Virus record (IMG/VR): IMGVR_UViG_3300021400_005359 | Direction: 5' to 3' (one strand) | DNA from: an uncultured virus (IMG/VR IMGVR_UViG_3300021400_005359) | Taxonomy: Duplodnaviria; Heunggongvirae; Uroviricota; Caudoviricetes | Length of the DNA: 64,000 bases | Shown: positions 1 through 64,000 of the stretch, piece by piece | Layout of the letters: every line of letters starts with the position of its first letter | Position numbering within the stretch: the stretch's first letter is position 1 | Notes under the pieces: generated by a model | What the model saw: the letters and a program-made list of their open reading frames with translations, nothing else | Databases searched by the model: none | Told to the model about the DNA's origin: nothing | Translations under genes and position numbers: made by a program

Positions 1-1431
1 AATTTTATCTATTTTCTTTTTACCATAACCTTTAATTTCACAGATATCTTCTTCTTTATCAGAAATATTGTAAATATCCTGTATGCTTGTGATAAAACCT
101 CTGTCATAAAGGTCTGAAATAGTTTCCTCTCCAAGACCATTAATATTAAGAGCATTTCTTGAACAGAAATTAATCAAAGACATCTTAACTTGTGCAGGAC
201 AGTTAGTTCCAGTACAGAACAAATTCTCTCCAATAAACTCTGTTTTAGAACCACAAACAGGACAAGTTTTTGGATACTGAATCTTTTTAGCTGTTCCATC
301 TGTTGGACTACTAACAACTGAAGTAATCTTAGGAATAACATCGTTACTCTTAATTACTAAGATATTACTGTTAATCATTAGTCCCATTTTTTCAATAAGA
401 TTGTAATTATTAAGAGTTGCTCTAGTGATTTCAACATCATCAATAATAATCTTATCAAAAATTCCAACAGGAGTAATCTTACCTGTCTTACCAACTTGGT
501 CATCTACTGACCTAAGAGTTGTAGAAGCCTCTTGAGCTTTAAACTTATAAGCAATACCCCATCTAGGCCATTTACTTGTATATCCAAGTTCTTCTCTTGT
601 TTCATAGTCATTAGCTTTAAGAACCATACCGTCAATCTGATAAGGAAGAGTTTTCCTAATTTTGTGTTCGTAGGATGAAATATAATCCATAATTTCATCT
701 ACCATAGTATCACTATACTTAAAAAGCTTATTAGGAACTATTTCAAAACCAAGAGAAGAAACCCAATTTAAAGCATCTGTATCATTGTTGAAAGTATCAA
801 GTTCTGTAACAAGGTCAAAAATCTTAATAATCATACCTCTATCAGCACAAATAGAAGAATCAAGCTGTCTAAGTGTACCAGAAGCAAGATTTCTTGGATT
901 AGAATACTCGCCATCTACATTAATTCTTTCAAACTCTGCTATAGGCATTAAAGCTTCGCCTCTAAGAACAAGTTTATCTTTATAAGATATCATTTTTGGA
1001 ACATTCTTAATTGTAAGAACATTATGAGTAACAATTTCTCCAACATAACCATTACCTCTTGTTGTAGCACAAGAAAGTTTACCGCCTTCATATTCTAAAA
1101 CAATTGTAAGTCCATCAAGCTTTTCCCCTACGGTAATATCTCCTTTTATTGTATTTACAAATTCAGCAATACCATCTCTTGTTTTTGTCTTTTGCTGAGA
1201 AAGCATAGGAGTTTCGTGTTCTTTCTTTTCAAGCTCACTAACAAGAACAGTGTTGATTTTCTGAGAAGGAGATTCAGGAACAATCCAATCAGGGTGCTCT
1301 CTTTCAAGAGTTAAAAGTTCAAAATATAAATCATCATATTCACCATCACCGATTTCAGGAATTCCAGCCTCATAAAGTTCATCGTGTCTTGTAATTTCTT
1401 TCACAAGATATAAATATCTAGAATTATCCAT
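1..1431 (-). CDS. ligA: NAD-dependent DNA ligase (3' end runs off the window; missing from the ORF track)
   Basis: Manual translation from ATG at 1431 (SD GGAGG at 1436-1440): MDNSRYLYLVKEITRHDELYEAG...EYDDL...HETPMLSQQK...GEKLDGLTIVLEY...TRGNG...NPRNLASGTLRQLD...CPVCGS...LFCTGTNCPAQ. Contains the KxDG adenylation motif and the C4 zinc finger. Confidence 0.95.
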   Translation of the reverse strand, partial: MDNSRYLYLVKEITRHDELYEAGIPEIGDGEYDDLYFELLTLEREHPDWIVPESPSQKINTVLVSELEKKEHETPMLSQQKTKTRDGIAEFVNTIKGDITVGEKLDGLTIVLEYEGGKLSCATTRGNGYVGEIVTHNVLTIKNVPKMISYKDKLVLRGEALMPIAEFERINVDGEYSNPRNLASGTLRQLDSSICADRGMIIKIFDLVTELDTFNNDTDALNWVSSLGFEIVPNKLFKYSDTMVDEIMDYISSYEHKIRKTLPYQIDGMVLKANDYETREELGYTSKWPRWGIAYKFKAQEASTTLRSVDDQVGKTGKITPVGIFDKIIIDDVEITRATLNNYNLIEKMGLMINSNILVIKSNDVIPKITSVVSSPTDGTAKKIQYPKTCPVCGSKTEFIGENLFCTGTNCPAQVKMSLINFCSRNALNINGLGEETISDLYDRGFITSIQDIYNISDKEEDICEIKGYGKKKIDKI

Positions 1432-1565
1432 AATTCCTCCTTTTTTAAAATATTCTCTTTTATTATATAAGTTTTGTTTACAAAAAATTATTGAAAAATA
1501 ACAAGATTTTTAATATAATATATACATATATTATAGCACATTTTTAAAAAGAAAGGAAGAAAATA

Positions 1566-2510
1566 ATGAATTTAAAAGACATTGTTTATGGAGTTGCAAT
1601 AGGCGATTCTATGGGTGTTCCAGTAGAATTTATTGAAAGAAATATTCTTGATAAGAATCCTGTAACAAAAATGATGGGTAATGGTACGCATAAACAAGAA
1701 AAAGGGACTTTTTCAGATGATACAAGCTTAACTTTATGCCTATTAGATGGAATAAATTTTAAAAGTCACAAAATAGACGAATATAAAGTTTGTAAAAATA
1801 TGATAAATTGGTTGAATAAAGGACTTTTTACAACTGACGGAAGAGTATTCGACGTAGGAAATACAACTTTTAGAGCAATTGATAATATGATTTATGGTTT
1901 AGAACCATTTGATTGTGGAATAGATAGTATAAGACAAAATGGAAATGGAGCATTAATGAGAATATCTCCTCTTTTAGAGTTCTTAAAAGACGAAGAAAAT
2001 ATTAACGAAAGATTTGAGATAACAAAGGACATCTGTTCTTTAACTCATTCTCACGTAATAAATATCCTTGGATGCTTTATTTATGAAGAATATGGAAGAA
2101 ATATTTTAAACTTAAAAGAAAAAGAAGAAACGAAAAAGATAAAAATTTTAGATAAAACAATAGACGAAATAAAACCTTTTGTAGAAGAAAATTTTGATAA
2201 GGAAACTATTTCTTATTATAAAAATATTTTGGATAAAAATATAAAAAATTTAAAAAGAGATGAAATATCTTCTAATGGAAGCGTATTTGATTCATTAAAT
2301 GCTTCTATTTGGTGTTTTATAACAAACAATTCTTTTGAAAGTTCTATTCTTTGTGCAGTAAATCTCGGAAATGATACAGATACTATAGGAGCAATAACTG
2401 GAAGTCTTTCTGGAATTTTCTATGGATACGATAGTATTCCAAAAGAATGGATAGAAGATTTAAGAAGAAAAGACATCTTAGATAAAATAATAAAAGAAAA
2501 GGAAGGCTAA
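1566..2510 (+). CDS. ADP-ribosylglycohydrolase (DraG/ARH family)
   Basis: Motifs GVAIGDSMGVPVEF, GTFSDDTSLT, GNGALMRISP and AVNLGNDTDTIGAITG; SD AAAGGAAG upstream. Confidence 0.92.
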   Translation: MNLKDIVYGVAIGDSMGVPVEFIERNILDKNPVTKMMGNGTHKQEKGTFSDDTSLTLCLLDGINFKSHKIDEYKVCKNMINWLNKGLFTTDGRVFDVGNTTFRAIDNMIYGLEPFDCGIDSIRQNGNGALMRISPLLEFLKDEENINERFEITKDICSLTHSHVINILGCFIYEEYGRNILNLKEKEETKKIKILDKTIDEIKPFVEENFDKETISYYKNILDKNIKNLKRDEISSNGSVFDSLNASIWCFITNNSFESSILCAVNLGNDTDTIGAITGSLSGIFYGYDSIPKEWIEDLRRKDILDKIIKEKEG

Positions 2511-2524
2511 AAGCCTTCCTTTTT
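2497..2524. terminator. Bidirectional intrinsic terminator between convergent genes
   Basis: AAAAGGAAGGCT-AAA-AGCCTTCCTTTT, overlapping the stop codons of both flanking genes. Confidence 0.85.
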
Positions 2525-4058
2525 ATCTTGTACCATCTGTTACGATAACAGTTCTATCTGCTTCTTCATTATATCCTAAAGGAGTATCTGAATCTGTATA
2601 ATTAGAATCATATTCTGCTGTTTCATTAGGATTAGTAACAGGACTAGGATTTTTTGTATTTAAATTTACATTTCCAACAACATTATTCTGATTCTCATTA
2701 GTATTACTATCAATATTATTGTTTGTCCAAGCAGAAGAATTATTATCACTTGATTGAGTATCAACGTCTTCATTATTTACTCTATCTGCAGAACTATTAG
2801 TTGAATTATTGTTAGAACCATTTGTGTTAGAATTTGTTGAATTTCTGTTGGAGCCGCTTGTACCATTTCCAGTACTTGAATTAGTTGTTCCGTTAGAATT
2901 CATTGTAGTTCCTCTACTTCCGCTACCATTACTGCTTTCAGAAACACTTGTTCCATCAATATTACCAATTACTTTACCATCTTTATCGATAATATTTCCA
3001 TTCATATCAACTCTAGTACCTTCTTCAGAATTTCCATAAAGTTCATTTAAGATAACTTCAAATTCTTCATCAGAAATATCTTCAGGTTTAGCAGTTTCAG
3101 TATAATTTGTAGTTGCATCAACTTGAGTGTCAATATTTACTTCATCAGCAGGAACAAGTTCAATCTTTTGTTCTCCTGCATTATAGAAGTCACCATAAGC
3201 TTTTGATGAAGGCTTGATATCCATTAAAGCATTAAAATCATTTGTAAGTAAATAATCATCAGAAACAATAATAAATGCCATATAAGCCTTTGGAGTTATT
3301 CCTCTAATCTTAGATAAGAAACCAAAGAGAGGTTTGTTATTAGTTACAAGAAAAATCTTTTCATTTGAACTATTCCATACAGATTGCATAGTAAGTTTTC
3401 CATTTAAGATTGACTTAGTCCAAAGATTCTTGTCATATTTTCTTGGCTGTCCAGTAGCCCATTTATTATTTTCTCTATAAAGTTGTTCATATACATAATG
3501 AATATTAACTGCAACATCTTGATGAAGAGAAGAAAGTTCATCAAGATTAGACTGACTTAAATTAGCTTCATAAAGAATAGCTACAAGCTTATTATCTTTA
3601 AATAAATATGTAGGAAGCCAAGTTAAATTAAATAAAGTCTCATAATCACAAGTAAGATAATTATCACCATAGTCGATTAAATTACCTCTTTCTTCTATAG
3701 CAACATCATCCATAGAAGAACCCCAAGCAGAGTTTCTTAAAATCAAAGAATGAATTGCTTGCTGTTCTTCATTCTTTTCTACAGCTTCTTGATTTAATAA
3801 ATTTCCAATATCAAATAAAGAATCTCTTTCTTCTTTAGACATTCCAAGGAACTTAACAATACTGCCAATAAGTAAAACTAATATAATAATAGCAGCAGCT
3901 CCATAAGAAATAAGTTTCTTCTTATCCATATATCTAAATTTCGAATAAGATTTCTTTTTAGGCTCTTCTACATAAAATTCATTACTATTTAAATCTTCTT
4001 CAGACAATAATTCATTTTCTGTATTATTCTTTTTCTTAAAAATATCTTTTAAGGACAT
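2523..4058 (-). CDS. Single-pass membrane protein with Ser/Asn/Thr-rich low-complexity C-terminal tail
   Basis: 511-aa ORF with hydrophobic segment YGAAAIIILVLLIGSIV; S/N/G/T-rich tail; start overlaps the stop of the upstream gene at 4058. Confidence 0.75.
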   Translation of the reverse strand: MSLKDIFKKKNNTENELLSEEDLNSNEFYVEEPKKKSYSKFRYMDKKKLISYGAAAIIILVLLIGSIVKFLGMSKEERDSLFDIGNLLNQEAVEKNEEQQAIHSLILRNSAWGSSMDDVAIEERGNLIDYGDNYLTCDYETLFNLTWLPTYLFKDNKLVAILYEANLSQSNLDELSSLHQDVAVNIHYVYEQLYRENNKWATGQPRKYDKNLWTKSILNGKLTMQSVWNSSNEKIFLVTNNKPLFGFLSKIRGITPKAYMAFIIVSDDYLLTNDFNALMDIKPSSKAYGDFYNAGEQKIELVPADEVNIDTQVDATTNYTETAKPEDISDEEFEVILNELYGNSEEGTRVDMNGNIIDKDGKVIGNIDGTSVSESSNGSGSRGTTMNSNGTTNSSTGNGTSGSNRNSTNSNTNGSNNNSTNSSADRVNNEDVDTQSSDNNSSAWTNNNIDSNTNENQNNVVGNVNLNTKNPSPVTNPNETAEYDSNYTDSDTPLGYNEEADRTVIVTDGTR

Positions 4059-4609
4059 TATTGTTTAATCCTCTCTCTTTTATTTATTCTAATCAAATCA
4101 AGTGTTTTAAGTGCAAGTATAATATTTATAAAATACATTTTAGTATTTTTATCTTCTGTTTCAAAAAGTTTAGCAAATATCTGTTTATTTAACTTTCTAT
4201 TATCACATTCAGCCCAAACTCTAAATTGGTCTGAATTAACAATAAAAGGATTTCCTTGATTTAGAATTTCATATTTATCATCTTTATTAAGTCCAATTCC
4301 AAAACCATTCTTAACTGGAGACAAAATTTTTAACTTATCAAAAACCGAATCAACATCACTAAAATCAAGTGGTACAATAAGTTTAGCATCTAATAAGTTA
4401 TTAATTGATTTATAAATGTCAAAGTTAAAAGCTTTTACAATGTCTTGTTCTTCTTTTACATCAAAAAAACAATATTTCCAAACATTGTAATCATTTAACG
4501 TAAGTCCAATAAATTCTCCTTCAAGTTCTACATTAAAAACTCTTTGAAGTTCTTCAATCTCACAAAGTCCAAGAGGATAACCTATGGACATATAATATTT
4601 TTTTGCCAT
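4058..4609 (-). CDS. Hypothetical protein with apparent internal two-fold repeat
   Basis: 183-aa ORF translationally coupled to both neighbours. The two halves share a G-x-x-[LI]-G ... [YF]xVW ... L-x-x-x-x-LI pattern. Confidence 0.7.
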   Translation of the reverse strand: MAKKYYMSIGYPLGLCEIEELQRVFNVELEGEFIGLTLNDYNVWKYCFFDVKEEQDIVKAFNFDIYKSINNLLDAKLIVPLDFSDVDSVFDKLKILSPVKNGFGIGLNKDDKYEILNQGNPFIVNSDQFRVWAECDNRKLNKQIFAKLFETEDKNTKMYFINIILALKTLDLIRINKRERIKQ

Positions 4610-5473
4610 TTATTTCTCCTTTAAAATTCCTTCTATTTTTTTAGTATTTGAAAGTTTATTATCCCTTTTTGATAATAATTTAGATAAAACTTTTTCGACA
4701 TTTTCATCTTTAGATAGTTTATCATAATATTTTTCTAAAAGCTCTAAATTTCGTTCCTCAATTTCATATTTATCTGCTTTAATAATTAAATTGCACAATT
4801 TAAAGAAAATTTCATCTAAAAAATCTTCCATATAAGTATCAGGGTTAAAATATTGTTGCAACATTTTATTTAAAACAGCATTATAAAATTTGTTTTGGTC
4901 TTTTTTCTTTTGACTTGAAGTGTATTCTTCAAATAAATCAAAAAGGTCTATTTCTTTCTTCTTTTTATATCTTCCAAGAAGATTAAAATCTCTGTCGATA
5001 ATTGTTATAGCTCCAGTAATTTCATTATAAATGAACAAAACTTCCAAATTAGGAAAAGATGAAAATATGAATTCAAAATCAATATTATCAGAATTTATAT
5101 AAACAATTCCTTTTGTATCTTTCATCTGAAAATTAACAGATGATAAATAATTATTTATAGTATCTAAATAGGTCTCTCCTATATCATTCAACTGTTCAGG
5201 AGACAATGTAAGCAAATATCTAACAATTATTTCAGGATTCATAGATTTGTTTTCTAAAACAATAGAATTTATTGCAAATCTTAACTTCTCCTGGTCTAAA
5301 TTTTGTAACAATGAAAAATGCTCTATGCTAACAATTCTCAATATATCCATAACAGTATAATAATTAAGTTCAGTTACTATAAATTTATTTTTTTTATACA
5401 AAACATCTTTCCAGGAGAGAACATTTGCAAGTTCTGGTTTGACAGATATCTTGAAATTATTTAATGTATACAA
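4610..5473 (-). CDS. Hypothetical protein
   Basis: 287-aa ORF with TTG start and AAGGAG SD; abuts the next gene. Confidence 0.7.
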   Translation of the reverse strand: MYTLNNFKISVKPELANVLSWKDVLYKKNKFIVTELNYYTVMDILRIVSIEHFSLLQNLDQEKLRFAINSIVLENKSMNPEIIVRYLLTLSPEQLNDIGETYLDTINNYLSSVNFQMKDTKGIVYINSDNIDFEFIFSSFPNLEVLFIYNEITGAITIIDRDFNLLGRYKKKKEIDLFDLFEEYTSSQKKKDQNKFYNAVLNKMLQQYFNPDTYMEDFLDEIFFKLCNLIIKADKYEIEERNLELLEKYYDKLSKDENVEKVLSKLLSKRDNKLSNTKKIEGILKEK

Positions 5474-5499
5474 ATGTTTACTCCTTAATTATTTTTTTA

Positions 5500-6390
5500 T
5501 TAATCTTCCTCGCTATTCTCTTTATCATTGTCATCAGATTCTTCATAAGAATCTTCTGCTTCGTTTTCTTCAGTATTTTGAACTTCTTCTACAGTATTAT
5601 TAGTTGGAGCAGTATAAGTAGTTGCCTGAGGGAAACATACAGGACATTTTGTATATCCCCAATAAATAGCTTCATATTCACTAAGCTGAGCACGTAATGA
5701 ATCGTTTACTAATGAAGGACAAGTACCTATATGATAATAAGCATCTTGAGCGTGTACAAAATAAAGAGTATCAGTACCTTCATTATCTTCGTTTCCACCA
5801 GATGATGATGGAGGATTTAAAACAGTTTCAGAAGAATTATTAATACCGCCCTTTATATTGATTGCAAGAGAACAATAATCATAAACTCCTCTACCAACAG
5901 GTCTTTTAACTTCTGTTGTTAAATCAAAGAAGTCTTTTGCAAATCCAAGAGGAACCATAATAACATTTGTTTTAGCTGCATCAGTACCCTTTAAAATAAA
6001 TGTAGGTCCAGCAAGTTTAACTCCATTTATTTCATCTGAATAGAGATAAACTGTAAATGTCTTAGCTCCTGTCACTTCAGCATAATATTTATATCCATCG
6101 GCTGCAGTAGAATCAGCTTGTTTCTTTAAAGGAGAAACAGTACATCCACACATTTCAGCAATAACAGATAAAGGAACATATAATACGTTCTTGTTATCTC
6201 TTCCTTGCCCATAACAAGGATAACCATATCCTGAAGGAAGGATTTTTCTTTCTCCATCAATATAAATCCAAATATATTTATTTTTTGCATAAGTTTTCTT
6301 GCCAATTGCAGCTCTAACTGGTACAATAGAAGCAAGTAAAATAGTAAATAAAAGTCCTAGAATTATTAAAAACTTAAAAGTTTTTTTCAT
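5500..6390 (-). CDS. Secreted protein: copper-amine-oxidase N-terminal (stalk)-like domain plus a C-terminal Ada-like His/Cys metal-binding motif
   Basis: Signal peptide ending VRA|A; paired LYVPLSVIAEMCGCTV / IMVPLGFAKDFFD motifs; YYHIGTCPSL...EAIYWGYTKCPVCFP; acidic tail. Confidence 0.7.
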   Translation of the reverse strand: MKKTFKFLIILGLLFTILLASIVPVRAAIGKKTYAKNKYIWIYIDGERKILPSGYGYPCYGQGRDNKNVLYVPLSVIAEMCGCTVSPLKKQADSTAADGYKYYAEVTGAKTFTVYLYSDEINGVKLAGPTFILKGTDAAKTNVIMVPLGFAKDFFDLTTEVKRPVGRGVYDYCSLAINIKGGINNSSETVLNPPSSSGGNEDNEGTDTLYFVHAQDAYYHIGTCPSLVNDSLRAQLSEYEAIYWGYTKCPVCFPQATTYTAPTNNTVEEVQNTEENEAEDSYEESDDNDKENSEED

Positions 6391-6533
6391 AAATGAAAAG
6401 ACCTCCGTAAAATCTTCGTTCCTATTATAATATAAAATTAGTAAAAAAAAATAGTCTTTTCAAGACTGACGATAAATAAATCTTGTTTAAAAGCATATAT
6501 TAAATAGATACTAAAATTAGAAAGGAAGAAATT

Positions 6534-7613
6534 ATGAATAAACTATTACTTGTTGATGGAAGTTCTCTTTTAAATTCTCAGTATTTTGGAAATATTCCAA
6601 ACTCCTTAAGAGTTGCAAAGGATTTAAAAAAGAAAGCAAAGACAGATGAGGAAGTAGAAAAAGCAAATGAAGAAATCGAGAAAGCTTACAAAGACCTTCT
6701 TCAGACTAGTACAGGAATATACACAAATGGTGTATATGGATTTGTAAAGTATCTGTTTTCAGCTATTAAGGTTTTAAATCCAACACACGTAGTTGTAACT
6801 TGGGATGTAACAAGAGATACTTTTAGAAGAGATATGATGCCTGAATATAAGGGTAATAGAGGTGCTGTAGAAAGTCCTCTAAAGCAGCAGTTTAAAACTT
6901 GTCAAGAGTTACTTGCAAAAATGAATATCAAGCAGTTTTTCTCAACAGATTATGAGTCAGATGATTATTGTGGAAGTTTAGTTGAAAAGTTTGAAAATGA
7001 TTCAAAAATTTATATTTTAACAAAAGACCACGATTTCTTCCAGCTTGTAAGTGAGAATACAAACATTCTGCTTTTATGTCAGACTCTTAAGATTTCTTCT
7101 TCACTTAATTCTAAGTATGGAATAAATGAAAAAGAAATTCCTCAAAAGACATTCCTTGTTAATCCTACTACATTAAAAGAAGAGTACGGATTAACTCCAG
7201 AAGCAGTAACTTTTGTAAAGGGAATTGCTGGGGATACAGCAGATAATATTCCTGGAATTCCAAATATCGGAGACACAACAGCTCTTGCTTTGTCAAATAT
7301 CTATAAGAACATAGAAGACCTTTATAGTGATATTGAAGGCAAATCAGACAAAGAAATAGAAGAAGTTGTAAAGAAATGGAAAGATAAAGGAATTAAGAGA
7401 AATCCTTTAAAGTATCTTACAGCTACAGATGTATTTACTAATAAAGGAGAAAGTCTTTCTGCAAAAGAAATTGGACTTTTAAGTGAAAAACTTGCAACAA
7501 TTAAAACAGATATAGAAGTTTCTGATTCAATGGATGATTTAAGTTTTATAAACGACACAGAACTTTTCAAGAATTCATTAAAAGAATACGAAATTACTTC
7601 TATTAAGTTTTAA
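6534..7613 (+). CDS. Stand-alone 5'-3' exonuclease / flap endonuclease (DNA Pol I N-terminal domain family)
   Basis: Motifs LLLVDGSSL, TNGVYGF, VTWD...FRRDMMPEYKGNR, YESDD, TKDHDFFQLV and GDTADNIPGIPNIGDTTA (H3TH). No polymerase domain follows. Confidence 0.92.
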   Translation: MNKLLLVDGSSLLNSQYFGNIPNSLRVAKDLKKKAKTDEEVEKANEEIEKAYKDLLQTSTGIYTNGVYGFVKYLFSAIKVLNPTHVVVTWDVTRDTFRRDMMPEYKGNRGAVESPLKQQFKTCQELLAKMNIKQFFSTDYESDDYCGSLVEKFENDSKIYILTKDHDFFQLVSENTNILLLCQTLKISSSLNSKYGINEKEIPQKTFLVNPTTLKEEYGLTPEAVTFVKGIAGDTADNIPGIPNIGDTTALALSNIYKNIEDLYSDIEGKSDKEIEEVVKKWKDKGIKRNPLKYLTATDVFTNKGESLSAKEIGLLSEKLATIKTDIEVSDSMDDLSFINDTELFKNSLKEYEITSIKF

Positions 7614-7620
7614 ACAAATC

Positions 7621-7650
7621 AAAAAAAGAAGAGCAATTGCTCTTCTTTTT
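7621..7650. terminator. Bidirectional intrinsic terminator
   Basis: AAAAAAAGAAGAGC-AATT-GCTCTTCTTTTT between convergent genes. Confidence 0.85.
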
Positions 7651-7652
7651 CG

Positions 7653-8576
7653 TTATTTTTTACTTTTTAAACTAAAAGAACCAAAACCTAAAGCACTTCT
7701 TCTTTTTTCTCTCTTATCTTCAACTTTAACAGTTTCTTTTCTTACTTCATTTGTCTTTTTCTCTTTTTCATCAAAGATAATCTTACCGTTCATATCAGCA
7801 TCAACTACATCATATAAAGAAAGAAGAGCTTCATAATCAAGGTCAGAACCCTTATATTTATCAAATACTACAACAGCAAGGTCTTCTGGAGTATATTCTG
7901 TTAATACACTAACGTCATAAATCTCATTAACTATCAAAGAAAAATTATATTGACCAAGCTGATAAGCAAGAATATTTATCTTTTGAATTAAAGAAACAGT
8001 TCTCAACTTGTATACAAATTCCTTTATGTTTCTAATTTTCATAGGAGATGCAGTTACTTTAGGAATAGAAGATACAAATTTAGGGAAATTCTTTATAATC
8101 TCTGGGAATTCATCAAAAACAAGAGAATAATTTAAAAAGTTCCTAAAAATATAAAGATATGTCTGAGTAATAATCTTTTTTCTCGCAGCTGTATCTTTTC
8201 TCTTTTCATCCAATAAAGCTTTTTCTTTCTCTCTTAAAGTATTATCCTTAGCAAATCTATCCTTAGATAGTCTAGCAAAGGTTTTTAAATCAAAATGTCT
8301 AGAATTAGAAGCTTGTTCAATAACTTTACTTGCTTCACTTTCTTTGTTAGGAGCAACCGATTCCTTAACTTCTTCTTTAGGAGTTAAGTTAATTTTCTCC
8401 AACTTCTTATCTTTAGAAGTTTCTTTGCTAATTTCATTAACAGTATTAATTAAGTTTTCTTCTTTTTCTTTTTCAAAAGGAAAAAATTTAACGTTTTTAC
8501 TTCTAACATTATGATTATCATATTTTTTTAAATAAGGCTTTTGTTCTTCTAAAACCTCAGCTAATAAATCTTGCAT
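7653..8576 (-). CDS. Hypothetical charged cytoplasmic protein
   Basis: 307-aa ORF with AAAGGA SD; last gene of a three-gene minus-strand operon. Confidence 0.7.
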   Translation of the reverse strand: MQDLLAEVLEEQKPYLKKYDNHNVRSKNVKFFPFEKEKEENLINTVNEISKETSKDKKLEKINLTPKEEVKESVAPNKESEASKVIEQASNSRHFDLKTFARLSKDRFAKDNTLREKEKALLDEKRKDTAARKKIITQTYLYIFRNFLNYSLVFDEFPEIIKNFPKFVSSIPKVTASPMKIRNIKEFVYKLRTVSLIQKINILAYQLGQYNFSLIVNEIYDVSVLTEYTPEDLAVVVFDKYKGSDLDYEALLSLYDVVDADMNGKIIFDEKEKKTNEVRKETVKVEDKREKRRSALGFGSFSLKSKK

Positions 8577-8590
8577 AAAAGTCCTTTCTA

Positions 8591-9436
8591 TTACAAAACA
8601 AAGTTTCCTTCACTAGTTTCGTAATAAACCTTAATATTAAAATTAGGGTCGTGCTCTCTAATAAAATTAAGAAGAGCTTTTTCATTGTTTTCTGTATGAG
8701 GTATCTCAGTTGACATAAAGTAATAATTTACTAAAATACCAGTTTTTGCAGGATTCACCTGAAAATAACAAACTAAATAATATTTAGGAGTCTTAAACAA
8801 ATAAGCAATAGGGTCATCAGATGTTAAATCATTTAAATCTACTATTTCAGATTTATAAGAGAAAATTGGTTCTCCAAAATATTCAATAGTATTTGATAAC
8901 AAATCAAGATACTGTTCATTTAAGACTGAAGCATCTTTATTTTCAAAATCCCAAATATTTGAAAGATATAAACTACAAGAATCACCATAAGAATCTCTAG
9001 GACATCTAACCTTTATAGGCATCCATTTCAAACCAAGATATTCTATTTCTTCCTCAGGAAATGGAGCCTCTTCAGCTAAACTAATCATTCCGAATTTGTA
9101 TCCATCAATTTGAGGAAGTTTTTCTGTATAAGTAAGAAGGTCTGGGTCATCAAGTTCTGTTTCAATATCTTCCCAAGAAACATATGTTTTTACAGGATTA
9201 CCATTTTCATCAAGTTTTATCTCTTCTGCTTCTTCCCCTTCCTGAAGGTCAAGTTCTTCTGAAACAATGAAATCTTTATTTCTTGTTTCATCAAGAGAAA
9301 CTTCTTCTTCTCCCATATTCTTTATAAGACCAGATAATTGTTCATCTATTTTAGTAGAATCAGTTTTTGTACCACAAGAAGATAAAAGTAGAACAAATGG
9401 TATGCATAATAGTAATATTAAATATTTTCTTTTCAT
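8591..9436 (-). CDS. Lipoprotein of unknown function
   Basis: Signal peptide with lipobox LSS|C; AAGGAG SD. Confidence 0.75.
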   Translation of the reverse strand: MKRKYLILLLCIPFVLLLSSCGTKTDSTKIDEQLSGLIKNMGEEEVSLDETRNKDFIVSEELDLQEGEEAEEIKLDENGNPVKTYVSWEDIETELDDPDLLTYTEKLPQIDGYKFGMISLAEEAPFPEEEIEYLGLKWMPIKVRCPRDSYGDSCSLYLSNIWDFENKDASVLNEQYLDLLSNTIEYFGEPIFSYKSEIVDLNDLTSDDPIAYLFKTPKYYLVCYFQVNPAKTGILVNYYFMSTEIPHTENNEKALLNFIREHDPNFNIKVYYETSEGNFVL

Positions 9437-9447
9437 AAATAAACTCC

Positions 9448-10329
9448 TTAAATAAAAGGTATTATTAAATAAGGATTTTCACATCCTTTTTTCCTTATAA
9501 ATAATATTGAATTTGAGCTAAAATTATACTTAATATTATTTTTATCTAATTTTATAGCATTTCCATTAAATTCTCCAGCTCCAGAAATATTAATTCTACC
9601 ACCAATATAAAAATTTTTTATAATATCATCATTTATTTCAGAATTCAAAATTACATTTACAACTGGGAATAATGCACTATCGGAAACATCTTCTCCAAAA
9701 TATTTATAATCTTTGTTGTCAAGATAATTAAATATAAATTTATCAAAAGCTTCTTTATATGAATAGTTTTCTAAATTCATATCTTTAACATAAATGAGTT
9801 CATCACCTTCATTATCAAACAAAGATAAACTATAATTATCTTTATCTAAATAATAATTAACAGAAACAACTGCAGAATTTGCAGCATCACTACCAACCAT
9901 AAGTCCAAAATAATTATCAATCATTTCAAACTGAGAAGGGAATGTAGACATCTTTGTAAAATAAGAATAAGAAATATTCTTATCTTTAGGAATACCTTTT
10001 AAAATATCACTATCAGTTTTATAAAAAGCATTTAAATCATTTTTAGTTTCATCAAAACTTTTATCAAAACTATTAAAATAATTAGAATCCCAAAACAAAG
10101 AACTATATTTATTAAAAGAAGAATCTACATTTTTTAAGTTATAAGAAGCATAAGAATCAAAAATCATATCTTTTTGAATTTTAGTATCTTCACTATAAGT
10201 AATTGTAAATTTGTTTTTATATTTATTTATATCTCTGTTTTTAAAATAAAAAAAGATAATGCCACACAGACATAACAAAAGAACAATTAGAATGATAATC
10301 TTTATTTTTACGCTTAAACCTTTTTTCAT
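9448..10329 (-). CDS. N-terminally membrane-anchored hypothetical protein
   Basis: 293-aa ORF with basic N-terminus and hydrophobic IIILIVLLLCLCGIIFFYF; GGAG SD. Confidence 0.7.
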   Translation of the reverse strand: MKKGLSVKIKIIILIVLLLCLCGIIFFYFKNRDINKYKNKFTITYSEDTKIQKDMIFDSYASYNLKNVDSSFNKYSSLFWDSNYFNSFDKSFDETKNDLNAFYKTDSDILKGIPKDKNISYSYFTKMSTFPSQFEMIDNYFGLMVGSDAANSAVVSVNYYLDKDNYSLSLFDNEGDELIYVKDMNLENYSYKEAFDKFIFNYLDNKDYKYFGEDVSDSALFPVVNVILNSEINDDIIKNFYIGGRINISGAGEFNGNAIKLDKNNIKYNFSSNSILFIRKKGCENPYLIIPFI

Positions 10330-10411
10330 AAAAAATCTCCAATCTAAAATTAATTCAAACTTATTATATATTAGTTTTAAATTTTTTTCAAAAATAGGTA
10401 GTTTTAAGCAT

Positions 10412-10654
10412 AAAAAAAAGCTCTTGAAGAAGAGCTTGAAAGTCGATATATACGCAAGACTTAAAGAAGTCCTATAATATCAAGCCATCGATAAGGGAAA
10501 ACCCTAATCGCTAGCGACCTGTTATTGTATGAACTGGTTTAAGCACCAATCCACAAGATAACTACTGAATAACTTCAGTAAGTATCGAGAGCCTCTCGAA
10601 AACAGGTCAAGCTAAGTAGCTTGATGAAATTCCTCAGTTTTTAATATCAATGAT
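10412..10654 (-). ncRNA. Candidate structured non-coding RNA (about 240 nt), family not recognised
   Basis: GC-enriched intergenic island with nested stems (10479-86/10618-25 and 10516-23/10601-08 enclosing three hairpins). Mismatches resolve to G-U on the minus strand. TATAAT at 10666-10661 and U-tailed terminator at 10437-10412. Confidence 0.6.
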
Positions 10655-10800
10655 TAATATATTATATAAAGAAAAGAACAATATTATTCTAAATTTTATA
10701 AAAATTTTAAACTAAAAAATAAAATACCAAAATTTTTATATATAACTAAAAAAAATCTATTATAAAGAATAAAAAATTTGTTTAGAGAGGTTTTTAAAAA

Positions 10801-13353
10801 ATGTCTGAAATTTATATAGATATTGACAAATATATCAAAAAAGAAGAAGATATGGCTCTAGATAAATACGAAGAAGACGAAGAGATTACAATAGGTCTTG
10901 TTCCATATAAAGAAATAAGTTACAAATATGATTCTGGATACGGAGCATATGCTTGTGAACAAATTATGGAAAAAGATGAAATGCCAGAAACTTTTAAAAT
11001 TAGTGGAAATTTTATAACTCAACTCATAATTGGACAAACATATGAAGCTAAAGGAAAAGTACAAGTTTACAATAAAAAGAAACAATTAAAAGTTGACGAA
11101 ATAAAGAAAATTACGCCTAAAACAGTAAGAACTATAAAACTTTTCTTAAAAAGCTTAGATGGTATGGCTCCATTTTCTGATTTAATATATGAAGAATATG
11201 GAGAAAATGCTATAAATGTGATAAGAACAAATCCTCTTGATTTAAAAAAACTTTGTCCTGCTATATATGATGCTCAAGCTCTTGGTTGGCAAAAACAATT
11301 ATTAGAAATGTCTGATTATCAAGAATATATGACAGATTTAATAAACTTTGGAATGAAACCAATCCAAGCAAAACAATTTTTTGATAAATATAAGGAATTA
11401 TCAGTTGAAAAAATAAAACAAAATCCTTATAGATTAATTGGAGAAATTAAAGGATTTGGTTTCTTAAAATGTGACACAATAGCTAAGAATATAGGTTTTC
11501 CACTTGATTCAGATTCTAGAATATCTAATGCAATCGTTTATATATTAAATACTGCTCAATATGAAGGAAACACTTATATGACAGAAAAAGAACTTTTGTC
11601 TAAAGCATCTGACCTTCTGGACGTAAAACTTCCAGTAAGAGATATGAAAGCATTTTTCAAACAGAATGAAAATTCTAAAAAAGCTTTATATAAACTCGGA
11701 AATATTACTTTTAATATTGATATGGAAGAAATTAGAAAAGCAGTTTATGACTATGATAATGCTGTTTATAAAAAAGATAAAGAAGAATCAAAAATAATTC
11801 TTTTTTCTATTCCAAAAGAAAAAATTTTAGACCAAATAAATATTTTAAAAGTTTCAGGAACTATTATCATAGACGAAAAACACGGACCAAAGAAAATTTA
11901 TGATAAATATCTATATACTTGTGAAGAGTTTATAGCTAAAAAGCTTTATGATATTGAAAATTTTTCAGAACCTATAGATGATAATATAAATATAGAAGAC
12001 CTTCTTAACAGGTATCTTGATAAAAAGAATATAAAACTTGAAGAAATGCAGTATCAAGCAGTAATTAATTCAGCATCTACCTATGGTGGATTCTCAATTA
12101 TAAATGGTAGTGCTGGTTGTGGTAAAACTTTCACATTAAATATAGCTTTAAAACTTATAGAAACTATATATGAATATAAATATGGATATTTTGAGCCAAT
12201 GATTCTTGCTCCAACTGGTAGAGCAGCTAAAGTAGCAATGAACGCTACAAAGAGACAAGCATCTACAATACATAAAGCACTTCGTCCTCAAACAGACGGT
12301 GGATTTTTCTTTAATGCAATGAACAACCTTCCTTTTAATTGTATAATCGTAGACGAAACATCTATGCTTGATGTTGAAATGGCTAGATACTTATTTGAAG
12401 CAATTTCAAGAAAAACAAAAGTAATATTTATCGGAGATACTAAACAGCTTGCATCAGTTGGACCTGGAAATGTACTTAGAGATATTATTAATAGCAATCA
12501 TTTCAAAGTAACAACTTTAAATGTAGCAAAAAGACAAGGAAAAGATTCTGGAATTTACAAAAATGCTACAAGAATTGTAATGGGAGAAATGATTACTTCT
12601 GAAACAGAAACAAAAGATGCTTACGTATTTAATTCAAAAGAAAATTCAATAATTATTTCAAAAGTTTTATCTTTATATGAGTCTTTATATAAACAATTAA
12701 AACTTGAAGAGATTCAACTTCTTGTTCCTCAAAAAGGTGGATTACTTGGAACAAATTATATGAATTTCATATTACAAGATAAATTCAACCACGAAAATAA
12801 TGAAATAAGAATTTTAAATAAACAAATTTCTGTTACGCTTGAAAATGGCAATTCAGCAAAATATGAACTTTACTTTAAGAAAGGTGACAAAGTAATAAAT
12901 ACTAAAAATGATTATGACCTTCCTTGGTATGTATTAAAAGATGGGAAACTTGAATTAGAACCAAATGGTCTTGCTGGAGTTTCAAATGGTGAAACAGGGA
13001 AGATAATAAAAATAATTCAGTCAAAAGATGAAAACAGAAACATTGTAAATAGAATCGTTGTTAAATACGATGATAAATACATTGTTTACGTTAACGACTT
13101 TGAAAATTTAGACCACGCATATGCAATGACAATTCACAAATCACAGGGTTCTGAATGGCCAGCGGTAATAATGCCAATTACTTTTGCAAGTTATAGGATG
13201 CTCGAAAGAAACCTTTTATATACTGGATATACTAGAGCAAAGAAATGGATTGCTGTTGTAGGAGATACACAAGCAATAAAATATGCAATAGATACTGAAA
13301 AATCTATAGAAAGACAAACAGGATTACTTGATAGATTAAATGAATTATTTTAA
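10801..13353 (+). CDS. recD2: ATP-dependent RecD2-like SF1B DNA helicase
   Basis: N-terminal OB/HhH region (NPYRL...GFGFLKCDTIA), Walker A GSAGCGKT, LAPTGRAA, IIVDETSMLD, GDTKQLASVGPG, HAYAMTIHKSQGSEW, RNLLYTGYTRAK. Confidence 0.95.
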   Translation: MSEIYIDIDKYIKKEEDMALDKYEEDEEITIGLVPYKEISYKYDSGYGAYACEQIMEKDEMPETFKISGNFITQLIIGQTYEAKGKVQVYNKKKQLKVDEIKKITPKTVRTIKLFLKSLDGMAPFSDLIYEEYGENAINVIRTNPLDLKKLCPAIYDAQALGWQKQLLEMSDYQEYMTDLINFGMKPIQAKQFFDKYKELSVEKIKQNPYRLIGEIKGFGFLKCDTIAKNIGFPLDSDSRISNAIVYILNTAQYEGNTYMTEKELLSKASDLLDVKLPVRDMKAFFKQNENSKKALYKLGNITFNIDMEEIRKAVYDYDNAVYKKDKEESKIILFSIPKEKILDQINILKVSGTIIIDEKHGPKKIYDKYLYTCEEFIAKKLYDIENFSEPIDDNINIEDLLNRYLDKKNIKLEEMQYQAVINSASTYGGFSIINGSAGCGKTFTLNIALKLIETIYEYKYGYFEPMILAPTGRAAKVAMNATKRQASTIHKALRPQTDGGFFFNAMNNLPFNCIIVDETSMLDVEMARYLFEAISRKTKVIFIGDTKQLASVGPGNVLRDIINSNHFKVTTLNVAKRQGKDSGIYKNATRIVMGEMITSETETKDAYVFNSKENSIIISKVLSLYESLYKQLKLEEIQLLVPQKGGLLGTNYMNFILQDKFNHENNEIRILNKQISVTLENGNSAKYELYFKKGDKVINTKNDYDLPWYVLKDGKLELEPNGLAGVSNGETGKIIKIIQSKDENRNIVNRIVVKYDDKYIVYVNDFENLDHAYAMTIHKSQGSEWPAVIMPITFASYRMLERNLLYTGYTRAKKWIAVVGDTQAIKYAIDTEKSIERQTGLLDRLNELF

Positions 13354-13385
13354 AAAAGAGAAGGAGTTATGCTCCTTCTCTTTTT
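13352..13385. terminator. Bidirectional intrinsic terminator
   Basis: AAAAAGAGAAGGAG-TTATG-CTCCTTCTCTTTTT; the loop contains the stop codon of the 13367-13705 gene. Confidence 0.85.
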
Positions 13386-13705
13386 ATGTCAAAGAAATCT
13401 TGTGTTAAATCTTCGTAAATAAACCTAATAAAAAAATCATTTCTTAGAACTTTTTTTAATATTGGAAACAAGATATTAAACTTTTCCATATCAATTCCTT
13501 TCTTTGAAAAAATACTATCTATATTTCCTTTATCATCAAAACTTAAAGAAATTCCCATAGATGAAAATAAAAATTTTAAATTATCAGGACATTCAGGAAT
13601 TTCCAAAAGTCTAAAAATTTCAGAATTTTCGTCTAAGAGGATTGTTAAATCTATTAAGTTATTATTTGAAATAAAAAAATTTTGTTCAACAATATAACCT
13701 TTCAT
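13367..13705 (-). CDS. Hypothetical protein
   Basis: 112-aa ORF with AGGAGG SD. Confidence 0.7.
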   Translation of the reverse strand: MKGYIVEQNFFISNNNLIDLTILLDENSEIFRLLEIPECPDNLKFLFSSMGISLSFDDKGNIDSIFSKKGIDMEKFNILFPILKKVLRNDFFIRFIYEDLTQDFFDIKREGA

Positions 13706-13820
13706 AAATATACCCTCCTAACATTAGTATATCATAAACGTATTAAATCTTAAAGTATATTGAAAAAATTTATAAATTTTTATATTATAAAAACATAAAA
13801 AGAAAGGTTAGGAAAAAATC

Positions 13821-14384
13821 TTGGAAAAAAATAATAATAACAACAATAAATTAGAACAAAGATATATAGATAATGCTCAAAAAGATTATGAAGCATATGA
13901 ACAAGGAGGTTTTGAAGTTAAGAAAACTTCTCCTTTTTCAAATATCTGGAAACCTTTATCTAAAATTATAATTGCTTTAATATTTGTATGTTTAATAATT
14001 AATATGTTAAATTTACAGATGAGAACAAACAAAAATGATTATTTCGATAAAATAGAAGGAACTTGGGTTGATGAAAATAATAACTATTACGAAATATATG
14101 ATAGTGAAATTGAAATGAACCAAGGTTCAAAAGACAGACCTTTTTATAAGGGAACTGTTGTAAATATATTAGAAACAGATTACGGATATAAAATTGTAAC
14201 AAAAGGAAAGCAAATAGAATACAAAAACACTGATGAGCTTGATAAAACAGTTGAAAAAGATTTAAATTTGTCAATTGAAATAAGAGATTATACAGAAGAG
14301 TTTAAACAACCTATGACAGCAATTATAGGCAAACAAGAACTTGGAATAGTAAGAGTTGAAAACACAAAAAAAGAGGATTTTTAA
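13821..14384 (+). CDS. Single-pass membrane protein with beta-rich extracytoplasmic domain
   Basis: TM IIIALIFVCLIINML followed by an IEGTWVD motif typical of small beta-barrel domains. Confidence 0.7.
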   Translation: MEKNNNNNNKLEQRYIDNAQKDYEAYEQGGFEVKKTSPFSNIWKPLSKIIIALIFVCLIINMLNLQMRTNKNDYFDKIEGTWVDENNNYYEIYDSEIEMNQGSKDRPFYKGTVVNILETDYGYKIVTKGKQIEYKNTDELDKTVEKDLNLSIEIRDYTEEFKQPMTAIIGKQELGIVRVENTKKEDF

Positions 14385-14397
14385 TCCTCTTTTTTTT
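14366..14397. terminator. Bidirectional intrinsic terminator
   Basis: AAAAAAAGAGGATT...AATCCTCTTTTTTT spanning the 14384 stop and abutting the pilin stop. Confidence 0.85.
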
Positions 14398-14605
14398 ATA
14401 ACTGAAATTCGTTAGTTCCAGGAACCTGAATGCTTTCTACAGTTTTACCTGCACAACCATTGAACCATTTATACACATAATGACCAAATACAAAAAGTCC
14501 AGCTCCAACACCAAGAGCAACAGCAATTCCAACAACCTGCTCTACGTTTGGACCACCACATTCATTTGCAAGTGCGTTGTTTACTCTATTAAGAAATCCT
14601 TTCAT
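14396..14605 (-). CDS. Flp/type IVb-like prepilin (copy 2); start revised to ATG 14605
   Basis: MKGFLNRVNNALANECG|GPNVEQVVGIAVALGVGAGLFVFG: short leader, Gly at -1, Glu at +5, then a hydrophobic helix. The GGAGG SD precedes ATG 14605. Confidence 0.75.
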   Translation of the reverse strand: MKGFLNRVNNALANECGGPNVEQVVGIAVALGVGAGLFVFGHYVYKWFNGCAGKTVESIQVPGTNEFQL

Positions 14606-14733
14606 TTTTTTAACCTCCAAATATTAAATATATTATATAATATTCTTTTAATTGATTATAAATTACTTTTTAAGAAATAATAAAAAAGGAAGTCAAACGA
14701 CTTCCTTTTTTTGTATAATTAATTTACAATTAA

Positions 14734-14952
14734 TTACCATCCCTTAGTTGTAAATGATTCACCCTTAGGAGTCTCGATATCAGTTACAGTCTGACCAGCA
14801 CATCCGTTGAACCACTGGAATACACTTCTACCAAAAAGGAAAAGACCAACACCAACTGCAAGAGCAACTGCAATACCCATAACCTGCTCTACGTTTGGTC
14901 CTCCACATTCATTTGAAAGTGCGTTGTTTACTTCATTAACAAACTTCTTCAT
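14734..14952 (-). CDS. Flp/type IVb-like prepilin (copy 1)
   Basis: MKKFVNEVNNALSNECG|GPNVEQVMGIAVALAVGVGLFLFG; paralog of the adjacent gene, with its own GGAGG SD and a terminator at about 14682-14711. Confidence 0.75.
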   Translation of the reverse strand: MKKFVNEVNNALSNECGGPNVEQVMGIAVALAVGVGLFLFGRSVFQWFNGCAGQTVTDIETPKGESFTTKGW

Positions 14953-15170
14953 TAATTTAACCTCCGATTTTGTTTTTGTATAATGTTCTTTAGAACAATA
15001 TACCTTATAAGATTATAATTTAAATTATAATTTAGAAGAGTTTGAGGAAAAAGAAAAGCCTTTTCTTCTGTCTTAAAAATTATATATTATATAATACTCA
15101 GAGAGTAAAAAAATTATAAAAATTTTTATTCTAAAACTTGTTTTATTGTTTTATAAAAGTGTTTTAACTA

Positions 15171-16382
15171 TTAATCATTGCCAATAACTTCTATATCTGA
15201 AGCTTCTTCCGAAATCTCTTTGGTAGCTTCATCAATAACTTTTTCGTCTTCTGCTCTTTCAATAGATACAACCTCTCCGTTTTTATCAGTTGTGATATCC
15301 AAATCTTCTGTAGAAGACTGCATCTCTGTTGTAGTTGAAGCATCATAATAGTCAAGGTTTAATCCCTTAGAATTATAAAAATCTCTCATATAAGAAATAG
15401 AATTATGAAGTCTTTTTGCATTATCACTAATATCTGCTGCTTGAGAAATCTGACTATCTAAAACATCTATATCAGCAGCTTCAAAATAATCTCTCATATA
15501 TTCACTAAATATAACTAAACATTCAACAACTTCATTTCTATAGTTATTTAAATTCTCATCAGTAATCTCAAGATTCTGTAATTTTTCAATATCTTTATCA
15601 ATGCTATCTAAAGAAGTGTTATATCCAGTCTTTTTATAATACTTAATAAATGCTTCATCTGCAAGACTAGCAATTTCTTGTACATTTCTATCAATCATAA
15701 ATAAAGTATAATTCTCATCTTCACTAAATTCAGACTGTCTTCCAAATAAGTTGAAGTTGTAAGAATAATAAATAGTTTCTTTCATAGCAGAATAGAAATC
15801 AATATAATCGCTCATATTTTCAATTGATGATGAAAATACTTGCATATAAGAACCAGCTTCTACAAGTGACTTTTGGAAGCTATTATAATCATCATAATTA
15901 TTAGAAGTATAAGCATCGTGCAAATAAAGAGATGCTTCCTTAAACTTCTCTAATGAAGAAACAAATATTTTAACAGAATCTTTCATTTCAAGTGGAACAT
16001 ATAAATCGTTTACAGAATCAATTGTAAACTGAAGCCTATTCATATAATAATTATAATCATTCTCATTCTTATTATCTATAGCATTTCCAACAAGAGAATA
16101 ATCTCTATCAAAATTCTCCATATAAATATTCAAAACAGCAAAAAGAGCATAATCTTTAGTTGTAAACTTTTCTTTCTCTATAGGATTGTCTACGAAATCC
16201 TCAAGCTCATCATCAGTAAATTCAAGTTCAGAATCAGAAACCTTAACATCTGTATCTTCTTCTAAAGCCTGACTTTCAATTGAGGTTTCCTCTTTTTGAG
16301 AATTAGTAGTAGTCTTTCCACAAGCTGTTAAACTGCTTAAAACAAGTCCAATTCCCAAAATATAAATTATCTTTTTTTTCAT
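15171..16382 (-). CDS. Acidic helical lipoprotein; start revised to ATG 16382
   Basis: MKKKIIYILGIGLVLSSLTA|C lipobox; AAGGAG SD upstream of 16382. Confidence 0.75.
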   Translation of the reverse strand: MKKKIIYILGIGLVLSSLTACGKTTTNSQKEETSIESQALEEDTDVKVSDSELEFTDDELEDFVDNPIEKEKFTTKDYALFAVLNIYMENFDRDYSLVGNAIDNKNENDYNYYMNRLQFTIDSVNDLYVPLEMKDSVKIFVSSLEKFKEASLYLHDAYTSNNYDDYNSFQKSLVEAGSYMQVFSSSIENMSDYIDFYSAMKETIYYSYNFNLFGRQSEFSEDENYTLFMIDRNVQEIASLADEAFIKYYKKTGYNTSLDSIDKDIEKLQNLEITDENLNNYRNEVVECLVIFSEYMRDYFEAADIDVLDSQISQAADISDNAKRLHNSISYMRDFYNSKGLNLDYYDASTTTEMQSSTEDLDITTDKNGEVVSIERAEDEKVIDEATKEISEEASDIEVIGND

Positions 16383-16506
16383 AAAAAACTCCTTTTTATA
16401 CAAATTATTTTATATAATATTTCTTTTTTATGTTAATAATTATAATTAAATGTACAATTTCTTCATATAATATTCTATAAGTTATTAGTCTTAGGAGGAA
16501 AAATCT

Positions 16507-16965
16507 TTGATTTATCTAATGACAAAAACAAAAAGAGAAGAATTCAGAAAAACTGATAGATTTAAAGAAATCTCAGAAGTTATTTCTAAACTTAATTTAA
16601 ATTCTTCTTATGTTTCAGGCAACATTAAAAATCTAATAAATAAATATTCAAACTATGATGACTGGAGAAAAGCATATTTTGAGTCTGGAGAAGAAAGACA
16701 AAATATTCTTTCTAGCGTAGATAATATAACAAGAAGAGCAAATACCGACTATTCTTACAATCTTTTTACTGGAAAAACATCCAGAGAATATGTTCCTTAT
16801 ATTAATGAAGATTATGGTAGAACAAAAGAAGATATTTGCCAAATTGCTGAAATCATCTACAAAGACCAGACTGAAAAAGAAAAAGACTTTTCTCTTGAAG
16901 AAATTTTCGCAGTTGTCTATATGAATATTATACAAATCCCTTGGGAACAAAAAGAGAGAGCTTAA
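16507..16965 (+). CDS. Protein resembling the N-terminal, non-catalytic half of MjaI-family restriction endonucleases
   Basis: AGGAGG SD with TTG start; pattern DDWRKAYFESGEER...YGRTKEDI...IIY...SLEEIFAVVY..II..W. Ends before any PD-(D/E)xK motif. Family call from memory. Confidence 0.4.
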   Translation: MIYLMTKTKREEFRKTDRFKEISEVISKLNLNSSYVSGNIKNLINKYSNYDDWRKAYFESGEERQNILSSVDNITRRANTDYSYNLFTGKTSREYVPYINEDYGRTKEDICQIAEIIYKDQTEKEKDFSLEEIFAVVYMNIIQIPWEQKERA

Positions 16966-16979
16966 GCTCCCTCTTTTTT
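16949..16979. terminator. Bidirectional intrinsic terminator
   Basis: AAAAAGAGAGAGCT-TA-AGCTCCCTCTTTTT containing the 16965 stop. Confidence 0.8.
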
Positions 16980-16982
16980 ATT

Positions 16983-18398
16983 TTAATCAGAAATAATTTC
17001 AACTTCTTTTTCTTCATTTCCTTCTTCCTCTGAAACATTTTCAGTTTCCTCTGAAGGTAAATCTTCTGTATATTTTTCATCAATTACACCAAGTTCAGAA
17101 AAATCAGCTAAAATATCAATGCCTAAATCTTTAAGTTTATCAGAAAGCTCTTCTACTGTTAATAGAAGCTGTTCTTCTAATATAGCAATCTCGTCTTCTG
17201 ACTTAGAGAAACATTCCTGATTATAAATAACAGTATATTGTCTTAAAAGCTTATAAACATCCATATAATTTCTGAAAATTTCTTTATCACTTTCTCTTAA
17301 AGTATCTTCTTGTTCTTCAATAGTAGAGATAAGAGAATTCATAAGAGTGATATAATTTTGTGCATTTGTACTATCTTCTGCTTCAGAATACTCAATACAT
17401 AAGTACATATAGCTCATAAGTTCTTTAAAGTGTTTTTGTAATAAACTCTTTAAATTAGTAGAACCATCTTTATTAAGTCCAAATAAAGCAAAGAAATTTG
17501 AATCGTGAGTTTCTAAGTAATTATTAAAATCAAGCCCATAATCATCAAAATCATCTGTAATAGAAAGTTCTTTATGATAATTTAAATATTTAAGTTCAAT
17601 AGTTAAAGATACATTCTTATTGAAAAGCTCAACTTTATATACTTCATTATTATCTACATATAAATATAAAGTATATTCACCACTTAACTTAGATAACTTC
17701 TGGAAAATTTTATAATTTATACTATCTTCTCCTGCAACATCTTTAAAGTAATTATCAAGATTTTTAAAATCTTCTTCAGTTACATTCTTTGTAAAACGAC
17801 CTCTTCCTTTTGTAAATATATAGAATTGGTCTTTATCAGGAGTGTAGTAAAAACTATCTGAATTATTCTTCAAATATAAGAATAAACCTTTAGCAAAATC
17901 TTTCTTAAGTAAATTAATATCAATATCTCCATACTTACTATCAAATACAGAAAAAATTGGTCTTAAATTTGCGTGAAGTTTTGTATTGTTGTCTGGAATC
18001 TCTAAAATAGTCTGATAAACTTCATCAACTTCTGTCTTAAATTTAATATCGTCGTCAAAAATTACTTGAACAGGTAAGTAAATACCAAGTTTTTGACTCT
18101 CAATTTCAAATCCAAAGCTACCATCAAGAGCAATATTATTTGAATCTTTATAGTTTTTATCAAAATATGTTTTATAAATTATATTCATAGTGTCGTAATC
18201 TTGTTCATCTTCAGAATAACTTGTTCTAGAATATTTTAAATCTACAAAACCATCATTTATATTGTAATCGTGTAAAACATCTGTAATTTTTATTTTTTTA
18301 TTTTTACTAACTGTTGAAATAGTAATTATAGAAATAATGAAAATTACAAAAAAGAAACATACGTATTTAACGAATCCTTTAAAGACTTTATTTTGCAT
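16983..18398 (-). CDS. Membrane-anchored hypothetical protein with acidic tail
   Basis: 471-aa ORF with N-terminal TM and AAGGAG SD. Confidence 0.7.
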   Translation of the reverse strand: MQNKVFKGFVKYVCFFFVIFIISIITISTVSKNKKIKITDVLHDYNINDGFVDLKYSRTSYSEDEQDYDTMNIIYKTYFDKNYKDSNNIALDGSFGFEIESQKLGIYLPVQVIFDDDIKFKTEVDEVYQTILEIPDNNTKLHANLRPIFSVFDSKYGDIDINLLKKDFAKGLFLYLKNNSDSFYYTPDKDQFYIFTKGRGRFTKNVTEEDFKNLDNYFKDVAGEDSINYKIFQKLSKLSGEYTLYLYVDNNEVYKVELFNKNVSLTIELKYLNYHKELSITDDFDDYGLDFNNYLETHDSNFFALFGLNKDGSTNLKSLLQKHFKELMSYMYLCIEYSEAEDSTNAQNYITLMNSLISTIEEQEDTLRESDKEIFRNYMDVYKLLRQYTVIYNQECFSKSEDEIAILEEQLLLTVEELSDKLKDLGIDILADFSELGVIDEKYTEDLPSEETENVSEEEGNEEKEVEIISD

Positions 18399-18581
18399 TT
18401 AAAAAAGCTCCTTTTATATTAATTCATTCTTTATTATATCTAAAATGGGAAAAAAATCAATAAAAAAAGAGGCTTAAAAAAGCCTCAGAAAAAACATAAT
18501 AAAAGTAGGTAAAACCTTAATGCTCGACAGAGCAGATGTTTTTTTATAAATAAAAAGCTTTAAGAAGCTTTAAAAATCATC

Positions 18582-18866
18582 TTAAGCCTCTTCAGAATCC
18601 TCAAGAGCCTTCTCGTATGCACCAAGAATTGCACCAACGAGCTCATCTCTTGCTTCCTTAGTGATAGGATTGAAGATGTTTGAATACTTCTTCTCTCCGC
18701 CAGACTCATACTGTCTCTGAGGCATTGAAGCGAACAGACCGTTCTTTCCTTCAACAACTGCGATATCGTTAAGAACGATAGCATCCTCAATTACAACAGA
18801 CGCATAAGCCTTTCTTGCACTTTCAGGATTCTTTACAAGTCTCATAGAGGTAACATCAATCTTCAT
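18582..18866 (-). CDS. spoVG: SpoVG-family nucleic-acid-binding protein
   Basis: KAYASVVIEDAIVLNDIAVVEGKNGLFASMP...YSNIFNPITKEARDEL..AIL.AY matches the SpoVG pattern. AAAGGAG SD; terminator at 18462-18486. Confidence 0.92.
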   Translation of the reverse strand: MKIDVTSMRLVKNPESARKAYASVVIEDAIVLNDIAVVEGKNGLFASMPQRQYESGGEKKYSNIFNPITKEARDELVGAILGAYEKALEDSEEA

Positions 18867-18918
18867 AGTTTTAAAATCTCCTTTACGTTTGGTATTTTGA
18901 TTTGATGTTTGTTGGTTT

Positions 18919-18995
18919 GTATGTACTGTCTGGTAGTAAGATATCTTCCGATATCAGGGGCCCCGAGGGCAAAACCAGAGAACAGAAACACACAC
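18919..18995 (-). promoter_or_regulatory. Structured 5' leader element of spoVG (three-way junction)
   Basis: Closing stem 18929-34/18974-79, extended by 18919-24/ACACAC. Hairpins GATATC-GGAA-GATATC (GNRA loop on the minus strand) and GCCC-TCG-GGGC. TATAAT at about 19050-19045. Confidence 0.6.
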
Positions 18996-19204
18996 GCCTA
19001 ACATTTCTCCTAGAAATTTATTAAATAAATTTTAGAATTAATATATTATACTGTATAAAAAGATGAATATAACTGTTTTTATGAAAATTTTTAAGAAAAT
19101 TTTAAAACCTAAATATTATTTAGTAAAGCCTTAAAAATATTTATTTAAATGTTTTTCAATGTATATTATGAAATAGAAAAATTTTTTGAATAGGAGATAT
19201 TATT

Positions 19205-21484
19205 TTGAGTAAGTTAGATTTAGACCCAATTAAAAATTTAGAAGATACAGAAAATAGCTCTAATGAAATATCTGACAAAAATTTAGAAGAAAATAAAGAA
19301 GAATATACAGAGGTTGAAGAAAAGTATACTGAAGAAAATTCATCAGTAGATGAAGACAAAGAGTATATTGAAAGAGAAGCAGCCTTTGAAGAAGATTCTA
19401 GCTTAATGGATTCTTTATTGTCAGATGTAAATGACCTAGAAAATGATTTAGGTATTGTTTCGGAAGAAGATAATTTAAGTACATCTTTGGAAGAAGAAAA
19501 CAGTAAAGAAGAAGATTTACAAACTGAATATGAAGGAGAATTTACTCCTGCAAATGAAGAGTTCGAATCTAATGAAGAATCATTCATCGAAGAAGATGAA
19601 CCTTTCAAGACAGAAAGTGAATATAATGGTGAAATAGATGAGCCTTATCAAGATGAAGAACCTTTCCAATATCAAGAAGACGAAGGAGAACTTGATGATG
19701 ACCCTGATAATTATTATAACGATGCTGAAATTTCTGAAAGAAGAAAGAAAGCAAAAAGAAGCTCGTCAAACTTACCATTAAAAATTTTAGTAGGAGTTGT
19801 TGCTATTGGTGTTATTGTTGGTCTTGCTTTTGGTGCAAGATATGTAATGAATAATAGCGACAAATTATTTAAGAAGGGAAACACACAGGAAGAGAATAAA
19901 CAAATTGAAACAGTAAATCCTTCTTCAGATGTAATAGAAGATAATACTACACCTACTCCTGAAAAAGAAGAAACAGTATCTCCTGGACTTGATATAGATT
20001 CAGAAGTAAAAGATGAAGAAAAAGTTGAAGATAATTCAGAAAAGGTATCTTCTTTCTTGCAGACATTTACTGGATACGTAGTAGATATTAATAATAAAGA
20101 AATTTATGTTTCAGATAAATTGACATCTGAGCAAGAAGCTCTTCTTAAATCAGATTTTGATTCATATATTGCTGGAACAAATACAATGGTTTATATTCCT
20201 GAGAATCAATACAATGAATTAATGGGAATATCAAACGAAGAAACAACAACAGAAGCTGATGGTCCAATAATCATAGGTGGTGATACACAAGAACAGACAC
20301 AATCTTCAACAAGTAGTGATGATAAATATTATCACATTGGAGAAACTTGTGAAACAACTGGACAGATTGGAATGAAAGCTATAAAACTTACAGACCTTTC
20401 TTCTGAATACGAAGCTTGTCCTGATTGTGGAAGTGAAATTGGTCAAACAAATCAGAGTGCTATAGATTATGATTACTCATTAAATGCAGACCTTGCAGCA
20501 ATTATTTATAAGAAGTTTAACATTGATGCTGAAACTCTTCCAGTATGGACAACGATTGGAAGTAAAGTAACAATTTCTTATATTCAGAATGAAGAAACTC
20601 TTCTAAATGATGTAATTGAAATTTCTAGAGCAAAGAACAATGTAAGCGAAAATACAGGAGACAGCTCAACAACAGAAGCTTCTCCAGATGATGTAGATGA
20701 TTACAGAATATCTAGTACAAATATATTCGGAGCTGACTTTGATGCTATCGTAGCAACAATTGAAGACAGAAGAAGAGGAGAAACAAAGAGAGAAGGAAAC
20801 GTTCTTGATGATGAACTTTCTCTTTCAGGAGCAGCAACAAAAGATACAATAAGTGCTGACCTTAACCTTGGTGCTTGCGAATACGTTTGGATTCAAATAG
20901 TTTGGAAAAAGAATAAAGAAACTCCAAGTATTCCTGATATTGAAGATGTAACAGTTGAACTTCAAACACCTCAAGGTTCTCTTATAAATGAGAGCAATAT
21001 TGATGGATATGGAAGAAAGTGGATTAACAAGAAAGTTATTAACTATGTATTAAAGAATCCTAAGGTTGGTAACTGGAAAGTAATGTTCACAAAGAATATT
21101 GGAGATTATCTTGGTGATGTAACAATTCAAGCAGCTCCTATGACTGGTTTCTTACAGATTAAGAAAGCAGCAGCTAAATATACTGAAGGTATGTTAAAAG
21201 TAATTTGGCAGGCAACTGGAATTGTTGATGATAACTGTATCGTTCAGATATATGCAAGAAACGGAGATACAGACATTCTCCTTTATGCAGGAAATACTAT
21301 TGACGACAATGTACATACTGTTGATATGGTAGATATTGATACAGCAAAGATTGCAGGAAATATTTACGATATAGTAATTAAAGTTCAAGATATCGATGTT
21401 TCTGCAGGAACTCCAAAGAAAGTAACATATAAATTTATTACAGATGAATATATAGTTCCTAATGTAGAAATCCCAGCTAAATAA
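19205..21484 (+). CDS. Single-pass membrane protein: acidic cytoplasmic N-terminus, extracytoplasmic His/Cys motif and beta-sandwich C-terminal domains
   Basis: About 180-aa D/E-rich N-terminus; TM ILVGVVAIGVIVGLAFGA; KYYHIGETC...EACPDCG; VELQTPQG...NPKVGNWKV pattern. AGGAG SD with TTG start. Confidence 0.75.
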   Translation: MSKLDLDPIKNLEDTENSSNEISDKNLEENKEEYTEVEEKYTEENSSVDEDKEYIEREAAFEEDSSLMDSLLSDVNDLENDLGIVSEEDNLSTSLEEENSKEEDLQTEYEGEFTPANEEFESNEESFIEEDEPFKTESEYNGEIDEPYQDEEPFQYQEDEGELDDDPDNYYNDAEISERRKKAKRSSSNLPLKILVGVVAIGVIVGLAFGARYVMNNSDKLFKKGNTQEENKQIETVNPSSDVIEDNTTPTPEKEETVSPGLDIDSEVKDEEKVEDNSEKVSSFLQTFTGYVVDINNKEIYVSDKLTSEQEALLKSDFDSYIAGTNTMVYIPENQYNELMGISNEETTTEADGPIIIGGDTQEQTQSSTSSDDKYYHIGETCETTGQIGMKAIKLTDLSSEYEACPDCGSEIGQTNQSAIDYDYSLNADLAAIIYKKFNIDAETLPVWTTIGSKVTISYIQNEETLLNDVIEISRAKNNVSENTGDSSTTEASPDDVDDYRISSTNIFGADFDAIVATIEDRRRGETKREGNVLDDELSLSGAATKDTISADLNLGACEYVWIQIVWKKNKETPSIPDIEDVTVELQTPQGSLINESNIDGYGRKWINKKVINYVLKNPKVGNWKVMFTKNIGDYLGDVTIQAAPMTGFLQIKKAAAKYTEGMLKVIWQATGIVDDNCIVQIYARNGDTDILLYAGNTIDDNVHTVDMVDIDTAKIAGNIYDIVIKVQDIDVSAGTPKKVTYKFITDEYIVPNVEIPAK

Positions 21485-21485
21485 G

Positions 21486-21526
21486 TAAAAAAGAGACTTG
21501 AAATTATTTTCAGGTCTCTTTTTTTG
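21486..21526 (+). terminator. Intrinsic terminator
   Basis: AAAAAGAGACTTGAAA...TTTCAGGTCTCTTTTTTT right after the stop. Confidence 0.8.
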
Positions 21527-21630
21527 TGCTATAAATAAAAATTTTAAGCAAAAATAAGATATAAATTGAAGAAATAAGTATATTATTAATTAAAGAAAAT
21601 TTCTATTTTATTAAGAAAGGAAAAAAATAT

Positions 21631-23868
21631 ATGAAAATGTCTGAATTGCAAGCTATTTCACAATTCGCTGAACAATACCAAGACGGTTCTGTTCAAGACG
21701 AAAATATATATGGTGAAATACTTCTTAAGTTTTTAAGCTGGTTAGGCTATACAGAAAGTTCAGTCATCGCTGGAGGAGCTTTTAATATGTCATCAGAGAT
21801 GACATTCCAATATGCTTTAAAAATCTACGATGACAATTCAAGTGATAGAGTTTATATTAAATTTTGTAGTATGGGTGAAGACCTTTCAGGAATGGAAGAT
21901 TTAATTAAACAAACTATCGTAGCTCAAAGAAATGAAGATGGAGTAACAAAATACTATATCATTACAAATGGAATTCTTTACAGAATATACAGTAATACTC
22001 CAAATGGAATGAATTTAGTAAATTTAAAAGAAGAAAAAATAATAAATATCGTTGATATAAAAGATTCTGATTATCCAATTTTAGAAGCTATTTCTCTTCA
22101 AGGTTTAAGAGGAGAAAATCCTAAAATGGAAATAGACAGAGATTTAGAGTTTGACGAAGAACCTGAAGAAGAGGTTGAAGAAGAAAAAGTAGAACAACCA
22201 AAAGAAAAGAAAGAATTTAAACTTCCAACATTTGATGAAAAAACAGTTGATTTAGCAAAGAAAATAGCTTTGGTAGCTCTTGGAATTATAATTCTTCTTC
22301 TTGTATTTAAATTCTTAACAGCAAAACCTGGTGAAACAAAAACCGATGAAACAAATGTAAATGTAAATATCAGTTCTACTTCAAAAGATATTAAGACAGC
22401 AGATTCAACTCCTGTTCAACTTAATTCTAATTTAGTAAATGTATCAGCTGTTCTTGATTTATCTGTAAGCAAGAACGATACATTAAATATCAAGTTCTTA
22501 AGTGACCTTGAAGAAGGTGCAATTGTTAAACTTGGAATCTTCTGTGGAGATAATTCAAATTATTCTTATCAGACAATAGATTCTACTGGAACATTTAATG
22601 GAACTTTCCAAATCCCTACTACTTGGGGAGACCAAAAGGTAACAGTTGGAGCATATTTAAGATTTGATGAAAATGGTTATAGTCAACCAAAGAATGTAAC
22701 AGATAAATATGGTAAAAACGGAGAAAAGATTAACTGGAAAAAAGAATATTCCGCTAATATGTTAACTTACTCTGAGATTAACCATAGTAATCAACTTGTT
22801 GAAGCTCTTCTTGCTAAACAGAAAGAAGAAAGAGAACTTCAATTAAAGAACGCTTTCCAGAAAGACTTTGCTTATATTGATACAAGAGTTGATGCTTTTG
22901 GAAATATTAAGCACGTTCCTGCAGGATTTAGCTTTGATGAAACAAATATTACAGAAGCTAGAAACATTTATCCTATGATTTATTATGATAAGGCTTCAAA
23001 TACTTCTTACTTATATATTATTTGTGGATATGCTGGAACACAGTTTGTAAGATTTGAAAGTGTTGGTTTCTCTGCTGATGGTTATAACTGGTCATATGAT
23101 AATGGAACAAATATTAAGAAAGATTCAGTTGTTGGTAATAAGAAAGCGGAATGGATTTATTTCAACAACGTTGATACTCCTCAGTTAATAAACGATATGG
23201 GACTTTTATCTAACTCAAATGATACACAAATGTATCTTGTAGGAGCTATAAGTCCAACATTTAATATAACAAATGAAGATAAGGCACTTATCAGACAATT
23301 CCTCGCAATTTACGAAACATATTATGGAAATGGAACTTTTATTCCTGATGTTTCTTGGTTTAAAAATGGAAGTAATCAAATAACTTTAAATTATATTAAA
23401 GAACCTTATGAGATGAGAGAAAGAAGTTCAGCAGAACTTAATAGCTTAGAAGTCCTTCAGGACTCTATGAGCCAAAAGAAATTAAATAATGAAAAGATTT
23501 CAAAAGAAGATGAAGACCTTCTTGCTTTAATGAAAAAAACATTTAGACCTGTATCAAAGACAATCAAAGGAAAGATTTATAGCTCATTAATCAATTCAGA
23601 GCCTCAAGCTCTTTACTATGATGATTATGAAACAGACAAAAAATTCTTTAAGATTTACTTTGTATATGCTAATGCAGGAGAGATAGAAGAAGGTTACATT
23701 CCTTATATTAACGTTTATGAAGATAAAACAGTTTTAGTTCCAATTAAGACTATTACATCTTCTACTACATCAACTGACAAAGTATTTGCTAAATATGAAA
23801 TTACAGATACATTCTATAATGAGTTAAAAACTTACTTTGCAAATACAAGTTATGAGCAATTTGATTAA
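21631..23868 (+). CDS. Membrane protein with degenerate HsdR_N-like (type I restriction R N-terminal) cytoplasmic domain and large extracytoplasmic region
   Basis: N-terminus ILLKFLSWLGY...FQYALK...VYIKFC..GEDL...YIITNGILYRIY; acidic linker; TM IALVALGIIILLLVF; about 500 aa C-terminal to the TM. Confidence 0.6.
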   Translation: MKMSELQAISQFAEQYQDGSVQDENIYGEILLKFLSWLGYTESSVIAGGAFNMSSEMTFQYALKIYDDNSSDRVYIKFCSMGEDLSGMEDLIKQTIVAQRNEDGVTKYYIITNGILYRIYSNTPNGMNLVNLKEEKIINIVDIKDSDYPILEAISLQGLRGENPKMEIDRDLEFDEEPEEEVEEEKVEQPKEKKEFKLPTFDEKTVDLAKKIALVALGIIILLLVFKFLTAKPGETKTDETNVNVNISSTSKDIKTADSTPVQLNSNLVNVSAVLDLSVSKNDTLNIKFLSDLEEGAIVKLGIFCGDNSNYSYQTIDSTGTFNGTFQIPTTWGDQKVTVGAYLRFDENGYSQPKNVTDKYGKNGEKINWKKEYSANMLTYSEINHSNQLVEALLAKQKEERELQLKNAFQKDFAYIDTRVDAFGNIKHVPAGFSFDETNITEARNIYPMIYYDKASNTSYLYIICGYAGTQFVRFESVGFSADGYNWSYDNGTNIKKDSVVGNKKAEWIYFNNVDTPQLINDMGLLSNSNDTQMYLVGAISPTFNITNEDKALIRQFLAIYETYYGNGTFIPDVSWFKNGSNQITLNYIKEPYEMRERSSAELNSLEVLQDSMSQKKLNNEKISKEDEDLLALMKKTFRPVSKTIKGKIYSSLINSEPQALYYDDYETDKKFFKIYFVYANAGEIEEGYIPYINVYEDKTVLVPIKTITSSTTSTDKVFAKYEITDTFYNELKTYFANTSYEQFD

Positions 23869-23872
23869 GAAT

Positions 23873-23906
23873 AAAAAAGGGAAGCAAAAAATGCTTCTCT
23901 TTTTTT
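23873..23906 (+). terminator. Intrinsic terminator
   Basis: AAAAAAGGGAAGCA-AAAAA-TGCTTCTCTTTTTTT. Confidence 0.8.
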
Positions 23907-23969
23907 GTAAAAATTTCAATATAAAAGAATATATAAGACAGTTTCAAAATATAATAAATTATACTAACG

Positions 23970-24301
23970 TAAATGGTAGGAATTATTTTTAATGCAAAAG
24001 ATTCATTTATCTTTTCGAGTTATCGGTTAATTAAACTTTATTTTACTAGTTAAAAATGCTAAACATCTTTTGCACCAAAGAGTCGCAAAAGCTTACGCTT
24101 TTAACTTAAAATCGCCAGTTCTTTCTGGCTTAACTTTTACTAATTTTGCGAAAGCAAATATTTAAAAACAAACTTACGATACGTATCTCGGCACAGGCAT
24201 CCGTTTGATGCAAAATGAAACCATATCGACTTGTTTATTTGCCGTTTTTTCTTAGTCGAAACAAAAAAAGAGTTTCCAAAGGCCTAGGAGCTCTTTTTTT
24301 T
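23970..24301 (+). ncRNA. Candidate structured non-coding RNA (about 330 nt), family not recognised
   Basis: Multiple stems (23993-24002/24065-74; 24114-18/24125-29; TTTGC-GAAA-GCAAA 24145-58; 24197-201/24207-11; 24226-31/24254-59). TATAAT at 23950-55. Terminator 24261-24301 whose stem needs G-U pairs on the plus strand. Confidence 0.5.
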
Positions 24302-24307
24302 GTTGCC

Positions 24308-24520
24308 TTAATTTTCCTCAATAAAGACATTACAGTCGCTATTTTCTTTAAAAGCTTTTTCAAGCTTTTCTAATTTCTCAGGATTTGTAATTTTTAAAAT
24401 TTCTCTATATTCTTCCCAAGGAATAGCAACCACATTTTTATCAGAAATTAAAACTTTTTCATTCAAATCTTCTTTGTTTTCAAACATATCCAAAAATTCT
24501 TTAAATGTAAATTCTTTCAT
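24308..24520 (-). CDS. Small hypothetical protein
   Basis: 70-aa ORF with GGAGG SD. Confidence 0.65.
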   Translation of the reverse strand: MKEFTFKEFLDMFENKEDLNEKVLISDKNVVAIPWEEYREILKITNPEKLEKLEKAFKENSDCNVFIEEN

Positions 24521-24712
24521 AAAACCCTCCAGAAATCGCTTTTTCTAATAAAATATTAATATAAAATTTTCAATTTTTCAATAATTTTTGCAAAATTATT
24601 AAAATTCGCTTGTTTTTTTAATAATATATGTTATAATTAAATTAAGATAAATGAATTAAAAGAAATTTTAGTTTGTATAATAAAGTATAAGAAATGTTTT
24701 AGGAGGAATTTT

Positions 24713-25288
24713 ATGGAATCAGTATATAGAAAGGTCCCATATGATAAGGAAAAGATTGATAAGGTGATTGAATCTTTTAAGGCTAGAAATTTAAAGCCTG
24801 AAGACATTACAATTATCTTTGATATGGACAATACTCTTTGTTTGTATTCTAGAGATGGTGACGATGCAACAGCACTAAAGCTTATGTGGAACAAGAATTA
24901 TTATAAGAATCTTCCTTGTTTCCAAGAAGCTCCTGCAGTAATTGAACTCTTGCAGAAGATGGGCTTTAAGATTAAAATTCTCTCCTCTTGCATTAATTCT
25001 AAGTATTGTAAGAAGGAAAAAATTGATTGGCTACATTATCACCTTCCTTCAATTAAGGATGAAGATATCATTCTTATTGATAACGGAGAAAATAAGTCAG
25101 ATTACATTAAGAACATCGAGAATTGCATTTTAGTAGATGATTATTACAAGAATCTTATGGATTGGTATGATGCTGGTGGAATTGCTATTAAGAAGACCTA
25201 TTCAGGTAAAGAGCGTCCTATTCCTCAGTGTTCATCTCTTGTAGAAATCATTGGAATCCTTTGGGACTTAGGTGTAATTAAATCATAA
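24713..25288 (+). CDS. HAD-superfamily 5'(3')-deoxyribonucleotidase-like phosphatase (NT5C-like)
   Basis: Motif I IFDMDNTL; ILSS; KIDWLHYHLP; K...ILVDDY..NL..W..AGG.AI. Confidence 0.85.
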   Translation: MESVYRKVPYDKEKIDKVIESFKARNLKPEDITIIFDMDNTLCLYSRDGDDATALKLMWNKNYYKNLPCFQEAPAVIELLQKMGFKIKILSSCINSKYCKKEKIDWLHYHLPSIKDEDIILIDNGENKSDYIKNIENCILVDDYYKNLMDWYDAGGIAIKKTYSGKERPIPQCSSLVEIIGILWDLGVIKS

Positions 25289-25317
25289 AAAAAGGAGCTT
25301 TTTAAGCTCCTTTTTTT
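25287..25317. terminator. Bidirectional intrinsic terminator
   Basis: AAAAAAAGGAGCTT-TTT-AAGCTCCTTTTTTT overlapping both stop codons. Confidence 0.85.
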
Positions 25318-25727
25318 GTATTCTTAAATATTTTATATATTAAAAACATATGCATTAAAACTACATAAGAATTATATATTTCTGTACCAACATCTCCCCA
25401 AAATACTGTAAAAGCAGCACTATTTCCAAGTTGACCCATAAAAGAAATAGCATATAAAGGGATTATTACAAGTATTGAAAGAAAATCTTTTTTCTCTATA
25501 TTTTTCTTTGCAAGAAGTGAAAATAAAGAATAAGATATCCAAAGTGTTTCAATAATAAGTAGTACAAAGAAAATAAAAAAGCTAGAAGATAATAACTCTA
25601 GCAAACCTTTTTGAGCTAAAAATGATAAAAATATAAGACCAGTAAAACCATTTATCATTAAAGCTGTCACTAAAAAGATATTATCGATTAAAAATCCTTT
25701 CTTAAAATCTTTTAAATCCATAAACAT
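25302..25727 (-). CDS. Multi-pass (about 4 TM) membrane protein
   Basis: 141-aa hydrophobic ORF with AAGGAG SD. Confidence 0.7.
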   Translation of the reverse strand: MFMDLKDFKKGFLIDNIFLVTALMINGFTGLIFLSFLAQKGLLELLSSSFFIFFVLLIIETLWISYSLFSLLAKKNIEKKDFLSILVIIPLYAISFMGQLGNSAAFTVFWGDVGTEIYNSYVVLMHMFLIYKIFKNTKKGA

Positions 25728-25839
25728 AAAACTCCTTAATCAATCTTTATACCTATATTATACTTAAAATACGCAATTCTTAAAAGTTTTTTTATGATGA
25801 ATAAAAAAGAGAGAGGAAATAAATCCTCTCTCTTAATTA

Positions 25840-28800
25840 TTAAAGCTCTAAGTATTTAATCGTCTTGATTAATAGATAAGATATCTCAGCTCTTGTTAAC
25901 TCTCTAGTTCCATTTCTATCATCATCTGAATCAATAATACCCATAGACATTAAGTGGATAGCTTCTTGAGCACAATCACTAAGTCCAGTTGGAGCACTAA
26001 GTCCTGATTCATTATGATATTGGTCATAAAGAATAGTTGCTGAAATAAGTTTTACAACTTCCTTAAATGTAACAGCTTTATTAAGTGTATATGTAGAAAT
26101 TGTATCATCTACTTCTTCTTGACTCATATTAATTAATATGTTCTGAGATGAATAGTAATCGTAATCTTTTTCAGATAAGTTAAGTGTTGTAACAATCTTA
26201 TTAATCTCAAAATCACTATCATATATAAGTCTAATTCTATTAAGCATTGTAAGGAACTCTTTAGTAGTCATCTTGTTTACAGGTTTATACTTGTTATCAA
26301 GATAATTTCCAATAATTCCTTTTTCACAAAGAGTTTCAATGTTACTTCTAGCATCAGAACCAATAATATCTGTGAATTTAGATATGTATGGAGTAAGAGC
26401 AATTACCTCAAATTTAATATTTCCAAGACTATCATCTACACAGTTAATTACATCAATTTCTTTTCTTCCAGAAGATGTAAATGAAATAGTTCCCTTCTTA
26501 TCAGTAACAACTCCATCTGATACATTGTCAACTACACACATAGAAACATCAGCTTCTGTGCCTTTAAGTGCAGTTGTAAGATTTATAGTATCTTTTAGTT
26601 TATAAGTATAAGCAAAGTTTTCTTTACTTAAGTCTATTTGACTCTTAGTATCTTTTATACTATCTACAACAAGAACATAAACATTAAGTTCTTTTCCGTC
26701 TTTTACAAATCTAATAGTTCCAATTCCAGGTCTATTAGCAGAAACCATACTTCCTGTTCTTGTTAAGATATCTCCATCAGCATACCAAGTAAGTCCGCTG
26801 ATATCACCAAATTGTTCAGTAAGCTTGTACTTAAATGCAAGTGAAACATCAAGGTCACTACCTGTCTGAACAACTATAGACCTATGAGATTTACCAGTAT
26901 TCAAAGCTCTAACATTTAATCCAAGATACTTATTAGTCTGTGTATCATAGAAACTAATAAATCCATCACCAGTTAAGTTCATATACACTTTGTTGTTCTT
27001 AGTATAGAAACTTACTGAATCAGACTTATTCTTTTCTGATAAGTAAAGATTTGAAGCATCAAGTCCATATGTAGAAGCTATATAAGCATACCAATAAGCA
27101 AGTGTCTTAGTATCTGTACTACTAATATATAAATGGTCTTTAGGATTCAAAGACTCATACAAAACTTTGTTTGAACTTAAGTTACTTCCTGTGCTAACTC
27201 TAAGTCTAGTTACATTTCCAGCAGCATCTCTAACTTTTACAAGGACTGTTTCTTTAGAAAGAATAACAGTATTGTTATTAGCAATGTAATTATCTCCAGA
27301 ATTTCTAGAACCTTCAATTGAGAAACTATAAGGAGTTTCATCAAATCCACCAAGGTCATAAGCTGAAACATAAAGTCTGTTCTTAGAGAACCAAACCTTA
27401 GTAATTACAGGAGCTATTGTGTCTTTCATTCTAACAAGTCCATTGTAAAGAACAAGATAAACTTCTTCACTAGCTTCCTTTACTGCTGAAATTCTGTATT
27501 TATAAAGAACAGAATCTTCAAGTCTAGGACAATCAATAGAAGATGCTTCATCAAGTCTAATCTTATAAACAACTCTTCCTGTATTATAATCAAGGATTTC
27601 GAATAAGTAGTCATATTCTTTCCAATCAATATCTTCAGGAATATCTGAAGGAACAGGAATAGGTTGGTCAGGATTTACAGGTGTAGGAGTATCAGAAGGT
27701 GTTCCTGAAGGTGTTCCAGAAGGTGTACCTGAAGGAGTTCCACTAGGAGTTCCTGAAGGTGTACCACTAGGATTTTCAACTTCTTCAGAAATATCACCAG
27801 GAGCCTCACCCTTGTAAACATAATTATCTTTAAAGATATAGAATGTTTCTTCGGTTTCAGCATCTAAAGTATCTATCAAAGATACAGTAATATTCATAGG
27901 AATATTAATTTCCTGAATACCAACTCTCTTGTAAATCTGTTGATTAGCTTTAATTGTCTGACCAGCTGGAATGCTAAGCCATTTACCGATTGAATTGTAT
28001 CCTTCGTAATCTGATGTAATACTCATATTATCAAGAGGAGTAAATCCATAAGCAAATGTTCTTAAGTTTCCATCAGGGTCAATACCTTCTACATATAAAT
28101 GTCCTTTATATGTATAAACATTTTGAATAACAGGAGCGTTATTCTTTATTTCAGGGTCTTCACTTCCACTAAATCTATTTTGAGCTTCAGGATTTTCAGG
28201 AGTTCCATATACAAGCTGTGTCTCACTAGAAATAATAACAGTTTGACTAGAAGTATTTCCTGCAGCATCTACAGCATAAACTGTAAGTCTAGTAGGAACT
28301 TTAATTGCTTGTTGAGCAGCTCCGTGCCAAATAATAGTTCCCTTAGGAATAACTTCGTTTTCAGCAAATGAAATAGTCTTACCTGAATCATCTGTACCAG
28401 TTGTTACACCTGAAGATTCAGTGTCGTTAAGCCATTGATATCCATAACCTGTAACAGCTAAGTTATCTGTAGCTTCAATATATAAAACACCATCCATAGC
28501 GTAAACAGCTTTAATTAATGGAGCAATCTTATCTGTCTGTCCAGAAGAATCTCTTGCTTCAAGAAGCATTTCGTAAATAGTCTGACTTACTGTTCCAAAA
28601 AGAACTGAATTATCTTTATCTTCTGAAACATCAACAGTAACAATATCTGACTGGTTTCTTGCTATATCGTAAACAGAAAGTTCTACTTTTGCTTCAGCAA
28701 TAGTTCCATCTTCATTTTTAACTGCTTCCATAAATCCACCAACTTGACCAAATGAAGTATTTGTTACAGTTCCTTCATATTTCTGAGACTCAGGAAGTAA

Positions 28801-31800
28801 ATTTCCATCACTATCAAAGTCAGCGTTTGTAAGTCTTCTACCATATTTTGTTCCAGCATTAAGAACAAGATTTCCATTAACAGTTACATAAGAAATATCT
28901 TTTGATGTAGTCTTATCTTCTCCATCAACGAAAGATAAGTAATCAAATACATAGTTAACACCTTGAGAAGAATTGATTCCTGAAGCAGGAATACCATTTT
29001 CTTCATCTGGATTATCTGTTGCAACTATATAAATTTGTCCTTTATATAAGAATGCACCAGTAATTTCAGGTTTCTTAGTATCTCTTCCGTTAGCATCAAT
29101 AGCTGACTTAATTTCATCAATAATACTCTGAGAAGCATATCCAGCAATAAAGAATTCGTGCCAATCTGTAGTATTATATAAATCTTTTCTCGTTAATGTC
29201 CAAGGACCAGTAATCTTAGTACTTTCTAAACCAGCACCATCAACTGCTCTTACATTTACAACAACTTTTCCTGTATTCATATCTACAGGGAATACAAATT
29301 CATTTGAATTAAGAGGAATACTTATCTCATTAACGTTATCGCCTCTCTTATAAGTATAAGTATTTCCCATTCCATCTGTAAAACTAAAGTCTATATCAGT
29401 TACGAAAGGTTCTAAAATATCAACATAGTATTTACTAATACCTGTTACATCAGAAACAACAATATTTCCGTGTTCATCATAAGAAGATTCAGCAGCAACT
29501 TTACTTCCATTAGAATAAACATATCCATCAGTCCCTATAGTTCTACCTTCGAAAAGTTGAATCTTATATCCATTCCAAATTGAGTTATCTTCTGTCTGAT
29601 ATGTGTGAATGCTCTTACTATCAACTGTACTTGCTAATTGACTAAATGTTTTTGTATATTGTTTTTCAAGATTTAATAAATCTTGACTAGATAATCTCTT
29701 TACAAGTCTAGTAAATGAAACAGTGTCTGAAATATAATCTGTTTCTACTAAATTAAGATTTGTCTTAACATCATACATTTCGCAAAGAGAAACCATTCTA
29801 AATGTTTCATCTGCTCCAGCAGGGTTAGTTGTATTATTTCCAGTATTCTTTGTTTTCGCTTCAGAAAATCTTACTTCCCAAGTCTTTGTCTCTCCGTTTT
29901 CAGTAAATGTAAACTGTTTAACTTCAGGACAAGTCATTTGATAAGAAATAGCATTTCCGCCAGCAGGAGTATATGTATAAGTGATAGTTCCACTTAAATT
30001 TCCAGTAACAGTTCCGTGATTAGCATCTAAAGTGATATTTGAATCACTATCTGTAACTCTACCCTTTGTTGCAATTGTATATGTATTAAGAGGTCTCTTT
30101 GTTGTAATAGAAAGTTTCATATCAGGATTTCCAGAAGAAATTTCTTTATACATCTTTCCATTAACAATGTAAAGATTATCACTTGATATATATTTGTTTC
30201 CATCTACATTTATAACAGTGTCTATATATTCACTTCCGAGTACTTCACCTTTAGATGAAAGTATCTCAACAGTCTTAGGAGTATTATCATAATCAACAGA
30301 AGAATCAAGTCTACTGTAAAGAACTTTATATGTTTTTCCGTCTAAAGTATATTCTTTAACAATAACATCATTGTTATCTGTTATCTTATAATACTTTCCA
30401 TTTGAACTCTTATATGTTGCAATTCCATCACCATCAACAGTTGTTAAATCAACAGTCTTGGCATCTTTATCTGAAATCTTACTGTAGTAAACAGGAACAT
30501 TATCAAATGTATATTCCTTATAAACTCTCTCACCTTCACTGTTAAATATAGTTTCATAAGCTCCTGGGTCAGTAGCACTAATCTTAAGAGTATGATTTAT
30601 CATATAAACAGCATCGATAATAGGAGGAATAACATCGTTTTGTTCAATAGCTCCCATATACCAATCAGAACCTTCAGGTGTTGCAAAATTACTTGAATCC
30701 TTCCAAGAAGGACTATTTAAATCAAAAGCAATACCTTCACTTGATACAGCACCAGAAATTACATAAACAAGGTTTCCAAAGTTTGGAATATAGAATCTAA
30801 GTTCATCAATATCTTTAGCAACCTTACCTTTATAACCATTGTTGTTATCAAAAGGATTGTAAATATTTCCACAACTATCAAAGAAAGTAATCCAATAGTT
30901 GCTTGTATTTTCTGTAGGCTGAATATAATCAAGTCTCTTTGTTATAGTCTCAGGGTCAATAAATGTACCAAGCATAGCACTTATTGAAGAATCAGAGAAT
31001 GTAACATTTTCATATTTAGAAGCACTTATTGTAGAATTCTCAATGGCCTCAATATCTTTATTTATCCACTTGATATCATCTGCTGAACAAATTCCAACAT
31101 TTCTGTTTTCATCAGTTCTTGATGATGTCTCAGATAAAGTATAATCCTTTGCTATAACACTACCAGTTTCAGCATCAATTGTAGCTTTATAAGCTTTTCC
31201 TTGAGGTCTAGAATCAACAACATTAAGCTGTGCATCATAATATCCATAATTTCCAGAAGGAGTAACAACCCAACCAGTTTCTTCTCTAAACCAGTTGCCA
31301 AGAGAATCTTTAGTTCCCATAGTAACAACTTTTCCGTTGTAATCAGTGTATTTTCCTTCTGAAGTATATTCACTTATAGAACCTTCAGCTTTAAACTGAA
31401 CAGCTTTGTAATACTTATGAGTATGAGAAGGGTCACTTACTTTTTCTCCAGTAGGAGTGTAGTAATAATCAACAGTTTCTCCCATATCTGACCATTTCCA
31501 AGTCCAAGTACCTTCATATTCTGTTCCTTCACTATCATAATAAACTTCAACAGCATTTGAAGGAATTTCTCCTGTAGTTTGAGAAGGTTCTCCTACTTTG
31601 TTATAAGTAAAGTGTCCTTCTTCTGAAGTTGAGAAATCTTTACTATATCTAGTAACTCTTCCGTTTGGATGTTGAGAGTAGTAATATAAAACTTGTCCAT
31701 TCTGAGCTTCTTCAAAAGAAGTATCAAATGAAGAAATCTTTCCGTTCTCAGCAGATATAGAAATATAAAGCTGAGGACTCTCCCACTTTCCAGTAGAAGT

Positions 31801-34800
31801 ATTCCATTCTTGCCTATAAATAGTCATAGGATAATCATTAGCTACAATGTCTTTAGCCCCTGAACCAGTACTTCCGACAGAAGAACTAAATTTGAAAGCA
31901 TCCTTAGACATATATGCAAAGTATGTTAAGTTTCCTGCTTCATTCTTTTCCTGAGTAACAATTACATAAGGATAAGCATCTGTACCAACAATAATTTCAT
32001 CATATAGACTTGTTGGCTTTGTAGCTGAAATATCAGCAACAGATAATGCCTCAGAAACTATAAGTGACTGAGAGAATGAACTAGAAATAACCTCATTACC
32101 AAATTCATCATTTATATTGACATTAGAATAAATAATTGAGTTTATAGCATCTAATGCTTCAAAATACATTCCATCTTCTGATACATAGTTGTTTAAGTAG
32201 TTGTTCTCACTTGTCCAAGAATTTGAATAGAAAGTCTTTAATACTAAACCTCTAATATCTGAACCACTACGTACAGAATTATTAAATTTAATACCATTTT
32301 CAGTAATTGTAAGACCACCAACAATAGAAGGGTCATACTCTAAAGCTTGGAAGCTTCCATTTGATTTTTCATAAATAATGAAGTTGTATCCATTAGAAGC
32401 ACTATAGATAGGAATATATCTAAAGTAATCAACCTTAGACTTCCATTCTGTAGGCCAAGGCTCAACACCTTTCCAAGCTGAATTTCCATCATTAGTATAT
32501 CTTAAACGAGATTCAAAAGATGCTCTATCATAAGGAATGAAATCTGAATAAGAAGCAACATCTTCTGTAATCTTCTTCCAAGTATTCTGAACTAATGCAT
32601 ACCATTCTCCACTAGGAAGTTGAACATCGTCACCATCAACAGTTATAACTGAATCAGAAACAAAAGCATAAAAACCAATAGTATTCTTTAAGAATATGTA
32701 TTGTTTTTTATTTGAACCAACAACTTCTGTTAAACCAGGAATACCAAAAGTTCTAATCTTTGGAGTTCCATCTTCATAGAAACCACTCTTACTAAGAATA
32801 ACATCATTTTTATTTCCCTTTGAAACAAGGTCATAATTTATAAAATCTATAGAACTTAAGTTTGCTTGAGTTGGAAGCATAATAAGTCCATCAGATAATT
32901 TCTCTATATAGTTTTCATAGAGCCAATTCTCAGAAACATATCTGAAAATTTCAATATTTACTGAATCTGAACTAAATACTAACTGTCCAGAATTGTAAAC
33001 AGGCTTTTCGCTCGTGTAGAATAAAAGCTGATATTCACCATAGTTAACTAATGTAGCAAAAGGACTTACCATTCCGTTAACACTATCTGGAAGTTCAGGA
33101 TATCTTCCTTCTACTGGAAGTGTTGTAACTAAAGGTTCAACATTTAATGCTTCCCAGTTTTCCATTATATCAGATGAATAATCAGGAGTTAAATACATTT
33201 CAACAAGACTTTCAGTTCCATTATTCCTTAAGTTTCCTGATAAGCTTACATTAAATGTGTTCTGATAAATTGAACCATCCTTTGTAACACTACCAATAAC
33301 TGAGAAAGAATTGAAAGCATCAATGTTTTTAACTTTGCTTCTATAAAGAGTAATGTTATCAGCTTTAAGTTTAAGATTTGAATATTCACTACCATCATCA
33401 ATTGATACAAGTTCTAATCTTTCTGAACTTGAAGATGATTCAGCATAATAAATACTCTTTCCATTTTCAGAAACATAAACATTATCACCTGTTGAATTTA
33501 ATGAAAGTTTAAAATCAACTCCAACAGTTTTCTCTTCAATATAAGGACTTGTAACTTGTCCATATAATCTATAATTTGTAATTCCGTTCAAAATTTCAAT
33601 ATGTGTCATATCATCACTAGAAGAAGGATTAGAAAAGCTTGTCTTAGAACTGAAAGCTTTCAAGTTGATTTCCTTCAAGAAGTTCTGACCACTTAAAGAA
33701 TCACTATTATAAAATACATCGTTAACATAATAAGCACCATTATTTAAAGTGAAAGTTGACTGATAATTGTAATCCATATAATCAGTATAGAGCATAAGTC
33801 TATTTGAAGCATTATTATTAAAGTCTTTTAAATAAGAAAGTGCATTTACATAAGATGCATCATTTTTATCATTAGTAAATCTAATAAGTACATAAATATT
33901 CTTACCAACTTTTATATCGCTATTTGTACTGCAAGTAAATATAGCAGGAAGCTTAATTACAAAAGTTCTAAGTTTTGAAGAATCTCCTTCGTTAAAGTTA
34001 CTAGGAGCAAATACTCTAACACTTGAAATTTGCTTTGAATAGCTATCTGCAAGTACAAATGAAATCTTGTAACCATCTTCTGTTTCATAAGAAATTTCAT
34101 CAGAATTTTCACTTCTAGTAATAGAAGGATAAATCTGTCCATTTGCACCAAAGCTTGCAACTATAGCATTTTGAGTTGAGTTAGAATCATCTTGTGTACC
34201 ATAAAAAGCTACAGGAATTTCATCACCACTTTCAAGATATGTAAAACTTGAAGGAAGTTGGATTGCTTCACCATTTGTATAAGCTTCAACACCACTAGAA
34301 GCAATATTGAATTCATCATAAGTAAAATCAGCAAGGTTGTATTCACCAAAACTTGTATCAGTATTTAATAATGCAATAGCCTTGAAGAATCTACTAATTG
34401 AATAATCTGTATCGGTTACATAAGAACCATTAATATTGTACTGAGGAAGATATGTTACTTCAGAAGTATCAAACTTCTCATAGTTAATAAAGTTCTTATT
34501 TATAATCTTTTGACCTTCAACAACTGTTCCTGTTTCAGTTTCATAAGTTTTTCCATCTGGAGAAGTCTTTCCACCATAACCTATAATATATTCTCCATAG
34601 ATACTTGGAACATACGATGATAAACCAAAACCATCAATGTAACCAACGACTCCATAAGAACCACCAATAGCATCAACAGTATAGAAGTTTGAAGTCATAT
34701 CTAAAATCTGACCATATACCTTAGAAGTTCCAACATTTGAAATCTTACTATCCTCTTCAATAGTAGATGTTGTACGTTCTTGCCAAGCCATTGAACCTTG

Positions 34801-35145
34801 GTCATAAGAATACTTTTTAACAGTAACTAAAGAATTTGCAATATCAGAAGCACTAGCTCTAACACCAAGTCCTTTCTGGTCCGATAAGAAGTATAAAGGA
34901 TGGCTTGACTGATATAAGTAATAACTTACATTAGATAAAGAACCTTCAATCTCTGCAGTTAACAAAGAATATGGACGTTCCGAATCAGTAGCTATATACT
35001 TAAGCTCTAAGTCTGATAGAATATCAGCTTTAGGAGCCTTATCTGGCCAAACAATGCCTGTAATAAGGATAGCAATTACCAAAACTATTGAAATAATTGC
35101 TTTGTTGTATTTAGTTAAAAAATTGCTAAAAGATGAATTCTTCAA
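25840..35145 (-). CDS. Giant (3101-aa) cell-surface protein with C-terminal SLH domains and repeated Ig-like modules
   Basis: N-terminal signal/TM. Repeats DVIPPIIDAVY, DTKKPEITGAF, DKIAPLIKAVY, NNAPVIQNVY and DTIAPVITKVW, each followed by L.[IV].A.D-like strands. SLH motifs FTDIIGSDA...GIIG...YKP...TTKEFLTML and LTRAEISYLL. Confidence 0.85.
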   Translation of the reverse strand: MKNSSFSNFLTKYNKAIISIVLVIAILITGIVWPDKAPKADILSDLELKYIATDSERPYSLLTAEIEGSLSNVSYYLYQSSHPLYFLSDQKGLGVRASASDIANSLVTVKKYSYDQGSMAWQERTTSTIEEDSKISNVGTSKVYGQILDMTSNFYTVDAIGGSYGVVGYIDGFGLSSYVPSIYGEYIIGYGGKTSPDGKTYETETGTVVEGQKIINKNFINYEKFDTSEVTYLPQYNINGSYVTDTDYSISRFFKAIALLNTDTSFGEYNLADFTYDEFNIASSGVEAYTNGEAIQLPSSFTYLESGDEIPVAFYGTQDDSNSTQNAIVASFGANGQIYPSITRSENSDEISYETEDGYKISFVLADSYSKQISSVRVFAPSNFNEGDSSKLRTFVIKLPAIFTCSTNSDIKVGKNIYVLIRFTNDKNDASYVNALSYLKDFNNNASNRLMLYTDYMDYNYQSTFTLNNGAYYVNDVFYNSDSLSGQNFLKEINLKAFSSKTSFSNPSSSDDMTHIEILNGITNYRLYGQVTSPYIEEKTVGVDFKLSLNSTGDNVYVSENGKSIYYAESSSSSERLELVSIDDGSEYSNLKLKADNITLYRSKVKNIDAFNSFSVIGSVTKDGSIYQNTFNVSLSGNLRNNGTESLVEMYLTPDYSSDIMENWEALNVEPLVTTLPVEGRYPELPDSVNGMVSPFATLVNYGEYQLLFYTSEKPVYNSGQLVFSSDSVNIEIFRYVSENWLYENYIEKLSDGLIMLPTQANLSSIDFINYDLVSKGNKNDVILSKSGFYEDGTPKIRTFGIPGLTEVVGSNKKQYIFLKNTIGFYAFVSDSVITVDGDDVQLPSGEWYALVQNTWKKITEDVASYSDFIPYDRASFESRLRYTNDGNSAWKGVEPWPTEWKSKVDYFRYIPIYSASNGYNFIIYEKSNGSFQALEYDPSIVGGLTITENGIKFNNSVRSGSDIRGLVLKTFYSNSWTSENNYLNNYVSEDGMYFEALDAINSIIYSNVNINDEFGNEVISSSFSQSLIVSEALSVADISATKPTSLYDEIIVGTDAYPYVIVTQEKNEAGNLTYFAYMSKDAFKFSSSVGSTGSGAKDIVANDYPMTIYRQEWNTSTGKWESPQLYISISAENGKISSFDTSFEEAQNGQVLYYYSQHPNGRVTRYSKDFSTSEEGHFTYNKVGEPSQTTGEIPSNAVEVYYDSEGTEYEGTWTWKWSDMGETVDYYYTPTGEKVSDPSHTHKYYKAVQFKAEGSISEYTSEGKYTDYNGKVVTMGTKDSLGNWFREETGWVVTPSGNYGYYDAQLNVVDSRPQGKAYKATIDAETGSVIAKDYTLSETSSRTDENRNVGICSADDIKWINKDIEAIENSTISASKYENVTFSDSSISAMLGTFIDPETITKRLDYIQPTENTSNYWITFFDSCGNIYNPFDNNNGYKGKVAKDIDELRFYIPNFGNLVYVISGAVSSEGIAFDLNSPSWKDSSNFATPEGSDWYMGAIEQNDVIPPIIDAVYMINHTLKISATDPGAYETIFNSEGERVYKEYTFDNVPVYYSKISDKDAKTVDLTTVDGDGIATYKSSNGKYYKITDNNDVIVKEYTLDGKTYKVLYSRLDSSVDYDNTPKTVEILSSKGEVLGSEYIDTVINVDGNKYISSDNLYIVNGKMYKEISSGNPDMKLSITTKRPLNTYTIATKGRVTDSDSNITLDANHGTVTGNLSGTITYTYTPAGGNAISYQMTCPEVKQFTFTENGETKTWEVRFSEAKTKNTGNNTTNPAGADETFRMVSLCEMYDVKTNLNLVETDYISDTVSFTRLVKRLSSQDLLNLEKQYTKTFSQLASTVDSKSIHTYQTEDNSIWNGYKIQLFEGRTIGTDGYVYSNGSKVAAESSYDEHGNIVVSDVTGISKYYVDILEPFVTDIDFSFTDGMGNTYTYKRGDNVNEISIPLNSNEFVFPVDMNTGKVVVNVRAVDGAGLESTKITGPWTLTRKDLYNTTDWHEFFIAGYASQSIIDEIKSAIDANGRDTKKPEITGAFLYKGQIYIVATDNPDEENGIPASGINSSQGVNYVFDYLSFVDGEDKTTSKDISYVTVNGNLVLNAGTKYGRRLTNADFDSDGNLLPESQKYEGTVTNTSFGQVGGFMEAVKNEDGTIAEAKVELSVYDIARNQSDIVTVDVSEDKDNSVLFGTVSQTIYEMLLEARDSSGQTDKIAPLIKAVYAMDGVLYIEATDNLAVTGYGYQWLNDTESSGVTTGTDDSGKTISFAENEVIPKGTIIWHGAAQQAIKVPTRLTVYAVDAAGNTSSQTVIISSETQLVYGTPENPEAQNRFSGSEDPEIKNNAPVIQNVYTYKGHLYVEGIDPDGNLRTFAYGFTPLDNMSITSDYEGYNSIGKWLSIPAGQTIKANQQIYKRVGIQEINIPMNITVSLIDTLDAETEETFYIFKDNYVYKGEAPGDISEEVENPSGTPSGTPSGTPSGTPSGTPSGTPSDTPTPVNPDQPIPVPSDIPEDIDWKEYDYLFEILDYNTGRVVYKIRLDEASSIDCPRLEDSVLYKYRISAVKEASEEVYLVLYNGLVRMKDTIAPVITKVWFSKNRLYVSAYDLGGFDETPYSFSIEGSRNSGDNYIANNNTVILSKETVLVKVRDAAGNVTRLRVSTGSNLSSNKVLYESLNPKDHLYISSTDTKTLAYWYAYIASTYGLDASNLYLSEKNKSDSVSFYTKNNKVYMNLTGDGFISFYDTQTNKYLGLNVRALNTGKSHRSIVVQTGSDLDVSLAFKYKLTEQFGDISGLTWYADGDILTRTGSMVSANRPGIGTIRFVKDGKELNVYVLVVDSIKDTKSQIDLSKENFAYTYKLKDTINLTTALKGTEADVSMCVVDNVSDGVVTDKKGTISFTSSGRKEIDVINCVDDSLGNIKFEVIALTPYISKFTDIIGSDARSNIETLCEKGIIGNYLDNKYKPVNKMTTKEFLTMLNRIRLIYDSDFEINKIVTTLNLSEKDYDYYSSQNILINMSQEEVDDTISTYTLNKAVTFKEVVKLISATILYDQYHNESGLSAPTGLSDCAQEAIHLMSMGIIDSDDDRNGTRELTRAEISYLLIKTIKYLEL
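27688..27771 (-). repeat. 12-bp period coding repeat: (PSGT)x6-PSDT linker
   Basis: Seven 12-nt units with synonymous variation inside the surface-protein gene. Confidence 0.85.
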
Positions 35146-35301
35146 AATTAAAAAACTCCTTTCAAAAATCTAAACAATATAATTATATATTATAAACCTA
35201 TAAAAATTATATTTAATTAAAATCTAAAAATAAAGATAAAAAGGTTTAGAGGACTCAATTTAAAGCCCTAACAAACTATAATGTATAGATAAACTCTAGA
35301 A

Positions 35302-35331
35302 TAAAAAAAGAAGGCTTAAAGCCTTCTTTTT
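35302..35331 (-). terminator. Intrinsic terminator after ftsH and the small ORF
   Basis: AAAAAAAGAAGGCT-TAA-AGCCTTCTTTTT. Confidence 0.85.
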
Positions 35332-35332
35332 A

Positions 35333-35437
35333 TTAAACAATATAGCTTAAAATCATTGGTAAAATCATAGCAACAGCAAGAAGGAAACAAATAACTCTTG
35401 TTATTGCTGTTTTATGCTTCCTGAAAAACTTCATCAT
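35333..35437 (-). CDS. Unannotated 34-aa single-TM peptide overlapping the ftsH 3' end
   Basis: MMKFFRKHKTAITRVICFLLAVAMILPMILSYIV*. AAGGAG SD 7 nt upstream inside ftsH; stop directly before the terminator. Confidence 0.7.
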   Translation of the reverse strand: MMKFFRKHKTAITRVICFLLAVAMILPMILSYIV

Positions 35438-37331
35438 TATCAATCTCCTTGTCAATATTATTTATAATATTATCTATTTCTTCTGAATTTAAAGTTTCTT
35501 TTTCCAAAAGAGCATTTGCAAGTCTTTCTAATGTGTCTTTGTTTTCTTTAAGAAGAGAAACTGTATCTTTATATAATCTCATAGATAATTCAGAAGCAGC
35601 CTTTCTAGCTTCTTCAGTAATTCCAGTAACACTATCCTTATTAAATTCTTCTAAATTAATCATTCCAATACTTTCATCCATTCCAAAATAAAGAAGATAA
35701 TGTTTAATAAGTTTTGTAGCTTGAATAATATCAGAAGATGCTCCCGTAGTTATTTTACTTCTATCACCATTATTTAAAATTTCCTCAGCAGCTCTTCCAC
35801 CATACATAATCTTAATACTTTCTTCAAGATAAGACTTGCTTTGAAGCCCTGATTCTGGAGGATTTCTAAAAGTAACACCACCAGCACCTGAAGTAGATGC
35901 TAAAATTGTAACTTTAGAAACTTCATCATCAGTTAAAAGCTTTGTAACAAGAGTATGTCCAGCTTCGTGCCAAGCAACAAGTTTAAGTTCTTCTTTATCT
36001 CTAGAAGACTGATTTTCTTTCTTATGTCCTTTCATAACCATTTTAAAGAAAGCAGAATCAATATCTTCTCGATTAATAATACTTCTTTCTTTTGTAGCTG
36101 CTTCTAAAGCGGCATCATTTATAAGTGCTTCAATATCTGCACCACTAAATCCAGTTGTTGTATTAACTAAATCTTCTAAATTCACATCATCTGAGAATTT
36201 TTTATCAGCAGCATAAAGCTTAATAATTTTTCTTCTATCATCTTTGTCAGGAAGAGGGACAATAATGTGTTTATCAAAACGACCAGGTCTAATTAAAGCA
36301 CTATCAAGGTCTTCAACTCTATTAGTTGCACAAATAGTAATAACTCCAGAGTTCTTTTCAAAACCATCAAGTTCTGTAAGTAAAGCGTTAATTGTTTGGT
36401 CTTTCTCAGAATGAGAATTAACACCTCTTTGACCACCAACAGCATCTATTTCATCTATAAATACAATACAAGGGGCATTTTTCTTTGCTTCTTGGAACAA
36501 ACTTCTTACACGTTTTGCACCAAGACCTACATACATTTCAACGAAATCTGAACCAGATGCACTATAGAAAGGAACTTTTGCAGTTCCAGCAATAGCTCTA
36601 GCAAAAAGAGTTTTACCAGTTCCAGGAGGTCCATAAAGGATAATTCCTTTCGGCATTCTAGCTCCAGCATCTTTCATCTTATCAGGATTCTTTAAAAATT
36701 CAACAATAAATTCTAATTCTTTTTTTGTTTCATCGTGACCTGCAACATCATCAAATGTAATGTCAGGAACTTTCTTAACAAGCTTATTAGAATCCATACC
36801 AGGCATCATAATTTTAAACATATAGAAAAGTAAAACAAAAGTAAATAAAAGTCTAAATATTTCATATACACCAACCTTATTTAAATCTTCTGTTTCTTCT
36901 ATAACATTTATATTGTTTAAAAGTAAAAATTCTTTAAAATTTTCGGTTTTTGGATTACTACAAATATAAGCTTTTTTAACATTGATATCTCCTGTGCTAT
37001 TTTCGACTTTAATAGTTTCACTAGGAGTATCTTCTGTTAAGTCAGTATTTTCTTTAGTAGTTGTATTTTCAACAATAGAATCATCTTTGAGTGAGAAAAG
37101 AAACGTAGTTTCATTTAGATTTATTTTTACATCTTCAACTTTGCCTTCTTCAACAAATTGTAAGAATTCGTTATAGGAATATTCAGAATCTTCTGTATTA
37201 GAAAATTTAATACTAGCTTCAGTAGCAAGAATATTTATACCAATCCCCAAAATAAAAATTAAAATCCAAAGAAATACATTTCCCTTATGTTCTTTAAAAT
37301 ATTTCTTTAATTTTTCTAAAAAATCTTTCAT
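35412..37331 (-). CDS. ftsH: ATP-dependent zinc metalloprotease FtsH
   Basis: Two N-terminal TMs, Walker A GPPGTGKT, Walker B IVFIDEID, SRH ATNR..DLDSALIRPGRFD, zinc motif HEAGH, GGRAAEE, TGASSDI. Confidence 0.96.
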   Translation of the reverse strand: MKDFLEKLKKYFKEHKGNVFLWILIFILGIGINILATEASIKFSNTEDSEYSYNEFLQFVEEGKVEDVKINLNETTFLFSLKDDSIVENTTTKENTDLTEDTPSETIKVENSTGDINVKKAYICSNPKTENFKEFLLLNNINVIEETEDLNKVGVYEIFRLLFTFVLLFYMFKIMMPGMDSNKLVKKVPDITFDDVAGHDETKKELEFIVEFLKNPDKMKDAGARMPKGIILYGPPGTGKTLFARAIAGTAKVPFYSASGSDFVEMYVGLGAKRVRSLFQEAKKNAPCIVFIDEIDAVGGQRGVNSHSEKDQTINALLTELDGFEKNSGVITICATNRVEDLDSALIRPGRFDKHIIVPLPDKDDRRKIIKLYAADKKFSDDVNLEDLVNTTTGFSGADIEALINDAALEAATKERSIINREDIDSAFFKMVMKGHKKENQSSRDKEELKLVAWHEAGHTLVTKLLTDDEVSKVTILASTSGAGGVTFRNPPESGLQSKSYLEESIKIMYGGRAAEEILNNGDRSKITTGASSDIIQATKLIKHYLLYFGMDESIGMINLEEFNKDSVTGITEEARKAASELSMRLYKDTVSLLKENKDTLERLANALLEKETLNSEEIDNIINNIDKEIDNDEVFQEA

Positions 37332-37485
37332 AAAATCTCCTTTATAAGCAATCTTTATTATTATATAGCAATTTTTTAAAAAATGCTATATCAAAATATG
37401 TATAGTTATAAGTTTTTTAGTTTTAATAATTATAAAGAATAAAAAAACATAGAATTTATAAAAATAAAAATTAGGAGGAAATACT

Positions 37486-37884
37486 TTGAATAAAGAATTT
37501 TCTTTATATCCTACAAAATGTAATTTGTGTGGTGGAAAAGTAGAATATACTACTAATGATAAAATTTATGGAAAAAAATATGGAAGCGGATATTGTTATC
37601 TTTGTACGAATTGCGGAGCTTATGTAGGAACACATAAGCCAAGACCAAAAGAAGCTTTTGGAATTTTAGCAAACAGTTCTATGAGAACAAAAAAGATGAA
37701 ATGTCACGATATCTTTGATTCTATATGGAAAAGTAACAAACACCCAGTTGTTAAAAGAAGAAAAATGTATGCTTGGCTTGCAAAAGAATTGAAAATCCCA
37801 ACAAGTGAATGTCATTTTGGATATTTTGATGAAAAAACTTTAGATAAAGCATATGAAATCTTAGTAAAAGTAAAAAACAAGTAA
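37486..37884 (+). CDS. DUF3268-like zinc-finger protein
   Basis: CNLCGG...YLCTNCGAYVGTH...GILAN...CH..FD.IW...Y.WLA..L.I...CHFG.FD. Confidence 0.8.
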   Translation: MNKEFSLYPTKCNLCGGKVEYTTNDKIYGKKYGSGYCYLCTNCGAYVGTHKPRPKEAFGILANSSMRTKKMKCHDIFDSIWKSNKHPVVKRRKMYAWLAKELKIPTSECHFGYFDEKTLDKAYEILVKVKNK

Positions 37885-37919
37885 AAAAACAGAGCTAGCA
37901 AATGCTGGCTCTATTTTTT
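37884..37919. terminator. Intrinsic terminator between convergent genes
   Basis: AGAGCTAGCA-AA-TGCTGGCTCT flanked by A and T tracts. Confidence 0.75.
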
Positions 37920-37939
37920 ATGAAAAAGAACATACGTTC

Positions 37940-38221
37940 TCATTCTACTTGTTTTATAATGTACTGAATCCTTCCAATATAAGGGACACATCCTTCTTTT
38001 TCATATCTCCAATCAAGTGAACAAAGAAGTATTTCTACTTTTACCCCATTTTCATATCTATCACCTTGACTTAAAACTCTTTGAACTTTTCCAGTTATAA
38101 GGTCTTTAGGGTCTCTACTTCCTTGTTTTTGTTTAGGAATTATCATAACGATATCTCCTTGATGGATTTTAGAAGGAATTTTGCTTTCTTCTGGACGATT
38201 AGCAAAATAATTTAATGGCAT
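37940..38221 (-). CDS. YwbE/DUF2196-like small protein; start revised to ATG 38221
   Basis: IHQGDIVMIIPKQKQ....LITGKVQRVLS....ENGVKV...IGRIQYI; AGGAGG SD before ATG 38221. Confidence 0.65.
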   Translation of the reverse strand: MPLNYFANRPEESKIPSKIHQGDIVMIIPKQKQGSRDPKDLITGKVQRVLSQGDRYENGVKVEILLCSLDWRYEKEGCVPYIGRIQYIIKQVE

Positions 38222-38296
38222 AAAAAACCTCCTAAAAAACAAAATAGTTGGGATTTTATTTCCCAACTATTTTTTATAATTCAAAAAGAAATTAGA

Positions 38297-38668
38297 TTAC
38301 TCTTCCTTCTTATCTTCTTCAGCAGCAGCATCGCTAGAAGCTGGGAAAGCAGCCTTAAGAGCAATATATCCAGCAAGAGCTACGATAATCTCAAGAATAA
38401 GGCAGAAAGGATTAACTCCTCCCATAAGAGAAAGAACAACCTCAAGAGCAATGATAATGAGGAAGATAAGCATCTTCTTCTTGTCATCAGCTTCCTTAAC
38501 AACAGCAGTAAGCTTGCTAGAACCCTGATTAATTCCGTCCTTAGCCTTACCTACAAGAGCGTTAACATCAACAGACTTCTTGTCCTTCTTTTTACCTTTC
38601 TTTTCTTCTTTTGCTTCCTCTACAGGAGCCTCAGTAGTCTCTTCAACCTTCTTTTCTTCTTCAGCCAT
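38297..38668 (-). CDS. Small two-TM membrane protein with charged termini
   Basis: 123-aa ORF with GGAGG SD, two hydrophobic helices and a terminator at 38241-38276. Confidence 0.75.
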   Translation of the reverse strand: MAEEEKKVEETTEAPVEEAKEEKKGKKKDKKSVDVNALVGKAKDGINQGSSKLTAVVKEADDKKKMLIFLIIIALEVVLSLMGGVNPFCLILEIIVALAGYIALKAAFPASSDAAAEEDKKEE

Positions 38669-38803
38669 AAGATTTAAACCTCCATAATTTTTTTGATTTT
38701 TTAAGCTAGCTTTTTTAAACTATAATTGAAAAAACTTATAATTTATAGCTTATCTTACATTATTTTAACTATAATTTTTTTATTACAAAATATAGTTTTA
38801 AAA

Positions 38804-39880
38804 TTACTCTTCAGCGACGTAAGTATAGTCCCCAATAGTATCTTGCATCTCAGAAATGGCTTGAAGTTCATCTTTTGACGCATAACCATTATTAAGAATC
38901 CATTCGTCAACAAGTGGTGCAACTCTTCCGTCAAGAGGTTCTCCCTTGCCACCTTCATTTCTAAAGATAGAAAGAGCTTGCTCAACCAAAGTAGTAACTT
39001 TTAAATTAGGATTATTTGAGATAAATGTTTCATAAACATCAAACATATCGTCATCATAACCATAATCAGTAGTATTATCATAAAGCATATAAGTATAAGC
39101 ACAATTCAAATATACCTTTAATGCTTTTCTAAGGTTTTGTAAAGCATTATACCTTAATTGATTGTTCTCAACATTATCAAGGAAATAAGAATACTGAATG
39201 ATTAAATCCTCAAGAATATCAAGTCTAATATAAGTTCTATCTTCAGAAACAGTATTATTAGATAAAATATCAAGCTTTACAAATTCTCTAAGTTCTTCGT
39301 TCATTAAATCATAATAAGTATCAAAGAACCATTGGAAATCCATATGAACTTCAACATAATCTCCATTGATTTCAATTATACAATGACTCATCTCAAGTTC
39401 TTCAATAACTGAAACTAAAGAAAGATTAGGAAGCGTTCTATAAACTTTAGGGTCATTAATATCAAGGTCTGGATTATTTTCCTTGAAATCCCAAATTAAA
39501 TAAGTATATCTGCTAGTATCAAATAAATCTTGATACATACCAGCAAGATTAGACCAGTTTCCATAATAAATAGTGTATAAAGAATCTTGACCTGCTTCAG
39601 AAAACTTTGGAGCACAAGTCTTAAACATTTCATCCATAACAGACATAGGGAGAAAAACGTAATCAATTCTGTTGTACATATAACTTAAAATATCAGATTC
39701 ATTTTCTTTAAAAATATCTGAATATTTAGTAGCTTCTAAATCATAAGTTTTCTTCATTTTTGTATAAAAAGGTTTATCTAATGATGTTTTGTACAAAACA
39801 AAAGAAACAATTGCAATTAAAGCAAAAATTATAGAAACTGAAATAAGTAAAATATTTGTCTTATTAAATTTATTTTCCAT
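38804..39880 (-). CDS. Membrane-anchored hypothetical protein
   Basis: 358-aa ORF with N-terminal TM and AAGGAG SD. Confidence 0.7.
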   Translation of the reverse strand: MENKFNKTNILLISVSIIFALIAIVSFVLYKTSLDKPFYTKMKKTYDLEATKYSDIFKENESDILSYMYNRIDYVFLPMSVMDEMFKTCAPKFSEAGQDSLYTIYYGNWSNLAGMYQDLFDTSRYTYLIWDFKENNPDLDINDPKVYRTLPNLSLVSVIEELEMSHCIIEINGDYVEVHMDFQWFFDTYYDLMNEELREFVKLDILSNNTVSEDRTYIRLDILEDLIIQYSYFLDNVENNQLRYNALQNLRKALKVYLNCAYTYMLYDNTTDYGYDDDMFDVYETFISNNPNLKVTTLVEQALSIFRNEGGKGEPLDGRVAPLVDEWILNNGYASKDELQAISEMQDTIGDYTYVAEE

Positions 39881-39892
39881 AAAAGCTCCTTT

Positions 39893-40129
39893 TTATAAAA
39901 CTAAAAGAACACTAACAGAAAGAGCAATTGTAAATACAATTCCTAAAATCCAAGGAATAATACCACCTTTTTCAGCTTTTGAAATTAAAAGTCCTAAGAA
40001 GAATCCCAAAGGACAAGTAACTCTCCAGAAATTGCCTTTACCAAACTTATAATCATCATTGTCAAGATTAATACCTCTGAAGAATCCTATAAGTTGAAGC
40101 ATTCCAAGTAATATAGCTAATTTTACCAT
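39893..40129 (-). CDS. Small multi-TM membrane protein
   Basis: 78-aa hydrophobic ORF with AAAGGA SD, in an operon with the next gene. Confidence 0.65.
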   Translation of the reverse strand: MVKLAILLGMLQLIGFFRGINLDNDDYKFGKGNFWRVTCPLGFFLGLLISKAEKGGIIPWILGIVFTIALSVSVLLVL

Positions 40130-40274
40130 AATTAAAAAATCCTTTCTTTATAAAATCTAAAATTCATTTATATTATATAAACAAAAGATTGAAAATTCAA
40201 TTAATATAAGTTTTAGAGCAATTTCTTCTAATAGATTGTTCTAGTACATTTTATTGATAGAAAGGAGATAAATT

Positions 40275-40673
40275 ATGGCAAAAAGAGAAAGAGAAGATTT
40301 TTGGCTTGATAGACCAATGACGAAAAGAGACAAAAAAATGATAGCAATATTAATAATAAGTATTTATTTTATACTTCTTATGACCATAAATACATTTAGA
40401 GCATACAACTTACATATGGCAAATTATCTAACTTACTATATAGAATTTGGAGCTCACGTTGTTGAAGATAAAATTCATAATGAGCATACAGAATTCGTTT
40501 TCATTCCTTTAAATATAGGTTTTTTTGATTTTGGAGTTGCAGATAAACTTTCAAATATAAAAAGTAAAACAGTTGAGAAATATAATTCTCAAGCTATTGG
40601 AGACGGAATCACAAAATCAATAGCAGGAAAAACGATGGATGAAACTGTTGAAATGATTTCTAAAGGATATTAA
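40275..40673 (+). CDS. Single-pass membrane protein
   Basis: AAAGGAG SD; TM MIAILIISIYFILLMTI; terminator at 40672-40701. Confidence 0.7.
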   Translation: MAKREREDFWLDRPMTKRDKKMIAILIISIYFILLMTINTFRAYNLHMANYLTYYIEFGAHVVEDKIHNEHTEFVFIPLNIGFFDFGVADKLSNIKSKTVEKYNSQAIGDGITKSIAGKTMDETVEMISKGY

Positions 40674-40724
40674 AAAAGAGAGGCTTTAAAGCCTCTCTTT
40701 TATTTGTTTGATTTTTAATATTTA

Positions 40725-41327
40725 TCAGCCAGTTACAAAGTTAACAATAGTATTAACAAGCATAGGAGCATAAAGAACAGCTGCATAAAGAATAGCTGAA
40801 GCAATCATACCTGTTAAACCTTTGCCTGCCATATTTCCCTTTGTAAGACTTCCGATAAGACAAATAGCACAAGATACAATGAAAATAACAATTGCGAAAG
40901 GTTGTGCAAAGATTTGAAGAATAGAAATAATTTCATTTCCTTTCTTTAAAATCCAAGAAACCATCTGGTCTGTACTAACAGTAGGAACTACTTCAGAGTA
41001 GTTAGAGTAAATCTGAACTGTCTTGTCTAAAGAATTAACCTTATTAGGGTCAGAAGCAGTAAGTCTATTTACTAACTCATAATCTTCTCCGAAGACTACA
41101 TAGTCTTGAACTCCAGTAGTTGTATTGTCAATAGCTGAAAGATTCTGTGTCCCAGATTGAGGAATAGTTTCAGCCTGAACTTCAATTGTTCCATCAAGTC
41201 CTGTGTTAACATCAGCTTGAACTTCCTGTGTATCTACAGGCCAACCAATATCAGATGCAAATACAGTTGTTGGGAAAATAAGCATTGCTGATACAAGTAA
41301 TGCAGATATCATCTTAGCGATTTTCAT
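40725..41327 (-). CDS. Secreted/membrane protein with C-terminal TrbC/VirB2-like two-helix hairpin
   Basis: Signal peptide ending VFA|S; about 100-aa polar region; then ISILQIFAQPFAIVIFIVSCAICLIG...GKGLTGMIASAILYAAVLYAPMLVN. Located near the T4SS genes. Confidence 0.5.
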   Translation of the reverse strand: MKIAKMISALLVSAMLIFPTTVFASDIGWPVDTQEVQADVNTGLDGTIEVQAETIPQSGTQNLSAIDNTTTGVQDYVVFGEDYELVNRLTASDPNKVNSLDKTVQIYSNYSEVVPTVSTDQMVSWILKKGNEIISILQIFAQPFAIVIFIVSCAICLIGSLTKGNMAGKGLTGMIASAILYAAVLYAPMLVNTIVNFVTG

Positions 41328-41452
41328 ATTAAATTACCTCCAATTTTTAAATAATAATATAAATATAGAAGATATTTTCTTCTTTATAATATTATAGTAT
41401 CAGCAATTAAAAATTATTAAATTTTTTTAAAATTAAGACATCGAAGAAAAAA

Positions 41453-42874
41453 TTAATCTCCGAGATTAAGTCCTTTAAATACATCAAAAGGATATAAATC
41501 AAGCTCAAAAATTCTTCCAGTTTTATCAAGCTGAATAAAATAATCTGTTCCACCAATTCCTACAACAAGCCAATAATCAAGAGAAGTACCCTTAATTACA
41601 ACTTCTTGACCTTCGTGAAGAATAGTGTCTGAAACATCTTTTGAATTCATTGAATTATATAAAACAATTTGTTCAGAAGAATAAACAATCTGTTCTTCTG
41701 TATTTTGATAATAAGTAGGTTTTACTTCATAAAGATTGTGATTTTTGTCAAGCTTATATTTCTTTTCAAGGCTCCAATTTTGAGTTGTATCTTTATCAAT
41801 ACAAGGAATAATAAGTTCTCCGTTTCCATCTCCTAAAGATATTTCATTTACAGTATCTTTAGTCTCAATTGAAAAACCTCTCCAAAATCCACTAAATACA
41901 AGCTTAATATTATTCCCATCATAGTAATAAATTTCATAATGTTTAGAATCTTCGCTATCTTCATCTGATTTAGATAAAAGAATTTCAGTGTAAGAGTCAT
42001 TTTTATCTATATCAATAAAGTTTATAACAGGAAGAGTTCCATAATCTTTTAAAGCATAAACAGCATCGTTTATTTTTAAAGCATATCCGCACTTATTGTA
42101 ATCATTATAATTAGAATAAATTTTTAAAGTTATAGAATCAACTTTTCCATCGCCATTTAAATCTTTTGAAGTTTCAACACTTGCTGCTTCATCTTCAGAA
42201 GAAAAAGTAGGAACATCAACAGTAGAATATCTAGAAAAATCTATCCCTTGTCCACTACAAGCAACAGATATAAATTCTGAAAGTTCTATTTTATAATGAT
42301 TAACATCTGTTGTAAGCTGTGCATAGTTAAACATCTTATCGAATTCAAAATACTTTATATCATCTTCTGTAGTAATCTTAGGATTCAAAGAAAGCTCATT
42401 TTTTAAAGTATTATCTTCAACTAAATAATGATTTTTAGTTTCTTTATTATATAAGAACCATTTTTTAGCATAGAAAAGGCAATTATCATAACTTGTAGAA
42501 AGTTCTTTATCGCTTCTAACAGGAAGGTCTTCTTTTCTAGCTATCAAAGCTTCTATAAGGTAATATTCATCAGTTAAATGAACATAACTCTTTCTCAAAA
42601 TCTCCATTGAACCAAGAGAAATTTTAACATCTTCTCCATCAATATTTACAGAAGCATCACCATAATTAATTTCTTCTTTTTTACTTTCAACAACTTCTGT
42701 TTCAGGAGCTTCAAAAATTGAAACATTAATATCTTCTGTATTAACTTCTATATTTGAAATAACTGAATCATCTTCTTTTAAATTCTTTGAGATTATAAAA
42801 ACAAGCAAAGAAGCAAAAGCTAAAATAACTACTAAGAATATAGCTATAATCAAATTCTTTTTATTTTTATTCAT
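41453..42874 (-). CDS. Membrane-anchored extracytoplasmic protein with DxxGDG Ca-binding-like loop and possible C-terminal SH3b-like domain
   Basis: N-terminal TM; KDLNGDGKVDSI and FIDIDKND..TEI; C-terminal LHEGQEVVIKG...WLVV. Confidence 0.6.
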   Translation of the reverse strand: MNKNKKNLIIAIFLVVILAFASLLVFIISKNLKEDDSVISNIEVNTEDINVSIFEAPETEVVESKKEEINYGDASVNIDGEDVKISLGSMEILRKSYVHLTDEYYLIEALIARKEDLPVRSDKELSTSYDNCLFYAKKWFLYNKETKNHYLVEDNTLKNELSLNPKITTEDDIKYFEFDKMFNYAQLTTDVNHYKIELSEFISVACSGQGIDFSRYSTVDVPTFSSEDEAASVETSKDLNGDGKVDSITLKIYSNYNDYNKCGYALKINDAVYALKDYGTLPVINFIDIDKNDSYTEILLSKSDEDSEDSKHYEIYYYDGNNIKLVFSGFWRGFSIETKDTVNEISLGDGNGELIIPCIDKDTTQNWSLEKKYKLDKNHNLYEVKPTYYQNTEEQIVYSSEQIVLYNSMNSKDVSDTILHEGQEVVIKGTSLDYWLVVGIGGTDYFIQLDKTGRIFELDLYPFDVFKGLNLGD

Positions 42875-42974
42875 AAAAAACTCCTTTATTTTAAAATTCT
42901 CTATATATTATACAGCAAAAATAATTAAAAACAAAAAAAGATGAGTAGGAGAAAACCTACCCATCTCTTTTTTA

Positions 42975-45900
42975 TTAGAAGTATGAAGCATCATCCTTAA
43001 TGGCTTTTTTATCTTTAAGCATTTCATCACTCATATCATATTCATCCATATCATATTCACTGTCTGACTTAGTATCGCCTCTTACTGAATTTATCTTAGC
43101 CTGAGCTTCAGCGACATCTTCAGCATCGAATTGACCTTTAGCCATTTCAGCTTCAAGTATTCCTGAATCTTCCATATACTCAACAAGGTATGGATTATTC
43201 TTAAGTGTTGTCTTAGTAAATATTGTAGGACAAAGAAGAGGACTTACAGCACTTAATGATGATTGATTGTAATCAAGGTCATCTCTAAAGAATCTATATA
43301 CACTAAATCCTGCAAGATATCCAGTGCTTCCATCTTTAATATTTACACAACTTCCACCACCTCTATATCCACCTGAGTGAATATATGCTCTTTGACTTCC
43401 GTTTACATTTGAATTAGCAAAGCTTAAAACTTCTGTACCTGAACGTCTGATGATTTGATTTCCAAGAATTCTTAGAGTTGAATCATCAAACAATCCACCG
43501 TAATTAGTTGTATAATCACCAATCCAAACAATTGTATGTCCACTAGAAACAAGTAAGTCTCCAGTCTTAAGTTGTCCTTGAGCAAGAAGTGCAGCAGCAT
43601 TTCCGACATACAAATCTCCAAAGTTCGCATTATATGTTGAACAAGTTGAAACAGTTAAGTTATAACCCATAGCAGCATACATTTGAGCTCCAAAGCTTGA
43701 ACAGTCAAATGCCCATTTGTTACCAGCAGCAAATGTTCCTTCACCATAGGAATTAGCTCCCCAAGGTGTTGCATAAGGACCACCACCAAGGTTTTCAGCG
43801 TGAGATGTTCTAGAATAAACAACCCCATTCCAAGCATCTTTTGCTCTACCTTGAGAATAATGAGCTCCAAGATAAGTCATTGCATTAAGTATAAGGGAAT
43901 CTCCCATCTCTCCAGTAAATTCATTGCTTCCTTTTTGAACTGAAGGCTCTTCTCTAAAGAAGTCTAAGTATGTATAAGAGTAATCAGCAGCTTCAGTGTT
44001 GTTGTTTCTGTAGTTAGCAGTCATCTTAATAAGATTATCAACATCGTCAGCATTTACATTTCCAGAAAGAAGTTCAACACCACTATTTTCATATTTAAGA
44101 TACTCTTCTTCCCAAATTTCTTCACTGTAATCTCTCTTATTGCCTGTAGACATAACACCTGAGAATAAATCTCCGTTTGCAAATTCTTCAGCATAGAAAG
44201 AAAGAATCTTTGTACAGTATCTAGGACATCCATAACCAAAGTTTTCACCCATAGGAATCTTAGTTCTATATTCAGCTTCAGAGACTGAAGCAGCTCTAGC
44301 AGCCGCAGAACCAGCCATTTGATGAGTTCTCTTATATCCTTGATACTCTAAACCATTTTCATAGTTATATAAGTATTGTAAATCTCCTTCAGGAGTTAAA
44401 GGATATTCATCTGAAAACTCTAATCTAGCATCTAATGTAACAGGAAGATTATGAGTCTTAATAGCAGTTAAAGGATGCATATCATAACTAGCATTTTGTA
44501 ATGTTCCAGCATAATTCATAACAATGTAATCGATTGAAGCCATAGGGTCAAAAGCTTGCGAATAATTAAATGTAATCGAAACCTTTTGACCATTTTTATC
44601 AGTAGCACTTGCTTTCAAATCTCCGTTAACTATTGAATGTTGAGCAAGTCCACGTCCAGGTCCTCCACCATATTGTTTGATATCAGGATTACCTCCAGAT
44701 TCAACCATTATAAGTGCCATAACAAGTGCAGGGTCAAGAGGTTTTTCAGGAGTACTGAAATTACTACAAACCTGAGTTATGTAATCAATCATTGTTGCAG
44801 AATATCTTCTACCATCAACAAGTGATGTACCTGAAATTTGTTTATTTGCAGCAGCTCTTGTAGCGTCAGCATTTGCTCCAATATCCCAAGCATCATCCAA
44901 CATAATACCTTCAAGTCCACTTGCAGAACCACCAGAATTCATTGAATAAGTAACAAGAAGTTTTCTATAATCCTGATTTGTTATATAAGAAAATGCTTCT
45001 TGAAGTCTATTAATTCCATATATTTCGTGCAAATCTCCACCTTGAACATCTCTCCAATTAATATTATCTCTATCAGCATCATTTAAAAGTTCAAAAGCAG
45101 CTTGGATATCTTCATCAGTAGGTCTATACCACAAACCGTGTTCAGCATTTCTCATTCTGTTTGTTGCATTATCTTCTGTAACGACTATCAAAGCTTTTAC
45201 AAACTTATCAGAATAGAATGATGCATAAACAGCTTTGAGAAGGTCTCCAAGAGATTTAGTTGATTTATAAAGTCTTACAGAAGCATACTGAATAGCATCT
45301 TCCATAACAAGTCTTCCATCAGTAATAGTATCAGCTTTAGCATCTTCAGCAAGACCAGGGTCTGAATGATAAATATCAAAAGCAATTTCATAAGGTTTCA
45401 TAGTTTCGCTAGAAGCAGGAGGGAATACCCAAGTACTCTTATCCTTATCTTCAGGTGGAATATCATCTTCAACCTTATAGTCTTTTGCTCTAGAAACTAA
45501 AGCAGAAAATCCAGAGGAATTTAAATTAACCATATCAGATGAATAACTTGATTTTAATGAAGCATCATCTGCAAGAACAGAATCAACAGCATCAAATACA
45601 TATTCTCCATTTGGAATATTTTCTTCAATATATTCCTTAATTATTCTATTTGCAGTTTCAACAGCAGCATTTAAAGTCTCAGCTGTCCAAGGAGAAGGAT
45701 TATAACCACCAGTTCCATCATCATTATTACCTTTAACAGGTGTTACTGGTAAGAAATAAAGTTTAGCGTTTGGAGCAGCTTTAGTAGCAGCTTTTATAAG
45801 TCTTCTAATATATACAGTATCAATTCCTGTATCAGGAGTTCCTGTAGACTCTAAATCTTTTGCTGAAAGTGAAATTATTATCTTTTCAGTATCTTCAGGA

Positions 45901-48900
45901 ATACTTCCAAGTTGTCCATATAAATCTTGAGCACTAGAACCAGTAATAATTCCACCAAGACCATTACAAGCAGTTGCTCCAGAATGGTCTGAAATCATAT
46001 AAGCTCCAGTTACAATATCTTCTGGACCGCTATGAGAAGTAGAAGAATCAAATTCTTCTGGAACATCAGTAGACATATCCTTATCTTTAAAGTTATCTAT
46101 AGCCATAATACCTACGATAGGAATCAAGTTTCCATCTTTAGTAGTTATCTGCAAATGACTAAAGAAATTAGGGTCGTCCGCTTTTCCTCTACTTGCTCCA
46201 ATAAGCTCTCTTGTCTTAGAAGAAATTTCTTCTGTTAAATCATTACTATAATCAGCTATTCCTTCATAATCCATAAGAGCTGCAGCATCTTCAGGTAAGT
46301 ATTTAAGTTTTGTTTCAGAAATTCCTTGAAGAAGTTGAGCAATTACTGAATTAGGAATATTAAATGCTTGACAAATATCATTCCAATAAGGTTTATTAGC
46401 TTCTGCTGTAAATAAATTAGTATAAGCAATTGTTTGTACAGGATACAAAGTATATTGTGTAAGAAGGTCAGCATATCCTGCAGTTCCTCTAATTTCAAGG
46501 TCTGAATCAGTTATTATATTGTAAGGAACATAAGATTCAAAGTTTTCAAAATAAGAATAAATATAATTTGAAAGTCTATCCATTTCTTCAGTATATCTTT
46601 CAATCTTTTCAACTGGACTACTTTCTGTTATAGTCATCTTATTTTTCCAAGAGTCATAAGTTAAACCTTCAAAATATTTAACTTGTTCTTCAGGGATAAT
46701 CTTCTTTTTAGTTCCACCATAATACCTATATAAAGGATAAAGAGTTGGTTCATCCCTTCTATCAGTAAGTCTAGGAACAAGTACGAAACCAGTTATTGCA
46801 AAATCTTCAGTCTCTCTAGGATGTTCAACATGTCCATCGTCAAAAGCATAATGAGCAGAATTCACAATGTTTCTAACAGTTTCTCCATAAGTTTGATTTA
46901 AAAATGCTACAAATTTATCAGCTTTGTCAGATGTTCCAGTTGAAGAATTTGTATCTCCATAAAGAACTTCTATAGGATTGATTGCAGCAACCTTATTATC
47001 AATATAAACATCATTAAATTTATCTTGGAATACTTCTTCTTCTCTAGAAGTATCTTCATCAGGAGTAAAGGATTTAGATTCTTGGCTTTCCCATAGCTTA
47101 AATCCCATAGGTGCATCCTTAGGCTTTATGTTAATTAATGCATCTCTTATTCCTGTATCAGCTATTGAATTTTGAATAAATCTAAAGAAAAATCCAGTTT
47201 GAGAATTAGCTGTTCCATCAACTCTATGTAAATGAACCCCATTTTTATAATTTCCAGAACTATCTACGGCAGAATCTGTTGAAATATTAATATTCCCTTC
47301 AATTGCTGCTCCGTTGTTCTTTAAATAAGCTCCATAAAGAAGTTCTTTCATAGAATCTTTACCATATCCAATTTCTTTTTCGTTAAGATTTTGGAAATTA
47401 TCAAAAATCTTAACTTGAGGTCTCCACAAATTTTCTAGTGAAGTCTTATAATCTCCAGCCCCATTATAATTGGAAATAGTTATTTCGTTATCATAAATAC
47501 CTTTACCTTTAATATCCTCTAATATCTGTTCAGCTCTTACATTAACTAATGAACCATAATAAGTACTAGAAACCATAGAATTGCTAATTTTCCAATCTTT
47601 AACAAAAGTAAAATCATCAATATGTTCTATATCCGCTTTAACATTATTATCTTGATTAAAATCAAGATTTAAAGAGCTAACATAACTATAATATCTACCG
47701 TCCTTAACTTTGTTTGCAATTTCATCTGAACATTTCAAAGAATAAGTATATATGTTTGCATAACATTTAGCTTTTCCTGAACCATCATCTGGAGTTATCC
47801 AATTACCTCCTTCATATACTTCAAAGTCGAAATCAAATCCTCCAAAAATAGATTCTCCTTCTTCTTTATATCCCATAAGTTTAATATATCTATTAAATAA
47901 AGAAGGAAGTATTTTATTTGTCATTTCAGTTTTATAAGTTGATAAATCTAAACCTGAATCAACTCCATCGCTAGAAATATGGATTCCGACATAATCCATA
48001 TCTACTTTAGCACATAGAGAAAATTCTTGAGAAGTAATTCTAAAACCAGTACAAAGTTGTAATAAAGCATCTGCTATACTTGCTGCCAAATTATTTATAG
48101 CTTCTTTTGCCATATCTAATAAACTAGGACTAGGAGCTTCATAAGGCCAATCATAATTTGCAAATCCATAGGAATGTGCTTCAGCCATAGCAGATAACCA
48201 ACCCATTGCATGAGCTTTATAAAAAGTTACTGCACATTCAGCAGCTTGGTCTTCACTTATAGGTACTTGATTTCCATTACCATCATCAACTGTAAATGTT
48301 TGACATTGTCCTAATAAATCTTCGTAAGGATGTCCTTCTGAAAATTCTCTATAAACACCCATAGCTCCAGTTCCTTCGTATTTCAAACAAGGAGCAAGAT
48401 AAGGGACAGATAAAATATCATATATAGCAGAATTTACTTCGTCACTATCATAAGCATTAGCTAAACGATTCCAAGCTTCTTTAATTTGGTTAGCCTCGTC
48501 ATCACTCATTGGAGTATTTATTACTGTTCCATTGGAATCTGTATGCTCAGTATTAGCATTAGCTATAAAAGATTCTGCACTATATCCACCCATACTAGCT
48601 ATAGCATCATTAGCCATACCATTTACAATTGCTTCATCCATTTGATATTCAATCTTATTGCTTAATAAATCAAAAGTTTCATTATAAGTATCATCAGAAA
48701 AATCACTATGAACACCATCAAAAGTATGTTTAAATGCATCTGGTAAATTAGTATCCATAAATACAAATCCAGAGAAAATCATATTTGTATATGATTCAAT
48801 TTCTTTTCTTATTTGAGAATCAGATTCCCAATGATTACTATCATCTCCATTATATGATTTCAATTCATCAACCATACTAGCTGGAACTGCATATAAGAAA

Positions 48901-51900
48901 GCATTATCATAAAATTGGTCATACCAAGAATTGTTAGCAAAGTCAGATTTCAATTGATTTACAAACTTTGCAAGAGCGGTTTTAACTGCATTTATAACAT
49001 CTAAAACAAAGTTTCCGCTACTTTCCTGACCAGAGACAATATTTTCATTATGAGTTTTAATATAACTTGAAACAGTAGCTCCATCAACAGTAGGTTGGAC
49101 ATTCATCCACATAAACGATACATCTATAATCTGTTCTGTTAAAAGTTTTATATCCCAACTATCAAGGAATACATATCTATCCATAGCATAAGCACTTAAA
49201 ATTCCTTTAGTTGAGTCTGGGTCTAAAGAATCTCCTGTAGGAAGAAGAGTATCTTTATAGGTATACATAAATCTTCCAGTAAATGTAGCAACTTCATCTA
49301 TTACAAATACTTTTTCGACATCAGAATCAGTAATAAAATCAAATCTATTTATACCACTTCTAAAGTTTTTAGAACTATAAGTATCTAAAATGTATTCATA
49401 ATATTGTTTTTCACTTAAATCATAACCATTAGCATCAGTGTATTTAATTTCATTACCATGTTTATCAAATCTCTGAGCATTAATACCAAACCACCATGAA
49501 GGTTGAGTAGTTTCTATTCTGCCATCACCTGTATAGTATCCAGTTATCTGAGTTGCAGAATCCCCAGAACCTTGAGACATAGAAACTGTTGACATTGCAT
49601 TCCCAAAAGTATAGTTATCAGTTTTATTATTTGTTTTAGAATATGTTTGCCAAGGACTTCTTCCATAATAACCAGTAACAGCATTTCCATCATCTTTTCC
49701 AGCATTATATTCATATTGGCTTTCATAAGGATTTATAGTATTTGGCCAATCACCACTTCCATAAGGATTTGCAAGATTAGCTTGAGTAAATTCTTTTTCA
49801 GGTCCAACAGAATATCCAGTTGTTACAGTTGACAAACCTCTTAAAATAGCATCAATATTGCTTGAAGGTAAGCTAACATCTGCAGTTTTAAGATATGAAA
49901 CTTCTTTCTTTTTAATTCCATCTGGAACTAAAACATTTTTTCTAAGAATTAATGTTCTAATTCTTTCAAGAAGACTCATCTCATAAACTTTTTCAAGAGG
50001 CCAATCAGAGCCATTAGTATTATCAAGAGAAAGTGTTTTAACCCAGTTTCTGTAATATCTCTTAGGAATTAAAAGCTGAATAATTCTGTTTGGCTCATCA
50101 GTAATTCCCTCTTTTTCATAAGGAAGTTTAATTTCAGGCATATAATAATAGAATTTTGAGTCATCATTTGTAATTCTATAAATTTGATTTGCTTCAAAGT
50201 CATAGTCATCAGCACCAATTGGATTGCCTTCTTTGTTTAATAATCTAAAGGTTGCTGTTCCCCCAACTAATGCATCATTCATAACATCAACATTAAAACC
50301 TATATTATCAACAGCAGTATCTTTATCTAAATTGTAAAAATCATCTGTTAATAAATTAAAAGTTTTATCTGCAATTTTTAGTTCACCATGTTTTTCTTCA
50401 TCCCAAAGAACTTGGTCATATTCATTTGTTACTTCAAAAATTTTGGCATCTATAGAATCAACCAAATCTGTAAATAAATGTTTCTTATTGTTTTGTTCAA
50501 AAAGTTCAACTATGTAATCAGAAGCATCTTCTCTCATTTCTTTTGGATAATATCCGTTTCCAATGATGGAAACAGCTTTCGCATAATCTGCATTATCTCC
50601 AGATATAGCTTTACCAGCCATTTCACCTTTTAAAGAAACAGATGATGATGTTTTATTAAACCAGTCATCATGACCTTCAGAGAAGGAATATGTAGAATAT
50701 ACATCTGCATATGCAGAATATAAACCTTCACCTATTTCTTTTCTTAAATAAACTTCATCATACCAAGCTCCTGAATAAAATTCAACCGTAATACTATCTA
50801 CGTAATTAAGTATTGATGCAAGTCCGTAATCTCTTACAGACCTAACTTCCAATGGAAGTTCATTCTTTCTATCAACACCATTAGAATTATATACACCAGA
50901 ATGATTAGCCTGAGGAGATGATGTAATATAGTATTCATATTGATAATGATTGTGTTCCTCAGCATTATAAGGGAAAGTAAGAGTATGTTCACCCCAATTT
51001 TCTCCTATAGCAGTATATTCAGTATCATTCCACCAAGCAGAAACTTTTTCCTTAAATTCAGTCCAAGCACCTTTAATAGCTTCAGCTTCATTTGTAAAAG
51101 TAAATGAAGTTTCAGTATCTTCATCTGGTAAAGAACCAGGACTTGTAAGATAAGAATAAGTAATTGCTTCTTCATATAAAGAATCATTTAAATAGAAAGT
51201 ACTAATCAAAGAACCTTCTCCAGCTCTATTCTTTCCAGTAATATCCATACCTATAACATATTGAGTTTCTGATGCAGTAGTAGGATTATAGCTAGGAATA
51301 TAAGAATACATAGAACTTCCAGAACTATCGTCTCCAGATTCTCCTTCTTCAGCACTCTTTCTAATAGTTCCAAGATTTAAATATGCTGTATGCATTTTTC
51401 CTGTTATCTTCTCAAGGATATCTGCAAGGTCTTCTTGATTAACTTCTTTTCCCATAATTTGTAAATAACCATGTTTGATATTCTTACCTATTGCAGAAAT
51501 AGTATTTACAAAAGATAAAGGATTAAACAAATTATCTAAAGCGAATCCATTTACTTCATCCCAAAATACTTCATGTCTTGATTTTCCAGTTACATAAGGA
51601 GAAATAAGTCCACCTTTAGTTTCTATTCCATTAATTAATTGATTTTCTAAACTACTAACATCTATTTCTTTTGTATACCAAGGACGGTCAGTATTATATT
51701 CATCAGTTATATTGTCAAGTATTGCCGATTCAAGGAATGATTTATTATGCTTTAATTCTTCATAAAGATAAAAATATTTTTGAAAATATTCATATCCATC
51801 CATTTTGTCATTATCTGTTTTAAAATAATTATTAACAGAATAATTCCAAACCCATACATCATTTTCTTGTTGGTCTCTAACAAGTTCTCTCTCATATCCA

Positions 51901-54176
51901 TATAGAGACAAAGATAAAACTTCTTCAGGGTATTCCATTATAATGTTAAACATCGCTTCAGTATTTTCCCCATAATATTCGTCACCAACAGATTCTTTCT
52001 CTTCATAATCTTCACCATAATTTTCCAAACTATGTTCTTCTGGAGTGAAAGCATCTATAACTGAACTTGCAATACTTTTCTTAACTCCATTTATTCTGTT
52101 GTTTAAAGAATCTATAATATTTCTATCTGCATATAAAGTTAAATCATCTTGATGAGATAATATATAATCTCCCCAACCATCAACATATTCTTGTCTATTT
52201 CTATAAGCTTCTGTAACTGTTTTAATCTTATAATACTTGTAATTTATAAGATTTTGAGAACTTACAGCAATCTCATCATCTTCTCCTGTAAGCTGAACAG
52301 TTTGAACGTGTCTTTTTGGATATTTATTAAATGCTTTTCTAATTCTTATTTCATCTTTTTCTCTAGGTTGAAAAGTCTTGGTTCCATCTTCTTCTGTAAC
52401 ATAAGCAGGCTTATCTGTAGGAAGTCTATAACCATCAGGAATGGTAATTACAAGCCATTCTCCATCTTCCGTAACCTTTTTAAAGTTAGAAGAAAAAGTA
52501 GTATAAGGATTAGTATTTACAGATGTACTAAATGTGTCAGAAATAACTCCAGTATAAACATCTCCAGTAAATACATAATCATCACCATCTCCTGCAAGTC
52601 CATAACTGTTTACAGTTACCTTATCTTCCACATAAAGAGCATCATAGTCATCTGTTGTTTGATTTGTTAACCAAGCCCATAAATCACTTATAGCATCTTT
52701 TATACTTCCAAGCCAACTATCTAATACAGTTTCATCTACGTGAGTAGAATCTAATGCAATTGACCAGTCACTAGCTTTTCCACCAGTCATTTCATAGAAA
52801 AGTCTAACTTTTTCAATATCTCCAGTTTCATCATTTACAATTGTTAAGTATTCACTGTTATATTCATTATCAATAATCCCTTCATCAGTTATATCAAATA
52901 CTTGACCAGTGCCATCATTGTAAACTTGATAATAATCTTTTTTATAAACTGCGTAATCCCAAACAAATGGTGAAGGCCAAGAAATAATAAGCCCTTCTTC
53001 ATCATCACTTACAGTCCCAGAAACAGAAGAACCATAGTAATTTGAAGCATAATAGGATTCATTTATATTTCTTAAAACTTTTTCTTTATCAAGACCAACA
53101 TCGTCTGGAGTTACTCTCTTAGTTGTATAAGTGTAATCTTTCCAAACATATCCCACTTTACCATCTTCAACAGTCTTAAATAAATCAATTCTGTTAAAGT
53201 CAACTGTATAAGCAAGAGGCTTTGTAAACATTTCAGGATAGTGTAACTGATTGTTCTTATAGTTACCCATATCTTGAACATATGTATTTGCCTGTCTTAA
53301 GAATTGTTCAGAAAGAATAAAGTTGGTTTCTTTATCAAACAAATCTCTAAAATATCCTTGAACAGCATCTCTATTACCATTTGAAGTATCTAAAGTATTT
53401 GCCTGAATAACATTTGTCATTGTATTAAAGTTTGCATCGTGAGCAGTTTCTCTGTCATCCATAGTATAGAAACCAGTAAAACCAGCTTGTGCATCTTTAG
53501 CAGCTTCTTTATAGCTCTTACCATATTTTGTTTGAGCTTCTTCCAAATTAGGAACTGCAAAACCTAAGAAATCACTAATTTCTGAATTCGCAAATCTTTG
53601 ATAATAAGAAGTTTCTGCAGTTCTAGAGTAAACATTTTCAAGCATTGTTTCTTTGTTTTTAACTTGTTGGAAAAGTTCAGTATCATAATAATCAGCCTTA
53701 TTAAATCCATAACTAAAAGAAAATAGATTTGTAAGGCTTGGCCAAAGGTTAACAAAGAAAACAATTGCGGCAATTACAACAATAGCAATCACACCATAAG
53801 GCCACATAACAGCGGCTAAAGCCTGAATTAGCTTTGCAAAAGCTTTTATAATTACTTTTGCCAGTTTCATCAAAAGCTTAGCAATTTTCTTTTTTATTTC
53901 ACCTTTGATTTTCTCTTGAATCTGTTTAGCTACATTATCTGCAAAATGTTCAGCTTCTTGAACGATTTGCTTTGCATTTGTTCCAACTTTGGCAGAATTG
54001 GTATAAAGAATGTAAAGAAACTTAATTAATCCCCAAAAGCTAGGATTTTCTTTTAATTCATTTGTAGCTTTTTTGATATTACTTATCGCATCTTTCTGCT
54101 CTTGAACTTTTTGGTTCATACTAGAGAAAACTCTCTTAGAAGCAGATTTTAATAGCGAAATAATAGGATTTGCCAT
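42975..54176 (-). CDS. Giant (3733-aa) membrane-anchored cell-wall hydrolase: degenerate SGNH + SLT lytic transglycosylase + NlpC/P60 (VirB1/CwlT-like)
   Basis: TM WPYGVIAIVVIAAIVFFVNLW. SLT LDPALVMALIMVESGGNP...GRGLAQ...YCTKILSFY (about 44200-44750). NlpC/P60 AMTYLGAHYSQG...FDCSSF...GDLLVSSGHTIVWIG...YIHS (about 43370-43890). Confidence 0.85.
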   Translation of the reverse strand: MANPIISLLKSASKRVFSSMNQKVQEQKDAISNIKKATNELKENPSFWGLIKFLYILYTNSAKVGTNAKQIVQEAEHFADNVAKQIQEKIKGEIKKKIAKLLMKLAKVIIKAFAKLIQALAAVMWPYGVIAIVVIAAIVFFVNLWPSLTNLFSFSYGFNKADYYDTELFQQVKNKETMLENVYSRTAETSYYQRFANSEISDFLGFAVPNLEEAQTKYGKSYKEAAKDAQAGFTGFYTMDDRETAHDANFNTMTNVIQANTLDTSNGNRDAVQGYFRDLFDKETNFILSEQFLRQANTYVQDMGNYKNNQLHYPEMFTKPLAYTVDFNRIDLFKTVEDGKVGYVWKDYTYTTKRVTPDDVGLDKEKVLRNINESYYASNYYGSSVSGTVSDDEEGLIISWPSPFVWDYAVYKKDYYQVYNDGTGQVFDITDEGIIDNEYNSEYLTIVNDETGDIEKVRLFYEMTGGKASDWSIALDSTHVDETVLDSWLGSIKDAISDLWAWLTNQTTDDYDALYVEDKVTVNSYGLAGDGDDYVFTGDVYTGVISDTFSTSVNTNPYTTFSSNFKKVTEDGEWLVITIPDGYRLPTDKPAYVTEEDGTKTFQPREKDEIRIRKAFNKYPKRHVQTVQLTGEDDEIAVSSQNLINYKYYKIKTVTEAYRNRQEYVDGWGDYILSHQDDLTLYADRNIIDSLNNRINGVKKSIASSVIDAFTPEEHSLENYGEDYEEKESVGDEYYGENTEAMFNIIMEYPEEVLSLSLYGYERELVRDQQENDVWVWNYSVNNYFKTDNDKMDGYEYFQKYFYLYEELKHNKSFLESAILDNITDEYNTDRPWYTKEIDVSSLENQLINGIETKGGLISPYVTGKSRHEVFWDEVNGFALDNLFNPLSFVNTISAIGKNIKHGYLQIMGKEVNQEDLADILEKITGKMHTAYLNLGTIRKSAEEGESGDDSSGSSMYSYIPSYNPTTASETQYVIGMDITGKNRAGEGSLISTFYLNDSLYEEAITYSYLTSPGSLPDEDTETSFTFTNEAEAIKGAWTEFKEKVSAWWNDTEYTAIGENWGEHTLTFPYNAEEHNHYQYEYYITSSPQANHSGVYNSNGVDRKNELPLEVRSVRDYGLASILNYVDSITVEFYSGAWYDEVYLRKEIGEGLYSAYADVYSTYSFSEGHDDWFNKTSSSVSLKGEMAGKAISGDNADYAKAVSIIGNGYYPKEMREDASDYIVELFEQNNKKHLFTDLVDSIDAKIFEVTNEYDQVLWDEEKHGELKIADKTFNLLTDDFYNLDKDTAVDNIGFNVDVMNDALVGGTATFRLLNKEGNPIGADDYDFEANQIYRITNDDSKFYYYMPEIKLPYEKEGITDEPNRIIQLLIPKRYYRNWVKTLSLDNTNGSDWPLEKVYEMSLLERIRTLILRKNVLVPDGIKKKEVSYLKTADVSLPSSNIDAILRGLSTVTTGYSVGPEKEFTQANLANPYGSGDWPNTINPYESQYEYNAGKDDGNAVTGYYGRSPWQTYSKTNNKTDNYTFGNAMSTVSMSQGSGDSATQITGYYTGDGRIETTQPSWWFGINAQRFDKHGNEIKYTDANGYDLSEKQYYEYILDTYSSKNFRSGINRFDFITDSDVEKVFVIDEVATFTGRFMYTYKDTLLPTGDSLDPDSTKGILSAYAMDRYVFLDSWDIKLLTEQIIDVSFMWMNVQPTVDGATVSSYIKTHNENIVSGQESSGNFVLDVINAVKTALAKFVNQLKSDFANNSWYDQFYDNAFLYAVPASMVDELKSYNGDDSNHWESDSQIRKEIESYTNMIFSGFVFMDTNLPDAFKHTFDGVHSDFSDDTYNETFDLLSNKIEYQMDEAIVNGMANDAIASMGGYSAESFIANANTEHTDSNGTVINTPMSDDEANQIKEAWNRLANAYDSDEVNSAIYDILSVPYLAPCLKYEGTGAMGVYREFSEGHPYEDLLGQCQTFTVDDGNGNQVPISEDQAAECAVTFYKAHAMGWLSAMAEAHSYGFANYDWPYEAPSPSLLDMAKEAINNLAASIADALLQLCTGFRITSQEFSLCAKVDMDYVGIHISSDGVDSGLDLSTYKTEMTNKILPSLFNRYIKLMGYKEEGESIFGGFDFDFEVYEGGNWITPDDGSGKAKCYANIYTYSLKCSDEIANKVKDGRYYSYVSSLNLDFNQDNNVKADIEHIDDFTFVKDWKISNSMVSSTYYGSLVNVRAEQILEDIKGKGIYDNEITISNYNGAGDYKTSLENLWRPQVKIFDNFQNLNEKEIGYGKDSMKELLYGAYLKNNGAAIEGNINISTDSAVDSSGNYKNGVHLHRVDGTANSQTGFFFRFIQNSIADTGIRDALINIKPKDAPMGFKLWESQESKSFTPDEDTSREEEVFQDKFNDVYIDNKVAAINPIEVLYGDTNSSTGTSDKADKFVAFLNQTYGETVRNIVNSAHYAFDDGHVEHPRETEDFAITGFVLVPRLTDRRDEPTLYPLYRYYGGTKKKIIPEEQVKYFEGLTYDSWKNKMTITESSPVEKIERYTEEMDRLSNYIYSYFENFESYVPYNIITDSDLEIRGTAGYADLLTQYTLYPVQTIAYTNLFTAEANKPYWNDICQAFNIPNSVIAQLLQGISETKLKYLPEDAAALMDYEGIADYSNDLTEEISSKTRELIGASRGKADDPNFFSHLQITTKDGNLIPIVGIMAIDNFKDKDMSTDVPEEFDSSTSHSGPEDIVTGAYMISDHSGATACNGLGGIITGSSAQDLYGQLGSIPEDTEKIIISLSAKDLESTGTPDTGIDTVYIRRLIKAATKAAPNAKLYFLPVTPVKGNNDDGTGGYNPSPWTAETLNAAVETANRIIKEYIEENIPNGEYVFDAVDSVLADDASLKSSYSSDMVNLNSSGFSALVSRAKDYKVEDDIPPEDKDKSTWVFPPASSETMKPYEIAFDIYHSDPGLAEDAKADTITDGRLVMEDAIQYASVRLYKSTKSLGDLLKAVYASFYSDKFVKALIVVTEDNATNRMRNAEHGLWYRPTDEDIQAAFELLNDADRDNINWRDVQGGDLHEIYGINRLQEAFSYITNQDYRKLLVTYSMNSGGSASGLEGIMLDDAWDIGANADATRAAANKQISGTSLVDGRRYSATMIDYITQVCSNFSTPEKPLDPALVMALIMVESGGNPDIKQYGGGPGRGLAQHSIVNGDLKASATDKNGQKVSITFNYSQAFDPMASIDYIVMNYAGTLQNASYDMHPLTAIKTHNLPVTLDARLEFSDEYPLTPEGDLQYLYNYENGLEYQGYKRTHQMAGSAAARAASVSEAEYRTKIPMGENFGYGCPRYCTKILSFYAEEFANGDLFSGVMSTGNKRDYSEEIWEEEYLKYENSGVELLSGNVNADDVDNLIKMTANYRNNNTEAADYSYTYLDFFREEPSVQKGSNEFTGEMGDSLILNAMTYLGAHYSQGRAKDAWNGVVYSRTSHAENLGGGPYATPWGANSYGEGTFAAGNKWAFDCSSFGAQMYAAMGYNLTVSTCSTYNANFGDLYVGNAAALLAQGQLKTGDLLVSSGHTIVWIGDYTTNYGGLFDDSTLRILGNQIIRRSGTEVLSFANSNVNGSQRAYIHSGGYRGGGSCVNIKDGSTGYLAGFSVYRFFRDDLDYNQSSLSAVSPLLCPTIFTKTTLKNNPYLVEYMEDSGILEAEMAKGQFDAEDVAEAQAKINSVRGDTKSDSEYDMDEYDMSDEMLKDKKAIKDDASYF

Positions 54177-54391
54177 ATAGTTTTTATGCGAAAGAAAAAA
54201 TCTTTCTTATCTCCTTTCAAAGACTAATAGTAATAAAATATCTATCTATTTATTATATTCTTATTTAAACTTTCAATAATTTAAATAAAGACATTTTTAC
54301 TAAGTTTATTTTAGAATATACATATAAAAACCCATTTTTATAAAAAAATAAAGAAGAAGAGCTAAGCTCTTCTTCTCTATTTTAATTTTTA

Positions 54392-57300
54392 TTATCTTTC
54401 AATGCCACCAACTTCTGTTTGAACAGGTTTCTTTTGTGTCGAATTATCAATTCCTTTATTTTCTTTAGCCTTTAATTGTTCTTGAAGCTGTCTTATAAGT
54501 TCATCTTTTGCATCAAGTTTCTTTTGAAGGTCACTAACATTTTTATTAGCTTCCTTAGTTTCAGCCTCTTGAATTTTTAAAGCATCTCTTAATTCTTTAA
54601 CTTCAACATCTTTTTTTGCTTTTCTTGCCTCTTCAAGCTTTTTAGCACTGTCTATATCTTCCTTTGAAACAATTTCTTTTATAGCATCTTTGTATTCATC
54701 TCTTAAATCATCTAAATTAACAAGTTTTGCCATATCAGAGTTATTAATACTATCTTTTAATGACTCAAGAATTTCATCAATTGAATGGTCTGAAGTTTTT
54801 CTATCAAAATAGTCATTAACAGCGTAAACATCTAACTCATTATTTATAATAGCTCTTATTAAATCAACTTGTTTTTCATATGTACTATTACTGCTTATTT
54901 GATTTATTGTTAAAGGCATTTCATCAACTTTAAATTCATAAGGATTAGCATTTTTTGTAATATCAATTACAGGTTTTAATAATTTATTTTTCTTGTAACC
55001 AATTACATTTTCTAAATTATCAACAACGTAATCAACATTATAAATATTAGAAGAATCAATTCCAATGTTATGAACATCAGACAAATCTAAATCTTTAAAA
55101 TCATCTAAAAGTAAAATAGATGAACTGTCTCCATAACTTTTTAGAACTTGTTTTAAAGCATTTGCACTTTCGTCACTTAATTTAATAGAAACTTCTCCAT
55201 TTATTTTATCAAAAATTTCTTTTTCACTTAAATCTTTATTATCTATTAAATTAGAAATTTCAGAACAAATCTTTTTAGCTTCTAACCCTTTAAAATCTTC
55301 TTTCTTTAAAAATGCTTCTCTCTTTTCAAAGTTTTCTTGATTAATATAATCAATTAATTGTCCAAGTTGCTTAGATGTTAAATTGTAAGAAGTATTTTCT
55401 CCAATTTCAATCTTATAAGAAATTCCATTTTCTTGTAAAGATTTAAATAATTCTTCTGAAGCTTTTGTTTCTAATGGAACAAGATGAAAATCTTTGTCAA
55501 TACACATATTAACAGCTCCATTTACATTTGAAATATTATATACCTTGTTTTCTTCTAAAGAACTATCTAAAAGTCTTTCTGATTCATCATAGAAAGCATT
55601 TACATTTTTAGCTATTTTTAATATATTTTCTTTATTTCCAACTTCTTTAAAAGTAGACTTTAATGCAGAATATAAAACAGTATTACTAGATTCACCAATC
55701 ATAAAGTCTTTAGCTTTTTCTTTATCATTAAGATAAGCATCAACGAAAGAATTAAAATCATCTTTTGAAAGTTCTTTTAAAGCAGAAGTTAATGTTAAAA
55801 ATCTCTTATTAGATAAATCCTTGTCTTCAAATATTTCATTTGTAGTATTTTTTAACTGTTTAATTGTAGGAGCAATTTTATCATATACATCTTTTGTATA
55901 TTCTTCATTTTCCTTAAGGTCATTTTCATTTTGCATAGAGAATTCAAGGTCTTTTTCTAATTTTTCTACAATTTGAGAATATCTATCATTAACAAACGTA
56001 GTATAATCTCCTATAGTCATTAAAATTTTTTCATTTTCTCTTCTATTCTTATCCAAATCTTCTATGCTTTCTATTAATTCTTCAGTAGATATATCTTTGT
56101 TATCAGAATTTGAAAGATGGAAAAACTTTCCAATTTTGTTTACGAAACCAGAATTTTTTTCATTTTTATTTTCACTTTCATACTCTTTTTCAACTCTTTC
56201 AACTAAATCTTTCTCAAATAAAGCAATTTCGTTTTTAATATCAGTTAATCTTTCATTATGTTCATTTTTAATACCTTCAAGTTCTCTATATTCTTTAGTG
56301 TTTTGTTTTTCTTCATCTTCTAAATTTCTTAAATTATTATTAATTTTTTCAATTAAATCTTCTTCTTTATCCCTAACTTTGAAATAAGATTTAAGAACAT
56401 CTTCTTCTTTTACCTTCTCATATTCAGAAATATTTTCAATATTAGAGAAAATATCCTTCTTATTTTTTAATTCTTCAAATTCAAGTTGTTTATCAATATA
56501 ATCTTTATTGTATTCAGAAATAGATTTTCTTAACTCTTGAAGTTTATCATCTATAGATTTAGTATCTGCATTAGAATCTTTTTCTAATTTTTCTGCTCTC
56601 TTTTCTTCAAGTTCATCTTTTTCTTTTTCTTTTTGAGATATTTTATCGTCAAGCTCCTTTAATTCTTTATCTAATTTATCAATTTGTTTGTCAAATGTTT
56701 TTGAAAATTCTTCAATACTATTTTCTTGTAATCTTTCTAAGTCTTGAAGAGCCTTATCTAATGAATTAAAGGTTTTTTCAGGTTTAATATAAAGAGCTTT
56801 AGTATTTTTATCTCTAGCAACTTCATATCCTAAGAATTTTTCATCAATAACAACAATCTTTTCAGCTAAAGCTTCTTTAAGGTCTTCATTATTTCTTATT
56901 TTCTCAATTACTTCTTGATTTAAAGGATATTCTAAATTCAAAGGAATATCTTTCCCACTATCAACACAATCATAGATTGACTTTAAAGATTGTCTAACTT
57001 TTAAAACTTTCAAAACATCGATATTTTTACCATCTTCAGTAAAGAAAATTTTATTCATTAAATCTTTTCTGTCTTCATATTTATTTTCTGGGTCAAAAAG
57101 TTGTTTTCCTAAACTTTTGCCATCCAAAAATCTAGAAGTATAATTATCATCAACAATATTATAAATTAATTCTTCTAATTGCTTTTTAGAATCTTTATCT
57201 CTAACTCTGTGATTAACATCATCACTAATAGATTTCATAATTCCTCTAGCAGCAATAATATGTTCATTATGAGTAACTACGTCATTATTATTAGCTTTTA

Positions 57301-59245
57301 CTGTATATTCAGAATTATTCAATAATTCAACAAAAGGTTCAATAACCATATCTAAAGATTCTTTGTTTTGCAATGAATCATTTTTATTTATTAAAGTTTT
57401 TAAAGCTTCAGAATCGTATTTACCATTTACAAAAATCTTTTTAAGTTCTTCATCGTTTTTTATTAAAACGTCTTTGCCATCAACATTTCCTTTACTAAAG
57501 AATATATTATTTAAGGTTTGGTAACTCTCTTCAATAGTTTTTCTTTGTTTTTCATCTAAATCTGAAAGAGTAGACATAAATTTTCCAATATTTTTATTAG
57601 AATTTTCTGAAAACTCCAACAAATCTTTTGTTGTTTCTTCTGATAAACTTTGTTGAGAAACTTCCATAATCTTCTTTAAAAATTCATCAAAATTCATATA
57701 TTGATAATTTTCGCCAAGCAAAGCTCTTCTTTGAGATTCTTGAATATTATTTAAATAAGTATCTTTAATACCGCAAGTAACTTCAAGTTTATATTGAATT
57801 TCTTTTAAACTCCTAATGTTTTCCATTAAAGAAGGAATATCTCTCGACCTTAAATTTTGAGATTCTTTTTTTATGTAATTTGCTTGGTCTATAACAGCCT
57901 TTTTGCGAACATCTAAAAGAATCATATCTGTTGTTTCTTCTTTTTTAAGATAATGACTAATTTCTTTCTTTAAATCATCGTTTTGACGAAGAATTGTTGT
58001 TGAAGAAATATCATCTCTTTGATTATATTTAAGTTCTTCAAAATTTTTAAAATTGCTATGTAAAAAAGTTTCAAAGTTTAAATATTTATCGCCTTTTTTT
58101 CTATGCCAATCAGTCATACTTGCATCATTTAAACCGTTTTTAGAGAAATAATCATAAAGAATTTCAATCTTTTTTAAATTCTTTTTATAATTTTCTTCTA
58201 CCGAAGAAACAATTCTATTATATTCTTCGATTTCTTCTCCTTTTGCTCCTTCAAATTTTTTCTGTTCTAATTTCTTTATTTTTTCCATATCTTCTTTAGA
58301 AATTAAACCAATAGATAAATCTTCTTGGAGTTCTTTAAGTTCTTTTTTTAAATCCTTATAAGAACGAGAATCTATATTAGCTTTAAGTTTTGGACCTAAA
58401 CCAGGATATTGTTCATAAGACAATCTCCATCCAAATTCTTCTAAAACAGATTCATAGTCTTTTTGATAACCATCAATAAAATCTAAAAATGATTTTTGTT
58501 TATCACCCCTAATATTTTTTTCAGATAAAACTTTCAAATCATTTCTAGTTCCAAAATTTATTAAAGACGTTTCACATCTAGATAAAAAAGTCTTATCATT
58601 CGTACATATATTATAACGCCTTAAAATCGAATCTCTTTCAGAACTCTTAGAATAAGAATCTATTTCTTCTTTATTTCTTAAATAAGAATCATTATAAGAA
58701 TTTAAAATATCTGATAAATAAAAAGAAACACTTTCTTGCAAACCGTTTTCTTCAATATAATTAACCAAATTCCTATAATTATCTTCCTTTTCTTTTTTAA
58801 AATTATCAGGAATCATCTCTGATAATTTTTCCCAAAAGAAATCATCAAGTAATTTCTGCAAATCTTGATAATTATTATTCAAATTATCCATCATTGTACG
58901 TTCTTTTAATTTTATCTGATTAGAATTAGAAGCAATAATATTTGTATAAGGAGATTGAAAAGAAACAATATTTTTCCCATCATCATCGAAGCCTATTACA
59001 AAACTTGGATGTTTTTCTCCATTATTTGTTACAAACGAAAGATTTTTCTTATCACTTGCATTTATAGTAAAATCTTTACTCCATTTAAAACCTTCTGTTT
59101 CACTAAAATCAATATCTCTCAAAACTAATGCAAAATCTTTTTTATTTTTTGAATGTAAATTTAAATCAACTTTTAATTCCTTTTCTTTTTCAAATCTTTC
59201 AGACCCATAAAGATTTGTTTTTACTAAATCATTTTTATAAGACAT
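54392..59245 (-). CDS. Large (1617-aa) K/E/N-rich coiled-coil protein
   Basis: Long heptad-like stretches (DKLDKELKELDDKISQKEKEKDELEEK; LQKKLDAKDELIRQLQEQLK), no TM, ends EVGGIER. AGGAG SD. Confidence 0.75.
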   Translation of the reverse strand: MSYKNDLVKTNLYGSERFEKEKELKVDLNLHSKNKKDFALVLRDIDFSETEGFKWSKDFTINASDKKNLSFVTNNGEKHPSFVIGFDDDGKNIVSFQSPYTNIIASNSNQIKLKERTMMDNLNNNYQDLQKLLDDFFWEKLSEMIPDNFKKEKEDNYRNLVNYIEENGLQESVSFYLSDILNSYNDSYLRNKEEIDSYSKSSERDSILRRYNICTNDKTFLSRCETSLINFGTRNDLKVLSEKNIRGDKQKSFLDFIDGYQKDYESVLEEFGWRLSYEQYPGLGPKLKANIDSRSYKDLKKELKELQEDLSIGLISKEDMEKIKKLEQKKFEGAKGEEIEEYNRIVSSVEENYKKNLKKIEILYDYFSKNGLNDASMTDWHRKKGDKYLNFETFLHSNFKNFEELKYNQRDDISSTTILRQNDDLKKEISHYLKKEETTDMILLDVRKKAVIDQANYIKKESQNLRSRDIPSLMENIRSLKEIQYKLEVTCGIKDTYLNNIQESQRRALLGENYQYMNFDEFLKKIMEVSQQSLSEETTKDLLEFSENSNKNIGKFMSTLSDLDEKQRKTIEESYQTLNNIFFSKGNVDGKDVLIKNDEELKKIFVNGKYDSEALKTLINKNDSLQNKESLDMVIEPFVELLNNSEYTVKANNNDVVTHNEHIIAARGIMKSISDDVNHRVRDKDSKKQLEELIYNIVDDNYTSRFLDGKSLGKQLFDPENKYEDRKDLMNKIFFTEDGKNIDVLKVLKVRQSLKSIYDCVDSGKDIPLNLEYPLNQEVIEKIRNNEDLKEALAEKIVVIDEKFLGYEVARDKNTKALYIKPEKTFNSLDKALQDLERLQENSIEEFSKTFDKQIDKLDKELKELDDKISQKEKEKDELEEKRAEKLEKDSNADTKSIDDKLQELRKSISEYNKDYIDKQLEFEELKNKKDIFSNIENISEYEKVKEEDVLKSYFKVRDKEEDLIEKINNNLRNLEDEEKQNTKEYRELEGIKNEHNERLTDIKNEIALFEKDLVERVEKEYESENKNEKNSGFVNKIGKFFHLSNSDNKDISTEELIESIEDLDKNRRENEKILMTIGDYTTFVNDRYSQIVEKLEKDLEFSMQNENDLKENEEYTKDVYDKIAPTIKQLKNTTNEIFEDKDLSNKRFLTLTSALKELSKDDFNSFVDAYLNDKEKAKDFMIGESSNTVLYSALKSTFKEVGNKENILKIAKNVNAFYDESERLLDSSLEENKVYNISNVNGAVNMCIDKDFHLVPLETKASEELFKSLQENGISYKIEIGENTSYNLTSKQLGQLIDYINQENFEKREAFLKKEDFKGLEAKKICSEISNLIDNKDLSEKEIFDKINGEVSIKLSDESANALKQVLKSYGDSSSILLLDDFKDLDLSDVHNIGIDSSNIYNVDYVVDNLENVIGYKKNKLLKPVIDITKNANPYEFKVDEMPLTINQISSNSTYEKQVDLIRAIINNELDVYAVNDYFDRKTSDHSIDEILESLKDSINNSDMAKLVNLDDLRDEYKDAIKEIVSKEDIDSAKKLEEARKAKKDVEVKELRDALKIQEAETKEANKNVSDLQKKLDAKDELIRQLQEQLKAKENKGIDNSTQKKPVQTEVGGIER

Positions 59246-59343
59246 ATCTTTATCTCCTATATAAATCTTTTTTTATATATTACTATATTTTTGTAAAAAA
59301 AATAAGAGAAGTTAAATATTTAACTTCCCTTATTTTCATATTT

Positions 59344-62300
59344 TTAAGCATTAGCTTTCATAGAACCAATCTGATTATTATCTTTATCATAAATCTTTTG
59401 ATTTCTCAATGACTCAATATTTTTCTTATTTGCTGCATCTCGTCCTCTTTTCTTTGTTTCCATCATAGTTCTTTCAGCAGATTCGTTATTTGTATTATAA
59501 CCACCTTGAATTGTAGTTCTTCCTGCACCAGCTGATTGTTTACTATAAGGGTCAATTTCCATATAAGACTTAGCTCCTTCAAATTGATTAGCAAAATCCT
59601 CTGCATTATAACTAACATTATCATCTTTTCTAGAATCATAGTTATCTATATCTTTATAACTAATATTTCCATTTCCATCATCCTGACGAACGAAACGATG
59701 ATATTCATTAGAATTTCTATCTTTTGCCATTACAGTGTTTACTTTATCTGCTAAGTTTTGGTCTTTAACTTCATAACAATTTTTAAATTGTGAAGAAATT
59801 TCTCCTCCAACAGCTCTATCATCATATGTCATAACCTCATTTTTACCATTAGAGAAATCATTTACATAAGCAGCTTTTCCTGTTGCACGAACATATTTGC
59901 TATGGTCATCTCCTGCCTTAACTGCCTTTGCAGCATCTGAAGATAAAGAACTCTTACTGTTACTTAAGTAAGATTTAGCTTGTTTCAAGTCTTGTTTTGC
60001 TTGTTTTATATCAGCTTTACTTGCCTTATCTGCTTTTAATTGTTTAAGATTATCTTTCGCACTGCTAACAGCTTGTTCCTGAGCTCTGTAGTTGGCAACA
60101 TCTTTCATCTCTTCAGAACTCAAATTATTCATAGCTTTTGCTTCATCCTTTCCAGTTTTTGCTTCCATTCTCTCATTACGATTATCTATAGCTTGTCCAA
60201 TATCAGCAGCAGCAGTTCCTATATCATCAGTAACACTATTACCATAATTTTCAGAAGCTTTAACACTACCAGCTACATCTCCAAGATTTGCTCTTGTAGC
60301 AGCATTTCCCATAATACCACCAGTACCTTTATAAGCACTAATTGCTTTAGAAGCACCGCTTAATGCGTGACCAGCAACTCTAGCTTTACCACTTCCATTT
60401 TCTTTAAGAGCTTTACCAGCAGTAGATAAGTTTCCGACAGCAGCATCTTTACCGACACTACCAGCTCCGCCAGAACCACTTTTTCCACCACCTCCAACAC
60501 CATTAGTTGCTCCAATATCTCTATTTACATTAAGGTCTGAAATAGCAGGATTATCTCCACCATATTTCTTAGTAAGTGCTCCAGCAGCAATATTTGCTCC
60601 ACCAGCAGCAACACCTAAAGCCTTATTCTCAATAGCAGCAAATGCAGTTTGAGCACCAGCTTTTCCTTGAGATACTGCGAAAGAACCAGCATTACCAAAG
60701 ATAAGCTGTCTAAAGCTATCAATAATAGGAAGAAGTGAGAAATAAATTACAAGTTTAGTAAATAAACCATTTGTATTTCCCATTACGTCAAAGAGGAAAG
60801 CAAATGAAAATGCGTGAACAGATTGCATAAATATATTTGCTGAAATCTCTTTGAGCCAGTTATCAAAAAGTCCTTTTTGTTTAGGACCAGAGAAAGCCAT
60901 TGAAACTATAAATAATGGAGCAGATGCAGTAAGAAGTGCAATCATAATTGCTCTCATTATATAAATACCATTCATTACAACAGTAATACCTAAAAATCCT
61001 AAAAGGATTATAATTCCTGCGATTCCGAATGAGCTAGCTCCCATAAGACCACCATCAGCCTGTGTTTGAAACAAATCAACAATTAAATTGTTAAATGTTG
61101 CAAGTAGTCTAATAAATGGAATACAAAGAGCAAGTGAGAAACCTACAATAACAAACTTTTGTAATGTTTCCATAAGACTCATTCTAAGTGAAGGATTAAT
61201 TGTTGAAAAATTTATCTGAATCAAAACTTTTGCAACAGCAACAGCTATAATCATCCAAGCCACAATTTGGAATATTAAATGATATTTAAGTACTGTTCCC
61301 CACCAAGAAGCACTCATCATACCAGCTTCATAACTAGCATTACTACGAGCACCACCATTATAAATAAGTTGTTCAATAGTTTGTAATCCAAGGGCATTTG
61401 TTAAACCAGTATAAATACCGTAAAACATTTTGTAGATTGTTTCCTCTACCCAGCCCATTTCTCCAGCACCAGCACCCTCTGTAGTAACATCAGAATACTG
61501 TGCTTGAGCAGTTGCATAGTTAGCTATAGAAAAGATTGTAACCCATACAGCATCACCTTTTGATTCAGAATCAGGCATATTGTCATTTCTTACACCATAA
61601 GGGTCTTTACCATCTGCAAACTGTTTTCCAGTTGTAGGGTCTAAATATCCTTTAGGCATAGCCCAAATGACACCAGAATCAGCTTTTGAAGGACGACCTG
61701 CTTTATGGGCTTCATCTCCATCATTTTCATTAAATATATAAGCTAAAAGATTTCCTTCTTCATCAATTACTTTATATCCATCAGAAGAATATACAGCATT
61801 ACCAGGAACCCAGTCTCCATAATTATCAGCTCCGCAAAAAATTATTTTGTTCCCAAATAATTCGTGAACATTACCATCAGCAACGCCTTTTAATTCATCT
61901 ACAATTTGAATACTTGCAGCGACATAATCTACAGTTGGATTTACAGCAACAACAGTATTTTTAAAATCAACCATATCCTTAACTGAAGAAATCAAAGTAT
62001 TCATATTAGAGCCAAGAGTAGAAGAAATCTCTTGAGCTCTCTTCATATCTACATCAAAAGAATGTGAATCATTTTTATCTCTGTCATATGAAGGAAAACT
62101 ATAAACAAGTCCAGTATCTGTAAGATTTTTACCACCAAATTTATCATCACCTTCAGCTATTGCATCATTTAATTTAAATGGGTCAGCTCCTGCTACTAAT
62201 GCAGAATAAACTGTCCAGTCAAGATATTTTTGATTTCCCTTTGTTTTCTTTTTTAATTGTTTTGCTTCATAAGAATCTCCCATACTGTTAGAATCTTCGT

Positions 62301-62496
62301 GAACATTAACATTTAATGTTCCAGTCGAATCCCAAGTAGATGTTATCATCCAGGAATCGTGACCACCAACTGCTGAACCTTGAATACCAGCATATACAGG
62401 AGTTGGAGCCATAATATCTAATGGTAAAAATGAGAAGATAATTATAAAGCATACAATTTTAAAAAATATAGATTTTTTTAAATTATGAATCTTCAC
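59344..62496 (-). CDS. VirB6/TrbL-like polytopic T4SS membrane protein with large N-terminal extracytoplasmic domain and Gly/Ala-rich C-terminal tail
   Basis: Signal peptide; central 5-6 TMs with YIMRAIMIALLTASAPLFIVSMAF...FDNWLKEISANIFMQSVHAF; adjacent to VirB4. GTG start with AGGAGG SD. Confidence 0.8.
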   Translation of the reverse strand: MKIHNLKKSIFFKIVCFIIIFSFLPLDIMAPTPVYAGIQGSAVGGHDSWMITSTWDSTGTLNVNVHEDSNSMGDSYEAKQLKKKTKGNQKYLDWTVYSALVAGADPFKLNDAIAEGDDKFGGKNLTDTGLVYSFPSYDRDKNDSHSFDVDMKRAQEISSTLGSNMNTLISSVKDMVDFKNTVVAVNPTVDYVAASIQIVDELKGVADGNVHELFGNKIIFCGADNYGDWVPGNAVYSSDGYKVIDEEGNLLAYIFNENDGDEAHKAGRPSKADSGVIWAMPKGYLDPTTGKQFADGKDPYGVRNDNMPDSESKGDAVWVTIFSIANYATAQAQYSDVTTEGAGAGEMGWVEETIYKMFYGIYTGLTNALGLQTIEQLIYNGGARSNASYEAGMMSASWWGTVLKYHLIFQIVAWMIIAVAVAKVLIQINFSTINPSLRMSLMETLQKFVIVGFSLALCIPFIRLLATFNNLIVDLFQTQADGGLMGASSFGIAGIIILLGFLGITVVMNGIYIMRAIMIALLTASAPLFIVSMAFSGPKQKGLFDNWLKEISANIFMQSVHAFSFAFLFDVMGNTNGLFTKLVIYFSLLPIIDSFRQLIFGNAGSFAVSQGKAGAQTAFAAIENKALGVAAGGANIAAGALTKKYGGDNPAISDLNVNRDIGATNGVGGGGKSGSGGAGSVGKDAAVGNLSTAGKALKENGSGKARVAGHALSGASKAISAYKGTGGIMGNAATRANLGDVAGSVKASENYGNSVTDDIGTAAADIGQAIDNRNERMEAKTGKDEAKAMNNLSSEEMKDVANYRAQEQAVSSAKDNLKQLKADKASKADIKQAKQDLKQAKSYLSNSKSSLSSDAAKAVKAGDDHSKYVRATGKAAYVNDFSNGKNEVMTYDDRAVGGEISSQFKNCYEVKDQNLADKVNTVMAKDRNSNEYHRFVRQDDGNGNISYKDIDNYDSRKDDNVSYNAEDFANQFEGAKSYMEIDPYSKQSAGAGRTTIQGGYNTNNESAERTMMETKKRGRDAANKKNIESLRNQKIYDKDNNQIGSMKANA

Positions 62497-62603
62497 ATTA
62501 AAAACCCTCCTTAAAGATTTATTAAATATAAGAATAAACTTCTCTTATTTTTATGTTATGCTTTACTATTCTTTCTTATAAAAAATAAATCTTATATTTA
62601 CTT

Positions 62604-64000
62604 TTAATAATATTTTTTAGTTATTAAATCCATTTCATACTTAAATGGATAAGCAAGAGCAACAGAAGATTCACCTTTACATCTAATAAGCATTTCTCCT
62701 CTTTTAGCTGTAAGAAGGAATAACTTTTCACCTTCTGAAAGTCTAAATGTCTCTTTTACTGCTTCAATATCTGTTGAAGACTGCTGTAAGAAAATATTAA
62801 CAACAGCGTTTGTAAGAACTGCCTTACCTTGAGGGTTGTCAGCAAATTCAATAAAGTTCTGTGAAGCAACTAAAAGTCCACCATTTCTTTTTCTTATACG
62901 TCTTGATGTATTCTCAAGGAACTGAGCAGTAAATTCACATCCAGCCATATTCTTATTCATAAGCATCCAAGCTTCGTCACAAATAATTCTCTTCTTTATA
63001 TCAGGATTCTTCTTTATGAATTTCTCCCAAGTCCAAGTAAGAGAAATATACATTCCGATAGGTCTTAAGATAGATTCTTCAAGCTGTGATACATCAAATG
63101 AAATAATAGGCATATCAAAGAAACCTACAAGGTCTTTAGATGTTTGTCTATCAAATAAATCGTAAATACCACCCTTACAGAACATCTTCATAGTATTAGC
63201 AATTTTCTTAATACTATCATTGTTTTCTCTATCAGCATAAGCTGTTAAAAGTCTATTAAAATCGGATAAAGTAGGCATAGGTTTTTTAATATTATGAATC
63301 ATTTCACCTGTTTCAGGGTCAAAAGAAGCCTCATCACTCATAAGAGATTGAGGGTCTTCTGTGAAACCTTTTTCATCATACATCTGACCAAGAACAGAAG
63401 CAATAACTGATTTAGCTTCCTTATCAAGACCACCAACCATAACAGCTATAAGGTTTAAGTTATCAGCTATCTTAGATTTTATATCAACTCTCATAATCTT
63501 CATATCAGGGTCAAATTCTTCTTCAATATCAAAAGGATTAATACCTGTAGCTACGTTTGGAGCAAGTTTAATATAAGCTCCACCCATTTCACGAGTAAGG
63601 TTTTTATATTCACCTTCAGGGTCAATAATAACAGTTCTAATGTTCTTCAAAGCACTTCTTAAAGTAAGTAAACTTAAGAAGAATGATTTACCAGAACCAG
63701 CCTGTCCGAATACAGTAATGTTAGAGTTATTTAAAATACTTCTATCATAGAAGTCCATAAGTACAGGAGTAGCAGTTGCAGTATTTATTCCAAGGAAAAT
63801 TCCATCTTTGTGTGAAATTTCTGAATTGTAAAAAGGAAAGCAAGCTGTTAAAGCTCCTGTATTAAAGTTTCTAAGTCTATCTTTAATAAACATTTCTCCG
63901 ATAGGAAGAGTTGACTTATAACCTTCATCCTGTCTTAAATAAAGCTCATTAATATCAATTCTTCTACCTTTAAGTCTGTTAACTAAACGAGAAGATTGTT
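62604..64000 (-). CDS. virB4: VirB4/ConE-family conjugation ATPase (5' end beyond the window)
   Basis: Frame stays open to the window edge (...LYLRQDEGYKSTLPIGEMF...). Walker A GQAGSGKS, IIDPEGEY, MPTLSDF, Walker B ICDEAW, RRIRKRNGGLLVASQ. Confidence 0.93.
   Translation of the reverse strand, partial: QSSRLVNRLKGRRIDINELYLRQDEGYKSTLPIGEMFIKDRLRNFNTGALTACFPFYNSEISHKDGIFLGINTATATPVLMDFYDRSILNNSNITVFGQAGSGKSFFLSLLTLRSALKNIRTVIIDPEGEYKNLTREMGGAYIKLAPNVATGINPFDIEEEFDPDMKIMRVDIKSKIADNLNLIAVMVGGLDKEAKSVIASVLGQMYDEKGFTEDPQSLMSDEASFDPETGEMIHNIKKPMPTLSDFNRLLTAYADRENNDSIKKIANTMKMFCKGGIYDLFDRQTSKDLVGFFDMPIISFDVSQLEESILRPIGMYISLTWTWEKFIKKNPDIKKRIICDEAWMLMNKNMAGCEFTAQFLENTSRRIRKRNGGLLVASQNFIEFADNPQGKAVLTNAVVNIFLQQSSTDIEAVKETFRLSEGEKLFLLTAKRGEMLIRCKGESSVALAYPFKYEMDLITKKYY

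Follow-up and report, generated by a model that had tools for sequence, protein, structure and literature searches.

A candidate structured small RNA gene beside recD2 on a putative giant plasmid-like element of ruminant-gut Firmicutes

The intergenic region and its host element

On the minus strand of the window (the whole 64-kb stretch of DNA that was analysed), a GC-rich and strongly folded stretch running from about 10654 to 10410 was found between the helicase gene recD2 and a membrane-protein operon (Table 1). The GC content was 0.33-0.41 over 10400-10649, versus 0.09-0.21 in the flanks. No minus-strand ORF of at least 20 aa was detected in 10400-10670, which agrees with the preliminary description of this DNA, where no credible reading frame had been seen. 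The sequence elements listed in that description, among them the TATAAT box at 10666-10661, were all found in place on the minus strand.

The strand, the promoter and the exact ends of the RNA are given here as predictions. A promoter scan of 10150-10900 listed no -35/-10 pair for the TATAAT box and no good -35 was found, so that the promoter entered in Table 1 is a presumed one. At the equivalent place in L015, the related metagenome locus described below, the sequence TTATCA-17-TATAAT (10/12 matches) occupies positions 543-515. At the other end, the terminator that had been claimed was recovered by a terminator scan as a stem at 10437-10418 followed by a T run; the scan called two terminators in the region, against 0.1 +/- 0.3 in shuffled sequences. 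The best site in the promoter scan, TTGAAA-17-TATAAT, is located between this terminator and the operon, and a weaker TTGTTT-17-TATAAT was read by eye in L015, being absent from the list of the scan. Since the RNA has an intrinsic terminator of its own and the operon its own promoter, the two were considered separate units. The operon encodes a 293-aa protein with an N-terminal membrane segment, a 281-aa lipoprotein with the motif LLLSSC and a 307-aa protein, and neither Pfam nor PHROG gave a family for any of the three.

Table 1. Positions of the genes, signals and predicted helices at the locus
Feature	Position	Strand	Remarks
Divergent recD2 gene, 850 aa	10801-13353	+	Pfam HHH_RecD2, AAA_30, UvrD_C_2, SH3_13
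-10 box TATAAT of the presumed promoter	10661-10666	-	Read in the sequence; predicted start ~10654-10646
Predicted whole transcript, ~240 nt	10410-10654	-	Predicted start to end of terminator U run
5' hairpin H1, UCAAGCU-ACUU-AGCUUGA	10607-10624	-	MFE helix, mean pair probability 0.89
Four-way junction closed by stem P1	10516-10608	-	P1 pair probabilities 0.50-0.92
P1, eight pairs, GACCUGUU with AACAGGUC	10608-10601 with 10523-10516	-	
Junction hairpins a, b and c	10597-10587; 10586-10557; 10555-10528	-	Helix probabilities 0.31-0.98
Hairpin H3, GCUA.CGAU.AGGG-UUUU-CCCU.AUCG.UGGC	10484-10515	-	UUUU loop; helix probabilities 0.88-0.98
Hairpin H4	10443-10483	-	Helix probabilities 0.79 and 0.86
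H4 basal stem UUGAUAU/AUAUCGA; apical stem UAGGACUU-CUUU-AAGUCUUG		-	2x5 internal loop
Intrinsic terminator AAGCUCUU-CUUC-AAGAGCUU, then U run	10410-10437	-	Helix probability 0.91
Separate operon promoter TTGAAA-17-TATAAT (sigma-70-type)	10363-10391	-	11/12 matches
Three-gene operon	7653-10329	-	Gaps between genes 11 and 14 nt

Genes for RecD2, FtsH and LigA occur in the window together with conjugation-type genes. Among named sequences, the closest relatives of its RecD2 and FtsH come from plasmids and contigs of 300-740 kb in Bacillus, Paenibacillus, Aneurinibacillus, Brevibacillus and Clostridium relatives. Closer relatives of these two proteins were found on contigs reaching 0.46-0.93 Mb, the RecD2 relatives P0002-P0016 being 44-96% identical. 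When 29 proteins were compared with PHROGs nothing phage-like was found, and a phage origin was therefore dropped. The best reading of the host replicon is a giant plasmid-like element of an uncultured ruminant-gut Firmicutes, a replicon of a poorly known kind.

RecD2 was used as the anchor for finding related loci. As single queries against viral contigs, RecD2 and the 293-aa protein recovered no relatives. An alignment of RecD2 gave partial matches of at most 36% identity in viral contigs and relatives of at most 39% identity in genome contigs; in metagenome contigs L015 was the one close locus, and every other full-length match was at most 37% identical.

Predicted fold and presence in RNA libraries

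The predicted transcript is folded well beyond chance. Its MFE was -78.7 kcal/mol, versus -52.3 +/- 4.2 kcal/mol for 200 dinucleotide shuffles, none of which folded as well (z = -6.36). The core at 10430-10629(-) reached z = -7.9, the lowest value of the 68 intergenic 200-nt windows/strands, while the best z among the 56 scan rows outside this intergenic region was -4.9. The plus strand folds to -62.1 kcal/mol, that is, the minus strand is better by 16.6 kcal/mol, and G-U pairs make up 10/83 of the pairs on the minus strand versus 1/71 on the plus strand. The strand asymmetry that had been noticed earlier from the G-U positions is therefore real.

The hairpins of the preliminary description were reproduced by the MFE fold: the inner stem P1 encloses the three hairpins a, b and c, and H3, H4 and the terminator lie outside it. 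The local hairpin near the 5' end, H1, was likewise present; it is also terminator-like in the terminator scan, yet the RNA-library contigs run through it. Of the outer stem proposed in the same description, both arms, AUCAAGCU (10625-10618) and GGCUUGAU (10486-10479), exist, and a fold forced to contain it was only 1 kcal/mol above the MFE, but its pairs have probabilities of 0.025-0.038 (about 4%) in the ensemble. With so low a probability and no clear counterpart in L015, this stem and the two-state switch built on it are not supported. The hairpin motif CTTNTTYAAG, which occurs in H4, in the terminator and twice in L015, was not enriched in the window (10 matches versus 5.4 +/- 2.5 expected, a count of 10 being attained in 9 of 100 shuffles).

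Contigs on this stretch were present in three gut RNA-library runs from three studies (X18, X19 and X20); contigs of this kind show neither the strand, the ends nor the level of an RNA, and DNA may occur in RNA libraries. The X18 contig covers 10337-10643 with four differences, the X19 contig 10435-10635 with none and the X20 contig 10442-10642 with one. The last two end no more than 7 nt apart at both ends, where a DNA contig (X16) runs on, over 10308-10669; this pattern is a weak hint of transcript ends. The X18 contig passes through the terminator to 10337, which is compatible with read-through. Two within-species variants were observed inside the RNA, one at 10453 in the internal loop of H4 and the other at 10583, where an A-U pair becomes G-U (in two runs). 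On the flanking genes, no long RNA-library contig was listed for X18-X20, and uncovered parts prove nothing.

A related locus and the search for known families

Of the 80 metagenome loci kept, L015 alone was a close relative, its RecD2 being 67% identical. A strongly folded RNA (z = -7.87) occupies the same intergenic place on the same strand. BLAST detected no similarity between the window RNA and L015. A covariance model built from the window only nevertheless matched L015:234-401(-) over its full length with 27.4 bits (E ~1e-8 to 2e-7), the next best match scoring 8.3 bits. Reciprocally, the top match in the whole window of a model made from the independently predicted fold of L015 was 10443-10608(-), with 29.0 bits (E 5e-5) and the next best at 15.5 bits. 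This independent fold has the same helices and architecture, with probabilities of 0.78-0.99. Because the stems are palindromic, the plus strand of the window also scored 24.9 bits against the window-derived model, and part of the ~27 bits can therefore come from the P1 sequence alone.

The two sequences were also aligned. In this two-row alignment, whose pair counts lean towards the structure because it was fitted to the model with one row defining that structure, 94.8% of the cells were paired and 20 of the 62 pairs were changed on both sides, a count that fell to 0-4 once the partners were displaced by 1-3 columns. P1 of L015 is AACUUGUU/AACAAGUU, where both sides differ in 2 of the 8 pairs and the remaining 6 are unchanged. 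The counterpart of H3 has a UUUU loop too, and 7 of its 12 pairs were changed on both sides; that of H4 is UGUUCUU-AUUU-AAGAACA. The only sequence kept between the two members was P1 with the adjoining U run (ACYUGUUUU ... AACARGU). One related element has thus kept the architecture although sequence similarity has been lost, the helices being retained through compensatory changes as in a conserved structured RNA; drawn from two family members, the covariation evidence is thin.

Wider searches added no third member. With default filters, a covariance-model search of the window and 94 loci returned the window itself only, L015 being missed by the filters. With the filters off, the best score of a two-sequence model in 12 low-GC loci (98,232 bases) was 12 bits, and the five genomes behind L001, L002, L005, L009 and L010 gave no match to that model. 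Near more distant RecD2 genes, the loci searched contained no relative of the RNA. A scan for strong folding upstream of recD2 in 12 distant loci singled out one region, L002:3651-3850(+) (z = -8.1); it corresponds to the end and terminator of the upstream gene and was rejected as a counterpart. A weak model match at 18541-18607 of the window (12.4 and 10.7 bits) was treated as noise, since it overlaps a SpoVG gene.

The comparison with Rfam that the preliminary description had suggested was carried out with Rfam 15 (4227 models, including 6S, SRP, RNase P, tmRNA, raiA, ROOL, OLE, riboswitches, T-box and plasmid RNAs), and no match was obtained in the whole window at gathering scores. With E up to 10, the region 10250-10850 gave two sub-threshold matches only: CRISPR-DR47, on the plus strand of the terminator hairpin, with 22.9 bits versus a gathering score of 39, and SpF51, with 15.9 bits versus 50. 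Positions 1-700 of L015 scored only 12-20 bits against gathering scores of 60-100. Searches by blastn of the RNA against phage and plasmid collections (for the plasmids, word size 11, 72,556 records and E up to 0.01) gave no match. ARAGORN detected no tmRNA, and Pfam detected no RT, TnpB, IscB or IS110 gene nearby. Given the absence of both Rfam matches and partner genes, readings as 6S, SRP, RNase P, tmRNA, retron, bridge RNA or omega RNA were dropped. The portion of the literature consulted consisted of general surveys of structured-RNA discovery and held no description of this RNA. The lack of an Rfam match, together with the contigs in the RNA libraries of three studies and the reciprocal covariance-model match in L015, supports the earlier proposal of an undescribed ncRNA class.

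Interpretation and comparison with known systems

The reading that we favour, with moderate confidence, is a stand-alone gene on the minus strand of a plasmid-like element, encoding a structured small RNA of about 200-240 nt that would be recognised in trans by its shape. Transcription would start at an AT-rich promoter with the TATAAT -10 box and would end at the RNA's own intrinsic terminator. Along the predicted transcript the 5' hairpin stands first, followed by the eight-pair P1 closing the four-way junction and then by the two hairpins with U-rich tetraloops. The product is probably an abundant RNA that acts in trans through its shape: it may serve as a stable RNA recognised by a protein partner, or as a scaffold or sponge, rather than by base pairing. 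A shape-based action is suggested by the helices having been kept while almost all of the sequence changed between the two members.

Few structured bacterial RNAs exceed about 200 nt and contain multistem junctions, and those that have been studied have often proved to be ribonucleoprotein components or catalysts. A more speculative extension, which we hold to be rather improbable, is that the RNA is the first representative of a new structured-RNA class of giant plasmid-like elements of anaerobic Firmicutes. In that case it would belong, as RNA subunit or scaffold, to a ribonucleoprotein encoded by the element, with a role for instance in replication, transfer or host takeover, and would not be an ordinary regulator; the four-way junction and the U-loop hairpins would be the recognised surface. 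If the RNA were dedicated to such elements, it would offer a handle on their maintenance or transfer in gut communities; if it were only a lineage-specific small RNA, it would be one further entry for the RNA family databases. The locus also provides a worked case of GC-rich intergenic islands in AT-rich mobile DNA marking real RNAs.

The preliminary description had also considered an attenuator for the downstream three-gene operon, that is, a riboswitch-like leader acting in cis, which senses a signal and decides the passage of the terminator into the operon. The RNA lies directly upstream of the operon in the same orientation, the order is the same in L015, where the downstream gene encodes an N-terminal membrane segment, and the X18 contig extends without a break from the RNA across the terminator as far as 10337, which is 8 nt short of the start codon. 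Moreover, UCAAGCU is present both in H1 (10624) and in the 5' arm of the terminator (10439), and GCUUGA at 10612 and 10485, so that GGCUUGA (10486-10480) could pair with that arm (10439-10433) in a 7-pair alternative of -10.0 kcal/mol versus -8.0 kcal/mol for the terminator hairpin. However, such an antiterminator does not exceed chance, being equalled in 62 of 300 shuffles for the window and in 33 of 300 for L015, where the pairing falls at a non-equivalent place, and the terminator keeps its probability of 0.91 in the full-length ensemble. The 11/12 promoter intervenes between terminator and operon, no Rfam riboswitch or leader family matches, and few nucleotides are conserved apart from P1, unlike in ligand-binding cores. 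A leader function is thus unlikely.

We give the same low probability to a conventional antisense small RNA that regulates element or host mRNAs by base pairing. A stand-alone gene with a terminator hairpin and a U tail would suit this mode of action, and the short kept stretch ACYUGUUUU / AACARGU could serve as a seed. That stretch is, however, buried in P1 (probability 0.5-0.92), and about 240 nt with seven helices is large for a small RNA of the seed type. Against the 34 translation-start regions of the window, the most stable duplex reached -32.2 kcal/mol, compared with -29.4 +/- 2.8 kcal/mol for shuffled RNAs, of which 4/20 were as good.

An element acting as DNA, with transcription being incidental, appears very improbable. 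Such an element might act after conjugative transfer as a single-strand origin or initiation site, for example, or its inverted repeats might form an array bound by proteins, and it would fit the conjugation-type genes of the window (a VirB4-like ATPase, a TrbL-like membrane protein and a giant cell-wall-hydrolase-like protein) and the strand specificity of the hairpins. The hexamer TAGCGA, which we take to resemble the CS-6 hexamer of ssoA-type origins, occurs in the window (10513-10508) and in L015 (350-345), but at non-equivalent positions in the model alignment. The stretch is also flanked by a -10 box and an intrinsic terminator, it is represented by contigs in three RNA libraries, the 10/83 G-U pairs favour an RNA, and blastn detected no similarity to the 72,556 plasmid records, which include plasmids with described origin types. 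Least probable of all is a mobile repeat (MITE) or a functionless chance cluster of palindromes: the 9-bp direct repeat TAATATCAA pointed out earlier does exist, its two copies (10475-10483 and 10642-10650) bracketing most of the core, but it does not exceed chance (such a repeat arises in 216 of 1000 shuffled versions of the region), no second or dispersed copy was found within the 64-kb window (the best other blastn match being 31 nt in the AT-rich promoter part), the fold z-score is far beyond the shuffles, and the diverged relative has the same position and architecture. With a chance-level repeat and no dispersed copies in the window, the MITE, which the preliminary description had itself named as a refuting outcome, is rejected.

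Regarding known systems, the favoured stand-alone RNA shares with terminator-type riboswitches and attenuators the arrangement of a structured domain and then an intrinsic terminator ahead of a co-oriented operon. It differs from them in the strong intervening promoter, in having no antiterminator beyond chance, and in lacking a conserved core and an Rfam match. Like the housekeeping RNAs (6S, SRP RNA, tmRNA and RNase P RNA, of about 200-400 nt), it is predicted to be stable and strongly folded and it occurs in total-RNA libraries, its size being similar to that of 6S RNA; unlike them, it has no match in Rfam and was not called as tmRNA by ARAGORN. Its four-way junction is followed by serial hairpins and it has no long closed helix with a central bubble, its 5' and 3' ends being unpaired with each other. 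What we take to be the motifs of SRP domain IV and of helix P4 of RNase P are absent from it.

The plasmid countertranscripts, such as Plasmid_RNAIII (RF00235) of the inc18 plasmids, are likewise stable structured RNAs with their own terminator on a plasmid-like carrier. The link to this family consists of a sub-threshold match in L015 (18 bits versus a gathering score of 60, E 3.4) with none in the window, and the window RNA is larger, branched and not antisense to a recognisable leader of a replication gene.

With regard to the orphan ncRNAs of the Firmicutes, no Rfam model of the raiA motif, ROOL or OLE matches the window RNA, even with E up to 10. The window RNA has two known members, a single synteny and very few conserved nucleotides, and its ~240 nt compare with an average of 581 nt for ROOL, as stated in PMC5737381. 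The same source reports that ROOL, too, was first seen in cow rumen data and that ROOL and GOLLD are often found on mobile DNA. The raiA motif, ROOL and OLE are, like the window RNA, multi-stem RNAs with a multistem junction, they stand out as long, GC-rich intergenic regions in AT-rich genomes, and they are likewise not clearly cis-regulatory.

Structure and strand of the RNA

The fold found divergent from recD2 is compact, strand-specific and far beyond chance. The RNA region (256 nt) folded at -78.7 kcal/mol, against -52.3 ± 4.2 kcal/mol for dinucleotide shuffles (z = -6.36), and none of the 200 shuffles folded as well. The plus strand was less stable (-62.1 kcal/mol, z = -5.02), and G-U pairs made up 10 of 83 pairs in the minus-strand fold and 1 of 71 in the plus-strand fold, which upheld the strand argument of the preliminary description, that G-U pairs arise only on the minus strand. 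When the window's eleven larger intergenic regions were scanned (68 windows and strands), 10430-10629(-) reached z = -7.9, and the best value outside the RNA's intergenic region was -4.9. The GC content was 0.33-0.41 over 10400-10649 and 0.09-0.21 in the surrounding sequence. No second copy was found in the 64-kb window, and no minus-strand ORF of at least 20 aa at the locus.

All of the elements previously read on the minus strand (TATAAT, two candidate long-range stems, a 5' hairpin, five more hairpins, a terminator with its U run and a 9-bp direct repeat) were found where they had been placed, and the thermodynamic fold matched the hairpins as drawn, with the exception of the outer stem. 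This stem (10625-10618 / 10486-10479) had a probability of only 0.025-0.038 per pair, and the 5' arm formed the local hairpin H1 in its place (0.89 in the ensemble). Forcing the outer stem cost just 1 kcal/mol relative to the best fold, and it is a possible, disfavoured alternative in the predicted structure. Helix probabilities across H3, H4 and the terminator were 0.79-0.98. The direct repeat, proposed to bracket the core, was present, yet at chance level (216 of 1000 shuffles).

Features of the RNA, its relative, the matching contigs and other parts of the window
Feature	Coordinates	Strand	Remarks
-10 box	10666-10661	minus	TATAAT, read in sequence
P1, inner stem	10608-10601 / 10523-10516	minus	8 pairs, GACCUGUU with AACAGGUC; pair probabilities 0.50-0.92
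Hairpin a	10597-10587	minus	enclosed by P1 in thermodynamic fold
Hairpin b	10586-10557	minus	enclosed by P1 in thermodynamic fold
Hairpin c	10555-10528	minus	enclosed by P1 in thermodynamic fold
Hairpin H3	10515-10484	minus	3' of P1 domain
Hairpin H4	10483-10443	minus	after H3
Terminator hairpin (before the U run)	10437-10418	minus	after H4
Promoter of L015	543-515 (L015)		10/12 match, promoter scan
Contig of RNA run X18	10337-10643		307 nt, 4 differences from window
Contig of RNA run X19	10435-10635		201 nt, 0 differences
Contig of RNA run X20	10442-10642		201 nt, 1 difference
Small gene, 74 aa	14396-14620	minus	GC 0.43-0.46 (both small genes)
Small gene, 72 aa	14734-14952	minus
SpoVG homolog, 94 aa	18582-18866	minus	Pfam E 4e-20, GC-rich island
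Giant ORF, 3101 aa	25840-35145	minus
Giant ORF, 3733 aa	42975-54176	minus
ORF, 1617 aa	54392-59245	minus
ORF, 1050 aa	59344-62496	minus
VirB4/TraG-like ATPase	62604-63893	minus

A structural relative at a second locus

RecD2 relatives were aligned (alignment A1), and the alignment was then used to retrieve related loci. The genome and viral collections returned distant RecD2 relatives only, and the metagenome collection one close locus, L015, with a RecD2 67% identical. The gene order was that of the window: recD2, a long intergenic region and an opposite-strand gene starting with a membrane segment. This intergenic region carried a strong fold on the strand corresponding to that of the window's RNA (z = -7.87 vs -5.18), as well as a hairpin of nine pairs with a U run after it.

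The architecture of the RNA was retained across a divergence that erased the sequence: BLAST detected no similarity between the two RNAs (word size 7, E up to 1). A covariance model built from the window core alone (10443-10608, 62 pairs) matched L015:234-401(-) over its full length with 27.4 bits (E about 1e-8 within L015 and 2e-7 over 68 kb); the runner-up scored 8.3 bits. The model of the L015 core, with its own independently predicted structure, found exactly 10443-10608(-) as the best match in the entire window (29.0 bits, E 5e-5; runner-up 15.5 bits). The window's antisense strand also scored 24.9 bits with the model of the window core, because the stems are palindromic.

The fold of L015 itself followed the same plan, a nine-pair P1 (0.96) around three hairpins (0.90-0.98) and, 3' of P1, a UUUU-loop hairpin, a CUU-AUUU-AAG hairpin and the terminator; extra 5' hairpins add about 100 nt. 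The alignment of the two, fitted to the structure, had 94.8% of cells paired, and in this comparison of two sequences only, 20 of the 62 pairs had both members changed; the corresponding counts were 0-4 when partners were slid and 10.0 ± 2.4 when columns were shuffled. In L015, the sequence of P1 is AACUUGUU/AACAAGUU, two pairs being compensated and six identical relative to the window.

Further members were found neither near the distant RecD2 genes nor in five genomes behind such loci, and the known distribution is narrow among the loci and genomes reached here. The hairpin UUCUU-AUUU-AAGAA occurs twice in L015, 5' of the junction (414-439(-)) and as H4 (247-264(-)), and UCAAGCU occurs twice in the window RNA (10624 and 10439). 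These repeated arms allow alternative pairings, for which the tests showed nothing beyond chance.

Expression and possible mode of action

Metatranscriptome runs from three studies, one from each, were compared with 9400-12400, as was one DNA run (X16). Each RNA run gave one long contig on this stretch, in every case at the RNA. Both the gene-like signals and the presence in RNA libraries are shown. The ends of the X19 and X20 contigs agreed within 7 nt on both sides, with no loose end listed there, and the DNA contig extended further (10308-10669), a weak hint that the shared ends are transcript ends. Since such contigs give neither strand, ends nor level, and DNA can occur in RNA libraries, expression is well indicated but not proven; the minus strand was assigned from the fold asymmetry and the signals. 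Two differences of X18 (10379 and 10382) lie in the downstream-promoter spacer and one (10453) in the H4 internal loop; that at 10583, also in X20, turns an A-U pair of hairpin b into G-U.

The locus would be a stand-alone gene, its product building up as a stable RNA some 200-240 nt long. The X18 contig crosses the terminator and stops 8 nt short of the start codon downstream, which leaves room for some read-through. A read-through attenuator for the downstream operon is nevertheless unlikely: an 11/12 promoter lies between the RNA terminator and the operon, the terminator forms with a probability of 0.91, and no antiterminator beyond chance was found. For these reasons, a stand-alone gene was preferred to a leader. 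A base-pairing small RNA is doubtful to the same degree, as no duplex with the window's 34 start regions was better than shuffles. We favour recognition by shape, through protein binding or as a scaffold or sponge, because helices and not nucleotides are conserved; no other part of the explanation is as weak. An element acting at the DNA level, for instance a single-strand initiation site belonging to the conjugative element, is very improbable, and a repeat or chance origin even more so.

The replicon and known RNA families

The window has 29% GC, TAA at 32 of 34 stops and strong AGGAG ribosome-binding sites. The majority of its proteins have no family; those recognised include an NAD-dependent ligase, a 5'-3' exonuclease, RecD2, FtsH, a deoxynucleotidase-like protein, an ADP-ribosylglycohydrolase, a VirB4/TraG-like ATPase, a TrbL-like membrane protein and SpoVG, in Firmicutes a nucleic-acid-binding regulator. 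PHROGs gave no phage-like match among the window proteins. The nearest named relatives of RecD2 and FtsH share replicons (a 721-kb Aneurinibacillus plasmid and a 739-kb Bacillus contig), and the contigs with closer ones are as long as 464,774 and 927,709 bases. Other RecD2 relatives, usually in two copies, are on 300-600 kb plasmids of Brevibacillus, B. thuringiensis, Paenibacillus, Clostridioides, Jeotgalibacillus and C. perfringens. Three close RecD2 relatives (P0005, P0007 and P0008; 71-85% identical, 1146-1207 aa) aligned over only 49-52% of the query and may be fused or extended forms. The stretch 9400-12400 was present in at least 20 runs from 11 studies, according to their records bovine, sheep and goat gut metagenomes. 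The window is thus read, though not proven, to come from a giant plasmid-like element (or else a very small replicon) in an uncultured Firmicute of the ruminant gut. It appears to represent a family of giant plasmid-like elements, uncharacterised and present in ruminant guts.

The row of giant ORFs ending in the ATPase resembles a conjugation module of the Gram-positive type, though an unusually large one; the 3733-aa protein had weak SLT, NlpC/P60 and GDSL matches, and the 1050-aa protein a weak TrbL/VirB6 match. The 74- and 72-aa proteins are 69% identical, with a hydrophobic centre and no family in Pfam or PHROG; a terminator follows each gene and one has a strong GGAGG site. As a guess, they may be pilin- or VirB2-like conjugation subunits. 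The 845 nt at 23869-24712 (GC up to 0.35) contained neither an ORF of at least 90 aa nor any fold signal (z from -2.9 to +1.4).

Rfam 15 gave no match at gathering scores in the whole window, and, with E relaxed to 10 near the locus, only two sub-threshold matches, both at the terminator hairpin. ARAGORN found neither tRNA nor tmRNA, and blastn of the RNA against phage and plasmid collections gave no match. The models of raiA, ROOL, OLE, 6S, SRP, RNase P, tmRNA, plasmid RNAIII, T-box and riboswitch families were not matched, which places the RNA outside them. The literature found consisted of general discovery surveys, with no account of this RNA and with supplements of hundreds of motifs represented here by Rfam 15 as a proxy. 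The RNA is a real small RNA, apparently expressed and conserved in structure; its family is undescribed, and it is carried by a large mobile replicon of a little-known kind. ROOL also came from cow rumen data and has a mean size of 581 nt (PMC5737381). Like raiA, ROOL and OLE, the orphan structured RNAs of Firmicutes, the present RNA forms a GC-rich intergenic island.

Follow-up and report, generated by a model that had tools for sequence, protein, structure and literature searches.

The par locus (Fst RNA I/RNA II) of the Enterococcus plasmid pAD1 is a type I toxin-antitoxin system with a bidirectional terminator that is common to a convergent transcript. RNAs of the ROOL and GOLLD type are roughly 600 to 800 nt long and contain many covarying helices. 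In the accessible parts of two reports, ROOL and GOLLD appear as large and ornate RNAs that are carried by bacterial mobile elements in rumen and gut datasets (PMC5737381; 10.1101/2024.12.08.627333). Here we analysed an intergenic region in a 64,000-nt stretch of DNA (hereafter the window) that a sequence-only reading had put forward as the site of a novel non-coding RNA (ncRNA) or ribozyme-like RNA. We compared the region with a related metagenomic locus, searched it against RNA family models, evaluated its folding and coding potential, and examined contigs from RNA libraries that cover it.

Genomic setting

The window is AT-rich (GC content of approximately 30%) and reads as part of what is probably a large conjugative, plasmid-like element, because its predicted products include a TrbL/VirB6 protein and a VirB4/TraG-like ATPase and the latter matches Bacillota plasmids. 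The VirB4-like ATPase is 55-67% identical to ATPases encoded on Bacillota plasmids of 127-722 kb, with matches to megaplasmids of Aneurinibacillus, Brevibacillus, Paenibacillus, Bacillus, Geobacillus, Jeotgalibacillus, Clostridioides and Clostridium. The Clostridioides match lies on a 300-kb plasmid, on which the matching ATPase gene is located inside a PrgI/VirB4-type transfer module. RecD2, a 5'-3' exonuclease, an NAD-dependent ligase and FtsH are also encoded in the window. Among the 34 window ORFs scanned, 24 have no Pfam family, and 17 of the 18 window ORFs tested have no match in PHROGs. The minus strand carries three giant ORFs of 3101 aa (25840-35145), 3733 aa (42975-54176) and 1617 aa (54392-59245), and these have no Pfam family, save for one sub-threshold GDSL-lipase-like stretch in the 3733-aa protein. 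Near-identical DNA is present in gut metagenomes (20 of 24 listed runs, from 11 studies), several of which are labelled bovine, sheep or goat. The host of the element is best read as a low-GC, Bacillota-type bacterium of the ruminant gut that is so far uncultured.

The region under study is a gap (23869-24307) between a plus-strand gene encoding a 745-aa protein and a convergent minus-strand gene encoding a 70-aa protein (Table 1). The sequence-only reading had described it as an approximately 440-bp gap with no long ORF, isolated by the terminator of the upstream gene. Both points hold: there is no ORF of at least 60 aa in the gap, and the 745-aa gene is followed by its own hairpin (23881-23897) and T-run. 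All of the sequence motifs listed in that reading were found at the positions it gave for them. The 745-aa protein matches no Pfam or PHROG family; a hydrophobic helix lies at its centre, and its C-terminal half is well conserved. Further gaps of 390-800 nt that contain no ORF of at least 120 aa occur in the window at 10330-10800, 13354-13820, 14385-15170, 18399-19204, 37885-38296 and 39881-40274, and none of these is similar to the RNA region by blastn or by covariance model.

Table 1. Positions of the RNA locus, its parts, neighbouring genes and related features in the window (L002 is the related metagenomic locus; X15, X16, X17 and X20 are RNA-library contigs).
Feature	Position	Strand	Basis or remark
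745-aa gene (upstream neighbour)	21631-23868	+	own hairpin and T-run at its end
Promoter -10 region ATATAATAAA (TATAAT at 23950-55 inside)	23949..23958	+	conserved in L002
Predicted primary transcript, ~340 nt	23962..24301	+	5' end placed from the -10 box, 3' end from the T-run
GGTAGGA near the 5' end	23975..23981	+	identical in L002
10-bp stem TGCAAAAGAT / ATCTTTTGCA	23993-24002 / 24065-74	+	perfect complementarity
Hairpin H1, AAAAGAT/ATCTTTT	23996..24015	+	in the MFE structure; 6/7 pairs kept in L002
Block CTTTTGCAC with 7-bp GCAAAAG partner	24067..24075	+	identical in L002
Variable middle, lineage-specific hairpins	24076..24173	+	37-47% column identity to L002
Hairpin AAAAGC-TTAC-GCTTTT	24087-24102	+	sequence
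Hairpin GCCAG/CTGGC	24114-29	+	sequence
Hairpin TTTGC-GAAA-GCAAA	24145-58	+	sequence
Conserved 3' module	24181..24262	+	87-93% identity to L002 in 30-nt windows
CGGCA and TGCCG, proposed pseudoknot partners	24189-93 and 24240-44	+	sequence
Hairpin GCATC/GATGC	24197-24211	+	sequence
Hairpin TCGACT/AGTCGA	24226-31 / 24254-59	+	sequence
Bidirectional intrinsic terminator: A-run, GAGTTTC...GGAGCTC, T-run	24263..24301	.	common to the convergent 70-aa gene in the window
70-aa gene (convergent neighbour)	24308-24520	-	no Pfam or PHROG match
NT5C-like gene, next plus-strand gene	start 24713	+	410 nt past the RNA terminator, behind the convergent gene
TrbL/VirB6-like protein and VirB4/TraG-like ATPase	59344-63998	-	domain match
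ATATAATAAA upstream of minus-strand genes	1459-1468, 18430-18439, 54249-54258	-	10-mer recurrence
RNA-library contigs	X15 23975-24378; X16 23984-24182; X17 23980-24288; X20 24014-24273	no strand	metatranscriptome

Conservation in a related locus

The 745-aa neighbour has 12 relatives (P0001-P0012) among 5.8 billion proteins, all of which are metagenomic and none of which is named; P0002-P0012 are 41-75% identical and are encoded on contigs of up to 90 kb. No relative was found in species genomes, viral contigs or the plasmid collection. A metagenome scan with an alignment of the relatives recovered seven loci (L001-L007). L001 is identical to the window. L002 encodes a neighbour protein that is 73% identical and has the gap region, L003 ends 55 nt after the neighbour gene, and the downstream DNA of L004-L007 (neighbour protein 35-36% identical) is unrelated. 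The comparative evidence consists of one sequence pair, the window (= L001) versus L002, which makes the covariation statistics thin.

Third codon positions within identical residues of two flanking genes, which served as a neutral yardstick, are 64-66% identical between the two sequences. The promoter and 5' segment, in which GGTAGGA, H1 and CTTTTGCAC are kept, is 57-67% identical across alignment windows. The middle (24076-24173) is less conserved than synonymous sites, with 37-47% identity and indels. The last ~125 nt (24189-24308) are 83-93% identical in 30-nt windows, with one window at 70%, a level at which this 3' module equals codon positions one and two in the neighbouring genes. Part of its high identity could come from recent exchange between elements rather than from selection. 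L002 has a 160-nt spacer (L002 positions 5665-5826) ahead of the NT5C-like gene and no copy of the 70-aa gene, and the latter looks like a small gene that was gained or lost beside the RNA.

Base pairing and folding

Several helices differ between the two sequences in ways that keep them paired. The hairpin TCGACT/AGTCGA is CTGACT/AGTCAG in L002, with two double changes and all six pairs kept, and its 22-nt T-rich loop is invariant. The H1 stem changes from AAAGAT/ATCTTT to AAAGAC/GTCTTT through one double change (U-A to C-G), and GCATC/GATGC changes to ACATC/GATGT, also through one double change with 5/5 pairs kept. With the observed number of substitutions placed at random in the 3' module, 2 of 100,000 trials preserved pairing through at least three double changes among the 18 pairs that had been specified in advance. 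A column-shuffle control gave 57/500, on a scale whose floor with two sequences is about 1 in 8. An alternative helix, GCACAGGC/GUUUGAUGC, is preferred by RNAalifold and by single-sequence folds and explains the GCATC change equally well, as two one-sided changes. In all, two hairpins keep pairing through three double changes, and the fourth double change (GCATC/GATGC) has this alternative explanation. The 3' module consists, in order, of single-stranded TATCTCGGCACAG, the hairpin GCATC/GATGC (or the alternative helix GCACAGGC/GTTTGATGC), AAAATGAAACC, and the hairpin TCGACT/AGTCGA.

Other pairings from the sequence-only reading are real in the window but poorly kept in the related locus. The 10-bp stem, perfect in the window, keeps only 6/10 of its pairs in L002, and the three hairpins of the middle keep 3/6, 1/5 and 1/5 pairs, with other hairpins taking their place there. 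The GCAAAAG partner of CTTTTGCAC can be supplied in the window from 23994-24000 or from 24085-91, and in L002 the CTTTTGC block pairs with a GCAAAAG directly upstream (GCAAAAG-ACAA-CTTTTGC). The 5' GGTAGGA may pair with TTTTAC at 24041-46 (TTCTAC in L002, one G-U to G-C change), in a helix that is absent from the minimum free energy (MFE) structure of the window. GGUAGG has three candidate long-range partners, namely the loop, CCUACU and UUUUAC; these pairings exclude one another and are not the same in L002 as in the window.

The plus strand of the region (23960-24301, 342 nt) has a folding energy of -70.3 kcal/mol compared with -57.4 +/- 4.2 kcal/mol for 100 dinucleotide shuffles (z = -3.09). 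None of the shuffles was as good, in line with the earlier proposal of a structured RNA. The minus strand of the window gave a z of -1.67, with 8/100 shuffles as good. Both strands of L002 score alike (z = -3.47 and -3.63), so folding energy does not discriminate between the strands. Taken alone, the 3' module is no stabler than shuffles (z = +0.33 in the window and -0.06 in L002), and its conserved content is mostly unpaired sequence around one solid hairpin.

These data bear on whether the RNA works through a tertiary fold or as an RNA-protein particle (a sponge, scaffold or ribozyme-like RNA), with the TCGACT loop forming a pseudoknot with CGGCA or with the 5' GGUAG. Nearly all of the 125 nt of the 3' module are invariant, including loops and linkers, which is more than is typical for a seed-plus-terminator small RNA (sRNA). 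Both pseudoknot partners are conserved, the 5' (U/C)GGUAG can pair with UUGCCG in the loop (U-G to C-G in L002), and the overall fold is stable in both sequences (z = -3.1 in the window and -3.5 in L002). Set against this, the CGGCA/TGCCG candidate pseudoknot is just 5 bp long, is invariant in both sequences and competes with other pairings, among them the helix GCACAGGC/GUUUGAUGC. The absence of extra stability in the isolated 3' module, the lack of conservation of the middle hairpins, and the absence of matches to any Rfam ribozyme or large-RNA model also argue against such a fold, which we regard as unlikely.

Coding potential

A 12-codon ORF (MQKIHLSFRVIG) is present at 23992-24030 on the plus strand, as the sequence-only reading had noted. 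Judged from the comparison with L002, this micro-ORF is probably not a gene. The matching ATG is absent from L002, where an ATG occurs 15 nt further in, the length and sequence of the frame differ, and only five residues (SFRVI) are common to both. In L002, stops or frame shifts affect every ORF of at least 20 aa from the gap, including a 52-aa ORF at 24215, which has a stop after four codons there, and a 31-aa ORF at 24070.

The transcript might instead serve as an mRNA, for a small or leader peptide or in a type I toxin-like locus, with its Shine-Dalgarno-like GGUAGGA masked by structure. A spacing of 10 nt separates GGTAGGA from the downstream ATG at 23992, the SFRVI codons that are common to L002 have three third-position differences, and a 58-codon frame (23992-24165) is open save for one TAA. 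Like par of pAD1, the locus also has its bidirectional terminator in common with a convergent gene. Yet the start, length and sequence of the micro-ORF are not conserved, and the two sequences fall out of frame through indels of 4, 2 and 6 nt. Its 12-residue product has no membrane-spanning stretch, and the best-conserved part of the RNA, the 3' module, has no ORF that is shared by the two sequences. No conserved short hydrophobic toxin ORF of the kind found in type I toxin-antitoxin loci was detected, the 12-aa ORF being different in L002. There is no plus-strand gene before the terminator for a leader to control, and no regulated plus-strand gene lies downstream in the same transcript, as would be expected of a riboswitch or leader attenuator. 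We consider a peptide-encoding messenger highly improbable.

Promoter, terminator and strand

Fifteen bases around the -10 box are identical in L002, and their flanks are poorly conserved. We found no convincing -35 box upstream of the -10 box, and a generic promoter scan did not list the -10 site of the RNA locus. The 10-mer ATATAATAAA occurs five times in the window compared with 1.8 expected copies, and 7/100 shuffles reach five. Three of the other four copies are located 28-82 nt upstream of minus-strand gene starts, in matching orientation. In L002, a copy of the -10 motif is also found just upstream of the NT5C-like gene. ATATAATAAA has the look of a -10 region plus discriminator that this element favours.

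At the other end of the locus, the terminator stem GAGTTTC/GGAGCTC (24270-76/24287-93) is followed by an 8-T run that extends to 24301. The stem and loop are nearly identical in L002, with one U-G to C-G change; for the upstream gene's terminator, the shape is kept in L002 and the sequence is not. The terminator had been described as pairing well only on the plus strand. This does not carry over to L002, in which the core hairpin is stabler on the minus strand (-10.5 versus -7.2 kcal/mol), and both hairpins that flank the region are bidirectional. The plus strand is nevertheless favoured for the RNA, because the promoter on the left is conserved, because nothing beyond the terminator on the right is conserved, and because the RNA persists in L002 without the 70-aa gene.

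Contigs from RNA libraries

Six of the 24 listed runs are metatranscriptomes that contain part of the stretch, and we compared four of these, one from each of four studies. All four have whole contigs on the region (199-404 nt) with 0 differences from the window (Table 1). Contigs of this kind reveal neither strand nor true ends nor expression level, and RNA libraries can contain contaminating DNA. The left ends of the contigs in three of the four runs (23975, 23980 and 23984) fall within 10 nt of each other with no loose ends, which is a weak hint that the 5' end of the RNA lies approximately 20-30 nt after the -10 box. Contigs of the NT5C-like gene start separately, at 24709-24716 in three runs, and none of them joins the RNA region. 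Positions 23859-23960 have no RNA-contig cover in any of the four runs and most of the 745-aa gene has none in three of the four; we do not use these blanks as evidence.

It is very improbable that the region is not independent and represents the 3' untranslated region or read-through of the 745-aa gene on the plus strand, or of the 70-aa gene on the minus strand running to the hairpin at 23881-23897. Such read-through would fit the bidirectional nature of the two flanking hairpins, the strandless contigs, and contig X15, which runs 77 nt beyond the terminator into the 70-aa gene. It does not fit the retention of the region in L002 without the 70-aa gene, or the conservation of the -10 box but not of the sequence between it and the upstream terminator. 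In addition, none of the RNA contigs compared links the region to the 745-aa gene, and the three contigs that end at 23975-23984 are a further, weak hint.

The conserved 125 bp might also act at the DNA level, for instance as the conjugative element's origin of transfer, as a site for single-strand initiation or as some other protein-binding site, with its inverted repeats kept as DNA hairpins and transcription being incidental. The element has conjugation genes (TrbL/VirB6 and the VirB4/TraG-like ATPase), compensatory changes would keep inverted repeats in DNA just as in RNA, and fold energies choose no strand in L002. This alternative is made distinctly unlikely by the conserved -10 box and intrinsic terminator that bracket the region and by the discrete RNA-library contigs that fit those bounds in four studies. 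We recognised no relaxase or replication gene beside the region, and found no iterons, direct repeats or arrays of direct repeats in it.

The proposal of an independent ncRNA gene is supported by the conserved -10 box and 3' module, the compensatory changes, the lack of a conserved ORF and the discrete RNA contigs. We consider it probable that this is a separate ncRNA gene. Its autonomy is supported by the upstream gene's own terminator, by the retention of the RNA in L002 without the 70-aa gene, and by the separate starts of the contigs of the NT5C-like gene.

Searches for known RNA families and further copies

The earlier suggestion that the RNA is novel was supported by a cmscan search with Rfam 15 (4227 models), which gave 0 matches at gathering scores across the whole 64 kb. 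These models include tmRNA, RNase P, 6S, SRP, riboswitches, T-box, self-cleaving ribozymes, ROOL, GOLLD, OLE and raiA RNAs, and plasmid antisense RNAs. For 23700-24700, hits up to E = 10 were at chance level only, with 13-23 bits compared with gathering scores of 33-100 and E-values of 0.26-6.5, the lowest of which were 0.26-0.9. No Rfam model of a self-cleaving ribozyme matches, and ARAGORN found 0 tRNA or tmRNA genes in the window.

Exact patterns of the 3' module had 0 matches in viral contigs and 0 in genome contigs. Searching the region with blastn against plasmids returned one 114-nt and two 30-nt AT-rich matches, nothing meaningful, and the same search against phages returned nothing. 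A covariance model of the 3' module, run on the window and L001-L007, matched only its three training copies, and there is no second copy of the RNA within the window. The portions of the literature that were accessible held nothing on this RNA or element.

A possible mode of action

We put a probability of roughly 55% on the reading that the region encodes an independently transcribed plus-strand ncRNA (~23962-24301) of a conjugative element, with a functional 3' module that works in trans. Which strand is transcribed, where precisely the RNA starts and stops, that it acts in trans and what any target would be are all inferred. Transcription would start a few bases after the TATAAT and end at the T-run near 24301. 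The predicted RNA would have three parts: a moderately conserved 5' segment (GGUAGGA, H1, and CUUUUGCAC with its partner), a middle, and the 3' module. The middle may be a set of fast-evolving, interchangeable small hairpins. The 3' module (~125 nt, nearly invariant) would be mostly unpaired, arranged around one well-supported hairpin with a 22-nt U-rich loop, together with the terminator hairpin.

Of these parts, the 3' module is the one that most likely does the work; it may make sequence-specific contacts in trans, with RNA or with protein, as suggested by its near-invariant unpaired stretches and by the invariant 22-nt loop on a covarying stem. The leading option would be base-pairing with mRNAs, using the U-rich loop and the CUCGGCACAG stretch as seeds, and the second would be protein binding; the 5' and middle hairpins would mainly give stability. 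That the RNA acts by base-pairing is a tentative proposal, to which we give somewhat less than even odds.

Outside its own antisense, the best site in the window for the 22-nt loop covers the Shine-Dalgarno sequence and start codon of a 183-aa ORF at 4609..4058, in a start region at 4585-4649 on the minus strand. We rejected this site as evidence of a target: its predicted interaction energy is -19.0 kcal/mol, and 23/200 shuffled loops were as good on 77 start regions. The AUG of the 183-aa ORF directly follows the UAA of the upstream ORF.

A more far-reaching reading, which we think improbable, is that the 3' module is the core of a new functional-RNA class of giant conjugative elements in uncultured gut Bacillota, as the partner of one of the many unassigned proteins encoded by the element or as a pseudoknotted catalytic or ligand-binding fold. 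In that case CGGCA or the 5' GGUAG would be where the 22-nt loop docks, and the RNA would tolerate its variable middle as an expansion segment.

If the trans-acting ncRNA that we prefer is real, it would be an expressed regulator outside the known families, on a large conjugative element that mostly lacks Pfam matches. The conserved RNA module, which is more strongly constrained than first codon positions in the upstream protein gene, would then offer a concrete point of entry to the ways in which these elements regulate their own functions or their hosts, and the RNA would be worth an entry in RNA family databases. An orphan plasmid sRNA is by itself an ordinary kind of finding, and would become more interesting only if further homologues showed an elaborate conserved fold or a partner protein.

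Comparison with known systems

The locus resembles the generic class of trans-encoded sRNAs of plasmids and mobile elements in its sigma-70-type -10 box, non-coding body, intrinsic terminator and intergenic position, and its conserved unpaired stretches and hairpin loop could serve as seeds. It differs from them in its length, since ~340 nt is long for such RNAs, and in that its conservation resides in a 125-nt 3' module and not in a short seed.

With par of pAD1 it has in common that it is a plasmid-borne structured RNA of a few hundred nucleotides from Bacillota with a bidirectional terminator, and that a short ORF lies near the 5' end behind a ribosome-binding site that can be masked. Unlike par, this locus has no conserved hydrophobic peptide and no direct repeats for RNA-RNA contact, and its convergent partner, the 70-aa gene, is absent from L002.

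Like ROOL and GOLLD, it is an orphan RNA on phage- or plasmid-like Bacillota DNA, and the accessible parts of the reports on those RNAs describe them as coming partly from rumen samples. It is shorter than they are, has two or three supported hairpins, and gave no cmscan match to any Rfam model. What is new is an orphan RNA with no Rfam family and no match outside one metagenomic lineage; its kind, a mobile-element sRNA gene, is familiar.

Follow-up and report, generated by a model that had tools for sequence, protein, structure and literature searches.

DNA passage through the thick donor and recipient walls is an open question in monoderm conjugation. Among described wall hydrolases, the closest to the one reported here is PrgK of plasmid pCF10, a DELTA-class VirB1-like enzyme described as membrane-anchored, carrying several extracellular hydrolase domains, including SLT-type and CHAP/NlpC-P60-type domains, and encoded after VirB4 and VirB6. 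VirB6 proteins of the MPF_FA class are given in a review as polytopic proteins of 700–900 residues with a low-complexity tail, and two recent reviews describe Gram-positive type IV secretion systems (T4SSs) as having no VirB2 homologues, with the exception of Patescibacteria. The Patescibacteria systems are described as monoderm, mostly without a relaxase, and equipped with an array of VirB2-like genes (PF04956, PF18895). Large Bacillota plasmids offer two further comparisons, of which one, the ‘Hodor’ megaplasmids of the human gut (bioRxiv 2026, PMC12934698; compared by description only), is reported to exceed 300 kb and to encode VirB4, a divergent VirB6 and VirD4. The other is the tip locus of pXO16, a ~350-kb plasmid of B. 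thuringiensis sv. israelensis, described as an atypical T4SS whose wall hydrolase is TipB and for which neither a relaxase nor an oriT is known.

The window analysed here, a 64,000-nt stretch of DNA, carries six open reading frames of a T4SS module, all on the minus strand, in agreement in orientation and coordinates with an earlier note on this DNA (Table 1). The frames are not fortuitous, given their length in DNA of 24–35% GC, their conservation in relatives and dN/dS values that stay under 1 in every gene but the 1617-aa one, which is at ~1 (compared with the related metagenome contig L019). We consider it the best explanation, with a probability of roughly 0.62, that the cluster serves mating-pair formation, as a T4SS, for a large plasmid-like element whose host is a low-GC member of the Bacillota in ruminant guts and which belongs to a widespread and experimentally unstudied plasmid family. 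Comparative analysis shows that the predicted VirB4, VirB6-like protein, anchored multi-domain hydrolase and VirB2/TrbC-like two-helix protein stand in the family-wide order, bearing out the Gram-positive-type T4SS cluster proposed previously. The accompanying proposal of an undescribed class of machine does not hold, because the core is common to a broad plasmid family and the giant hydrolase is colinear with PrgK-like three-domain hydrolases.

Table 1. Features of the T4SS module
Feature	Coordinates	Strand	Basis
VirB4-type ATPase, C-terminal 464 aa	62604..64000	-	Pfam and NCBIfam matches, plasmid homologues
Extended VirB6/TrbL-like channel protein, 1050 aa	59344..62496	-	Near-threshold TrbL match, topology, synteny
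Terminator 3′ of VirB6-like gene	59294..59337	-	18-bp stem then T-run; hairpin position kept in L019, stem differs
1617-aa helix-rich protein	54392..59245	-	No signal peptide or TM segment, no family match; lineage-specific
Terminator 3′ of 1617-aa gene	54341..54383	-	Long GC-containing stem then T-run; kept in L019
Giant membrane-anchored wall hydrolase, 3733 aa	42975..54176	-	Topology, domain order, hhalign, catalytic residues
Terminator 3′ of giant gene	42923..42972	-	17-pair stem and T-run; kept in L019
473-aa protein, N-terminal membrane anchor	41453..42874	-	TM 4–33; lineage-specific
VirB2/TrbC-like protein, 200 aa	40725..41327	-	Signal peptide, variable region, two conserved hydrophobic helices
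Bidirectional terminator closing the cluster	40674..40701	.	12-pair stem; L019 hairpins in the same place

The VirB4 gene runs past the end of the window, which holds only its C-terminal 464 aa (62604–63998). This segment matches Pfam P-loop_TraG (E 1.1e-21), AAA_10 and DUF87, and its top NCBIfam model is conju_CD1110, the VirB4-like CD1110 family (E 2.1e-61), on which full-length homologues score 248–294 bits, below the equivalog cut-off of 325. In tblastn searches, VirB4 is 55–66% identical to the VirB4 of 11 Bacillota plasmids, and the best matches of a RecD2-like helicase (33–39%) and FtsH (45–51%) fall in the same plasmid set. Because the three proteins agree, we place the window in a family of Bacillota plasmids, 127–722 kb in size, that spans Bacilli, Clostridia and Tissierellia and includes B. 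thuringiensis Bt407 BTB_502p, C. perfringens pJFP838A, a 301-kb plasmid of C. difficile BI1 and a 722-kb Aneurinibacillus plasmid, among others. The literature found holds no study of this family's transfer system, though its members include plasmids of well-known species. A Patescibacteria origin was considered and dropped once VirB4, RecD2 and FtsH had agreed on Bacillota plasmids. PLSDB yielded no DNA-level match of the module, and NC_018516 (pXO16) yielded none to the window VirB4, in a search run without its own positive control; the profile of the 200-aa protein reached only E 0.01 there, and the pXO16 tip locus is not of this family.

Gene order supports this placement. All four related megaplasmids compared, as well as a Tissierellia MAG contig, encode PrgI, a ~320-aa protein, VirB4, a VirB6-like protein, a hydrolase and a ~150-aa protein in that order, with PrgI annotated on four of four plasmids and matching Pfam PrgI at 1.4e-10 in the related locus L005. 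The megaplasmids share the VirB6-like (29–32%) and VirB2-like (30–44%) proteins, the RecD2-like and FtsH backbone genes and Flp pilins with the window, but differ in having hydrolases of 886–1148 aa and in lacking the 1617-aa and 473-aa genes. The relative L019 retains all ten genes of the block in order, so that the co-occurrence in a related element on which the earlier note had staked its claim is observed; divergence is very uneven, from 97% identity for VirB4 (dN/dS 0.04) to 27% for the 1617-aa protein. The window does not include the N-terminal part of VirB4, nor PrgI, a coupling protein or Tad machinery, and that this element has them is only extrapolated from the relatives.

The 1050-aa protein is predicted to have a signal peptide, a ~370-aa ecto-domain, about six hydrophobic helices (402–595) and a ~430-aa tail rich in A, G, K, N and S, resembling the polytopic, low-complexity-tailed layout described for MPF_FA VirB6. 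Its assignment as VirB6-like is a sub-threshold family match: Pfam TrbL is hit at E 1.1e-5 and 25.7 bits, just short of the 25.9-bit cut-off, and the three proteins from the window, L005 and L019 all score 25.6–25.8 bits. In addition, it is 29–32% identical to the protein following VirB4 on four megaplasmids. The earlier note proposed greatly enlarged parts, but this protein exceeds the 700–900 residues reported in the review for MPF_FA VirB6 only slightly.

The 3733-aa protein is predicted to be oriented N-in with one transmembrane segment. From the N-terminus it comprises a K-rich segment, the single TM helix (~123–146), a ~2,500-aa stalk without internal repeats, an SGNH-like domain (~2700–2890), an SLT domain (~3145–3345) and an NlpC/P60 domain (~3480–3610), an order that recurs in six further clusters of 3382–3951 aa. 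The GDSL, SLT and NlpC/P60 Pfam matches are each weak, and are firmed by profile comparison and catalytic-residue conservation. Specifically, the NlpC/P60 residues Cys3492, His3547 and His3600 are invariant in 7/7 sequences and the SLT Glu-Ser pair is kept in 5/7, so both predicted domains retain catalytic residues, while the SGNH-like domain lacks the block V His and is probably inactive. No M23/LytM signal was found in the giant or its six homologues.

Five compact orthologues of 886–1148 aa have a clear SLT domain, M23 (5/5) and sometimes NlpC/P60. Queried with the giant, neither BLAST nor a plain HMM search found similarity in the compact hydrolases or in any plasmid record; only profile–profile comparison gave matches. 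In hhalign, the matches are colinear: giant residues 273–326 align with compact 155–202 (96.6%, E 6e-10), ~1060–1110 with 234–286 (59%), ~2533–2560 with 387–414 (56%), the SLT domain 3153–3345 with 490–660 (96.2%) and the NlpC/P60 domain 3500–3565 with 981–1039 (90%), two of the five thus falling below 60% probability. This comparison of predicted proteins shows the giant to be a colinear orthologue of compact PrgK-like hydrolases of ~900–1150 aa, with ~2,200 residues inserted between conserved stalk blocks, M23 lost and an SGNH-like domain gained. AlphaFold2 modelling of the stalk (residues 150–1340, 4-sequence alignment) gave no usable fold (mean pLDDT 30.2), and the ESM Atlas held no usable match for it.

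Topology, profile alignment and catalytic residues point to a VirB1-like membrane-anchored peptidoglycan hydrolase of a monoderm T4SS. Relative to the domain set of PrgK-type DELTA enzymes (anchor, LytM, SLT or muramidase, CHAP), the giant has the anchor, SLT and NlpC/P60 and lacks M23/LytM; its ~2,500-aa stalk and the SGNH-like domain without the usual catalytic His set it further apart from PrgK. It is presumably about four times the length of PrgK, and is three to four times the usual hydrolase length, in keeping with the exceptional size (3733 versus 886–1148 aa) noted earlier. The accompanying statement that Gram-positive systems use hydrolases of only a few hundred residues overlooks the multi-domain PrgK-type enzymes described in a review.

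The cluster ends with the gene for the 200-aa protein, whose homologues follow the hydrolase gene in 6/6 related loci. The protein has the topology of VirB2/TrbC, with a signal peptide followed by two C-terminal hydrophobic helices separated by a short loop, and its dN/dS against L019 is 0.09. The protein itself does not match TrbC (PF04956) or T4SS_pilin (PF18895) even at E 5. Its relatives touch both models, TrbC in 2/7 and 20/150 (best 5.2e-7) and T4SS_pilin in 7/150, with all matches sub-threshold or weak; the single bit score seen, 24.9, falls short of the curated threshold of 27.9 by which VirB2/TrbC membership is judged. Two-helix proteins also attract noise, since 31/150 relatives match LptF_LptG, and against PDB sequences the family profile found no solved pilin, only signal-peptide-like matches. 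The VirB2-like gene named in the earlier note is present. Two Patescibacteria loci occur among the VirB4 relatives (34–38% identity) and carry no gene of the 200-aa type; in contrast to the Patescibacteria arrays, the window has a single VirB2-like gene, on a Bacillota plasmid and with a VirB1-like hydrolase. A conserved VirB2/TrbC-like gene ending the cluster in all family members examined would qualify the statement that these systems have no VirB2, and the plasmid family provides a cultivable setting for testing the question. The previously suggested association with Flp-like pili is favoured by a Tad/Flp locus that adjoins the T4SS on 3/4 related megaplasmids, the Bt407 stretch having no Tad genes annotated within 20 kb; the two Flp-like genes of the window align with small genes in these loci. 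The further tie to the SLH adhesin suggested in the earlier note gains no support here: the 3101-aa SLH protein had no match on any plasmid record.

The remaining two genes, absent from all five compact loci, are lineage-specific additions to the cluster. The 1617-aa protein, labelled a coiled coil in the earlier note, is helix-rich, matches nothing in Pfam or NCBIfam, is found in three clusters only among 5.8 billion proteins, plus L019, and has no usable match in the ESM Atlas. An AlphaFold2 model of residues 1–560 (pLDDT 59.8) has a small beta domain plus helices, and Foldseek against the PDB returned nothing for it at E ≤ 1e-3, with query-normalised TM-scores ≤ 0.15. It had been taken for an enlarged extracellular part, but with signal peptide and TM segment both absent, and hence no export signal, a location outside the cell is improbable. 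The 473-aa protein, described before as anchored, indeed has one N-terminal TM segment; it matches no family and has four close clusters (41–98% identity), which share contig sizes in the protein database with those of the giant and the 1617-aa protein.

Do these two genes belong to the machine at all? They might be independent, moron-like cargo with their own promoters and terminators, a reading that we regard as unlikely. It would account for their absence from the compact loci and for the terminators flanking the 1617-aa gene. RNA-library contigs tile 54400–59267 end to end in 4/4 runs and stop at the gene borders (at the start end in 4/4 runs, and at 54400–54409 in the three runs with listed pieces reaching the stop end); with its own transcript and no export signal, the 1617-aa protein may be unrelated to secretion, and its dN/dS is 0.97. 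Cargo would not, however, explain why L019, even at 27% identity and dS ~0.8, still has them in the same position and order, why their contig sizes in the protein database coincide with those of the giant hydrolase, or why an open frame of 1617–1663 aa is maintained in all four homologues.

The T4SS itself could have been co-opted for contact-dependent killing or protein export, with the giant as a weapon, a long filament showing peptidoglycan-degrading domains to neighbours. Transfer has been shown for no member of the plasmid family, which counts against the conjugation reading, and no relaxase family is found among the window ORFs or recognised on any of the four related plasmids examined (PLSDB typing: non-mobilizable). 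Typical antibacterial enzymes include SLT and NlpC/P60, whose catalytic residues are intact here, the non-ATPase parts diverge quickly, and Patescibacteria provide a described precedent of a monoderm T4SS without relaxase and with VirB2-like pilins. We nevertheless judge co-option improbable: the giant is N-terminally anchored and colinear with compact T4SS hydrolases at the same gene position, and no immunity-like gene was identified adjacent to it. Moreover, no coupling protein occurs among the window ORFs, but one (PF02534) scores above cut-off on 4/4 related plasmids, 43–59 kb from VirB4, and in 2/4 the annotation places ‘replication-relaxation’ proteins close to the Tad locus. That the cluster instead belongs to a phage-derived or phage-plasmid structure is very improbable. 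YopX and other phage-like genes do occur on the related plasmids, and C. difficile surveys are described as grouping such elements with phages, but a viral contig collection yielded no relative of VirB4 and, in Pfam and NCBIfam searches, the module genes match T4SS families, not virion families.

As a mating-pair-formation module, the cluster would work as follows. DNA would cross the donor membrane through the action of VirB4, VirB6 and a coupling protein whose gene lies elsewhere, and the hydrolase would sit N-in/C-out beside the channel via a conserved juxtamembrane motif. The long stalk would hold SLT and NlpC/P60 far from the membrane, so that the two enzymes could breach a thick envelope made of wall and S-layer-type proteins, possibly as far as the wall of the recipient. 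Channel formation or partner contact may be aided by Flp pili and the VirB2-like protein, with the 1617-aa and 473-aa proteins as putative lineage-specific accessories; the non-ATPase parts may diverge fast because selection is relaxed or diversifying on surfaces that are exposed or non-catalytic. A bolder version, which we put forward only tentatively, is a Bacillota T4SS with outward parts of the kind said to be missing from textbook monoderm systems. It would combine Flp pili with a VirB2-type pilin that is under strong purifying selection and an anchored ‘lance’ of ~3,600 residues whose wall-cutting tip reaches far beyond the donor wall. If true, mating or attack would be possible through thick, S-layered envelopes, and Bacillota T4SSs would have their first VirB2-like pilin family in the 200-aa proteins (256 representatives). 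The orthologous hydrolases, from ~900 to ~3,900 residues, offer a natural series for asking whether stalk length tracks envelope thickness.

The ‘Hodor’ description (PMC12934698) resembles this element and its family in reporting giant surface proteins and the lack of a canonical relaxase. It differs in GC content, 44–47% versus ~30% here, and in that its giants, of 7300 and 2642 aa, have S-layer/MBG domains, are sortase-associated and are encoded away from the T4SS cluster; the preprint's main text makes no mention of a hydrolase, Tad or pilus.

Transcription signals agree with the earlier note in part. RNA folding confirms strong hairpin and T-run terminators on the coding strand 3′ of the VirB6-like, 1617-aa, 3733-aa and 200-aa genes; all four recur at matching positions in L019 with different stem sequences, and the gene beyond the last of them lies on the opposite strand. 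The proposed TATAAT boxes fare differently, as promoter-like matches are no commoner than chance (98 versus 105.4 expected; 38 versus 44.8 expected). RNA-library contigs over the module genes other than the 1617-aa gene are patchy and uninformative on their expression. Many RNA contigs also show ‘joints’ with short sides (20–27 letters) at 90% likeness, which we take to be assembly or cross-organism noise.

The six genes that an earlier note on this DNA had described as co-oriented are present as it described them, all on the minus strand (see table). A chance origin of frames this long is ruled out because the region has a GC content of only 24–36%. The gaps between the genes measure 98–215 nt. 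The genes do co-occur in a related element, one of the two points on which the earlier note had staked its reading: on L019, a metagenome contig of 39 kb, all ten genes recur with their order unchanged. Gap-by-gap folding of the coding strand shows strong hairpins with T-runs 3′ of the VirB6-like, 1617-aa, giant-hydrolase and 200-aa genes, and all four terminator hairpins are kept in L019, with different stem sequences. The terminators claimed between the genes thus stand, whereas the accompanying TATAAT boxes carry little weight alone, because promoter-like hexamers are not commoner than in shuffled sequence (98 versus 105.4 and 38 versus 44.8).

Features in the window and their divergence from contig L019 (identities are amino-acid; dN/dS values are rough NG86 estimates, with dS of 0.54–1.41 partly saturated)
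Feature	Position	Strand	Identity	dN/dS	Remark
VirB4	62604-63998	minus	97%	0.04	cut off by window end; DNA identity 88.6%
VirB6-like protein, 1050 aa	59344-62496	minus	45%	0.58	ORF
1617-aa protein	54392-59245	minus	27%	0.97	ORF
Giant hydrolase, 3733 aa	42975-54176	minus	61%	0.32	ORF
473-aa protein	41453-42874	minus	62%	0.35	ORF
p200 (VirB2-like), 200 aa	40725-41327	minus	84%	0.09	ORF
Four small genes	37940-40673	132 aa plus; 358, 123, 108 aa minus	44-87%		same order in L019
FtsH	35412-37331				housekeeping-type
3101-aa protein	25840-35145	minus			N-terminal anchor, PSGT repeat
Flp-type prepilin genes, ~73 aa	14396-14620, 14734-14952	minus			tandem; motif G|GPNVEQ
Other housekeeping-type genes	1-25300

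VirB4 matches P-loop_TraG in Pfam (1.1e-21), and among NCBIfam models the VirB4-like CD1110 family fits it best. By tblastn, 4,079 of 72,556 plasmid records match it; eleven plasmids of 127–722 kb stand out at 55–66% identity, the next records among the matches listed being at 33–37%. Hosts of these closest plasmids are Aneurinibacillus, Brevibacillus, Paenibacillus, Bacillus thuringiensis Bt407, Geobacillus, Jeotgalibacillus, Clostridioides and Clostridium perfringens. The same plasmids rank at or near the top for the RecD2-like helicase and FtsH of the window, which therefore lies on a member of that plasmid family rather than on a chromosome. All four megaplasmids examined share the order PrgI, a ~320-aa protein, VirB4, an 880–940-aa protein, hydrolase and a ~150-aa protein, and the same compact core occurs in a Tissierellia MAG contig. 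Upstream, three of the four have genes annotated as a Tad/Flp locus, along with TlpA and a sigma factor; two of these three add ClpX. Each of the four encodes a VirD4/TraG-type coupling protein 43–59 kb from VirB4; PLSDB types all four as non-mobilizable, and their VirB4s score 248–294 bits against the CD1110 model, under its cut-off of 325. Conjugation is the likeliest predicted function of the cluster, with a probability of about 0.6.

Several local features of these relatives were also recorded, with positions given in the stretch examined of each plasmid. The Aneurinibacillus plasmid has a second, partial VirB4-like stretch (42–422), which precedes the main VirB4 by 20 kb and is 74% identical to residues 1–127 of the window's VirB4 fragment. 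On the C. difficile BI1 plasmid, the cluster is directly followed (28365–30857) by a CBASS-type defence pair, made up of a DncV-like cGAMP synthase and a SAVED-domain protein. The VirB6-like region of C. perfringens pJFP838A (21427–25588) is annotated as two hypothetical genes of 542 and 370 aa, between which sits an HNH endonuclease gene that may be a homing element splitting the VirB6-like gene.

The VirB6-like protein of the window scores 25.7 bits against TrbL/VirB6 (cut-off 25.9), and two homologues score likewise. Its signal peptide leads into an ecto-domain of ~370 aa, followed by about six hydrophobic helices and a low-complexity tail of 430 aa. An excerpted 2025 review describes ‘extended VirB6’ proteins of this layout, with 700–900 residues, in MPF_FA systems, so the enlargement to 1050 aa is only modest.

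The giant hydrolase has a lysine-rich N-terminus and a single strong transmembrane segment at about 123–146, which, by the positive-inside rule, places a predicted ~3,590 residues outside the cell. A large protein database contains six further clusters of giant homologues (3382–3951 aa, 30–87% identity). Across the seven giants, weak Pfam matches follow a constant C-terminal order of GDSL-like (5/7), SLT (3/7) and NlpC/P60 (6/7), and against the PDB their profile finds SGNH esterases at E 1.5e-3 and CwlO at E 0.013. All seven share the Cys and both His of NlpC/P60, and five have the SLT Glu-Ser; the SGNH-like domain may be inactive, because it has neither the customary block V His nor a recognizable GDS block. 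Five related clusters, those of the megaplasmids and the Tissierellia contig, encode compact hydrolases of 886–1148 aa with clear SLT and M23 domains and, in three of the five, NlpC/P60. BLAST and plain HMM searches detected no resemblance of the giant to its compact counterparts, whereas comparing profile with profile yielded colinear matches in five places. These are a juxtamembrane motif (96.6% probability, E 6e-10), a pair of short blocks in the stalk (59% and 56%), SLT (96.2% across 161 columns) and the core of NlpC/P60 (90%). We read these matches as indicating that the giant is an orthologue of the compact hydrolases, with about 2,200 residues apparently inserted in an N-terminal ecto-region that corresponds to ~440 aa in the compact forms. 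For the stalk, no internal repeats and no structure-atlas match were found, and AF2 gave no usable model (pLDDT 30.2).

None of the five compact loci encodes a counterpart of the 1617-aa or the 473-aa protein. Relatives of the two are very few overall, with three and five homologue clusters, respectively, and these share contig sizes of 38,006, 80,128 and 464,774 bp with the giant's homologues. Rich in helix, the 1617-aa protein has no predicted signal peptide or transmembrane segment, and a fold search with its residues 1–560 gave no match. Many studies of sheep, bovine and goat guts yielded metagenomes with the element, and six metatranscriptome runs contain it too. Long RNA contig pieces of about 97–98% identity tile the 1617-aa gene (54400–59267) in four of four runs. 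At its start end the pieces stop at 59254–59267 in all four; at its stop end they stop at 54400–54409 in three, and in the fourth the first piece among those listed begins at 54563. These ends hint weakly that the gene is transcribed separately, between the predicted terminators; RNA libraries may contain DNA, and contigs cannot rank genes.

Homologues of p200, the 200-aa protein, come after the hydrolase in six of six related loci. Searched with a profile, 1.84 billion representatives yielded 256 relatives at E ≤ 1e-3, mostly of 125–190 aa. Among the best 150 of these, 20 match TrbC/VirB2 (best 5.2e-7), 7 match T4SS_pilin (best 4.2e-6) and 31 match LptF_LptG more weakly; we take the last as hydrophobic-helix noise. 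Architecture and intermediate matches support a putative VirB2-like gene as claimed, yet p200 itself matches no family, and no solved pilin by sequence; the label therefore lies below the family threshold. It matters against the statement, in the portions of two recent papers drawn on here, that VirB2 homologues are absent from Gram-positive T4SS classes except Patescibacteria. VirB4 relatives at 34–38% identity include two Roizmanbacteria/Patescibacteria MAG loci, in whose flanks no p200-type gene was found.

The earlier note had proposed an undescribed class of machine. Our literature search found nothing on the transfer system of this Bacillota plasmid family and no T4SS hydrolase above 3,000 aa, and excerpted sources term BTB_502p and pJFP838A each novel or unique. 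We set the proposal aside: at its core the module is an ordinary monoderm T4SS, carried by a Bacillota plasmid family. In this lineage the hydrolase is hugely extended though orthologous, two genes have been added, and there is a VirB2-like gene. The tip system of pXO16, atypical according to the source as excerpted, is unrelated to the window's T4SS by sequence search. The ‘Hodor’ preprint (PMC12934698), in the portion available, presents megaplasmids conceptually similar to the window's element, but these differ in GC, and their giants carry S-layer domains and accompany sortases; the accessible main text makes no mention of hydrolase or Tad. Three distant Hodor relatives in plasmid databases might include members of the window's plasmid family.

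As for the ‘Flp-like pili’ that had been suggested, the two prepilin genes are there and can be aligned with small genes from the Tad loci of related megaplasmids; the window contains no Tad machinery. In the 3101-aa protein the SLH motifs, at the C-terminus, are weak (Pfam E 0.0097), and no plasmid record has a match to it. Plasmid-borne copies of housekeeping-type genes (NAD-dependent DNA ligase, ADP-ribosylglycohydrolase, 5′-3′ exonuclease, RecD2-like helicase, SpoVG, NT5C nucleotidase and, further on, FtsH) are interspersed with many ORFs without family match. The four small genes beyond the cluster have no counterparts in the compact loci; the 358-aa and 123-aa proteins contain transmembrane segments.

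Follow-up and report, generated by a model that had tools for sequence, protein, structure and literature searches.

Among the described cell wall hydrolases that serve type IV secretion systems (T4SS), CwlT of ICEBs1 and Orf14 of Tn916 are two-domain enzymes that pair a glycan-cutting domain with an NlpC/P60 domain. CwlT, of a few hundred residues, is encoded after VirB4-like and VirB6-like genes and, to go by the title of a 2014 paper by DeWitt and Grossman, is reportedly needed for conjugation. PrgK of pCF10 (LytM/SLT/CHAP) and TraG of pIP501 (SLT/CHAP) are N-terminally anchored, multi-domain T4SS hydrolases of under about 900 aa, which have VirB8-like channel proteins as partners and in which one domain can be inactive; from reference titles, TraG is said to interact with the VirB8-like protein TraM and pCF10 to encode a muramidase. 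VirB1 of Agrobacterium, an SLT-type lytic transglycosylase (Pfam SLT) serving a T4SS, belongs to a diderm system, where it is small and periplasmic. For Gram-positive T4SSs, passages of PMC11753425 propose a wall-spanning complex made up of VirB1-like hydrolases and VirB8-like proteins, and the same passages state as an open question how the parts of these systems cross the thick wall and contact a recipient without a pilus. Giant secreted proteins are described, in excerpts of PMC12934698, for the Hodor gut megaplasmids, uncultured elements of Bacillota that exceed 300 kb and carry genes for VirB4, VirB6 and VirD4; these giants, of 7,309-7,704 aa and of about 2,642 aa, have S-layer and MBG domains and are anchored by sortase.

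Here we describe P0001, a 3,733-aa protein encoded in the window, by which we mean the whole 64,000-nt stretch of DNA that was analysed. P0001 resembles CwlT and Orf14 in its glycan-cutting and NlpC/P60 domains, PrgK and TraG in its N-terminal anchor and multi-domain build, and VirB1 in its SLT-type domain. By description, CwlT is set apart from it in lacking the conserved blocks A-G discussed below, while PrgK and TraG, likewise compared by description, have CHAP in place of NlpC/P60. P0001 is 'VirB1-like' by role only. Hodors share with the element of P0001 the presence of giant secreted proteins on gut megaplasmids, a similar concept; however, with a GC content of 44.6-47.1% against about 30% for the window, and with giants that are not described as hydrolases, they are set apart by description and were rejected as the element that carries P0001.

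The open reading frame and its secretion locus

The P0001 ORF occupies 42975-54176 on the minus strand, begins with ATG and encodes 3,733 aa, the position and length being those given in the earlier note. It is a real ORF, neither a gene fusion nor an assembly artefact. The same full-length ORF was found in three assemblies, two of them other metagenome records (L001 and L002) in which it is 100% identical; a DNA run of a different study covered 30 of 30 bins of the ORF without insertions, deletions or joints; and a length comparison among homologs gave 3,382-4,081 aa for eight relatives, the giant length thus being preserved at 30-87% identity. Since a search for shorter proteins carrying residues 150-2700 returned only two fragments of the same protein, on short contigs, we have no evidence for split forms. 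Contigs from RNA libraries (three runs, three studies) cover 22, 23 and 13 of the 30 ORF bins; DNA carry-over is possible, and these contigs cannot demonstrate transcription.

The gene order in the window, all on the minus strand, is VirB4, VirB6-like, 1,617 aa, P0001, 473 aa and 200 aa. The window end cuts the VirB4-like ATPase, of which the C-terminal 464 aa are present (62604-63998; NF045971, E 2e-61). Next is a TrbL/VirB6-like polytopic membrane protein of 1,050 aa (59344-62496), recognised by PF04610 (E 1.1e-5) and its hydrophobic segments, and 32% identical (E 5e-33) to an 882-aa protein encoded after VirB4 on the C. difficile BI1 plasmid. A K/E-rich protein of 1,617 aa without a hydrophobic segment (54392-59245) lies between the VirB6-like gene and P0001; downstream of P0001 are a 473-aa protein with one N-terminal hydrophobic segment (41453-42874) and a 200-aa protein with both N-terminal and C-terminal hydrophobic segments (40725-41327). 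Two candidate terminators on the same strand come from a consensus scan only: a hairpin with a 17-bp stem and a T run directly after the P0001 stop codon (42933-42972), and, between the P0001 ORF and the 1,617-aa gene, a palindrome with a T run behind it (54352-54376). A weak SLH match was obtained for a neighbouring protein of 3,101 aa.

The gene context of the giants comes from two proteins, that of the window and that of a 61%-identical locus (L003), which has the same gene order, with ORFs of 1,663, 470 and 200 aa in matching positions. At both loci the giant lies beside VirB4 and VirB6-like genes and not in a phage tail module, the placement on which the earlier note had staked its reading. 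Searches of P0001 against NCBIfam and PHROGs returned nothing useful. P0001 combines a location in a T4SS cluster, an N-terminal anchor and a glycan-cleaving domain with its catalytic Glu, features expected of a T4SS hydrolase, and the sequence evidence supports its assignment as a putative wall hydrolase that is anchored in the membrane and serves a type IV secretion system.

The VirB4 of the window is 55-66% identical to that of 11 Bacillota megaplasmid records of 127-722 kb, and the best plasmid matches of its VirB6-like protein, FtsH and RecD2 are to the same megaplasmids of cultured Bacillota, of 300-720 kb. The backbone of this lineage, which spans Bacilli and Clostridia, comprises VirB4, VirB6-like, FtsH, RecD2 and Tad pilus genes, and its contigs from animal-gut metagenomes reach 465 kb and 797 kb. 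All 14 PLSDB records that match the hydrolase of the Bt407 plasmid are typed 'non-mobilizable', and we know of no member of this megaplasmid T4SS type that has been shown to conjugate; conjugation itself is therefore something that we infer. The same 14 records hold no other Bacillus record, and by this test TipB of pXO16 was rejected as a close relative. No relatives of the giants were found among one-genome-per-species GTDB contigs or in IMG/VR, and our literature search turned up no account of a T4SS hydrolase of this size.

The N-terminal region and its cultured counterparts

That P0001 is membrane-anchored, as had been proposed, is borne out by a single hydrophobic region at residues 105-152 (53721-53864, minus strand) in a Kyte-Doolittle scan (19-residue windows); 1.6 is exceeded nowhere else in the protein. 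There are 19 K/R against 9 D/E ahead of this region and 3 against 5 after it, and by the positive-inside rule the K/R-rich tail of residues 1-104 (53865-54176) is predicted to be cytoplasmic. The very large ectodomain is rich in Tyr, Asp, Asn, Ser and Thr. The four amphipathic helices that the earlier note had picked out are present, at residues 488-503, 1034-1049, 1727-1742 and 2023-2038, but their hydrophobic moment is ordinary (0.36-0.50, ranks 95-620 of 3,718 windows), and they are poorly conserved and lie in indel-rich surroundings. Given that these helices are unexceptional, that the sole hydrophobic region is at residues 105-152 and that P0001 has no internal repeats, their reading as tape-measure or membrane-inserting segments is not supported.

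On all four cultured plasmids inspected, a hydrolase follows VirB4 and a VirB6-like gene, directly or past one or two small ORFs. These four proteins, of 886-1,148 aa with SLT+M23 or SLT+M23+NlpC/P60 domains, are encoded on BTB_502p (WP_001001494.1, 1,125 aa), the C. difficile BI1 plasmid (WP_014466334.1, 1,066 aa), pJFP838A (WP_061429576.1, 1,148 aa) and an Aneurinibacillus plasmid (WP_272443404.1, 886 aa). A profile built from them matches P0001 collinearly at residues 71-356, 1095-1158, 2513-2569 and 3147-3244 (full E 7.6e-11). The individual block matches are weak (8-15 bits); the profile matches 20 of 20 family proteins, and block matches were found in none of 84 reversed, shuffled or unrelated controls. 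Profile-profile comparison with hhalign gave a probability of 99.4% (E 1.9e-21), with a printed alignment that collapsed to two columns and was unusable. A profile of seven close homologs matched none of the ORFs of L004-L006; it was the reverse direction, with the profile of the cultured proteins, that succeeded. A tblastn search with residues 1-2700 and 2650-3733 found no match among plasmids, the cultured hydrolases included.

Seven conserved blocks, all on the minus strand, run through P0001. Block A, the post-membrane module with a YPExFTKP motif (residues 153-527 of a block spanning 82-527; 52596-53720), is conserved in nine distant giants, and residues 71-356 match cultured-profile positions 13-239 (i-E 5.3e-6); ESM Atlas gave no usable match for residues 150-520. 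Block B, the SQNLINYKYYK region (592-678; 52143-52403), is conserved across the distant giants. The VRDYGLASILNY motif of block C (1093-1158; 50703-50900) is invariant in 15 of 15 aligned proteins, and this block matches profile positions 230-289 (i-E 4.4e-4). Block D, with an IDEVxTFxGxFMYTYKD motif (1602-1677; 49146-49373), is again conserved across the distant giants and matches profile positions of about 266-330 in the relatives P0007, P0008, P0011, P0014 and P0023. Block E (2469-2703; 46068-46772) is the most conserved, 'signature' domain (NFEsYVPYN...RG...AQLLQG), predicted to be mostly helical, that matches profile positions 379-434 (i-E 3.1e-4); it is the best-scoring stretch in most of 16 library hits, and residues 2501-2600 are 62% identical to distant homologs. 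Its model (pLDDT 51) has a best Z of 5.1 on a helical hairpin, which shows no similarity and is no evidence of a new fold. Block F (2949-3090; 44907-45332), conserved across the distant giants, precedes the SLT domain, and block G (3312-3412; 43941-44243) is a linker block that lies between SLT and M23 in relatives. Between the blocks, 100-residue windows falling inside these stretches are 7-21% identical to distant homologs.

Because the profile matches are collinear, we view the N-terminus of P0001 as the cultured module pulled apart by insertions: the comparison shows the N-terminal 2,700 residues to correspond to the ~450-aa N-terminal module of ~1,000-aa cultured orthologs, with blocks A-E in order, and the insertions of about 400-800 aa between the blocks to be non-repetitive and fast-evolving. 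The description of this region as about 2,700 aa of unknown sequence thus needs correcting, since the region contains these ordered blocks. The four cultured proteins share with P0001 the locus position, blocks A, C, (D) and E in the same order, an SLT domain with an ESGG motif, linker block G and, in three of the four, NlpC/P60. In contrast to them, P0001 reaches 3.3-4.2 times their length by insertions between blocks, lacks M23, and possesses block F and a degenerate SGNH domain, both absent from the four by Pfam. Peptidase_M23 was found at E <= 0.1 in none of the seven members of the P0001 clade, as against 4/4 cultured proteins and 9/11 more distant relatives. Nine further uncultured distant giants (1,681-3,099 aa) carry blocks A-G in order with different wall-enzyme sets, in which SLT, M23, NlpC/P60, SGNH, M15 and C39-like enzymes are shuffled on a constant scaffold.

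The C-terminal wall-enzyme domains

Pfam matches to P0001 fell below the gathering scores for Lipase_GDSL_2 (PF13472; residues 2739-2889, E 1.8e-4, 22.5 bits, cut-off 32.9), SLT (PF01464; 3145-3215, E 7e-3, 16.4 bits, cut-off 21.3) and NLPC_P60 (PF00877; 3483-3552, E 5e-3, 17.1 bits, cut-off 23). Among seven homologs scanned, these matches recur in 7/7 for GDSL_2, 6/7 for NLPC_P60 and 5/7 for SLT (best E 1e-5), and PF01464 is present in the precomputed Pfam entry of the homolog P0006. Segmental structure prediction was informative in part: the C-terminal model has a mean pLDDT of 42, with 52-83 in the SGNH and NlpC/P60 regions, whose folds were recognised, whereas block E had no fold match, and the SLT region and blocks F and G were modelled at below 50, so that no fold match is to be expected for SLT.

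The SGNH-like domain had been placed at about 45490-46010 and judged probably inactive, and both statements are upheld. An SGNH fold spans residues 2723-2904 (45465-46010, minus strand), with Z 12.9 and rmsd 3.1 A over 160 residues aligned to 7pzg; further matches are to the C-terminal domain of OatA (6vjp, Z 12.1) and, by Foldseek, to 6xpm (E 1.1e-4). Compared with canonical relatives, GDS is replaced by SDH (Ser to His), GxND by SAKD (Asn to Lys) and DxxH by D-M-V-N (His to Asn). The Ser and His are absent from all five aligned clade members, while the relatives P0015, P0016, P0019 and P0021 retain the canonical catalytic residues. To judge from these alignments the catalytic residues of the P0001 domain are lost, and the domain can at most be predicted to bind; O-acetylated peptidoglycan, which the earlier note suggested, would be a candidate ligand.

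The catalytic residues of the other two domains are retained, as had been claimed. The SLT lytic-transglycosylase-like domain (residues ~3145-3280; 44337-44744, minus strand) has the motif MVESGG, with the catalytic Glu present in six of seven homologs as aligned and absent from P0008; aligned by hhalign with the Bt407 protein alone, the region gave a probability of 97.1% (E 4.7e-11). The NlpC/P60 endopeptidase domain (residues 3422-3630; 43287-43913, minus strand) has DCSSF, Cys3492, His3547 and His3600 invariant in 7/7, and its papain-like fold, with a Cys-His-polar triad, aligns over 104 residues with SagA (6b8c; Z 10.8, rmsd 2.5 A), the Z scores for LytE and Acd24020 both being 10.7.

Probable function of the giant hydrolase

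We consider it probable that P0001 serves as the peptidoglycan-hydrolase subunit in a T4SS of Gram-positive type on an uncultured animal-gut megaplasmid of a Bacillota lineage, where it would play the role of VirB1, CwlT, PrgK, TraG or TcpG. From its single N-terminal membrane anchor we would expect the short basic tail to lie in the cytoplasm and about 3,580 residues to lie outside the cell. At the far end, as the enzyme families suggest, SLT would cut glycan strands and NlpC/P60 stem peptides, and together they may make a local opening in the wall for the secretion channel. The intact SGNH domains of distant relatives may strip off the O-acetyl groups by which lytic transglycosylases are blocked. 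Docking of P0001 to the channel is probably the task of the conserved blocks, and the insertions would hold the hydrolases a long way from the donor membrane.

What the insertions do beyond this can be read in more than one way. We regard it as rather unlikely that the ~2,000 inserted residues are an extended stalk or conduit carrying the hydrolases through the donor wall and S-layer to the recipient wall, as a mating bridge or envelope ruler; a stalk or a channel-forming ruler is what the earlier note had put forward. The N-terminal anchor with active enzymes at the far C-terminus would suit such a reach, as would lengths that vary widely between lineages (886-1,148, 1,681-3,099 and 3,382-4,081 aa) while the blocks are kept; the SLH match mentioned above hints at an S-layer-bearing host, and the surface reach and recipient contact of Gram-positive T4SSs are stated as an open question in part of PMC11753425. 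However, the repeats usual in fibres and stalks are absent from P0001, and an inter-block identity of 7-21% is more divergence than a precise conduit would be expected to tolerate. Decidedly unlikely is the fuller proposal that the insertions build an extracellular arm or conduit across wall and S-layer that presents SLT and NlpC/P60 to the recipient, the hydrolase thus being the mating bridge of pilus-less Gram-positive conjugation with a length tuned to the host envelope. Highly unlikely, in our view, is a surface adhesin or aggregation factor that would stabilise mating pairs, its ectodomain serving chiefly to bind wall polymers or recipient cells and the hydrolases being secondary: the size and the Tyr-, Asp-, Asn-, Ser- and Thr-rich composition of the ectodomain would fit, and giant surface proteins are, according to excerpts of PMC12934698, a conserved feature of other gut megaplasmids, the Hodors, but P0001 and six homologs gave no match to an adhesin, Ig-like, S-layer or repeat family, and conservation is highest in the blocks common to ~1,000-aa hydrolases and not in the insertions.

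Two other readings would take P0001 out of the secretion apparatus altogether. The shuffled wall-enzyme sets on a constant scaffold recall polymorphic toxins, and wall-degrading effectors of bacteria-killing T4SSs exist (PMC6536674), yet a polymorphic, contact-dependent wall-degrading toxin, aimed at competitors by delivery or display and no structural T4SS part, is a very remote prospect. Its fixed position and homology to the hydrolase after VirB4 and the VirB6-like gene in 4/4 cultured megaplasmids speak against it, as do the uncleaved-looking N-terminal anchor with its 104-aa tail and the neighbours of P0001, where no immunity-like small gene was recognised and the downstream genes encode conserved membrane proteins. 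SLT, M23 or NlpC/P60 domains can occur in the tape-measure proteins of Gram-positive phages, and ESM Atlas listed viral clusters at 0.94 for residues 2400-2720; recognition was low (1690), with some 150 features shared, and we rejected these viral hypothetical and portal clusters as evidence. That P0001 is a tape-measure or tail-lysin protein of a phage, or separate genes fused in assembly, is barely conceivable and is already contradicted, given that PHROGs matched 0 of 24 window proteins, that tblastn of either half of P0001 found no match in 50,697 phage records, that no IMG/VR relative was found and the neighbours are T4SS genes, and that the full length recurs in the three assemblies and in homologs, with a DNA run from another study free of indels and joints. 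The two outcomes that the earlier note had named as fatal to its reading, a phage tail module and a fusion, are thus both contradicted.

As the probable hydrolase subunit of a T4SS, P0001 belongs to an unstudied lineage of megaplasmids, whose giant proteins are missed by current resources. With its relatives it presents one orthologous wall-complex subunit in a length series of ~0.9-1.1, 1.7-3.1 and 3.4-4.1 thousand residues, in which enzyme domains are swapped and the core, blocks A-G, stands apart from the lineage-specific parts. With cultured relatives at hand (Bt407 BTB_502p and P. polymyxa pSC2), this core is testable at the bench.

The giant ORF and its T4SS neighbourhood

P0001, the 3,733-aa hydrolase, is encoded at 42975..54176 (-) from an ATG start and appears as a single ORF in the ORF listing; an open frame of 11.2 kb at a G+C content of ~30%, that of the window, excludes a chance origin. 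The earlier note had raised the possibility that this frame is an assembly fusion of separate genes. This is contradicted by the recovery of residues 1-3733 at 100% identity in two contigs from other metagenome records (L001 and L002), by a DNA run of a different study, in which all 30 bins are covered at 95-100% identity and neither indels nor joints are listed along the ORF, and by the lengths of the homologs, a comparison that the same note had proposed. In a collection of 5.8 billion clusters, seven proteins match P0001 at E <= 0.001; one is identical, and the other six, at 30-87% identity, span 3,382-3,951 aa. The Met1 column is invariant across seven aligned proteins, and this conservation of the N-terminus supports the start codon. 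The sole Shine-Dalgarno-like GGAG within 54177-54240 (-) is unusually placed, ~34 nt ahead of the ATG. A consensus scan alone places terminator-like hairpins on both sides of the gene. Contigs from RNA libraries match the ORF, which by itself is no proof of transcription.

The gene is located in a T4SS cluster. A VirB4-like ATPase gene (62604-63998 (-); NF045971, E 2e-61), cut by the window end, is followed downstream on the same strand by a gene for a TrbL/VirB6-like polytopic protein of 1,050 aa, then by a K/E-rich protein of 1,617 aa that looks like a coiled coil and lacks hydrophobic segments (54392-59245 (-)), P0001, and membrane proteins of 473 and 200 aa. Gene order around the giants was read for two, the window and L003, a contig with a homolog 61% identical to P0001, and it is the same in both, the L003 ORFs measuring 471+, 1,047, 1,663, 3,687, 470 and 200 aa. 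The 1,663-aa ORF of L003 (4799-9790) holds the position of the 1,617-aa gene, a counterpart of which is absent at that position from all four cultured megaplasmid loci inspected.

Origin of the N-terminal region

The earlier note had described ~2700 aa of unknown sequence ahead of the enzyme domains. The long region is real, but its origin can now be given: by its sequence it corresponds to a ~450-aa module at the N-terminus of cultured orthologs, its blocks A-E still in order but stretched apart by insertions. In four cultured megaplasmids (BTB_502p, a C. difficile BI1 plasmid, pJFP838A and an Aneurinibacillus plasmid), a hydrolase of only 886-1,148 aa is encoded after VirB4 and the VirB6-like gene. 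A profile of these four proteins aligns with four collinear stretches of P0001 (E 7.6e-11 for the full sequence): profile positions 13-239 at residues 71-356 (motif YPE.F.KP.AY), 230-289 at 1095-1158 (DYG.AS.L.Y), 379-434 at 2513-2569 (Y..Y.EN..SYVP) and 488-581 at 3147-3244 (DP.L..A....ES.G). All 20 family proteins give profile matches in that order, and none of 84 reversed, shuffled or unrelated controls gave a block match at i-E < 0.05 (best full-sequence E 0.025). It is because of these collinear matches, and the lack of block matches in the controls, that we equate the region with the cultured module. Profile-profile comparison of the giants with the cultured proteins gave a probability of 99.4% (E 1.9e-21), albeit with a collapsed printed alignment, and the giants' profile against the Bt407 protein alone gave 97.1% over the SLT region.

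The N-terminal region is at least as conserved as the enzyme domains, with identities to distant homologs of 62% at residues 2501-2600 and 48% at both 1601-1700 and 601-700. Residues 1590-2700, used as the query of an exhaustive HMMER search through 1.84 billion representatives, retrieved 16 proteins, nine of them more distant giants of 1,681-3,099 aa. Common to the close clade (the relatives that keep the length of P0001) and to all nine distant giants are seven blocks in the same order: A (P0001 residues 82-527), B (592-678), C (1093-1158), D (1602-1677), E (2469-2703), F (2949-3090) and G (3312-3412). No structural match was found for block E, the model of which had a pLDDT of 51. Between the blocks lie insertions of ~400-800 aa (residues 679-1092, 1159-1601 and 1678-2468), and SLT is preceded by the inserted SGNH domain and block F.

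The earlier note had likened amphipathic helices in the N-terminal region to tape-measure or membrane-inserting segments. Strongly amphipathic windows are in excess in P0001 (13, against 4.5 +/- 1.8 in shuffles), an excess that we do not take to indicate membrane insertion; the four helices singled out have unexceptional hydrophobic moments (0.36-0.50) that rank only 95th to 620th of 3,718 windows, one of them is missing in four of seven homologs, and they lend no support to such a role. The same note's proposal of membrane anchoring is borne out by a hydrophobicity scan, in which residues 105-152 emerge as the sole membrane region of P0001. The 104 residues ahead of it carry 19 K/R against 9 D/E, and since there is a single membrane region preceded by this basic tail, the large remainder of the protein is probably extracellular. 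That the insertions form an extended arm, giving reach or a bridge, is a minority hypothesis; the insertions are the least conserved parts of P0001, and self-BLAST detected no internal repeats.

Degenerate and retained wall enzymes

Three Pfam domains are matched in the C-terminal part, all below gathering score: Lipase_GDSL_2 (residues 2739-2889, E 1.8e-4), SLT (3145-3215, E 7e-3) and NLPC_P60 (3483-3552, E 5e-3). They recur when seven homologs are scanned singly (GDSL_2 in 7/7, NLPC_P60 in 6/7, SLT in 5/7), and searching PDB sequences with a seven-protein profile gives matches to sialate O-acetylesterase (E 1.5e-3) and to CwlO, an endopeptidase (E 0.013). Residues 2640-3733, folded from a five-sequence alignment, gave a poor model overall (mean pLDDT 42.3), with values of 52-83 in the SGNH and NlpC/P60 regions and no confidence for SLT. 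Its top Foldseek matches are SGNH esterases (6xpm, E 1.1e-4). In a search independent of Foldseek, residues 2723-2904 matched sialic acid esterase (Z 12.9, rmsd 3.1 A, 160 aligned) and the C-terminal domain of the peptidoglycan O-acetyltransferase OatA (Z 12.1), and residues 3422-3630 matched NlpC/P60 of SagA, LytE and Acd24020 (Z 10.8, 10.7 and 10.7).

The catalytic motifs are as first read: the SLT motif MVESGG is present, its Glu kept in six of seven homologs as aligned, and the NlpC/P60 motif DCSSF, His3547 and His3600 are invariant among homologs, whereas the SGNH motifs read SDH, SAKD and D-M-V-N in place of the GDS, GxND and DGxH of relatives. The nucleophile Ser and the His are absent from all five aligned close-clade SGNH domains, and the canonical motifs are kept in the distant relatives P0015, P0016, P0021 and P0019 ('FLGDSLT' in the last). 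Given this loss in the close clade and retention elsewhere, the dead SGNH domain of P0001 is a degenerate copy of a domain that in other family members is probably active. In P0007 and P0008, the two most distant close-clade members, the SLT region opposite P0001 residues ~3120-3290 has degenerated or been replaced; the Glu is missing from P0008, a different Cys/Trp-bearing sequence comes after it, and the NlpC/P60 motifs are intact in both.

The cultured hydrolases carry SLT-M23-NlpC/P60 (three of four) or SLT-M23 (one), and P0001 has lost M23. Among 11 relatives scanned with Pfam, M23 occurs in nine, SLT in seven, GDSL in four and NlpC/P60 in three, and one combines M15 with a C39-like domain in their place. 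Block A is directly followed by an enzyme domain in P0016, P0021 and P0017; in P0017 (2,711 aa) this is Peptidase_M15 (D-Ala-D-Ala dipeptidase-like), with a C-terminal Peptidase_C39_2, and SLT and M23 are replaced. The scaffold accepts quite different wall enzymes.

A megaplasmid lineage and a putative conjugative role

In 11 plasmids from cultured Bacillota, VirB4 shares 55-66% identity with the fragment encoded in the window, after which matches drop to ~35%. The plasmids are those of Aneurinibacillus (722 kb), Brevibacillus (414 kb), three Paenibacillus (360-510 kb), B. thuringiensis Bt407 BTB_502p (502 kb), Geobacillus (127 kb), Jeotgalibacillus (603 kb), two Clostridioides (301-306 kb) and C. 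perfringens pJFP838A (404 kb). FtsH (35412-37331 (-)) and RecD2 (10801-13353 (+)) have their best PLSDB matches in the same ~10 megaplasmids. Together these matches define a cross-class lineage (Bacilli and Clostridia) that is non-mobilizable by PLSDB typing, as is each of the 14 PLSDB records that the Bt407 hydrolase matched. Contigs of 464,774 and 796,543 bases carry the homologs P0004 and P0011, respectively. We infer that the window is part of an uncultured member of this lineage. Going by run labels, the sequence is present in metagenomes of animal gut (sheep, goat, bovine and unspecified gut), part of it in 20 of 24 listed rows from 14 studies; coverage along the ORF was read in four runs. 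Of the four cultured loci inspected, three have a Tad-pilus cluster and an annotated sigma factor (not BTB_502p), three an annotated ClpX (not the C. difficile plasmid) and all four PrgI. According to PMC4747519, pJFP838A is a unique megaplasmid in which 70% of the genes are hypothetical.

The rest of the window encodes LigA, a 5'-3' exonuclease, RecD2, SpoVG, FtsH and many ORFs without any family. Its first 25,000 nt (1-25000) hold a replication/repair set (NAD-dependent ligase, 5'-3' exonuclease, RecD2, NT5C-like nucleotidase, ADP-ribosylglycohydrolase and SpoVG) interspersed with many ORFs without a Pfam or PHROG family. None of the 24 window proteins tried matched PHROGs, and no tRNA was found in the 64 kb. 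A second giant ORF (25840-35145 (-); 3,101 aa), with an N-terminal hydrophobic segment and a weak SLH match (E 0.0097) as its sole family, may encode a surface protein of this element. A DUF3268 zinc-finger protein (37486-37884 (+); E 2.8e-34) is encoded on the other strand, between FtsH and small membrane-protein genes.

The conjugative role of this type of T4SS is putative. Judging from the enzyme families, P0001 would open the donor wall locally for channel assembly, like CwlT, PrgK, TraG and TcpG, and the conserved blocks would be natural candidates for docking to the channel. O-acetyl groups on MurNAc block lytic transglycosylases; an intact SGNH domain beside SLT in relatives would fit their removal, and in P0001 at most a binding role would be left. 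In the current model, as outlined in PMC11753425, VirB1-like and VirB8-like proteins jointly form a wall-spanning complex.

Multi-domain wall hydrolases of T4SS are already known. No literature description of such a giant was found, although the supplements of the Hodor preprint might list relatives; Hodor megaplasmids are the nearest concept, and their giants, as described, are different proteins. Relatives were found neither in one-genome-per-species GTDB contigs nor in IMG/VR, and PLSDB matches came only from the C-terminal enzyme part of the relative P0012. What is new is the size of P0001, its origin through insertions inside a conserved module and not through added repeats, and a family of ~17 full-length giants with interchangeable enzyme sets.
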